Of a stretch of 38,773 bases of DNA, positions 1-38,773 are shown one piece after another. The stretch spans positions 186,001-224,773 of the forward strand of contig NW_027191488.1 in NCBI RefSeq assembly GCF_011745625.1, read 5' to 3'. Both the position numbers and the translations under genes were made by a program. Position 1 is the stretch's first letter, and every line of letters begins with the position of its first letter. The notes below the pieces were generated by a model that was not told the origin of the DNA, searched no databases, and worked only from the letters and a program-made list of their open reading frames with translations. This DNA comes from Cladosporium halotolerans. Taxonomy: Eukaryota.

Positions 1-29
1 TCCAAAGGTTCGGGATCAGAGGTACTTAC

Positions 30-144
30 GAGTGTTGTCGAAGTCGTACACATGGACAGCCTTGACCACCTCGACTGGGGGCAGCTGACGGTCGCCGCAG
101 GACCAGCGCTTGAGCGCCGTGACAGATCGCACCGGCCCAGACAT
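30..144 (-). CDS. First coding exon (partial gene running off the window start) of a fungal 'Swiss Army knife' RNA-repair-like HAD-domain protein (HAD_SAK_1-like)
   Basis: Minus strand from ATG 144 reads MSGPVRSVTALKRWSCGDRQLPPVEVVKAVHVYDFDNT, then a GTAAGT donor at 29-24. 'HVYDFDNT' is a HAD motif I (DxDxT), and the preceding 'RWSC..LP' resembles this fungal family. An upstream in-frame ATG at 261 is an alternative start. Confidence 0.65.
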
Positions 145-424
145 GCTAGACAGCCTGCTATATCGTCTCGCGACCACAGTAGAAGTACGCGAAAGGATGC
201 GCGACTGCAAATGGAGCTGTGTCTGGGTCGTCTTTGCGCTGCAGCTTCTCCAGAAATGCATGTGAATTCGAAGCGGACTCTGGTGACGGCAGGCGCATCG
301 ATCAGTCCGCTAGCGCCGCCTCGGCCCGTCGGCTCGCGAAGGCCAATCCACCGGGCCCTGCGTCTCGCCCTCTGACTTCTGGAGTTTTCTCGTCCCAGAG
401 CCGGTTTGAGCAACGAAAACCCAC

Positions 425-2602
425 ATGGCTGCACAGAAGAGCGCTCCCGCCAGGGTTTCAAATGGCCAGACGAACGGTATGAAGAGGAAACGCCAGGACG
501 GACCCAAGCAGAACAACCCTCTGCAGAACAAAAAAATAAAATTGCTGGAATCGCGGAAGAAGTTGCCCATCTGGTCGCGCCAACAAGATATCAAGGCAGC
601 CCTGGAAAAGAACGATGTACTCGTGCTTTCTGGTGAGACTGGCTCCGGTAAATCGACACAGCTTCCGCAGTTCCTTCTGGAATCGAAATGGTGTTCGAAG
701 TGCGTCGCTGTCACCCAACCGCGCCGTGTGGCGGCCATCAGCTTGGCTCGCCGCGTGGCTGAGGAAATGGGCACGCCTTTGGGCAAATCCAGTCCGGCTA
801 GCAAGGTTGGCTACAGTGTCCGTTTTGATGATTCAACGAGTCCCAGCACTCGCATCAAATATCTGACCGAGGGTATGCTGTTGCAAGAAATGCTGCGCGA
901 CTCTGCCATGAGCCAGTATAGCTGTGTTGTGGTCGATGAGGTCCACGAGAGAAGCGTCAACGTTGATCTTATTCTTGGATTTTTGAAAGGTCTTGTAAAG
1001 GGGATCAACAAGAAGAGGAAGACTCCGTTGAAGGTAGTGGTCATGAGTGCTACGGCTGATGTGGCGGGTATTGCTCGTTTCTTTGACGAACCAATGCCAA
1101 GCGACAAGGCTTCTGGCACTGATGGTGACGAAGAGGATGACTTGAATGAGGCGAAGATCAATGGTGATGCTCCCAAGCGGCCTGTCGCGTCACCAAAGCC
1201 TGTGTCTACCTGTCACGTGGAAGGTCGTCAGTATCCTGTGAAGCTATCTTACTTGGACCGACCAACAGACGATGTATTACAGACGGCATTTGAACGGATC
1301 TTCAAGATACATTGCAAGGAACCAATGCCTGGAGACATTCTGGTCTTTCTCACTGGACAAGAGACCATCCAAAGCTTGCAAAAGTTGATCGAAGAGTACG
1401 CTGTCAATCTCACAGCAGATTATCCCAAACTTCTCGTTCTGCCACTTTTCGCTGCACTCCCACAACATGCGCAGCAACGCATTTTTCAGTCGGCGCCTCC
1501 GAACACCCGCAAAGTCATACTCTCTACAAACATTGCAGAGACTTCCGTCACCGTGCCTGGCGTCAGATTTGTTGTTGATACCGGCAAAGCCAAGATCAAG
1601 CAATTTCGCAATCGCCTGGCACTCGATTCTCTTCTGATCAAACCCATTTCACGCTCATCTGCCGATCAGCGCAAGGGTCGTGCCGGCCGTGAGGCTCCTG
1701 GACAGTGTTACCGCCTTTACACTCAAGAAGGCTACAATAGCCTGGAGAAGAACGCCACACCGGAAATCTTGCGCTGCGATCTGTCTGCCGCTGTTCTTAC
1801 AATGAAAGCTCGAGGCGTGCCTGACCCTCTCTCTTTCCCTTTCCTGACGCCCCCACCTCGAGACGCAATGGAGAAAGCCCTCCTTCAGCTCCTTCAACTC
1901 TCAGCCCTTGCCGAAGATGGCTCGATCTCAGTCACTGGTAAAGCTATAGCCCGACTGCCGCTCACGCCTACTCTTGGTCGAGTCATACTCAGCTCCGCCC
2001 GATCGGATCCTCCTTGCCTGCGCGAGACAATCGACATTGTTGCCTGTCTTTCTGTCGAGAACATCTTCGTGAACGTTGAAACAGAGGAGACTCGCGAGCA
2101 AGCCGCAGATGCTCGCGGACAGCTTTATCGCCGCTCGGGTGATCACATGACTCTCCTGGCCGCAGTGCAAGCATATGCCGCCGAAAACTCCGATCGCAAG
2201 GCTTGGGCCGAGCGTCACCTTATCTCGCACCGAGCAATGCAGAGCGTCATGGATGTCCGCAAGCAGCTGCGCGCACAGTGTTTGCAAGCAAAGCTGCTTC
2301 CGTCGGGTTCTTCTTTCAGCGACGGAGATGACGAGGGTGTCAGTTCTGCGGACGAAGAACTGACTGAACGGATCTTGAAAGCTTTCTTGTCTGGATTCGC
2401 CAACAACATCGCTCGTCTGTGTCCGGATGGGAGCTACAAGACTTTTGTTGGGAACCAGACGGTCTCGATTCATCCGAGCAGTGTGCTGTTTGGACGGAAA
2501 GTGGAAGCATTGGTTTACAATGAGTTCGTATATACGAACAAGGCCTACGCGAGGGGCGTCAGCGCGATTCAATTGAAGTGGCTGGAAGATTTGTTCACAT
2601 AG
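425..2602 (+). CDS. DHR2: DEAH-box ATP-dependent RNA helicase, Dhr2/Prh1/DHX33 type (ribosome biogenesis), 725 aa, single exon
   Basis: Motifs GETGSGKST, TQPRRVAA, DEVHER, SAT, STNIAETSVT and QRKGRAGR, plus an HA2/OB-type C-terminus. The short basic N-terminus lacks the long extensions of the Prp2/16/22 splicing helicases. Confidence 0.85.
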   Translation: MAAQKSAPARVSNGQTNGMKRKRQDGPKQNNPLQNKKIKLLESRKKLPIWSRQQDIKAALEKNDVLVLSGETGSGKSTQLPQFLLESKWCSKCVAVTQPRRVAAISLARRVAEEMGTPLGKSSPASKVGYSVRFDDSTSPSTRIKYLTEGMLLQEMLRDSAMSQYSCVVVDEVHERSVNVDLILGFLKGLVKGINKKRKTPLKVVVMSATADVAGIARFFDEPMPSDKASGTDGDEEDDLNEAKINGDAPKRPVASPKPVSTCHVEGRQYPVKLSYLDRPTDDVLQTAFERIFKIHCKEPMPGDILVFLTGQETIQSLQKLIEEYAVNLTADYPKLLVLPLFAALPQHAQQRIFQSAPPNTRKVILSTNIAETSVTVPGVRFVVDTGKAKIKQFRNRLALDSLLIKPISRSSADQRKGRAGREAPGQCYRLYTQEGYNSLEKNATPEILRCDLSAAVLTMKARGVPDPLSFPFLTPPPRDAMEKALLQLLQLSALAEDGSISVTGKAIARLPLTPTLGRVILSSARSDPPCLRETIDIVACLSVENIFVNVETEETREQAADARGQLYRRSGDHMTLLAAVQAYAAENSDRKAWAERHLISHRAMQSVMDVRKQLRAQCLQAKLLPSGSSFSDGDDEGVSSADEELTERILKAFLSGFANNIARLCPDGSYKTFVGNQTVSIHPSSVLFGRKVEALVYNEFVYTNKAYARGVSAIQLKWLEDLFT

Positions 2603-2679
2603 ACGAGATGTAGACAAAATAGAGTTCAATGGGCCAACTCGTCAATCATTTTTGTTCATAGATATTCAGGACTGACACG

Positions 2680-4713
2680 CTACCTCCTCCTCGGTCCGCC
2701 TCCCTCGCCACCACCTCTCTGATCCAAAGCAACCACTTCTTGAATGCCGGCAGCTTCTTGCTCATCCTCCAGCGCCTGAACCTCCTCACGCACATCCCAC
2801 CATCTGCTCTCCGCGCGAGCGAAAGCGGTCTTGCGGACCTCCTTCACGCTTCGTTCGGCAATGTCGTCGGTTCGACGGAACTTCATTTCGTGCAAGATGA
2901 TCTCCTGCCACTCAATGCCAGTACGAACGAAGAACTCGCGGAGAGACTCGAAAGGACGAGGGTACGGCAAGCCATCAGACTGCGCCGACGTGGCCTTCTC
3001 CTCGGTCTCGGTCTCCTCCGGCTCAGGAGCGGCCTCGGACGGAGCGACAGAGGTCGCAGGCGTGCTCTCGTCTTCAGATCCTTCCTCATCATCTTCCTCG
3101 TCTTCGTCGTCCTCATCCTCTTCGTCTTCAGACTCGTCTTCGCCCTGCCAGTCTTCGATCTCGCGCTTGAAGATCTCTTTCACGCCGTCCATCTTGCCCA
3201 GATCGAGGGACCACAGCTCGTCGAACGTGTACTCGCGGTCGCCCTTCTCAAATGTGCCACCGTAGATGAAGCACGTGTCGTCTTGGACCGCGAGCTGCGC
3301 GTTGAAGCGCGGGTGCGGGAATTCCCACAGGATGGGCTTTTCGATCTTCGCTGACTCTTCCTCGTCGCTGTCAGAATCGTCGGCTCCGGCGTTGGTAGCT
3401 GGTAAGGCGCCCTCGTCGTCTTCGCCAAGCTTTCCCTTCCCTTCGATCAGGGCGAGGTTACGGAGCAACTCCTCCTCATCGGCCTTGCCACGACCACGCC
3501 TGCCCTTGTCGGCTGGGGCGACTTTCTTCGCGTTCGCACGGGCGCGACGCAGGGTGAGCGGGAAGAAGCGGTTGCGGTCAATGTTGTAGGCGAACAGCTG
3601 GTTGAAGAACTCCGAGTCGATGCCTTCCTCGCTCTCTTCCACGTCATGCACGCCGCCGAACCACACGCCGCGACCCTTGTGATGGGCCATGGTAGCTCCG
3701 GCACGGGGAGGGTTAGGAGCATTTGCAGGGCGCTTGCGACGCTCCCAGCGGACGGTCGGCTGAGCGTTTGGCGGCGCGTCTGAGGCGGGAGGAGCGATAC
3801 GTAGGAACCAGGTGTCCTGGTGCAGCATGGGTTTCATGACGACGCGAGAGCCACCGCCTGAGGCGCCGGCTTTGCCACCTTTGCTTTTCATCGCGGCGTT
3901 GGCCTTCACTCGAGAATAGCCGCCGTAGATGACGGCTCCGGAGTCGTGCGGGAGGAAGGAGAAAGAGGAGCGGGCATCAGGCTTGCCGGAGGCTGGCGGC
4001 AGGGCGGGTGAGATCCATTTGAAGGTCTGGGTGTCGTAGAGCCAGACGTCTTGGAGGTACTTGGTTTGCTGGCTGGTGTCTTGGAAGCCACCGAAGATGA
4101 TGATGTAGTTTTTGAACGCGGTCATGCGGTGACCGCTGCGAGCTGGTGGGCTTCCTTTTTGGTCCAGTTTGGTCCATTCGCGAGTGCTCGGTTCGAGACG
4201 CCAGAAGTCGTTGTAGTGGTAGAATGTTCCTTGTTTGGGTGAAGAGAATTCGCCGCCGAAGAGGTAGATGGCTTTGTCGTTGCCGCCCTGACACCAGGCG
4301 TGACCGGAGCGAGGGAGCGGGCTGTTCGGGCTGGTGACCTTTCGCCAGGAATCAGAGTTCGTTTTGTACACGTAAAGCTCGTTGAAGAACTTCGCCATGG
4401 CACCATTGTAGTATTCTCCTCCGAACAGAAAGATTTCATTGTTGCTGGCGGGGTTGGCGACAATTGTAGCGCTGGAGCGGGCAGATGGAGGGTCCGAGAC
4501 GGTTTCGGTGACCTTCAAAAATTGCTCCTGTTGCTTCTGGTACTCGGCCAAGATTGCATCGATGTCGCCATCTTCAGCATCACTGTCGTCGGCAGCAGGT
4601 CCTCTGGCCTTGGTCTTCTTTTCCTTTTGGGTAGCCTTCTTTTCTTGCTTTTGAGCTACACGAGCCTTTTTGGCTTCTTTAGTCTCCTTGGACTTTTTCT
4701 TGTCTTTGGCCAT
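2680..4713 (-). CDS. KEL3: Kelch-repeat protein Kel3/KLHDC4 with acidic region and conserved C-terminal domain, 677 aa, single exon
   Basis: Lys-rich N-terminus; kelch blades (LFGGEYYNG, PLPRSGH, LFGGEFSSP, PPARSGHRM, FGGFQD, YGGYS); C-terminal 'PYPRPFESLREFF' block typical of KLHDC4/Kel3. Confidence 0.85.
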   Translation of the reverse strand: MAKDKKKSKETKEAKKARVAQKQEKKATQKEKKTKARGPAADDSDAEDGDIDAILAEYQKQQEQFLKVTETVSDPPSARSSATIVANPASNNEIFLFGGEYYNGAMAKFFNELYVYKTNSDSWRKVTSPNSPLPRSGHAWCQGGNDKAIYLFGGEFSSPKQGTFYHYNDFWRLEPSTREWTKLDQKGSPPARSGHRMTAFKNYIIIFGGFQDTSQQTKYLQDVWLYDTQTFKWISPALPPASGKPDARSSFSFLPHDSGAVIYGGYSRVKANAAMKSKGGKAGASGGGSRVVMKPMLHQDTWFLRIAPPASDAPPNAQPTVRWERRKRPANAPNPPRAGATMAHHKGRGVWFGGVHDVEESEEGIDSEFFNQLFAYNIDRNRFFPLTLRRARANAKKVAPADKGRRGRGKADEEELLRNLALIEGKGKLGEDDEGALPATNAGADDSDSDEEESAKIEKPILWEFPHPRFNAQLAVQDDTCFIYGGTFEKGDREYTFDELWSLDLGKMDGVKEIFKREIEDWQGEDESEDEEDEDDEDEEDDEEGSEDESTPATSVAPSEAAPEPEETETEEKATSAQSDGLPYPRPFESLREFFVRTGIEWQEIILHEMKFRRTDDIAERSVKEVRKTAFARAESRWWDVREEVQALEDEQEAAGIQEVVALDQRGGGEGGGPRRR

Positions 4714-5500
4714 GATGAAAAGCTCCGGGGGCTAGACCTGCGCGAGCGGAATATGCTGACTTGCGCTCGTTCCCAAACCGAAGGTCGAGGTCTGGAGCAA
4801 CAGCGGAATTCGAGGTGTGGAAAAAGTTCGCCACAACACAGTCATGCAGAGTGGTAACAGTGATTCTCATTACACGCACATGTCACCAACCGCGGCTTGA
4901 ATATACAGACTCATGCTGAACTTGATTTTTGATTCATGACTGTGAAGCAAAACATGATCGCGCGACCCTTGCTCGAGATCAGCAGATGTGAGACCGCCTC
5001 GTGCAAGGAAAGCTTCAAGCGTTTGACTTCACATCTTTCAGCTATCGGAAAAGGTTTTGCTTTCGATTTGCGTGAGTCCTGACATACCAAAATCCTGCGA
5101 AGAAAAATGCAGTGATGCTTCTTGATTCTATGGCCCTCTGAGACCATGCACGAGGGCAAAATGCGAGCGGGCATCAGGAGTCACGATCACGAGAATAGGA
5201 TAAAGCGACTTGCCTCAACCAATCGCGTACGTCTAGACGAATGGTTTCGTATACCAGTAGTCTAGACCGAAATTGACTATTTTGCCTTTCTCTATTTATG
5301 TTCCTGTTTCTTTGGAATCAAGCAATGAATCTATCCTATTTATTACAGGTACCTCCCCACCATTCCTGTGTCATCAGTCGGACCCCGCTAGCCCCGCCTT
5401 GAGAAAGTCGTAGTCTTCGGCTTGCTCACGCTCACCAAAGTCACTTTGGCCATCCCCATCCTGCGCACGATCCAAAAACTGCAACATCTTGAGCAAAGAC

Positions 5501-5510
5501 AAAAAGAAAA
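5501..5510 (-). terminator. Probable RNA Pol III terminator of tRNA-Arg
   Basis: TTTTCTTTTT on the minus strand ~22 nt downstream of the tRNA 3' end. Confidence 0.7.
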
Positions 5511-5532
5511 CTGATCCTCTGGTCGGAGGTTC

Positions 5533-5604
5533 AGCTCCACGCGGGACTCGAACCCGCAGCCTCGAGATTAGAAGTCTCGCGCGCTACCATTGCGCTAGCA
5601 GAGC
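5533..5604 (-). tRNA. tRNA-Arg, anticodon UCU, intronless
   Basis: Minus strand GCTCTGCTAGCGCAATGGTAGCGCGCGAGACTTCTAATCTCGAGGCTGCGGGTTCGAGTCCCGCGTGGAGCT folds as a cloverleaf: acceptor GCTCTGC/GTGGAGC, D stem GCGC/GCGC, anticodon stem CGAGA/TCTCG with loop CT-TCT-AA, T stem GCGGG/CCCGC with TTCGAGT. Confidence 0.95.
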
Positions 5605-6428
5605 GATTTCTGATAAATTCATTCATGTTTAGTTGAATATCAAAATTGGACATAGCCCTAGATGTAGCTCGCGAAGCCAGGCGACAAAGCCAGGCAACGC
5701 GCGCGCCAGGCTCTGAACGACAACAAAGAAGTCAACAATTATCAAAGCAGTTTCATGAAATGCGATAACAAAACTGGTTCCCTTCGTAACATGACGGTAT
5801 TATCAATCATTATTCTACTAGCTAGCAGAGTGATTTCTATTACTTCTTTGCGTCTTTGTTGAACATATAGCTGGCGCAGATGGTCGGGACTGACCCTAGG
5901 GTGTAGGACAAGCGGAGCCAGGCAGCCACAGCGACGCGACGTCACAGCGCTGAAGTTCCAGTCGAGGAAGGGTTGAGGATGTCTTAGATTCAAGGCCTAA
6001 AAAGATTGACGGCTAAGTCTGCAGGTCCACGGCGCAAGGATAAAATTAATATCAAAAAGCGGTGACGCGAGACGTGCTTAAGTAGCGATCTGCCCCATCA
6101 ACCAGGATTATTAGCCCTTGGAAGCGAATAGCTGGCTCGAAGCCCTCATTCAATCTGTCCTCTTTAGGCGCTTGACTCTGGTGCTTGAAAGTCAAGCCCA
6201 CTCGTAAAGACAGAGCACGACGGAGGGATGAAGCCGTCAATGAGTAGTGTGGCTCAGCGGTCTTCTGTCTGTCTTCCATCCATCCTCTGTCCTGTCGATA
6301 CAACCCTGATGATCCCACACTTGACGCTCTTGTCCAACCACGAGCATGGCAGCGGAGAAGGTAATAGTGTGTTCCTCTTGACCTGCCGCAGTCATATTAA
6401 GAGCACAGCAGTGGAGTCTCAACACAGT

Positions 6429-6977
6429 TCAACCATTGCTTCCATCCGCCAGCATATCATCAATAAGTTTCTTCGCATCATCTACAAGCTCCTTCTCCTT
6501 ATCCGCGCCAACCTTGTTGCCCATACTGTTCAACCAACCAATATCCTGATTGCCCATACCACCATTCGTGATACGCTCTGGTTGCTCAATGTTTTGCTGG
6601 GCTGGCCTACCCGGAGGACCTGAAGGCTGCTTAGGCGCTTGTACAGATATTGTTGAGAGGGTCGCCGCCTCAGGACTTATGATGCCTGCTTCTTCCAGCG
6701 CATATGCTTGTCTTCGTAGCTTTGCGACAACGGCTTGAAGGTTCTTATAGAAATCGTTGGAATTCTGTTGGAATGCGCTTTTGCGTGCGTCAAGACTGGC
6801 TGGCTCCTGTGTATTGTCCATGTTCGTGTCTTCATCACTGTCATTCGGCGCATTGAGTGGTGGATTGGTGAGCGCATTGATGGCTTGACCTGCTGCGGAG
6901 AGCATGGACGCAACGTCACTGTTAACCTCGGTGAGCTCGCGGATGCGATCCGCGGTAGACATCGTCTGAGAAGCCAT
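6429..6977 (-). CDS. MED11: Mediator subunit Med11, ~182 aa, single exon
   Basis: 'TADRIRELTEVNSDVASMLSAAGQAINALT...FYKNLQAVVAKLRRQAYALEEAGII...GMGNQDIGWLNS' matches filamentous-fungal Med11. ATG at 6977 (alternative 6962); the ORF-track start at 7034 is not ATG. Confidence 0.8.
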   Translation of the reverse strand: MASQTMSTADRIRELTEVNSDVASMLSAAGQAINALTNPPLNAPNDSDEDTNMDNTQEPASLDARKSAFQQNSNDFYKNLQAVVAKLRRQAYALEEAGIISPEAATLSTISVQAPKQPSGPPGRPAQQNIEQPERITNGGMGNQDIGWLNSMGNKVGADKEKELVDDAKKLIDDMLADGSNG

Positions 6978-7290
6978 GCTGGCTAGGAGATTCCAAGGCG
7001 AGCGTATCGCGGACTTGGATAGGATGGAAGTCAAGGTGTGGTTGAATGTAGGTGATAATCAGAGACACTCGCGCCACTAGTCAGCGGTCTACTTTGCCGG
7101 GCCTGCGCTAAAGAGCAGCCCACTTCCGCTCCGCGCGCGCCAGTCGCGACTTCACTCGAACACCAAAGCCACCCGGGGAGCGTCGCCGCCGACTGCGCTT
7201 GCGCCTTTGCCATCGCCGGATATCAAACGCTAATCAACTGCAACTTCCCGGATTGTCGCATCGAGTCGCATGCGTTAGACGAACGCAGCA

Positions 7291-10048
7291 ATGTCCGCTC
7301 AACAACCACCTTCGCGTACGGCCAGCGTGGGCCCTCCTAACGCAGGTGGAATGAACACGCCGCATGGCCAAGGCCCGCCGCCTCCGCCTGGCCCGCCTGG
7401 ACAACAGAGCCAGAATCTCAATCAGATTGTGAGTATAAAGTGCTCTTTTTGTTTGCTTCGCGGAGGATCAGTGAATTTTACGGAAATTGCGGCTTGAAGC
7501 GGCTTTTCATAACGCAGGCGCATGTGACGGAGCGCCTACTACGGAGTCACGTGTGATCTCTTACGTCCAGCTTCGATCTTTGACTGCGATCAATACACTG
7601 CCGCGCTTTCGTCTTTCATCAATCCAAGCCGAGTACCATCGCTGTTCAGTCCACCATCCATCAAAACCATCATGGAACGAGGCTCGAGAAGCACAATCAA
7701 ACGAGAAGACCGGGGCGAGAAATCTCCTCGCGACGTCAGACCGATGTGGCAACATCCTGATCGTGAAGCTGTGATCCTCCACTTGAGGGCAAGTACATGA
7801 GCATCATGGCTCAGCCTAACAGCCCGAATCGCCGATATGCATACCCAAGGCTCGCGCTATTGGTTCAGGGCATTCATAGGCCAATTCACTTTGAAAACGC
7901 TCTATGCGCTTCTTCGCACAGTCTTTGTCTTGAAATTGTTACGCAGCAAACAAACTTTTAGTTTACAAAGCTAACCATTCCATACAGGTCCTTGAATATC
8001 TCTCTAAGAAAGGGTACAGTCGAACAGAAGCCATGCTGAGGAGAGAAAGCGCGAATGTAGATGCCGAAGGTCGACCAGTACCGTCGCGCGCGGAGGATAC
8101 CGGCGGACGGAAATACTTCACCTCTTTCGACTTGACACTTCAATGGATCGACAATGTGCTCGACATCTATAAACCGGAACTGAAACGGCTACTTTGGCCT
8201 CTCTTCGTATACTCATTTATCGACATGCTCAGCGAGCACTTCATGCGCGACAGCCAGGAATTTTTCAACGCTTACAGGAACCATTTCGAAGCCGAGCACG
8301 AGAACGATGTTCGAGCACTTGCGCCTATGAGTCTCCCCGAGCATGTACAAACAAATAACGTTGCGCAACTGTACCGCAACAACAAGTATCGGCTGACCAT
8401 GAGTAACATGGCTTTCATGACGCTCACGCAATTCCTCGAGTCGAAAGACCGCGAGGGCGGCGCCACAATTATTTCTATTATGAGCAACAACATGGATATC
8501 CGAAATGTTGATCGGGCGGCGGCAGGTAGCGAGCGAAGTCTCGCTAGACTACTCGGAAAGCAGAATGGCGACCAGGACGTACCGGCTGAAGATGAGGGTA
8601 TCCCTGGGCATCACCCGGGATCGGCAAACTTGGATCGCAATGCGCCTTCGGTCCTCTCAAAGCTATCGCTCGGACCAATGCCGATGGAGCAGGATTTGAT
8701 GGATGATGTGAAAGCCGAACTGCAAGACCATGACACATCAAACCCTCCCGCACCTGGTCAAAACTCACTCGTCGACGAATTTGAGCACAAGATCAAGCGC
8801 GAACCCATGGATGACGCCCCTTCACGCGAGGCACTTCCGCTCCCGCCGTCTACCTCCAGAGACGTCGCAATGGAGGTGCAAAAGATCAGAGAGTACAGAG
8901 ACCGCTTTCACATCGACGGCCGGAGCAGTGGCGTCGGGCCCGGTCTCAGCGTAACGATGTTCACTTTCCACAACACTTTCGACAGCGTAAACTGTATCGA
9001 GTTTTCCGGCGACAACTCTTTGGCAGCAGTCGGAACCGCAGAATCCTACATTCGCGTGTGGTCTCTCGACAATCGTCCTCTCACGTCGCCTACGGACCCT
9101 GCTGATTTCCAACCGTCATCTTCAAGACGACTTATTGGTCATGCTGGCCCAGTCTATGCGCTCTCGTTCGCGCCCTCGGTCGCCGTTCCGGAACCACAGA
9201 CCAACGGCCACGCCAACGGTACTTCTGAGAGCCATGACTCGAAGCCTCGATACCTTCTTTCGTCTTCTGCAGACTCTACAATCCGCCTATGGTCCCTGGA
9301 TACTTGGTCCAACCTAGTCGTCTACAAATCTCATTCATCACCCGTTTGGGATGTTCGATTCGGTCCCTTCGGCCACTACTTTGTTTCTTGCTCTTCTGAC
9401 CGCACAGCAAGACTCTGGAGCACACCACAGATTGCACCTTTGCGCCTGTTTGTTGGTCACGATGCGGATGTTGAGACCGTCGCATGGCATCCGAACGGCG
9501 CATACGTGTTCACCGCTTCAGGTGGAGCAGATCGCACAGTCAGGATGTGGAACATTCAGCAAGGCAGCGCGGTGCGTCTCTTTACTGGACACACAGGCAA
9601 CTGCACCGCTATTGCCTGCGCGAACAGCGGCAAGATGCTGGCTTCGGCAGACGATCGCGGTGAGATTCTCCTCTGGGATCTGGCCACTGGCCGCTTGTCG
9701 AAGCGTATGCGCGGTCATGGTCGCGGTGGGATCTGGTCGCTCGACTGGAGCGTCGAATCTACTGTTCTTGTGTCTGCTGGCGCTGACGGCACTGTTCGTG
9801 TGTGGGACGTCGCTCCAAACAAGGACGCTGGTGGCAAAGTCATCGGTGAAGGTGGCGCTGGCAACAAGGTCGACGGATCTGGTGTTTCTGGCGGTGCGAG
9901 TGGCGGCGCAAAGGGCAAGACCAAGAAGGACGTGGTGGTCAGCCCTGACCAGATCAGCGCCTTCCCTACCAAGAAGAGCCCGGTGTACAAGGTTCGTTTT
10001 ACCAACATGAACTTGGTGGTCGCCGGCGGCGCATATCTGCCTTCGTGA
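7291..10048 (+). CDS. TAF5: TFIID/SAGA subunit Taf5 (LisH + NTD2 + WD40), ~732 aa; exons 7291-7428 and 7988-10048
   Basis: Splicing GTGAGT (7429) to CATACAG (7987), with GCTAAC branch at 7970-7975, restores the LisH motif LNQI|VLEYLSKKGYSRTEAMLRRE. NTD2 'YKPELKRLLWPLFVYSF', WD40 repeats and C-terminal 'FPTKKSPVYKVRFTNMNLVVAGG'. Confidence 0.93.
7429..7987 (+). other. 559-nt spliceosomal first intron of TAF5 with long-range base-pairing
   Basis: Canonical GTGAGT / GCTAAC / CAG signals, phase 0. Complementary segments 7448-7457 with 7945-7954 and 7462-7470 with 7772-7780. Confidence 0.85.
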
Positions 10049-10285
10049 GTCTGGGCTGGCAAGGTAAAAGTGAAAACTAGCGTGGCGTTCTGGTATCGGC
10101 TGCACAGAGGTTGATTTGAGTATATCCCCAAAGCTCACAGACGGCGGCGTTGGCTTTGACACACATTGGATGTAGTATAGGGAGGGAAAGGTGTTATTTG
10201 GCAATGGCAGGTATCTAATTTTATACAATGCGAGCTGTTTCTCGCCCCTGTCTGTTCTTGCAACAAGATACCTCCTCGTTGATCG

Positions 10286-10294
10286 TACTGTACA
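10286..10294 (-). promoter_or_regulatory. Candidate Puf4-type element (UGUACAGUA) in the bL31m 3' UTR
   Basis: Minus-strand TGTACAGTA ~148 nt after the stop fits the 9-nt UGUA[ACU]ANUA Puf4 consensus. The UTR extent is not known. Confidence 0.45.
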
Positions 10295-10441
10295 ATCGCA
10301 AGACCGCGCACCCAGCCGCAGTCCTTCCGTATATGCTAGTAGCCATCGCGCTACATTGCTCTCAAGCCGCGCCCTTACTGGTTCAGTGGTATGCAAACGC
10401 CGAATCCTTGCTTCTAATTCCCATCATGCACCTCGTATTGT

Positions 10442-11021
10442 TCATTTCTCACCACCAGTGCCCTTGCCACTCTTCTTCTTCGGCTCCGTAGTACCAGCCG
10501 CGGTACCCTTTTTCTCTGCGTCTTTTCCGTATCCTGAAATGAGATCCAGCAGACTCTCGTGAGACTCTTTGGGTGCAAGACCCTCCTCGCCTTCTCTCGC
10601 CTAGTTTCAAATCAGTCAGCTACATGTTCGCCCTGTCGTACCCTCAATATTTGACAGAACTCACCTCTTCCGCTCCAGTAACAACCTCTGCATCCCAACC
10701 CCTACCGAACCTTCCTCTGAACTTCTTCAAGCGGCCCGCCTCATCCTCCTCCACGTTCGCCAGCTTCTGACTGCTCGGGTTCCACAGCGGGCTGTTCTTG
10801 GTGTCTTTCGCCGTCCGGTAGATAGGCAGTGGCGATGTGGTGCGGTGGAGGTACGTCGAACCGTCCGACAGCGTGATCATCTGCGTGAAAGTGTAGGGCC
10901 TCTTTGGTCGGCGCAGCAACGAAGCGTGGCGGATTTGCGTGGTGAGGCGGCAGGATGCGCAGCTGCTGCCGCTGGGGCGCAAGGGAGTGCTGAGGAGCGA
11001 CATTGTGGGTGTGGGCGGCAT
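10442..11021 (-). CDS. MRPL36: Mitochondrial ribosomal protein bL31m (MRPL36-like), ~171 aa; exons 11021-10665 and 10600-10442
   Basis: Presequence-like N-terminus, then 'RRPKRPYTFTQMITLSDGSTYLHRTTSPLPIYRTAKDTKNSPLWNP...EEDEAGRLKKFRGRFG'. 64-nt intron GTGAGT...GCTGAC...CTAG (10664-10601). Exon 2 contains 'ESLLDLISGY'. Alternative start at 11003. Confidence 0.85.
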
Positions 11022-11262
11022 GGTTGGGTTTGGGGATTATGCGACGGCTTTGAATGTTCGCTCTATGGAGTCGTTCTGCGGCCAGCGTCCTCCGACAAGC
11101 GCGCGGGAGTCTGGATGCGGAGATCGGGATTTGCCGTCCAAGTCCGTTTCGTCCACCGGCACCTCACTTGTTGTAGCTTTCTGTGTAGCGCCAACCTCCC
11201 ACCCTTCTCCTTCGACTGCGACTTGCTGGATCCCTAGGGTGCCTCCGACGACCGCTGGGAGT

Positions 11263-14200
11263 ATGCAGCGTGCCGGCGCTGCTTCCCGCCGCTTCTACTC
11301 CGCCTTTTACCAGTGGAGCGTGCGGCCTAGAAAGCCATGCGCCAGGCTCCATGACCAGAACGTACGCTTCGCCAGCGTAAAGATTAAAGGCGAGAGACAT
11401 GGTGCCAGGAATTTCGGCGCTCAACGTGAGCTTTTCAAGTTCGCTGAAATCGAACTCCCGAAGCACCAGTTCAAGCAACTCACAGACGACCAACCCGTGC
11501 TCCCCGTCGAGGAGTCTCCCACGGGCAGTCTCGATATCTGGACGAATGCATTGCGCAGCAGGTCGGGAGACGAGGTCAGGGTGGAGATCTGCGTGCCTGG
11601 CCCTTTCAGACGGGTGGCTCCCATGGTCAGGCCGTACAATTATGCCAAGGTAATCTATCCTCCGAGCAAAATCACGGACCCAAAGTACCCGGTTGTGCTT
11701 GTTGGTAAAATCGGTAAAGTCAGGAAGGCTTTGGAGGTTATCTACCAAAACGCGTTGGAAACCTGTGAACGAGCACGGGCGGCCGATCATTCACGTGAAG
11801 GGAGGAATTCGCACGAGTGGATAATCAACCGGTACGAAATACCGAAGGCTCTGATAGGGAGGCCGAGCGGCTTTACGCCCAGAGCACTGCGCAGGCTTCA
11901 GGAGAGGACTGGGCTGAAATCAATCCGGCTCCGGCCCATGGCAGGGGGCCGGGAGTTTCTTCAATTGGTTGGATTCAAAGTTGCGATCGATGCAGCGACG
12001 GGGGCGCTCGCGCAGTTCATCAAGGAAATTTGTTCTAGCCGTCACATCAGAAGGTGGGATCTTGAAGAGCTGAAGATGGATAATGATGCATACCAGCCCG
12101 AACCGCCATCGAGAGTCGTGGTAGCTGCTGCTCCGGGCGGTGCCGACGTGCCAACTTCTTTGCCCGACCCTGATGCTGCAATCCGTGAGATTCAGCTAGA
12201 AACCGACTGCCGTCTTACCGTGAATCCTGAAAAACGACTCGGCTTCAGAGTTCAGGGATCGGATGAATCGGTCGATTGGGCTATAGAACTGCTTCAAGAA
12301 AAGATCAAGCGGGCGTTTAATGTGGATCTTGACAAACAACACGAATACAATCTTGTCATAGAGGGAGACCATCGCGTCAAGCCCAGCAAGCAGGCGGGAA
12401 AGAGCGCTCAGCAATCCATTGAGCAGGAGATGGAGGAGGACATTGGGGAGCTTTCTGCTCAGGATGTTGAGCGGAGCGCCGAACGACCGATTGAGCAGGA
12501 GTTTGAAGAGAATGTTGAGGAGTTTGCTGGACTGGACACTAAACAGACCCCTGACCAAAGTTATAAGGATGCTCAACAGAGCGCTAAGGAGGACAAAACG
12601 GCTGAGAAGTCGACTGGTAATCCTGAATTGAGCGCCTCTGCCAATGAGTTCCGCACATCTCTTCGCTTCCTGTCGCAGCCTGTAATAGTGCTGACCGCCA
12701 AAGAGCGTCGCAGAAAGTTCAAACAGCTGGACGAGGAGCGCATTCACGGAGTCACCATCTCCTCTTTCACCACCATCACTCTAACCCCTAGACCAGTCGT
12801 CTCCTTTAACTTGCGCCTTCCATCGCGCACCTGGGACGCGATCGAATCCACGCGAGAGCTGCGCATGCACATGCTCCATAGCAGCCGAGCAGGAGCGACA
12901 GTAGCACACGCCTTCACACTCCCCTACGAGAACTCGTACGAGCCCTTTGGGCACTTGGCACAGCTCGGCGCTAACCCGCAGGCGATGCTCAAGTTCACTA
13001 CTCCTTACATCAAGTGGAAGCAAGCCGTCTTTGCCACATTCACTGCGAAGCCTTTGATGGATAAGTGCGTTGCCGTTGGCGACCACATGCTGATCGTGGC
13101 GGAAATTGACGACGGCAGCTTCGAGATGGATGACCCTGCCCGCGGCTCAGGCGCTTTAGCTTATGGCATGCGATCGTACAAGCGAATCGGGGGTGATCTC
13201 CACATTGTGCCGGGCGCTGAAGAATTGTTTGCAAGTGGAGGGGCTCAGTACAAGAAAGGTTTCATGAGGCTGTTGCAGGATAATCAGGGGAAGAAGAAAC
13301 CCGCCGACTGGGAAGGCGGTGGGAATGTTCAGACGAGGATGGCGAAGATGCAGGAGAAAGAAGAGGATGGGCCGGGGATCGCACGCGGCTTAACATCAAA
13401 GCAACCCATCTTTGACCCCAACAATGCCTTCGCCGAAGAAGCGGAGCCACAAACCATCGGCTCGGGTCACAAGACAGCAAAGGGGGATCTCGCCGCCGAA
13501 GCCCCACGAGGACGAAAGGCCTATCCGAGCACAGACACGCCCGACGACGACTTCATGGCCAAGCTCAACGAAGAGCCCGACCCGCACGGCACGACCTTCA
13601 GACCTCTCGACAATGCCCCTGCCTCACGTGCCTCCCATCCCCAACACGAGGGCGATTCCAAGTCCCCCGGCAGATCGAGCTACACGCTCAGATTCGGCCG
13701 CGGCGGATCATCAGCCCCCTCTTCCTCCTCAAGACACTACTCCACCTCCACCTCCCCACCCCCCGACCCCTCCCTCCCGTCCAACCTCCGCTCCATCTCC
13801 GTAAAAGACTACCTCGCCCCCCAGCCCCGCCACCCCTTCGGCTACCGCTCCCTGCTCGCCACCAAGCGCCGCGCCGACGACCTCCAAGCCATCCTCGACG
13901 CCGCCCCCGCCGCGGCGGAAGACGGGCCTTCGGCTCTCGAAGACCGCCCCGCGCTCGAGGCCGAGCAGGCCGCCGCCCGCCGCCTCGTGGCCCGCAAGCT
14001 GGCGGTGCGCAACGCCGTCGACTTGCGCGGCATGCTCGACGAGGGCCGCGTCGTCGCGCACCGCGTGCAGTGGCTCGAGCAGAATTTGGAGGAGGGCCTC
14101 GCGGCGCTGATCGAGGATGCGAAGGTGCTGAGGGGCGAGCTGGAGGCGGGGAGGGTCGCGAGGGAGAGGTTTGAGGAGGGGAAGAAGGAGGTTGTCAGGG

Positions 14201-14283
14201 ACCATGAGCTGCTGAGCACGCAGCTTATGCGGTTGAGGGATTTGGTCGAGGACGATGGGGGGTTTGGCGTTGGGGGGGAGTAA
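11263..14283 (+). CDS. Putative mitochondrial protein, ~1006 aa: three degenerate KH-like domains, a flavin-reductase-like (FMN-binding split barrel) domain and a C-terminal helical region
   Basis: Uninterrupted ORF. Likely start ATG 11263 gives an Arg/Ser/Ala-rich, acid-poor N-terminus (MQRAGAASRRFYSAF). Flavin-reductase signature FRTSLRFLSQPVIVLT...HGVTISSFTTITLTPRPVVSFNL...GDHMLIVAEI (~12646-13200). KH-like segments at ~11570-12310. Confidence 0.75.
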   Translation: MQRAGAASRRFYSAFYQWSVRPRKPCARLHDQNVRFASVKIKGERHGARNFGAQRELFKFAEIELPKHQFKQLTDDQPVLPVEESPTGSLDIWTNALRSRSGDEVRVEICVPGPFRRVAPMVRPYNYAKVIYPPSKITDPKYPVVLVGKIGKVRKALEVIYQNALETCERARAADHSREGRNSHEWIINRYEIPKALIGRPSGFTPRALRRLQERTGLKSIRLRPMAGGREFLQLVGFKVAIDAATGALAQFIKEICSSRHIRRWDLEELKMDNDAYQPEPPSRVVVAAAPGGADVPTSLPDPDAAIREIQLETDCRLTVNPEKRLGFRVQGSDESVDWAIELLQEKIKRAFNVDLDKQHEYNLVIEGDHRVKPSKQAGKSAQQSIEQEMEEDIGELSAQDVERSAERPIEQEFEENVEEFAGLDTKQTPDQSYKDAQQSAKEDKTAEKSTGNPELSASANEFRTSLRFLSQPVIVLTAKERRRKFKQLDEERIHGVTISSFTTITLTPRPVVSFNLRLPSRTWDAIESTRELRMHMLHSSRAGATVAHAFTLPYENSYEPFGHLAQLGANPQAMLKFTTPYIKWKQAVFATFTAKPLMDKCVAVGDHMLIVAEIDDGSFEMDDPARGSGALAYGMRSYKRIGGDLHIVPGAEELFASGGAQYKKGFMRLLQDNQGKKKPADWEGGGNVQTRMAKMQEKEEDGPGIARGLTSKQPIFDPNNAFAEEAEPQTIGSGHKTAKGDLAAEAPRGRKAYPSTDTPDDDFMAKLNEEPDPHGTTFRPLDNAPASRASHPQHEGDSKSPGRSSYTLRFGRGGSSAPSSSSRHYSTSTSPPPDPSLPSNLRSISVKDYLAPQPRHPFGYRSLLATKRRADDLQAILDAAPAAAEDGPSALEDRPALEAEQAAARRLVARKLAVRNAVDLRGMLDEGRVVAHRVQWLEQNLEEGLAALIEDAKVLRGELEAGRVARERFEEGKKEVVRDHELLSTQLMRLRDLVEDDGGFGVGGE

Positions 14284-14816
14284 GGGAGGTGAGGATGCGG
14301 GTGAGAGCGTTGTTCTGGGGGCTGTGGAGAGTTATTGCTGGCTTTATGATCGGGATGCCGGGGGTGCATCGGGCAGTAACTTGCTCCAAAATCTTGTAAG
14401 AGTAGTGTAGAAATATCCACATGACAGTGCAGCACAATGCTGTCACGGACACAATAGCAGAACGGCCAGCCAGCACCATCTACGTGCAAGCAGAGCAGAC
14501 GTTGTAGATACTCGATGGCCGCCCGCTCAGATTCTTGCAAGAGTGTGTATCGTGTGTAGAAGGTGCCGTCAGGGCGAACAGTGTGCGTTTGCGCTAAGCA
14601 CTATTTAGTAGTCCGCCATCGCACGCAAGTTAAACAGTATGATTACAAGAGCTCCTCCGACGCGAGATACACCAGTAGTGCTCAAAAATCAACATCAGAC
14701 CCTCACAGCACAGTACACCCCTATCAGACACCAGCACAAATCCACAGCAAAGACAAAAACGAATGAGCACACATATCCCACATTTAGCAGTGTTACATAC
14801 GAAGCATACACAGTCG

Positions 14817-14841
14817 CCAGTCCAGTCCAGTCCAGTCCAGT
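14817..14841 (+). repeat. (CCAGT)5 pentanucleotide microsatellite
   Basis: Direct read, in the non-coding interval between convergent genes. Confidence 0.9.
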
Positions 14842-15542
14842 CAGTCCTCCTCCCTTCCCATCCCAGCCATCCAGCCACGCACCGTCTAAATCACACACAC
14901 AACCACAAACCCCCTTCTAATCCTCTTTCACCCGCAGGCGACACACGTTCTCATGTCCAAGCAAGCAATCAAGCAAGTGCAAGAAGGTAAGAGAGAGAAA
15001 GGAACAAGACAAAACTCCCATCCCGAGCTTCTCGATGCCGGTTTCGGTGATTTCGCGCCCTCGCTGTGTTCGCATGCTCTTTCCTGTCCTCCTGGATCGC
15101 CTTGGTAGTAGTAGTAGGGGAAAATAGATAGATAGTGCCGGTAAGGTCGATAGTTCAACAAAAAGGAAAAAAAGCGAGGAGAAAGGTGAAAAAGCAAGGA
15201 AAATCGGTGGAGCCCCGCCGGCGCTCCCTGAGGAGCAGCGTGGTCGGGGCCTTTCGGTCTTTGGTGAAGAAGGAAAGAGATGAGGTGGGTTCTTCCTTTT
15301 TCGGTACAGTCGTCGATGAGTCGTCTCGTCTTTTTCGTTGCTTGGAGAGGCGCGAGGGTGACCTCTTTTGGGGGGGTTGGGGTGGTGAGATAGGTAGGTT
15401 TGATTTGGTTTTTCGTGGGGTGGGTTTCTTGTTCTGTATGTTTCTTCGCTGGTGACACCATCGCTCGTGTCCATTCTCTTCAATGAAAACGAAACCGCTG
15501 CGCTCTGTGAATGCTTGCGGCGAAAGGGAAAATGAAAGGCGT

Positions 15543-16553
15543 TTAAGAGGGGTTGGCGACCTGGCAAATGAGTTAGCAAGGTTGTGTTGTTGCGCGATGA
15601 GGAAGGCATCACTCACCCTCAATATTCTCCTCGAGTAGTCCTGATCGTCTGCGATACTTCCTGCAGAGTTTCGCCTGCCAGCTTCTGGGTCGAGGCGCTG
15701 GTCCGACATGTTGGAGTAGCCAGTGTTCGGAGGCTTGCCTTCACCAGAAGTACCGCCGTGACGCATGAAGTCGGAAACCTGGTTACGCTTGTATTCCTCC
15801 TCGGCGGCCTTTTGCTTGCGGTGACGCATGAAGAAGAACAAACCAATGGCGATACCAGCGACGGCCACAACGCCAACGACTACACCGGCAGCAATACCAG
15901 CGACGTTGGGTTTCGAGCCGCTGTCAGAGTCGGCTTCTGCAGAGGGCGAGGGGGCTTCGGTTTGTTGTTGGCTAGATGGCATGGTGACTACGACGGTGGT
16001 GCCAGGAGCAACGCTGGTCGAAACTGCAGCCTGAGCTGTGGATGAACTAGTGGGAGCTGGTGTTGTAGCGGAGCCTGAAGAACTGGAGCTCGACGCGACA
16101 TATGAATCGACATTGTTCTCAGTGCCACTGAGATACACGCCGAAGAAGTGGTGTCCACCGCCTGTAAGAATGTCAGAAAGACCGCAATATACACGTCACC
16201 ACGCCGTTTCGTCACTTACACATTTCCTTGTCGTATCCATCGCAGGGTGTGTCGCACTTGTCATCGCCAACCTTGTCGGACTCTGCCGGAAGCAGTTCAC
16301 CGCACAAGCAGTTGCTGCCCTCGGTCAGAGCCATAACAGGCTGGTTTTTGTCGACACATATTGGCTGGCAGTTGCCTGAGCTCTGGTAGATGTCCGACCC
16401 TTGGTCCTTCAGGGGAGTCGAGCTGGAGTAGCATCCGGCGTACTTCATCGTCCGAAGTCCAGCGGCAGAGGTTGATGATATGAGGGCTGCCGACAGCAGG
16501 AGAAGGGTGGAAGCAGCCCGTGACACGGGTCTGGTAGAGCGTGTTGATGGCAT
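15543..16553 (-). CDS. WSC1: WSC-domain cell-wall-integrity sensor (Wsc1/Slg1 type), ~298 aa; exons 16553-16220, 16161-15617, 15560-15543
   Basis: Signal peptide; Cys-rich WSC domain (YAGCYS...QSSGNCQPIC...CLCG...CDTPCDGYDKEMCGG); Ser/Thr stalk; TM helix (GIAAGVVVGVVAVAGIAIGLFFFM); cytoplasmic 'SIADDQDYSRRILR|VANPS*'. Two canonical introns of 58 and 56 nt. Confidence 0.9.
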
Positions 16554-16646
16554 TTCGGAGAGTAGCGCCGATTGACGCAAGGAGTGAAGAGGCTGGGTTG
16601 ATGGTGTGTGGCTCAGGGAGCGGCGACGCCGGGGTCAAGCGAGCGA

Positions 16647-16817
16647 CTGCAAGAGATGCCGGTCAGCAAGTGAACCGATGATGCTCGATGCGATATTGAC
16701 CGTCGTCCGGGCGGTGGAGGTGATGTTTTTTCGGTGGTTGCGGACCTTTCTTCGCGGGCTGCCAGCAGCGCGCGCGAGAGCGGGAAGGGTAAACAGCGGC
16801 GTCAGGTGATTGCCTAC
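16647..16817 (-). other. Probable 5'-UTR intron of WSC1
   Basis: Minus strand CAG|GTAGGC donor at 16817, GCTGAC branch at 16667-16662, then CGGCATCTCTTGCAG acceptor ending at 16647, ~93 nt upstream of the ATG. The acceptor is convincing; the donor choice is less certain. Confidence 0.5.
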
Positions 16818-19261
16818 CTGAGACCAGAGGCGTGGCGAAGCACTATGCCGCCTGTCCAGATACTGCGCGGGTCGATGTCGTGTGTTCCTGGCAGGATGCT
16901 CCGACTCCACAAAAACAGAGGTCCGTCGACAGCGTCAAAACGACAACCCTGTAGGCAGGCAGTTCGTCTCCGAGTATCCCACGTTGCAAGGACAACGACC
17001 TTCCCAGTGCCGTCACGTCACGCGCAGAGGCGGCTGAGGGCCGAAACAGGATCGCGGGTTCCCGAGGCGTCGGTTGGAATGCTCGTGTCGGGCGTTTCGG
17101 CGGCGGCGTGTCAGCGACCCCTTTACGGCGGAATTCGCAGGGGGAGCGGGCGTCGAGGGAGCGGCGGCGATGGGCGCAGGCGTCGTAGGTCGAGAGGGCA
17201 GTCGGGGTGGTTGTGGGTGTGGCGGGCGGGTTGAGCGAGCGTGAGGGTGGAAATGCAATGTAAGGACCGTGTGGGTGGTGAGGTGACGGGCGTGTGGGCT
17301 GGGTGTGGTGCGAGGGTGCGTGCGGGCGTGGTCGAGTGCGCGAGGGCGTCCTGAGGTGCTCGAGGGCCTGAGGGTGCGAGAGACGGGAGGCAGCGGGCGT
17401 GCCAGGGCGTGCGTGCGCCGGGCTTGGGAGCCCTTGCCCGTTCCTGCACTAGCGCCGTGCTAGCAGGGGCCGGCGGGCGCCAGCTCAACAGGCGTGTTTC
17501 AAATGCCATGCCGTGCCTGAGGGTGTAGGGAGTGTGCCTGATTATTAAGGTATTGTCAGGCAGAGCAATTCCGCCCACGCGCAGGCGACGCCTCTGCCCG
17601 CTCCCTACGCACGCGTGGCTGCACCTCGTCATGCACGCCGCCCACGCCAAAACGCCTCGCTACCGCGACTGTAATTACGCCTGTCGCGTCCCAAGGCTGC
17701 CCCAGCGATCTCCCTGCTACTCTACCACCGACAAGCCTTGTCTGCCCGCCCAGCCCGCCGGTGAAGGGCATCATCAGCGCAGCCACGGCAACGCTCGTTC
17801 CCTCCCATCCCATCCCACCCTTCCGCCCTCGCCGCCCAGGCACGGCAAATGCCTCGTCCCCAACGCCGAGCGCACTGCTGGACGCGCTCAGGCCGGCGCG
17901 CGGTGTGCTGCCCTTCCAACCCTGTCCATCCTCGCGCCGGCCGGTCGCCTGTCAGGAGGGAGTAGTCTGCGCTATGTCTGCCCAAAATATCTGCCTTCAT
18001 CTATCTCTCCCCGTGGAGGAAGTCGGAAGCGCGCACGACATTCGTGCTGCCTGAGTGGCGTGCAGCAATAGCAGTGTCGCCCAGCAACTCGTCTTCCCCG
18101 TGTTGAGGCTAAGTGTTGATGTAACGAGCTCTCACAAGCGAGATGCCCGCGCGCAGGCACCCAGCCCTGTCCACGCGTCTCCTCACGTTCTCGCCCGCCT
18201 GAGCAAAACCCAATCGACCGTGTGGGAAGCCTCCCTCCCAAAGCGGCTGCATCCATTTCTGCCGCCGCGCCAGAAATTTCTCCTCATCGCTCTTCCGGGC
18301 ATCTGCTTTCGGTAGTGCGCGCTGTAGGTCTCCTCACCCGCGACTGTCCGTAAAAGCAAGCACAGCCCAAACAGCCATCCGTCTTCCGGGAGATTACTAC
18401 CAATGGCTGGGCCGCCAGCATCCGGCGCGCCCCATGCCGCTGCGTGTCTCACGCGCGTATCTTCGCTGGCAGAGTCTGGACAAAATGGGCACGAATGCGT
18501 TCTCGAACGTCAAATCACTGCTCGGCTCGCGCCTGTCCAGCTCCACACGCCTTTATGATGATTGACGCTGCCCGTGCCGTGTCTTTTGTTTTTGCAAAGC
18601 CACAAACGGCTCGAACGGCACGCCACGATTTCGGCTCCCCGGTGGCTCACTAGTGTGGCCTCAGGAATCAGGACGCATTTTTCACCACTTCACCATTCCC
18701 ATCCTGCGGCCTCAGCTCCGGCTGCACGGCTATAACCAATTTACGTGAGTGAAGCCGCCGAGCCTATATCAGTACAGTCCTATAGCTACCGCCGCTCTCG
18801 CTAGATCGGAACTGCCAGCGCGCCCATGTGCGCGGTCTCGACAGGTCTTACGTTAATCCTGATCTGGTCGAGGCCTTGCTCTCGCCAAACTGTCACCGTT
18901 TCACAATCGCGAACGTGCTTCTGCTGCAGGTCATAGTAATTCGACAACTGGTCTCGTGAGGCTGTGGGACTGCTCTATCTTGCTCCATCGGCTTCCACAT
19001 GAGGGAAGCCGTCAATCTGGTAGCCGTTTCATTATTCATCGTCTAGAGGACAGCAGCATTGGACGCCTGGCTCTTGCGAAATATATTTCCCAGGGGCCTT
19101 ATCTGTCATGCATCTCCCTGTTGGGAGAGTGAATGCTGTGGACGGCTTGACCACCAAGCGTCTATTTGCAATGATGAAGCCGCAAGGCCAGCGACGCCTG
19201 TCGTCTTTCGCGAATGCCTACGATCGGTGTCGCGACTCGTAATCCAGGCTACACAGCTCCC

Positions 19262-21262
19262 TCAATCCTCCCCTTCATCCCTGGGCAAGTTTACGCCCAT
19301 GGCTCTCATCATATTCCCTGCAGGACCAGACATGCCCGCCTGGCCCTTGAAGGCTTCCAACATATTCTGCGCCAACCCCAGATCCACGTCGTTGTAATCT
19401 TCGTCGTCGGATGACAGCTCGCCGTCGCCGGGCCCGATCTCCTCGTCCGCTTCCTCTTCGAACTGCTTTGTGGTGGCGACCATACCAGGCGGTCTCTCGG
19501 GTCCGAAAAACGTGGGCTTCTTGCCAGCTGCTTTACTGTAAGGTTTATCAGGCTCACCACTTGCTTTCGACTTCTTCTGCTTTTCATTGTTGAGGTTCAG
19601 CGCGCCGTGCCCTTTCAGCTCTTTCTCCATGAGCTCCATGACTTTGCGCGTCTCTTCGTCTTCGTCCATGTCGTCCCGCCCGTCGCCTTCTTTCTCATCT
19701 TCGAGCGCGAGCCTCCGGGCTTCTTCTAGCAGACCAGATTTCTCTATGTCGGCCGCCGGCATTCCCATCATCTCCTTCATCGCGCGTTCAAACTCCGCTT
19801 CATCAAACGACCCGTCCTTGTCCTCGCCGGAAGAGCTGACAGACGAATCGTCGTCCTCGTCCTCGTCATCAACATCATCATCCTCCCCGACACCCTCCAA
19901 CCCAGCCTCATCATCCCCCTCCGCAAACTCCTCAAACCGCCTAACCATTCTCCTCAGATTCTCCTGCGCCCCGACATCCCCAAACCCCCCTGCCTTCCCA
20001 CCCCTCTTCCCACCCTTCCCCTTCTTCCCAGCCAACTCCTCTTCAAAATCCCCATAATCCACATCCAACCACTCCTCCCCATCCTCCCTCATCCCCCACC
20101 CCTCCACCTCCCCGTCCCCCGGCAAACCCTCCTCCCCGCTCTCCACGTCCCCAACCAACACCCCCACCTCCCTCACCACCCGCCTGTCCCCAAACGCCCC
20201 CTCGTCCGCAAGCATCATCTCAAACCCGCACGCCAGCTTCATCCCCATGCTCCACTTCTCGTTCTCCATCCCCTTCCCTCCCAGCCCAGCCCAAGCAGGC
20301 GGCGCAGCAAACACCTGCCCCCGCAGCTGCGCGAACCCCACTCGCGGCACTTTCACGCTCGTCCGCACGAAGTCTTCCGGCGGGAAGCGCAGCGCCCTCG
20401 CATCTCTGGCCATCAGCGGCCGCAGCGACACGGGATCCCGCAGGTAGAACGCTTCGATGGCCGGCGCGATCGCCGCGGGGAGGCGTTGCAGGACCAGGGC
20501 CAGTTTGCGCGGCAGCGGCAGGATTGTGTGGTGGAATGTGGAGGCGATGGAGGCGGGGTAGGCGCGCGTGCGCGCGAAGGCTTCGTCTTCGATGTAGGGG
20601 GATATTGTCAGGGTGGAGGGGGCGGTGAGGATTGTGGTTAGGGCGGTGGGGAGGGTGAGGTTTGTTGCTTGGTGGGGTTTGGTGTTGGGGGAGGTGGCAG
20701 AGGGGGGGATGATTCGCAGGTGCCCGTTGTTGAGCCAGACGCGGTTGTCGGCTACGTCGGGGTTGAGCCATTTTGGTAGGGCGGACGCCGCTTCGATGAG
20801 CAGGAATTCGCCGTCGGAGTCGTGCACGCGCATCCAGGCGGTGGGGAAGTGCGTGCTGAGGGTGAGGAGGAAGTGGACGATGAGCCATTCGTCGGCTATC
20901 GAGTCGCCGAAGTTGGTGCGGCCGAGGAGGTGGAGGGGTGTGTTGGTGTTGTTGTCTGGGAGAGCTTTTTGGTCGGAGGAGTTGGATGTGGTGGTGGTGG
21001 CGGCATTTTGTTTTGTGATGTCCGGGTTGATCTTGAGGGCGAATTCGTCTCGTTGCCAGATGTAGTCTTTGAAGAGTTTCTTGCCGGCCTCGTTTGCGAA
21101 TTTTAGTATTTCGTTCAGTTTCGCGAGAAGTTGAGCGGTTGTTTTGATCTCTTCATCGACGACGTAGATGGCATATTCAACGCAGTCTTCTGGTAGTCTT
21201 TTCGGGAAGCCTTCGAAGCCTTCGCCAAACCATTTAAATCCATCGTCTTGGGAAGGTTCCAT
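19262..21262 (-). CDS. Ecdysoneless/hSGT1 (ECD) family protein, 666 aa, single exon
   Basis: 'YIWQRDEF', 'GRTNFGDSIADEWLIV', 'DSDGEFLLIEAA..LPKWLNP..ADNRVW', 'APAIEAFYLRDP', 'GMKLACGFEM', and C-terminal 'DLGLAQNMLEAFKGQAGMSGPAGNMM..MGVNLP'. This is not the Hsp90 co-chaperone Sgt1. Confidence 0.88.
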   Translation of the reverse strand: MEPSQDDGFKWFGEGFEGFPKRLPEDCVEYAIYVVDEEIKTTAQLLAKLNEILKFANEAGKKLFKDYIWQRDEFALKINPDITKQNAATTTTSNSSDQKALPDNNTNTPLHLLGRTNFGDSIADEWLIVHFLLTLSTHFPTAWMRVHDSDGEFLLIEAASALPKWLNPDVADNRVWLNNGHLRIIPPSATSPNTKPHQATNLTLPTALTTILTAPSTLTISPYIEDEAFARTRAYPASIASTFHHTILPLPRKLALVLQRLPAAIAPAIEAFYLRDPVSLRPLMARDARALRFPPEDFVRTSVKVPRVGFAQLRGQVFAAPPAWAGLGGKGMENEKWSMGMKLACGFEMMLADEGAFGDRRVVREVGVLVGDVESGEEGLPGDGEVEGWGMREDGEEWLDVDYGDFEEELAGKKGKGGKRGGKAGGFGDVGAQENLRRMVRRFEEFAEGDDEAGLEGVGEDDDVDDEDEDDDSSVSSSGEDKDGSFDEAEFERAMKEMMGMPAADIEKSGLLEEARRLALEDEKEGDGRDDMDEDEETRKVMELMEKELKGHGALNLNNEKQKKSKASGEPDKPYSKAAGKKPTFFGPERPPGMVATTKQFEEEADEEIGPGDGELSSDDEDYNDVDLGLAQNMLEAFKGQAGMSGPAGNMMRAMGVNLPRDEGED

Positions 21263-21657
21263 TTCAGAGGTAGGTGCGCCGTGTTAGGCCTGCAAAACCA
21301 CCTTGGTATTTTCTGCAATAATCAAGAAGACGTATCCATGGACTTTCGCACCACGGTTCATCCCTCAGATTGCACTGATCCAGGAACAATATTTCTCTTC
21401 ATCGTGGCAAGTCGCCTGCAGTTCGCAAGCACGGAGGTCTTTCCGCTGTAGCTGCAGGCGGCGGGCTCAGCCGGCGCTAAAACGCCTTTGTTTACTATTC
21501 CGAGGCGGCTACCAAAACACGAAGCTTGAGACGAACAACGAGGACTGAACGCCCAAACGACTCTGCGCATTCCTACACTTGCGCATGCCATGCGCCCAAG
21601 ACTAACACTACATTGAAAATCGCCCAAGCTCGGTCCCAAAAAAAGAACACCGCAAAA

Positions 21658-24600
21658 ATGGCCGGCAACTACATCGACACCCCCGGCACCGAGCGCGTCG
21701 ACGCAACCTCTTTCTCCCACGCCGGCGAGCTCGACTTCTCAATCGCGCAGCCCTTCGCCTCGCCCTCCAAGAACCCCGCCGAAGACCTCCGCAACCAGAT
21801 GCGCGGCCTGCGCAGCGGCAGGCCAACCCACCAGTCCATGCAGACGCCCCGCATGCGCAACCCGCTGCTCGACAAGCGGAACCCGGCCGGCGTGGCCAGG
21901 CAGGAGTTCACGCCGCTGCTGAAGAGCGCGCGCAGGAACCAGCTGCTGCGCCAGAGCATTCTGGAGGAGAAGGAGAATTCGCCCCAACGGGGCAATGGCG
22001 TGCCGGACACGCCGGCGGGATTTCGGTCTAGCTACGCGAGCGAGGCGCCTGCGCTGCCGGTCGATAGTTCCATGCTGGATGGCGAGCACACGGGGAGCTC
22101 GGCGACGCAAGGGGGCGCGACGCCCATGGCTCCGGCCGCGACGTCGAGCATGCTCAGCTCGACGCCCATGACGGAGGTGCCGAGGCGGGAGAACGGGATT
22201 CTGGACCAGGGGAATGTCATGACGCTGCGCGACCAGGAGGCGAAGCTGGATCAGATCCAAAAGGACAATTTCGGCTTGAAGCTCAAGATTCACTACCTGG
22301 AGCAGGCGCTTGCGAAGACGGGCTCGGAGTTCCACCAGGCTACGCTGAAGGAGAACGCGGAGCTGAAGACGGAGGGCACGACGATTCGCGCGGATCTGAA
22401 GAGGCAGCAGAAGCGCGTGCAGCTTGCTGAGCGCGAGCTGGAGGAGTATAAGCTGAAGCTCACGGAGTATAAGGAGTCGATCAAGAAGCGTCACGCGAAT
22501 GAGCGGGACGATGAGGAGGTTGAGCGCCTGGAGAGATTGGCGGAAGAGAGCCGCTTGGCAGCCGAACAGCGGGCACAAGAGGTGGAAGAGATGAGGCAGC
22601 GGCTCGAAGACGTGGAGCAGGGGAATCAGGAGGAGAATGGGGAAGGCATCGAGGCTTTGAGGGAGGATATTCAGGATCTCGAACGGGAAATCCGCGACCG
22701 CGACGGGCAGCTTGACGCGAAAGATGAGGAGCTTGAGGCGCTGCAGGAAAAGCTGAGGCAAGCAGGTGGCTCTGATGAGCAAGTAAGGCAATTGCAGCAA
22801 GAGATCGACGACCTTGATGCCGAGATGAAAGAGAAGGACGACGAGCTTGAGGCGAAGAAGTCACGAATTGCAGAGCTCGAAGAACGCGCCAACACTGTCT
22901 ACGATCGCGAGAAGTCTACGAAGAAGCTGCGCTCTGATGTTTCGTCGCTTGAAGCGCAGCTCCGAGAGAAGACTCAGGCTCTGGACGATGCCGAGGAGCA
23001 AGTTCGCTCCATGCAGCAGAAGAGCCGATCGGCAGAGGCGCAACTGAGCGAAAAAGAGCGCGCTCTCGAGCTCAGTGACGAACAGATCAGTGGCTTCCAG
23101 CGACGAGCGCAGACCGCAGAGTCAAAGCTCCACGAGAAGGCGTCCGCCCTGGAATCCAGCTACGAGCAGATCCAGGAGCTTCAGCGTCAACTCCAGAAGA
23201 TGAGCGCGAACGGAGACGAGCTGCGTGAGCGCGATGAGGAGGTCCGCGACTTGCAGCGCAAACTCCAAGCTGCCCAGGCATCCACTGCCAGTGACCTGCG
23301 TCAGCGCGACGAAGACATTCGCAACGCACAGCGCGAGGCGGCGGACAAGGACGGCGAGATCCAGGCGCTGCAAGAACGCCTGAAGACTGCACGGGGCAGC
23401 TGGGACGCCGAGTCGCAGCAGATCGACTCTCGCATGCAGGAGAAAGACCGCGTGATCCGTGACAAAGAGGCTCGTCTCCGCGAGAAGATCTCCGTGATCG
23501 AGCAGCGAGACGATGAGCTGGATGATCTGCAGAAACGTCTGCGCGCGGCTGAGTCCAGACAGGACGACGCGGGCAAGAAGCAGACGCGGCAGATCCAGGA
23601 GCAGAGCGAGCAGATTCGAGAGTTGGAGGAGAAGATCCGTGTCAGCTCTGCGTCTTCTCAGGCTAAGCTCAACGAGAAAGACGGCCTCATCAGATCTCGA
23701 GAGGAAGAACTCCGTGTGCTGCAGAACCGTCTCAACAGCTTGCAATCTGGCGACAGTGCTGAGCTCCGCACGAAGAACGACAAGATCTTCGAGCTGGAGG
23801 CCGACTTGCGGAAGAAGGAGAGCAGTATTGCCGACCAGTCCAAGCAGATCACTTCGCTCAAGGCTCGTATCAGTGCTGTTGAGACTCCTTCCAAGAAGGA
23901 TGGGATGATCCGCCAGCAGACCGAGCACATCCACTCGCTGGAGCAGCAGCTGCAGAAGCTGGCACAGGAAAAGGACGCCGAGCTCGACTTGCTGGAACAG
24001 CAGCTCGACACCACGGAACGCGACAATGCCAGCCTACGCCAGCGCGCCGAAAAAGTCCGCGCTCTCGAGCGTGATCTCGAAGACGCCGAGACCCAGAACG
24101 CGGAATTGCAGCGCAAGATCGAAAGGCTCAACGAGCGTCTCAGCACGTCCGAACGCGACCAGAGCTTCATCGGACACCAGGGCGATGATCTCAAGGCTAG
24201 CAGGCAGCAGATTGAAGAACTCGAGGACGAGATCGATCAGCTGCAAGTCAAGCTGCAGCGCTCTGTCGACCAAAGGCAGGCCGATGTTTCGGATCTCGAG
24301 CGTGAGCTTCAGAACTCGAAGACGACGAACAACCGCCAGGCTGAGGAGGCGCAGCGTGTTCTGGCAACTCTCAGGTCTAACCTCGAAGGCGAGCACCTGG
24401 AGGCGAAGCAGGCGTTGGAGGATGAGATTCTGGTGCTCGAGACTACCCTCGACGATGCTGAGGCAGCGAAGGAAGAGCTCGAGGCACGCGTGCGTGAGCT
24501 TGAGCAAGAGCTCTCCAAGGCTTCCTTCGCAAGAGAGAACGGCACGCCTGTCCGCGAGCGCAATGAGCTGCGCCTCAAGCTCAAGACTGCTGAGAACGAG

Positions 24601-26042
24601 CGCCTGACGATGAGATCAACCATCGCTGACCTCGAAGCTGACCTGGAGGCTGCCCTCCGAGCCAAGTCGAACGGCTCGCCAGTTCAGGAACGCAATGAAC
24701 TTCGCAACAAAGTCCGCTTTATGGAATCCGAGCACCAAAAGCTCAAATCTACGATCTCAGACCTCAAGGCAGACCTCGAAGACGCACAACGCTCATCCCG
24801 CTCCGAGACTCCCCTCCGCGAGCGCAACGAGCTCAAGAACAAACTCAGAGACTCCGAATCCAAAATCTCCCGCCTGCAGGACAAAGTCGACTCCCTGCAA
24901 TCCGACCTCATCACCGCTCAGCAAGACCGCACCATCGCCGAAGAGCGCGGCAACTACCACGGCGTGCTCACAAAGGCCCAAATCGACCACGAGGACCTGC
25001 AAACCCGCCTCGCCGACAAAGACCGCAAGCTCTCCGCCGCCTGCCGCCGCGAGGGCGAGCTCCGCGGCCAGCTCGACGCCGCCCGCCTCGAGCTCGACGA
25101 CGCTCGCGCCCAGGTCGCCGAGCAGGAGAGCAGATTGCGCGACCTCGCGGGCCGCGAGAGGGACTTCCGCGCCCAGCTGAAGGGTTTCAAGGACGCGCGC
25201 ATCCGCCTCGAGGACGCGGAGGCGCAGCTCGGCGAGCGCGCGGGCTCGTCGTCCGACCACATGCGGCGCGAGGCGGAGCTGAGGAAGTCTTTGCGCGAGG
25301 CGAGGATCGCTCTCGATGCTGCGCAGGCGGACGCGAGCGAGAAGGACGACGCGCTGCAGTTGCTGGCGCGCAAGGAGAAGGATCTCCGCGCCCGCCTGAT
25401 GAAGTCTCGCGCGGAGGACACGGTCCAGCTGGATTTCCAGACGCAGCTGGCGGATGCGGAGGCGGAGCTCGAGGCGTTGCAGCACAGGCTGAGGGAGCGC
25501 GAGAGGGCGCTGCAGCATGCGCAGAGGAGGGAGGGGGAGCTCAAGGCGCGCGTGAGGGGGTTGCAGAGTGGGGTGGAGGGGGACGATGGTGGCGAGGCGA
25601 GGGAGAAGAGGCATGAGGGCGAGCTGCGCGGGCTTGCGAAGCAGATCTCGTTCTTGCGCGCGCGGTGCGAGCGTGAGGAGGGGTTTCGGAAGGGGTTGGT
25701 TTGGACGAAGAGGTGGTTCCTCATGCAGGTTGAGATGTACAATCAATGGTGAGAAGCGACCCTATCCTGCTGACTGACTTGGAGATCGATTTACTGACGA
25801 GATGATTTCACAGCAACGCCGCCGACCTCCGTCTTCTGGAGGAGATCGGCATCACGCCCGACGCGACGGTGCGCGAGAGGAGGCCTACGCTGCGGTCGGT
25901 GGGTTTCGCGGTGATCGCTTCGATTCGCATGCGGAAGATGCAGGAGGCTTGGGCGGGCAACAAGAGGGTGCAGGAGGCGCTTGTAAGGAAGTTTGAGGGG
26001 ATGAAGAGGGCGAGGGGTGGGAGGAGTATTAGTGGGAAGTAG
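21658..26042 (+). CDS. PCP1: Pericentrin-like spindle pole body protein Pcp1/PcpA/Spc110 (SPM + CM1 + coiled coil + PACT), ~1439 aa; exons 21658-25748 and 25814-26042
   Basis: 'QEFTPLLKS' SPM-like motif; CM1 'MTLRDQEAKLDQIQKDNFGLKLKIHYLE'; long heptad coiled coil; PACT region 'REEGFRKGLVWTKRWF...YNQC|NAADLRLLEEIG...RPTLRSVGFAVIASIRMRKMQEAW' restored by a 65-nt GTGAGA...ACTGAC...CAG intron. Confidence 0.88.
24541..24936 (+). repeat. Three 132-nt (44-aa) tandem repeats within the PCP1 coiled coil
   Basis: Units start at 24541, 24673 and 24805: GTPVRERNELRLKL / GSPVQERNELRNKV / ETPLRERNELKNKL. Confidence 0.8.
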
Positions 26043-26796
26043 GGATGTGATGGAAAGCTTTTAACGAATGAATGATCGATTGATTGGTCGATGGGTAGCG
26101 GTGGTGTTGCTGGAGTTTGGGTTGAGGCGTTCTTTGAGGGTTTCTTGGGGACAAGTCTTTTCGTATTGATACAGGTCCTGCGCTCCATGATCAAGTCGGC
26201 GGACGACTGTTCTTAACACTTGTACAGTGCTATGCGACGTGTGCTCCCCACGTTATTTTAATCATTGCAGGTTGTGTCTTTCTTGCCGAGTCGAGAAAGT
26301 AGATCTACATATTGATTGCTGGCATTGAAGCCTCAGGGTCTCTATTACATATTTGGAAGGGTCCGTTGGTCGGCTGAATTATCGCACACCATCTACCACA
26401 AGATGGACATGGTTGACACGGAAATTGCTCTGTCCACAACGCCCATCCAAGACATCCGCAGCTTCCGACCCGCGGAGACAACGATGCTCGGTTGTTTGCT
26501 GGATGCGATGATCTGTTCTTTTCGTTCGTCAAAGCCGCATATCGCAATCATCAGCAAGCCCGAATATCGACCAACGAATGGCCGTGAGGGCGACAAGGGC
26601 TGGCCGACTAGCAGGCGTGGATTTGATGAGTATTGCCCCTATCTCGGGAGATTTTGGTTGACAGGCGGTTCGCTCTCGACTAGCGGCTTCCAGAAATACA
26701 GCGGCAGAGCGGGCGGCGCCCGTTTCTGCAGGACCCCTGTCGATTTTGGACCCTTGGCCGGGCGAGTCGCGTGCGGGTTTGGGCTGCGCGGGCTGC

Positions 26797-26965
26797 CAGG
26801 CGAGGCAGGACGGACGGGGGAACTCACAGGCGAGACAGGCGAGGCAGGCATAATGCATCAGGCACGGACAGGCAGAGACAAACAGAGACTACCAAAGACA
26901 GGCGTCAGGCACAGCATCAGGCACGCACGGGCAGAGACAGAGACAGGCATTCAGGCAGTCAGGCA
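26797..26965 (+). promoter_or_regulatory. Cluster of 12 CAGGC motifs (5 TCAGGCA) upstream of VTS1
   Basis: Counted directly. TCAGGCA at 26858, 26905, 26917, 26951 and 26959, all in the same orientation. The regulatory role is inferred. Confidence 0.5.
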
Positions 26966-27394
26966 CTCCCGTCCGCCTGCAGCCTGCAGCCCAGCAAGCG
27001 CCGCTGAGCTGCTGCATGTAGAGGCTGGTCCAGCTATTCGTCTTCGCGTGCCGTCCCTTTGTCTGCCCTGCCCTGCCCTGCTTTGTGCCAGACACATCTC
27101 CCATAATAACACCTACCTAATACACAGACACACGCAAACAACCTCCTCCATCTCCACCGCAAGTCATTCCGCCCTACATACAACCACCAACACCCACAGA
27201 CAGCGTTCCTTGCGGCGCGCTCGGTAACTGGAAGTCTGTCCCTTTCTGGGGAAGCGCGGCTGTTTCACACACAACGCCAGCGCCGGTGAACCCACTCTCT
27301 CGCCCGCGCCCGCCTGCTGTGTGCGCGACCTGCAGCCAGCATTCTCTTCTGTTACCACCTGCACTTCTCACCTCTACCTCACCTGGAGCTCGCC

Positions 27395-27420
<26 letters not shown>
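27395..27420 (+). repeat. (CT)13 microsatellite in the VTS1 leader region
   Basis: Direct read. Confidence 0.95.
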
Positions 27421-27425
<5 letters not shown>

Positions 27426-27634
27426 CCTCCTACCTTACCTTCGCCATCCGCGTCGAATACCTTTGAGGTCAGCAGGCACTGCAGGTCCCTTCGACAGCAT
27501 CCCTCTCCTTCCAACCCGCCCTCCGTCGCCAGCTCGCCCGCCGGCCACTCACCCACCACAACAGCTTCCGCTAGATGCAAGCTTGCCTATCGCTACTCCC
27601 GCCAACCGCGTAATTGCACTCCCTCCCAGCCGCC

Positions 27635-29606
27635 ATGTCTGCCAGCAACATAATCGGCAACCGGAACAGCACCCCCGAGGCGTCCAGCTCCACCCTCCGT
27701 CCTCCCAGCTCTCGCACCCTGGGCGCCGGCCACCACCTCCGCGCTTCCGCCGACATGGGCGCTTTCACCGCGCAGCCTCCCTTGTCCGCTCGCGGCATCC
27801 GCCCGGCTTCTGAGATCTACCTCAACCAGTTCCAGCAGCAAGGTGCCAACTCCGGCAACCCAGACGATGCCGCCGAAAAGGTGGCCCAGCAGTGGATGTC
27901 GGACATTGAGCAGTACGAGACGACCTTGGAGGACATGGCTTCGGCCACGCTCGACCAGGACTTCAAGGACGAGCTCAGCGCCATTGAGCAGTGGTTCCGC
28001 GTGCTCAGTGAGCCCGAGAGGACCGCCGCCCTGTACGCCCTGCTTCAGCAGACCACCCAGGTGCAGATCCGCTTCTTCATCCAGGTGCTGCAGCAGATGG
28101 CCAAGAGCCACCCCATGTCAGGTGTCCTCTCTCCCGCCGCTTTCGGCGAGAAGGACCCTATGTCTTCACGCATGAACGATGCCATGAACAAACTGAACGT
28201 CGAGGGCTCGCGCGGCTCCTTTGGCTTCGGCACAAAGCCGCCGCCTTCGCCGGGTGCGAAGCGCATGTCTGGGCTCGACCCCAGCACTATCAAGTCTATG
28301 TTCCCCGACGCCGCCAACGCGATTGAGGACCAGAAGGCTGAGTTCCAGAAAACCACCGGCACCGCGCCGAAGTCAAACCGCAACAGCGCCGTCGGTGACA
28401 GGTCCTCTTTCCTTGGTCCCTCCATCTCGGCTCCGGAGGAGGAGTCGCAGCAGCAAAAGAAGAATGTGTCGTCTGGTATTCCGGCTGGTCCGTGGAGGAA
28501 TGCCGGCTCGAACGGTAATAATGAAAACCAGCCCCCTATCGGGAGGCCCAAGTCTTCGTCCAGCCAGCAGGCACCCATGGGACAGTTCGGTTTGAGCAAC
28601 CCTCCTGCTACCGCTGGCCTGCGCTCGCCGCGTCCTTTCCCGATTTCTGGCGACAGCAACATCCAGAGCCAGTCGGCCACTGTTTCGGAATCTCAGAACC
28701 AGCCGATGGGTCACGGCATTCTTTCTCCGTACGCGCCTGGCGCCAGCTGGGCTTCCATGTCCAACACGCCCATGGTTTCCAACTTCAACCACTCGCAGCA
28801 AAACCAGAACCACGCTGATATGGTCGCCAACGCGACCGCTATGAAGCTCGCCGCCATGTCTACGGTCAACAACCGTATTCAGCTCGACGACGTTCGCAAG
28901 TACCGCCGTGCGCGCTCTAACGAGGGACAGCAACAGCAACAGCAGCAGGGCCCACTCTCTCCTGGTCTTCCCACCGGCATTAACCTCACCAATGAGTATG
29001 GCCAGATGCTCACTCCTCAGCAAGCGCTCGCCTTCCAGCAACAGCAGCTCGCTGCCATGCAAGGCGCCCGTTCTCGCCCCAGCTCTCCCGGTATTGCAAT
29101 CACTGGACCCCACGGCGCGACTGCCAATGTGCCTATTGGAAACGGCATGCAAAACAATGGCTTCCTCGCGGCCTTCGACGGCTCGAACGGTCTCGGAGGT
29201 CTCAACAGCGGCTTCGCCGGCATGAACCTGAACACCTTCCCCATGGGCGGCGAGGGCTACCTTTCGGACGCCTCAGAAATCAACCGCGGTCGCTCGCCTA
29301 GAGGCAGACGTGGTAGCTCCAAGCCGCCTGAGGACCCGACCGACCCTGCCCTGCTCAAGGATATTCCCAACTGGCTGCGTACACTGAGGCTGCACAAGTA
29401 CACCGATAACCTCAAGGACATGCAGTGGCAGGATCTTGTGGCTTTGGATGATGAGGGGCTTGAGAAGAAGGGTGTGAATGCTCTTGGTGCCAGGAGGAAG
29501 CTGCTCAAGGTATGTCGTATTGTGCCCGTTTTCGACTAATAGGATGCTAACAATCTGCCAGGTGTTCGAGCAAGTCCGCGAAGCGCAGGCCGAGGGCAAG
29601 ATCTAA
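27635..29606 (+). CDS. VTS1: RNA-binding SAM-domain protein Vts1 (Smaug homolog), ~639 aa; exons 27635-29509 and 29562-29606
   Basis: N-terminal '[36 protein letters not shown]'; Q/S/N-rich middle; C-terminal SAM '[18 protein letters not shown]...[18 protein letters not shown]'. 52-nt GTATGT...GCTAAC...CAG intron. Confidence 0.92.
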
Positions 29607-30322
29607 TTTGTGCGATCTTTTTCCATGAGCGCCCCAGTCACTACCACGATTGAGTCAAAATTCCGCAATCCGAGCTCTTTTTTGCATTGCGGGCACGCGG
29701 CGTCGTTCGAGCGTCATCTGCGAAGAGCGCTTTTCTGTTTGCTAGTTGTCAATTTGTTTCATGCCATCATCTCTCATGAGAGAGGAAAAGGGGGAGACGA
29801 ACGAGAGGGAAAAGGGATCTTAATAATGCTTACACGTATCTTCTTTTCTCTCTGCCATTCTCTGTTCAGTCGTGTTGCTCTTACGTTCGTGATAACCTGT
29901 TGACAAGCGAGCGTAGGCCCTTCGATCAGTGACTGGTCGCCCCGCGCATACAATCTGACAATGCTCATACAATGGACGCTGCTCACTTCCTCTCCGCGCC
30001 TGACCGCGCCTGACCGCGCCGTAACGCCGAACCTGGAACCCAGCCACCAACATTTTCTGGCCGCACTCCCCGACAATCTTATTGTTCACCACCCTTTGAC
30101 TCCCATTGTCCATTGAATCTATTTCTTTCACCATGGCGCTCTTTAGCGAGCTTCGAGGCGTGTTGCTTTGTTTCACTAATCCTTTTCTACACACTCATCT
30201 CCCTTCCACGAATCTCAGTCCTTTGGCGAAAACATATCCAACAAATCGCTTGACGCGATTACCCACGCATTGAACTTGCCATCTAACAGCTCTTAAACAC
30301 TTTTGACGCAGACTTCAACGCT

Positions 30323-31420
30323 ATGAACAAGCTCTTCAACACAGGCGTCCTGGCTCTTGCCACTCTCGCCTCTATTTCCTCCGCCCACGAAGGCCACAAC
30401 GAGAACAAGCCCTCGAGTTCCTACAGCCTAGTCGCTGACTACAGCGGCCCAACCTTCTTCGACGGCTTCGTCACCTTCACCGGCCCCGACCCCACGCACG
30501 GTAAGGTCAACTACACCGACAAGGCCTTCGCCGCCAGCACCGGCCTCCTCGGCTTCAACTACCACCAGGAAGACAACTCTACCCGCGCCCGCATCGGCGT
30601 CGACTCCACCGACAAGGCCCCCGGCAACGCCGGCCGCAACTCCGTCCGCCTCACCAGCAAGGCCACTTTCAACGCCGGCACCCTCCTCGTCGCAGACATC
30701 ACCCACATGCCCGTCGGCCCCGGCCTCTGGCCCGCCCTCTGGCTCCTCGGCACTGGCGCTGAATGGCCCGCCGCCGGCGAAATCGACATCCTCGAGACCG
30801 TCCACGACACCCCTTACAACGCCATGACCCTGCACACCGCCCCCGGCTGCAGCGTCGCCAACTCCTCCGCCTCAGCCCCCTTCGCCGGCCACCTCCAGAA
30901 CCCAGACTGCAACGCCGGCTCCGCCATGACAGGCTGCAGCATCCACGCTCCCGCCACCTTCCAGAGCGACGGCAAGAACCTGGCTTCCGCAGGCGAAGCC
31001 TTCAACGCCCAGGCCGGCGCCGTCTACGCCACGGAATGGACGCCGCACGGCATCAAAGTCTGGGCTTTCGCCCGCTCCGCCGTCCCCGCTTCTCTCAACT
31101 CTCCCAACCCGGATCCGAACTCTTTCCCCCCGCCGCTGGCTTCTTTCTCTGGCCCCGGGTGCGATTACGCCGAGTCTTTCAGGGACATGGCGCTCATTGT
31201 CAATACGGATTTCTGCGGCGATTGGGCGGGCAGGGTTTGGGAGAAGATGGGTAAGGATAAGGGGACGGGTGTCAAGAGCTGCGAGGAGTTTGTTGGGGAG
31301 AGGCCTGGGGAGTTTAAGGATGCGTTTTGGGAGTTTTATAGTATTCGCGTTTTTGGGTTGGGGGGGAAGGATGTTGGGAAGAACCCGGATGTCGGGCGGG
31401 AGGGATTTGGGGTTCTTTGA
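30323..31420 (+). CDS. Secreted glycoside hydrolase family 16 (fungal Lam16A-like endo-1,3(4)-beta-glucanase), 365 aa
   Basis: Signal peptide; 'DPTHGKVNY', 'GRNSVRLTS', 'HMPVGPGLWPALW', catalytic 'WPAAGEIDILE', 'NAMTLHT', 'NTDFCGDWAG'. Confidence 0.92.
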   Translation: MNKLFNTGVLALATLASISSAHEGHNENKPSSSYSLVADYSGPTFFDGFVTFTGPDPTHGKVNYTDKAFAASTGLLGFNYHQEDNSTRARIGVDSTDKAPGNAGRNSVRLTSKATFNAGTLLVADITHMPVGPGLWPALWLLGTGAEWPAAGEIDILETVHDTPYNAMTLHTAPGCSVANSSASAPFAGHLQNPDCNAGSAMTGCSIHAPATFQSDGKNLASAGEAFNAQAGAVYATEWTPHGIKVWAFARSAVPASLNSPNPDPNSFPPPLASFSGPGCDYAESFRDMALIVNTDFCGDWAGRVWEKMGKDKGTGVKSCEEFVGERPGEFKDAFWEFYSIRVFGLGGKDVGKNPDVGREGFGVL

Positions 31421-31689
31421 TCGTTTAATAAGTATCTTTGGATCGGTCTGATGGAATGGATTGATCCTGAAGCAATTTGAGAGTTTTTGTTTTTGTTTTT
31501 TGGCCGCGATTTGTACTTTCCACTTCATCTTGAGGGCTTTTGTTGTCTTGTTTTCTTGCTTTCTCCTTGGTGGTTTTCTGTGACTTGAATGGGGGTTTGG
31601 GTAAGGGCTCAGCTGGAAGAGGACGCAGGTTGCTGGGATGTCAGTTTGACGACTACCTGGTAGCTAATGGATCGATCTACTAACCAGTC

Positions 31690-31780
31690 GATCAATCAGT
31701 CATTCAACTAATCAATAAATCGGTAAATCAACCAACCAACTAACCAACCAACCAACCAACCAATCAATTAATCAATCAAT
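31690..31780 (+). repeat. Degenerate (CAAC/CAAT)n tetranucleotide tract
   Basis: ...tcaaccaaccaactaaccaaccaaccaaccaaccaatcaattaatcaatcaat, between the convergent GH16 and DAACS genes. Confidence 0.85.
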
Positions 31781-32230
31781 GTTTTTAGATTCTCGCTTTG
31801 CTCTTTATTCGGATTCGCTGTCAATAGCAATGTTGATGGGGAAGTCGCCATTACGCACATGTTATAGTACCTGATGAAAGCTCACTCCAAGAAGCATACC
31901 GCCCGTCGCCATAGTGAACAAGTATAACTCGTACATACGATATAGTCTGTGGAGCATTCAAAGGGACTCTGTCTTGAACATCATTCTCCACTCTGTACAG
32001 TGGTGAATTCGACGAGGAAATAGCGCTGTGAGGGCTTCGTGATAATCCCACTCGTCATCGCGGTGTGTAGAAATATCTTGGAGATCCTCTCAACCTCAAG
32101 TCACCGGTCATGCATGCTGGGGAAGAAAGGATTGCACGAACGAGTCGATTTCAAAAAAGTATCATTAACCACATCATCAAAGCCCTCCTTACCCAACGCA
32201 CCTTCAACCTCCCTCCTCCCTCGCCACTCA

Positions 32231-33913
32231 TCAAACAGTCTCCTTCGCGTCGCCGTTCACACTAGCCCTGCGCTGCTGCTGCACCCCACCCGCCTCCTGC
32301 ATAACCCTCTGCACGCTCTCCGACGCCTCGAAATCCCTCGAATCCGTATCCGTGATCCCCGTCAATTTCGCCATCACCCGCGAAGCGTACAGGTCGCCGC
32401 TGACGTTGGTCATCGTCCGGAAGCGGTCGATGAACCAATCGATCGCCACCACGACCGCGTACATGCCCGTGATCGGGATGCCGACGCTCTCGGCGATGAT
32501 CAGCGTCAGGACCAGCGAGGAGCTGGGGATCGGCGTCGTGGCGATCGAGGAGAGGGTCGCGAGCAGCACGATCACGACGTAGTCGCCGGCGTTCAGCGAC
32601 ATTCCTTGAGTGGCTGCGAGGAAGACGACGACGGTCGGGAAGTAGATCGCCGTGCCGTCCATGTTGATCAGCGTGCCGAGCGGGATGACGAATTGCGAGA
32701 CGACGTGCGGAATTCCGCGCTCCGAGGCCACTTGGAGGGTCACGGGCATGGTGGCGGCGGAGGAGGCGGTGGCCCAGGCGGTGATCCAGGAGCGCGAGCA
32801 GCGGATCCAGAAGGCGTAGGGGTTTTGGCGCACGAAGGCGAAGAAGAGGATTGGGTAGACGATGAAGAGGTGAACTTGGGGAGAAAGTTAGTGTTTGATA
32901 AGGGATGGCGAGTTTCTGGGGACGGGATGCAAGACTTACTGGCCATGTTGACGATGGAGCCGCCGACGAGCACGCCAAGGTTCTGTCCGATGTCTTCAAT
33001 GTCGAGGGTGAAAAGGTTGGACAGGATGAGGAAGAAGACGCCAATGGGTGCGAGCTTGATGAGGAAGGTGATGATTGTCATGACAATCTTCTCGACTTCT
33101 CGGACGGCGCGCAGAATCGAGGAGTCGGGACCTTTGATAAGACAGCCGACGACGATGGCTGAGACCAAGACCGCGAGGAGCTCGTCGTTAGCCACGGCGC
33201 CGACGACGTTGTTGGGGATGAAAGATTCGAAGACCTGGACCACAACGTCGTGTGCTGCCATACCGCCTTTCTCTTCGACGTCTGCGGCGTCTTCCTCGCT
33301 CATTTGAAGCGAGTCGGGGTCGGCGACGGTCATCATGGGTCGCCACACGAGGTCGACCAGGATGGTACTGATGACGATGGCAAGGATGGTTGTCCCCACA
33401 TACCAGATAATTGTGAGACGAGCGAGCTTTCCTCCGCCAGCATCCATACTCTTGAGGTTTTGGACGGCGATGATCATGGCGACAATGATCAAGGGAAGGA
33501 CTGTGATGGAAGTCGTCAGACGTGGCTGACACGGGCTACCAAGACGACATCGTCAAAGACTCACCAGTTGCTCTGAGAGCTCTCAGCCAAAGCTGACCCG
33601 GAATCTCAAGAATAACAGGCGCCGCCTCTGGCATGTTCGACACAGAGGTCGAGACGGCCAGACCAATGGCGATGGCAATCAGCGCTGCGACAATGATCTG
33701 CACTGCAGACCCGGGAGTCTTGAACGAGTCCCATAGCTGTTGGTACCAGTTTCGTTTGACTGGTGTGGTCTCTCCATCTGCGACGTAAGAGGGCTCGCTG
33801 GAAGCCTCGCGAGAGAGCCCCGCGCTGTTGGTGACATTCACAGGTCCCTTGGTGTCGGACTCGACGGTGCCGGTAGGTTCCTTTGGATCCGAGGTGATCT
33901 GTTCGACGGCCAT
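32231..33913 (-). CDS. Dicarboxylate/amino acid:cation symporter (DAACS/SLC1, EAAT/GltPh-like), ~517 aa; exons 33913-33565, 33500-32940, 32874-32231
   Basis: 'PGQLWLRALRAT|VLPLII', 'FIPNNV', 'IKLAPIGVFFLI', HP1 'TASSAATMP', TM7 'INMDGTAIY', TM8 'DWFIDRFRTMTNVSGD'. Introns of 64 nt (GTGAGT..CAG) and 65 nt (GTAAGT..ACTAAC..AAG) keep the frame. Confidence 0.9.
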
Positions 33914-35217
33914 GATGAGACTGAGTTCTAAAGGCAACGGAGAAGGAACGACGAAGCACGAGTGTCGCGGCGACAATGGCGAGAGACCATCGCGCACCCC
34001 CGCCGGCTTTATCTTCAGGCGCGCTCACATGCCCAAGACTGAATCCTCCAGCGCTGGTCAACCGACCAGACTAGATAGACTGATAACAAGGCGGAACGTT
34101 AGCGACTGGGCGAGCGTTGGCAGCCTGCGATGTTACATGACTTTCCCCATTCAGCAAGGTTGGCGTGCAGACCTGGTCGACTTGGCGGCGCTGCCGAGGG
34201 CATGGCACTATGGCCAGTAGTCGAATCAAAGGGTCTAGACAGAGGGACATCTTTTGGTATGAATGAGATGTGGTCGTGACGTTTGTTATGCTGTTTGATC
34301 GCAGGCGGACGAGCGTAGGCGCGTCTGGTGAAGAAGGGAGATCGAGGTGAAGTCTTGGTGGCGCAAGCCGCACATGCCTTGCAAGCCCACCAGGGGCTCT
34401 ACAGATAGGAGAGTTTGGAGTCTATCCAGAGCACAAGGCTGAAGCAAACCACCATCGATTGTGATTGGGTGCGAAGGTGCTTCCCCACCAAGAGGATAGG
34501 CGATTAAGCACACGCCTACCGCTTGTCGGATGTCGGCTACCACTGGCTACGAACGGGGTAAGACCTTGCCCAGCCTTGCTCTGAGATAACGAGGATGGTG
34601 GCGTTGGTGTCGCGTGCTGGGCGGAGGATTTTGCTTGTCGCCGGTCTTGGACATTGATATCGGTCAGGTGAATTATGATTTGATGAGGTTGAGCACAAGC
34701 GATGCCCGTTCCACGTGGGGATGCATGGGGTCTGATCTCTGTGGAGCTTGCATCGATTTGCGTTCCCGGTCAATGACTGTGAAGGATTATTCTAGAATGA
34801 ACGGGTGGCGAGAGTGCGCGACACACAGTCGATTCTCAATTTATTCTTCCCACGTGAACATCTCCTGCCTGTCGTGCTTTGGTGCCCTTGTGTCACGTTC
34901 CGGGTCGGCCAAATATCACACCGACGCATGTGGCCTCGCGCCGCAGAGCTTCTGCACACCCGCAACGTTTACAATGCGTTTGTCCAAGCCAAGAAAATGA
35001 TAACATAACATTTGTCAAAATTTGTACGAAGGCAACAGAAAGTCAGAGTTCGAGATGTCATTGGCAATACTGGAACGGCACGACGAGTGGCAGGAGCCAA
35101 AGTGGGCGAATATGCGAGTCGCTCGTATCCTTCTATGTCCTTATACCAGGCTTCGTACATCCTGACCTTTTTCGACGACACTCCTTCTGCCTCTCAAATC
35201 CCCATTGAAGCATCCTC

Positions 35218-36319
35218 TTAGATCTTGCCAACACCGACACCGGCAAGGACGGTGAAGGGCAGCTCGTAGAGGTCGGTGAGCCTGTACTTGTACGGTGCCT
35301 TCTTGAAGTCGCCGATGTGGGTGATGTTGACGGCAGCGTCGCCGAAGTAGTTCTCTGGGAAAGAAAATCATGTTAGCAATTGGTACAAACAGAGTAGTAA
35401 AAGCGTGGCGAAACTCACTGGCTCCGAGGTTCATGTATCCATCAATCTCAAAGTCTCCCTCAGGGCTGGTGTTGGGTGAGTCCTCAGGAATGACCAGGCC
35501 GTAGGTGGTGGCGGCAGTGCGGGTGTTGCCGAAGAAAGCGTTGGCCTCGACGAGCATCTGGTTGTCGGAGCGCGACTGGATGGCCTGGTAGCGGTAGTCG
35601 ACGTACAGGTTGTTGTAGATGTGCTGGTGGCCGAAGCGCCCTGAGGGACCGCGCGTGCCGCAGTTGCGCCAGTAGTTGTGGTGGTAGGTCAAGTGCAGCT
35701 TGCCGAAGTCGACGTCGCGCAGCACGTCCGAGTTGCCGATGAGGTTGGACTTCCAGTGGTCGTGGAAGTAGTTCCATGAGATGGTCACCCAGTCGCTGCC
35801 GCGCACGGTGTCGAGCTGGCCGTCGTAATAGTCAGGGCCAAGCTCCTGGCTGAACTCGGACTCGAACTCGTTGTGGTCAATCCAGACACGGGTGCTGTTC
35901 TGTACGGTGATGCCGTCGTTGTCGACAATGAAGCGGATGGCAAGGTTGCGGACGATGACGTTGGTTGCGTTGACGATGGTCATGCCATTCTGGCGGATCT
36001 CAGCAGTCTTGCCAATACCGAGAATGGACTTGTTGCTGCCGACGCGAAGGCGGGAGGGCAGGTCGATGCGGCCCTCGACGTAGATAGTGCGAGGCTTGGA
36101 GTCGCTGGCAGCCGCCAGCAGGGCCGCACCGTCGCGAACAGTGACCTTCTCGCCAGATCCACCGCCAGTGGTTTTTCCGATGGGGTTGTCCTTCGCGTAG
36201 CCCACGAGATCGAAGCTACCGAACTTGCTCTTGGGGTGCTTCTCCTCGCCGGGAGCCTCGTTGGCAGGGAGAGCGGTCGCCAAAGCGAGGCAGGTGAACA
36301 GAGCCGCGAAGACCTTCAT
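35218..36319 (-). CDS. Secreted pectate lyase, polysaccharide lyase family 1, ~345 aa; exons 36319-35419 and 35354-35218
   Basis: Signal peptide; 'TTGGG', 'VGSNKSILG', 'NVIVRNL', 'VWIDHNEF', 'DGQLD', 'VTISWN', 'RGPSGRFG..HIYNN'. A 64-nt GTGAGT...GCTAAC...CAG intron gives C-terminal 'APYKYRL...GVGVGKI*'. Confidence 0.92.
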
Positions 36320-37393
36320 TGTGAATATTCGACAAGGGTAGAAACTCGCGTGGGTTATCGAATGACGAGGGAGAAGACGCAGGCTTTATACGCTCGCCAT
36401 TGCATATGCGGGAGCCTGTTGACACATGCCTGTCCACCTCAATATCCTCATTGCCGGCTCGATTCCACTCGATCTTCTCCCCATTGAGGAAATCCAAGAC
36501 GGCGAAATGTTGTTAGCATCAAGATGTGGCTTCTTCCCGCCTTAGGGTACTCCGCATCTCCTCTTTGCCAGATTATGGACAGCTTCTTGAGTCGGCGGCG
36601 GTTGTTCCGGCGAGAGGGGATTGGTGCTCGCAATTTTTCAAGTTACTCGGCGTCGTACCTGCATGAGCTGAATGAGGCGCATGACAATAGAGGTCGCACC
36701 GTCTGACGAGGATTGGTGGAATCCCTGGAATCCGCCTTGGCTCTATGCGGGGAGACAATGGGGTCTCCATGGGGAACACTATTATGTCGGTCCTTAGAGT
36801 TGACCGAGGTCTGGATTTTGAAAGTCTAACCGACTCCGGGTCATATTCATATGCTCATAGTGCTCTGTCTATATGGTGGTTGCATCCGTGCGTGCGGTGT
36901 ATCTGTTTGCCCGGGCTTCGCGCTAGATTCAAGCAGTCCTTTCTTCACAACGCCAGCTCAACCTTCGAAGCCTGTCGAGTCTGACCATCAACAAAGTCAT
37001 TTTCCAAGCGATAGCCGCCTGGATGATATTACGAGGCCACCGGATGGTTCAGCTTGCAGACTGCATGGACTGACAGGACGTTGCGCCATTTCCCATTAGA
37101 CCTTCCATGACCTTACCTTGGCAACGCCACCACGCGTTTTCATTTGCTTGACCTCGCTTTGCACTGGTCGACGCGAGCATGTGCGCCGTCGTCCAGTCCA
37201 CTCAGGATTTTCTTCCGTCCGGACAAATGCTTCGCTAAAAGCCAAGACACACCGGCAATTCCCAGCCGACGATGGCGCTCTTACGAGCAACGTGTCGTGC
37301 TCAATGCATGTATTGCACGTGTTTCGTATGGCTGGTTCTAGCGCCTTTCACAGCCCAGCCTTGCGTATTGGCTGCTTTGGTATCATGCCGGAC

Positions 37394-38329
37394 TCAGATG
37401 TACTTCTTCTCGGGGTCGATCTGATCCAGCAGATCCATGGTCTTTTCGTACATCGTAAACACGATACCACCGCTGAAGATCAGTCTGCCGAGTCTAGGCA
37501 CTGCTCCACTCCACAACTTGAAGAAGCCCTCGTCCTTGAAGATCTTGACCGCGCAGTCGATGCTGTTCTTATACAGGCCCTTCGCGTCCAAGCTCTGCAT
37601 GCGCGTCTTGACCGTGTCGATTGGCTGCGTTGCGTAGACGGTGATGACACCTGCCGCACCGCCAATGGCGAATGTCGAGAGAGTTCCCAGCTTCTCGCCC
37701 GGCGCGACGTATGACTGAGCGGCCTGCTTGATAGATGTGTATGCGCTGAAACGAACGGCCGAGTTCGCGGCCTGGCGAGCCGTGGTAGGAACGAAGCCCT
37801 TGAAGAAGCCCCTAACGCCCTGCTCCCTGGCGATGATGCCCGAACCGTGCAGGAAACCTCTCATTCTCGGCTTCGCTTGTTTGCGGTCGTCGATCAATTG
37901 CGTTTTGATGCTCTCGAACGGTGTGACGGCAACCAAGCTCTCCGTTGCTCCGGCGCAGAAGCCTGACACCACGGTCATGGGCCCACTGATGGTTCCATCC
38001 TCGTTCCCGAGCAATCGCTTGTACTGATCAAACGCCACGAATCTTACACCAGCCTTGATGCTGTTGCCGATAATCAAAGTGGTGCATCCGGCGTACCATT
38101 GAGGGCCGAACGGGGGGAACGGGAGCTTTTGGCCGGCGGCGAGGCGGGAGTTCAGTTGTGATCGGGTTTTGGCGAATTCGGCAGGGTATGTGATCGCGAT
38201 CTCGACGGCACCGGCACTTGAGCCTGCGATGATGCTGCGCAGAGGGTTGGGCTTGTCTTTCTTCTGCGAGGGTGGTGTTGCTTTGACTCCGACATTCGGA
38301 ACGGGCACGGCGGCTGTTGTCGAGCCCAT
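37394..38329 (-). CDS. CTP1: Mitochondrial citrate/tricarboxylate carrier Ctp1, 311 aa, single exon
   Basis: Three carrier signatures (PAEFAKTR, PFESIKTQ, PIDTVKTR) and citrate-carrier contact motifs 'GNSIKAGVRF', 'RQAANSAVRF', 'PRLGRL'. Start at ATG 38329; the ORF-track extension to 38653 has no carrier-like sequence. Confidence 0.9.
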   Translation of the reverse strand: MGSTTAAVPVPNVGVKATPPSQKKDKPNPLRSIIAGSSAGAVEIAITYPAEFAKTRSQLNSRLAAGQKLPFPPFGPQWYAGCTTLIIGNSIKAGVRFVAFDQYKRLLGNEDGTISGPMTVVSGFCAGATESLVAVTPFESIKTQLIDDRKQAKPRMRGFLHGSGIIAREQGVRGFFKGFVPTTARQAANSAVRFSAYTSIKQAAQSYVAPGEKLGTLSTFAIGGAAGVITVYATQPIDTVKTRMQSLDAKGLYKNSIDCAVKIFKDEGFFKLWSGAVPRLGRLIFSGGIVFTMYEKTMDLLDQIDPEKKYI

Positions 38330-38773
38330 TGTTGCAGGTATTTCCGGGAGACCGGGCGGAGGTGGGCTAAAAGCAATCCAAGAGATATAACTGGGCCAGG
38401 AATGTGCGCAGGAGGGTAATGAGGTCGTTAGTTGCAAAGATTGTTGTATGCGATTGAGATCTTGTAGTTGTCGTCGCTTTTTCCCAGGGCTGCCAAGGCA
38501 TGACAGTCGACCGACCGGCCTCCGCTTTTCCGAAAGTTTTCGAATTTCCCAGATTGGCTTGGCTCTCATGTTTTTTGAGAGACAATTGGGAACCAGGAAA
38601 GCCCACTCAGGTATCACTTGACGTCCGCTCAGATCTTTGACTGCACTGTACAAAGAATCTTACACTTGATCGTACTCGAAATACCATGTATGCTTTTTCA
38701 ACCTGGATGGACATATACATCATCCTTAAAGTGATTGCTGCCTCCCACCATCTTGCATCTCTTCGCCAGCTCT

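Follow-up and report, generated by a model that had tools for sequence, protein, structure and literature searches.

Recurrent skew inversions in the window

The locus raises the question of why a DNA strand should pass repeatedly from extreme C-richness to extreme G-richness, and whether anything originates at the hinges between the two phases. The window analyzed here is the whole stretch of 38,773 nucleotides, and GC skew on its + strand was profiled in sliding 300-base windows. The skew moves from -0.78 (19950-20249) to +0.48 (20550-20849), from -0.44 to +0.54 over 13650-14399, from -0.32 to +0.45 over 24750-26249, from -0.37 to +0.60 over 30450-31499 and from -0.38 to +0.35 over 32100-33149, and a weaker domain that an earlier, sequence-only reading had placed at 21.6-22.7 kb is present at 21.45-22.8 kb. 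Logistic fits position the crossings of these six listed domains at 14035, 20379, 22029, 25263, 31187 and 32475, and add two that were absent from that reading, at 10781 and 15102, bringing the inversions from C-rich to G-rich to eight, all within 10.2-33.1 kb. The step statistic D, defined as the skew of the right 400 bases minus that of the left 400 bases, reaches +1.07, against a largest |D| of 0.46 among 200 mononucleotide shuffles. The recurrent inversions are therefore real, and the extreme C-rich and then G-rich domains described from the sequence are confirmed.

Six of the eight crossings are sharp (10-90% span no wider than 285 bp), the arms measure 0.4-1.2 kb with the skew strongest within 200-400 bp of the hinges, and G+C peaks at 0.69-0.74 at the zero crossing of most listed domains. 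Sharp crossings and a skew peak this close to the hinges also fit a source at the hinge. The up-jumps are no sharper than the intervening G-rich to C-rich down-jumps, and the two differ in position: seven of the eight up-jumps fall in coding sequence and six are no more than about 300 bp from a stop codon, whereas seven of the eight down-jumps fall between genes. The latter comprise the down-jump at 14523, in a convergent intergenic region, and those at 10239, 17566, 21209, 26954, 29938 and 31656, each of which lies between genes or at a start codon; the one at 13567 lies within a flavin-reductase gene. The hinges had also been described as CG-rich, which is not borne out by their CpG observed/expected ratios (0.87-1.48, versus 1.01 for the window), and no 8-mer is common to them, the best being found in 3/8 hinges. 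The pattern is self-complementary in composition, as had been claimed, but this does not extend to structure, since no long inverted repeats were found and folding is not clearly beyond that of shuffles.

Replication origins are classically recognized by an upward skew jump from which the strand leading away 5'-to-3' is enriched in G and T, and the enrichment of G and T beyond these jumps fits this signature. However, origins at the hinges, as the sequence-only reading had considered, would require eight up-jumps in 22 kb, with arms of only 0.4-1.2 kb, far under replicon scale, that end in equally sharp down-jumps. Moreover, the hinges follow coding sequences (7/8) and share no motif, making this explanation very improbable.

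Position of the inversions within genes

The first inversion (10200..11000; skew -0.34 to +0.31, 10-90% span of about 36 bp) crosses at 10781, close to the 3' end of the gene for a bL31-type mitochondrial ribosomal protein (10647-11036, - strand). Domain 1 (13400..14400) crosses at 14035, where G+C is 0.74, 250 bp before the stop codon at 14283 of a + strand flavin-reductase-domain gene (11263-14283, 1006 residues); its G-rich arm runs beyond the stop, and its four-fold degenerate sites pass from C44/G4 to C4/G13. Homologues of 950-1600 residues cover both the reductase domain and the C-terminal part, and this ORF is therefore one gene, with at least two skew cycles and the 13567 down-jump inside it. 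The second added inversion (14560..15600) crosses at 15102, 56 bp past the stop codon at 15158 of a - strand WSC-domain gene whose introns, 15559-15614 and 16161-16218, were confirmed by spliced contigs of run X2. The C-rich side of this crossing is the 3' flank of the gene, and another locus, L003, has a jump at the orthologous place. Upstream of the WSC gene, a region devoid of ORFs (16300..18900, G+C 0.66-0.71) contains the down-jump at 17566, with a 10-90% span of about 4 bp.

Domain 2 (19850-21050) lies inside an SGT1/ecdysoneless gene (19262..21262, - strand, a single ORF of 666 residues; Pfam PF07093, E 3.7e-84) and crosses at 20379, around codon 295, which is nearer the 5' than the 3' end, unlike most genes of the window. 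Its four-fold counts per 80-codon bin run C33/G6, C38/G5, C11/G39, C0/G29 and C5/G18. The weaker domain (21450..22800, crossing 22029) and domain 3 (24500..26150, crossing 25263) occupy the 5' and 3' parts, respectively, of a centrosomin/pericentrin-like gene with Cnn_1N and PACT domains, hereafter Cnn (21658-25752 plus exon 25813-26039, + strand); a GT..AG joint in spliced contigs of run X2 confirmed the intron of this gene at 25748-25812. In the weaker domain, four-fold counts shift from C34/G9 to C11/G31 and C8/G26, and in domain 3 from C31/G4 and C35/G8 to C11/G22, C8/G21 and C8/G21, so that the gene runs through two full four-fold cycles (-0.80, +0.41, +0.33, -0.19, -0.30, -0.70, +0.36).

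Domain 4 (29800..31550) crosses at 31187, 230 bp before the stop codon of a + strand ORF without a Pfam family (30323-31420). The C-rich part begins some 500 bp before the ATG and covers most of the ORF, and the G-rich part reaches the 3' flank (skew -0.39 in the upstream 300 bases and +0.32 in the downstream 250 bases), with four-fold sites changing from C47/G0 (codons 81-160) to C2/G11 (codons 321-366). Domain 5 (32000..33100) crosses at 32475, within a - strand sodium:dicarboxylate symporter gene (exons 32234-32874 and 32940-33552 or beyond) and 240 bp from its 3' end, with Pfam PF00375 on both - strand ORFs, a CT..AC joint 32874/32940 in spliced contigs of run X2 and sense four-fold counts of C32/G12, C24/G24 and C4/G18. 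The overlapping + strand ORF 32114-33307 was rejected as spurious, the real gene being the symporter.

A gene-polar gradient across the window

A generic gradient from C at the 5' end to G at the 3' end, the case that the sequence-only reading had itself set against hinges acting as initiation points, holds in the window. Sense-strand skew is negative in the first 300 coding bases of 13/14 genes and positive in the last 300 of 12/14, and it extends outward, being negative in the 300 bases upstream of 10/14 genes and positive in the 250 bases past the stop of 11/14. Contrary to the claim that DHR2, TAF5 and VTS1 show nothing comparable, four-fold skew rises in DHR2 (from -0.50/-0.30 to +0.57 in the final 80 codons) and in VTS1 (from -0.78 to +0.05, with -0.52 in the upstream flank); TAF5 is C-preferring throughout at four-fold sites and rises at its 3' end in raw skew only. 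Such a pattern is its own reverse complement and hence looks alike on the + strand for either gene orientation. It is also found elsewhere: other fungal loci totaling 683 kb contain 42 up-jumps and 35 down-jumps with |D| > 0.6, and in a locus from a distant fungus (L024) 5/5 ORFs checked show one C to G cycle, with the crossing in the 3' half or at the stop. In four additional distant lineages (L045, L048, L052, L072), the four-fold sites of SGT1 orthologues also flip at a similar place, as in L045, from C40/G4 to C0/G19.

We therefore favor, with a probability of roughly 0.6, the reading that the domains are the strongest local cases of gene-polar GC skew. The coding strand would be C(A)-rich from the upstream flank through most of the coding sequence and G(T)-rich toward the stop and 3' flank, and the hinge would be the place where two opposite asymmetries meet, each anchored near a gene end, with nothing starting there. 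Set against one cycle per gene, Cnn has two cycles and the flavin-reductase gene at least two.

Four-fold sites and conserved residues

On the coding strand, pooled four-fold sites on the 5' side of crossings comprise C479 G140 T51 A51 and those on the 3' side C85 G254 T62 A9, compared with C700 G357 T455 A239 in six other genes. The G phases are almost without A (9/410) and low in C, and A and T do follow the inversion, as had been noted, the four-fold AT skew dropping from 0.00 (5' side) to -0.75 (3' side). Four-fold GC skew attains -1.00 and +1.00 within single 80-codon bins, and the skew domains coincide with GC-rich islands, about 85% G+C at four-fold sites, with the highest values at or near the crossings. 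The proposed strand-asymmetric process, beyond protein-level selection, is upheld by a skew that is strongest at four-fold sites and continues into the flanks. What drives the pattern is a substitution bias that differs between the strands and affects every site, not protein selection, and the bias is unusually strong in this species and linked to the islands of about 85% four-fold G+C.

A conserved protein composition, rich in Pro/Ser/Thr and then in Gly/Glu/Val, combined with codon preference might produce a similar appearance. The amino-acid G-C index of the flavin-reductase C-terminus (-0.15/+0.47) does lie inside the range of 17 homologues (-0.31 to +0.11; +0.13 to +0.55), and SGT1 orthologues share a mild baseline gradient (index about -0.03 to +0.26; raw skew about -0.3 to +0.3). 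Yet the SGT1 of the window is an outlier in both arms (-0.294/+0.680, versus -0.118 to +0.025 and +0.153 to +0.325 in 18/19 orthologues), which, together with skew at four-fold sites and in untranslated flanks, refutes composition as a full explanation and makes it highly improbable overall. The bias has instead altered the sequence of at least one protein: first and second codon positions of SGT1 that relatives conserve are changed in 32/236 and 39/228 cases in the two arms versus 17/382 in the rest of the gene, 3-4 times as often, so that the claim of a process strong enough to reshape proteins stands. The 32 changes in the C arm include 11 A>C and 5 T>C. Among the 39 in the G arm are 14 A>G, 9 C>G and 3 T>G; counted on the G-rich strand, the 103 A or C sites account for 30 of them and the 125 G or T sites for 9. 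In Cnn, third positions show 5 G>C and 0 C>G in the 3' C arm, and 5 C>G and 2 G>C in the 3' G arm.

The closest relatives compared (64-76% protein identity) are C-preferring at aligned four-fold sites of both SGT1 and Cnn, with a G+C of 0.52-0.71 versus 0.76-1.00 in the skew domains; for domain 3, the aligned codons of four close relatives, pooled, still prefer C (-0.43, -0.42). The strong G phases therefore accompany lineage-specific GC islands, which shifting hotspots would also predict.

Possible sources of the asymmetry

Under the gene-polar reading, G would have arisen from A, C and T alike on the G-rich strand, with a depletion of C and A, as might be expected if this strand were exposed time and again in single-stranded form and damage to its bases were bypassed. 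Exposure could come from transcription, through bubbles or R-loops near 3' ends, or instead from break repair in intergenic nucleosome-free regions. In a distinct version of the latter, breaks in those regions, and not at the hinges, would send resected 3' single-stranded tails into genes to change toward G; tails from both gene ends would leave the + strand C-rich on the left and G-rich on the right, with a G+C peak at their overlap. Gene orientation would then need no role, and the intergenic position of 7/8 down-jumps, the near absence of A (9/410) with low C in G phases and the origin of 30/39 SGT1 G-arm changes from A or C all agree, as does the polarity in human hotspot flanks, C>N/A>N on the single-stranded strand (PMC7615360). 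However, the crossings are off-center between neighboring down-jumps (mostly 3'-biased, 5'-biased in SGT1), so that breaks would need to be uneven, extra break sites would be required inside genes near 13.57, 19.8, 22.9 and 24.4 kb, and the mainly sense A>C changes of the SGT1 C arm, T>G on the G-rich strand, fall outside the human signature. We consider this alternative unlikely.

The explanation preferred in the sequence-only reading, recombination hotspots centered on the hinges, appears slightly more doubtful still. Recurrent breaks at a G+C-rich hinge would yield heteroduplex of fixed strand origin on each side, and base-specific mismatch correction (e.g. G/T to G/C) would favor T>C in one arm but A>G in the other, with the result that G+C rises and the skew inverts. 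Resection and conversion tracts in yeast are about the size of the 0.4-1.2 kb arms, which supports this model, as do the four-fold G+C peak at or near crossings, the lineage-specific G phases of SGT1 and Cnn, the 3-4-fold excess of conserved changes in the SGT1 arms, the sign of the A/T shift and the two cycles in a single long gene. Exonic hotspots are also common in Zymoseptoria tritici, where 1435/2578 are reported in exons (PMC5844332). On the other hand, the hinges track gene structure, 7/8 lying in coding sequence and mostly near stop codons, the up-jumps are not sharper than the down-jumps, and several unrelated lineages show the SGT1 flip at a comparable position. G<->C transversions, a class not favored by GC-biased conversion, are prominent (SGT1 C>G 9/39; Cnn G>C 5, C>G 5), and the asymmetry reported at human breaks (PMC7615360) has the opposite polarity, G-rich to the left of a break and C-rich to its right, which would place breaks at down-jumps and not at hinges.

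Selection on transcript or DNA structure could act through avoidance of C toward 3' ends, which McLean and Tirosh (PMC3315797) put forward as an adaptive explanation, or through G-rich pause or R-loop termination elements, fold-back mRNA or G-quadruplexes. It would account for a G phase anchored at 3' ends and flanks in most genes, for gains of G from any base with loss of C, which is not one mutational class, and for the recurrence of the SGT1 flip in several lineages. Nevertheless, any 3' end is 0.6-3.5 kb away from the internal G phases of SGT1 and Cnn, and selection on composition must more than offset the cost of losing conserved residues. The fold-back and G-quadruplex variants raised from the sequence found no support, given that folding energies do not differ clearly from local-composition shuffles (z of -0.02, -1.94 and -2.00 in three domains) and that canonical G-quadruplex motifs are not above shuffles in 8/10 arms. 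Selection of this kind is thus decidedly unlikely.

Comparison with known systems

Upward GC-skew jumps mark bacterial replication origins and the GC-skewed, R-loop-forming CpG-island promoters of mammals, and the hinges resemble both in the jump and the G+C-rich center. The scale is wrong for bacterial origins; unlike CpG-island promoters, which sit at start sites, the hinges fall within coding sequence, and the fungal coding strand is C-rich near gene starts, the reverse of the mammalian case. A C-rich strand bias around transcription start sites of plants and fungi (Fujimori et al., BMC Genomics 2005; PMC555766) matches the coding-strand C excess near gene starts seen here (VTS1 -0.52, ORF 30323 -0.39), but the accessible text of that study concerns the start-site region only and does not describe a G-rich 3' phase or inversions. 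Mutagenesis next to human meiotic breaks is likewise strand-asymmetric (Hinch et al., Science 2023; PMC7615360), with a kilobase-scale mirror-image asymmetry around a point, and its C>N/A>N changes on the single-stranded strand resemble the depletion of C and A seen on the window's G-rich strand; that study concerns de novo human mutations, however, and the portions consulted describe no accumulated skew of this size.

The closest parallel is the gene-polar GC skew reported in fungi by McLean and Tirosh in 2011 (PMC3315797), in which the coding strand is C-biased 5' and G-biased 3', at four-fold sites and into promoters and 3' UTRs, with altered amino-acid use. The window agrees in polarity, four-fold sites, flanks and amino-acid use. 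That paper surveyed unicellular fungi, whereas the closest named relatives of the present organism make it a dothideomycete, and AT skew was flat along genes, whereas here it falls from 0.00 to -0.75. The amplitude in the window is far greater (four-fold skew of -1.00 to +1.00 per 80-codon bin), the skew is coupled to islands of about 0.85 four-fold G+C, and two long genes run through two or more cycles. What the window adds to the published pattern is this amplitude, the tie to GC-rich islands and the presence of at least two cycles in two long genes.

Gene models and transcript evidence

Pfam scans of long ORFs, combined with the spliced contigs of one public sequencing run (X2), yielded 14 usable gene models: a DEAH helicase, a Kelch protein, Med11, TAF5, a bL31-type ribosomal protein, a 1006-residue flavin-reductase-domain protein, a WSC-domain protein, an SGT1/ecdysoneless protein (SGT1; 19262-21262, - strand), a centrosomin/pericentrin-like protein (Cnn; Cnn_1N, PACT), VTS1, an unassigned ORF (30323-31420), a sodium:dicarboxylate symporter (SDF), a pectate lyase and a mitochondrial carrier. 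The organism-level statistics reported here pertain to these 14 genes, in one window of 38.8 kb. X2 is a run of unrecorded kind, but within 13300-33200 its contigs bridge six introns cleanly at GT..AG or CT..AC boundaries, and it was therefore taken to be RNA-derived. These contigs confirm on which strand WSC, Cnn, VTS1 and SDF lie, and give little or no cover over parts of the strongest skew domains. A + strand ORF at 32114-33307, in which G+C at the first codon position reaches 0.98, was rejected as spurious; the true gene there is SDF, at 32234-33552 (- strand), with an intron at 32875-32939 whose CT..AC joint is present in X2. The ORF at 30323-31420 matched no Pfam family and includes a Glu-Ile-Asp-Ile-Leu-Glu stretch of a kind typical of family-16 glycoside hydrolases.

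Several features surround the WSC and SGT1 genes. Toward its upstream end, the WSC gene presents alternative X2 joints (16646/16746 and 16646/16818, CT..AC). The region 17000-18000 is G+C-rich (0.66-0.71) and lacks an ORF; at 17566, around a core rich in A and T, it jumps sharply from G to C. From there to the SGT1 stop (17570-19260, 1.7 kb) no conserved ORF was found and the + strand is C-rich throughout, with the same skew direction in this SGT1 3' flank in a related metagenome locus (L003). An X2 contig spanning 18632-19968 reaches from this stretch into SGT1, implying either that the 3' UTR of SGT1 extends for at least 630 nt or that a second transcript overlaps the gene. Over the whole window, CpG is not depleted (observed/expected 1.01; GpC 1.10), which speaks against both heavy methylation of cytosines and repeat-induced point mutation in this DNA.

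Position and sharpness of skew inversions

Sliding-window analysis recovered, where a sequence-only reading had placed them, five domains and a weaker sixth in which the + strand turns from C-rich to G-rich. Logistic fits locate these crossings, or up-jumps, at 14035, 20379, 22029, 25263, 31187 and 32475, and two further ones at 10781 and 15102. The greatest step measures 1.07 skew units, versus a maximum of 0.46 in 200 shuffles. Most strong crossings lie in or beside a G+C peak of 0.69-0.74, the exception being 31187, where G+C is 0.58. Coding sequence holds seven of the eight up-jumps; a stop codon lies no more than about 300 bp from six of the eight, and each of the remaining two precedes one by 0.8-1.1 kb. 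Seven of the eight opposite turns, from G-rich to C-rich (down-jumps), are intergenic and occur in convergent, divergent and tandem contexts, the single intragenic instance (13567) falling within the flavin-reductase gene. Both kinds are similarly sharp, with 10-90% spans of 4-1278 bp for down-jumps and 4-622 bp for up-jumps. Between down-jumps the crossings are off-centre, nearer the 3' end in most genes though nearer the 5' end in SGT1, a placement that points to a role for transcription direction.

Protein composition does not account for the skew. Coding-strand counts at four-fold degenerate sites, pooled over the domains, are C479 G140 T51 A51 to the 5' side of crossings and C85 G254 T62 A9 to the 3' side, against C700 G357 T455 A239 in six other genes, with single 80-codon bins as extreme as C47/G0 and C0/G29. 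AT skew at these sites goes from 0.00 before crossings to -0.75 after them, and their G+C content is 0.83-0.86 in the domains; relatives have 0.52-0.71 there, and the six other genes of the comparison 0.60.

A generic 5'-to-3' gradient, which the sequence-only reading had listed as an outcome that would count against it, is what the gene set displays. With gene ends that are approximate, and with the 5' ends of the WSC, SDF and mitochondrial carrier genes taken at exon or ORF limits rather than at confirmed start codons, sense-strand skew is negative in 13 of 14 genes when the first 300 coding bases are taken, and positive in 12 of 14 when the last 300 are, the exceptions being WSC (-0.40) and pectate lyase (-0.01). 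The gradient extends into flanking sequence: skew is negative in the 300 bases upstream of 10 of the 14 genes and positive in the 250 bases downstream of 11, and the two genes with negative downstream skew have a convergent neighbour 78 bp away.

Skew in related loci

The comparison set comprised 80 metagenome loci encoding SGT1. SGT1 and the centrosomin-like gene form a divergent (head-to-head) pair in 46 of these as well, including loci whose SGT1 identity is as low as 34%. Among the 49 loci with near full-length SGT1 matches, some of which are duplicates, the rise in SGT1 skew from deciles 2-4 to deciles 5-7 ranges from -0.11 to +0.47, versus about 1.1 in the window. The closest relatives prefer C across SGT1 (-0.40, -0.28, -0.26, -0.22, -0.23) and across the Cnn 3' domain (-0.43, -0.42); single bins in these relatives do lean to G, as in codons 321-400 of L003 (C2/G16). 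The jump at the WSC 3' end recurs in locus L003. Using the skew of the right 400 bases minus that of the left 400 (D), 683 kb of other loci contained 42 up-jumps and 35 down-jumps above a threshold of |D| = 0.6, or 0.06 up-jumps per kb, versus six such up-jumps in the 38.8 kb of the window. Equally strong C-to-G inversions, with D up to 1.17, are present in loci of distantly related fungi with 38-41% SGT1 identity (L024, L045 and L048, and also L033 and L041). The four-fold sites of SGT1 switch in a comparable position in L045, L048, L052 and L072. In L024, a distant marine-metagenome locus where inversions occur roughly once per gene, all five ORFs checked go through one C-to-G cycle and cross over at the stop codon or within their 3' half.

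Effect on protein sequence

That skew overrides amino-acid choice, as the sequence-only reading proposed, is shown for SGT1 and suggested for Cnn, where changes run in the expected direction; it was not seen in the flavin reductase, whose C-terminal domain has an amino-acid gradient no steeper or flatter than the span covered by 17 homologues. The C-rich arm of SGT1 has an amino-acid G-C index of -0.294 and the G-rich arm one of +0.680, versus -0.118 to +0.025 and +0.153 to +0.325, respectively, in 18 of 19 orthologues, and is unaltered (+0.272) outside the arms. Changes were polarised using 13 relatives, leaving out L010 and L016 (near-duplicates) and L012 (partial). At first and second codon positions on which two groups of relatives agree, the window departs from them at 32 of 236 C-arm sites, 39 of 228 G-arm sites and 17 of 382 sites in the rest of the gene, these being small counts confined to conserved sites, the informative ones at 64-76% protein identity. 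C-arm changes include 11 of the type A>C and five T>C; among those of the G arm are 14 A>G, nine C>G and three T>G.

The closest named SGT1 relative belongs to Cladosporium (66% identity), followed by rock-inhabiting and plant-pathogenic dothideomycetes. Identity to the metagenome loci L001-L007 is 62-64% for SGT1 and 74-77% for the neighbouring Cnn where the whole gene is covered. The greater divergence of SGT1 is in line with skew-driven replacement. The skew result also cautions that some of the protein divergence in this species is non-adaptive. To the closest relatives among the metagenome loci, SGT1 shows 64% identity and its neighbour 74-77%.

The SGT1 orthologue of Zymoseptoria tritici (P0107) resembles the window in its amino-acid shift, both in kind and in position (index -0.312/+0.397): a stretch rich in Pro, Ser and Thr comes first, and Trp/Gly/Arg replacements come after it. 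The resemblance suggests that the shift arose independently in this species, for which recombination maps have been published.

Candidate mechanisms

Gene-end-anchored strand asymmetry is the class of explanation to which we commit; we assign it a probability of roughly 60% as the account of the pattern, with transcription and break repair both compatible with it. Fold-back mRNA, assessed by comparing minimum free energies with those of 25 shuffles within 50-base blocks, is unsupported in the three domains analyzed (z = -0.02 in the SGT1 domain, -1.94 and -2.00). Pairing across the hinge is a consequence of composition alone, and the inverted repeats found are just short 70-93% matches that consist of low-complexity CCTCC/GGAGG runs. 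G-quadruplex motifs (10 across ten arms) exceed shuffles in only two of those arms. In the search for a hinge motif, the best 8-mer was common to no more than three of eight hinges. Replication origins at the hinges, put forward in the sequence-only reading, are all but excluded by hinge position as well as by scale, since arms of 0.4-1.2 kb and eight up-jumps in 22 kb are below replicon scale.

A recombination hotspot centred on the hinge, with strand-defined heteroduplex repair, fits in part: it would account for the G+C peak, the length of the arms and the shift in A/T. The tie of jumps to gene ends and the prominence of G<->C transversions among the polarised changes of SGT1 and Cnn do not fit it. 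A hinge-centred hotspot is also at odds with the weak GC-biased conversion reported in Zymoseptoria (PMC5844332), and with polarity at human meiotic breaks, where C and A are lost from the strand that has its 3' end directed toward the break (PMC7615360). On that polarity, a break at the hinge predicts a G-rich left flank and a C-rich right flank, the reverse of what the window hinges present.

Signs of an excess of AT-to-GC fixation, as GC-biased conversion would leave, are mixed: four-fold G+C is high in the domains, G<->C transversions are prominent too, and differences from two close strains (sequencing runs X4 and X5, 1112 differing places in all) are balanced overall at 220 versus 203. 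The X4 strain differs from the window by 2.6% over 13300-33200 (514 differences in 19.9 kb). C<->G transversions account for 65 of these, more than A<->T (26), which is unusual for what is normally the rarest class and fits ongoing G/C swapping.

The polarity expected beside breaks is carried instead by the down-jumps, and placing breaks at intergenic down-jumps would give an attractive, if hypothetical, account of the whole gene-polar pattern. Breaks would then recur between genes, in nucleosome-free regions, as well as in long genes at a small number of internal sites, and 3' tails extending into genes would drift toward G through loss of C and A. The alternating C and G blocks might on this reading record repeated exposure of single-stranded DNA during break repair, a possibility that we regard as unlikely. 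If true, gene-polar GC skew would be a footprint of recombination and resection rather than an effect of transcription, break sites could be mapped from bare sequence in strongly affected species, and the process would have the strength to overwrite residues that proteins conserve. A literature search, short of most subscription journals, returned no description of such domains in dothideomycetes and no link between fungal gene-polar skew and recombination.

Comparison with published fungal gene-polar skew

A 5'-to-3' gradient of GC skew along fungal genes was described by McLean and Tirosh in 2011 (PMC3315797), and the pattern in the window is the one they described. The follow-up literature identified on this 5'-C to 3'-G skew came to five papers that carry the title phrase, the original among them. 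A near-complete C-to-G switch at four-fold sites within a gene provides an unusually high signal for tests of cause, in a genome that also offers sequenced relatives 2.6% apart and one gene with overwritten conserved residues.

In both cases the coding strand is C-biased at the 5' end and G-biased at the 3' end, the skew reaches the upstream and 3' untranslated flanks, and it is visible at four-fold degenerate sites. The shift in amino-acid usage reported in that source is clear here in SGT1, whereas the flavin-reductase C-terminus remains within the range of its 17 homologues. The published succession of 5', middle and 3' regimes implies a single rise per gene, which holds for most window genes but not all: the centrosomin-like gene goes through two cycles, and the flavin-reductase gene, a single gene whose parts are spanned by homologues, through at least two. 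These homologues came from a full HMMER search; word-based searches with the ORF gave the query alone at near lengths and nothing at shorter ones, a result taken as uninformative. AT skew, flat along genes in the 2011 paper, shifts along genes in the window. Relative to the pattern as set out there, the window thus adds its amplitude, its GC islands, its lineage specificity, multiple cycles in two long genes and the shift in AT skew.
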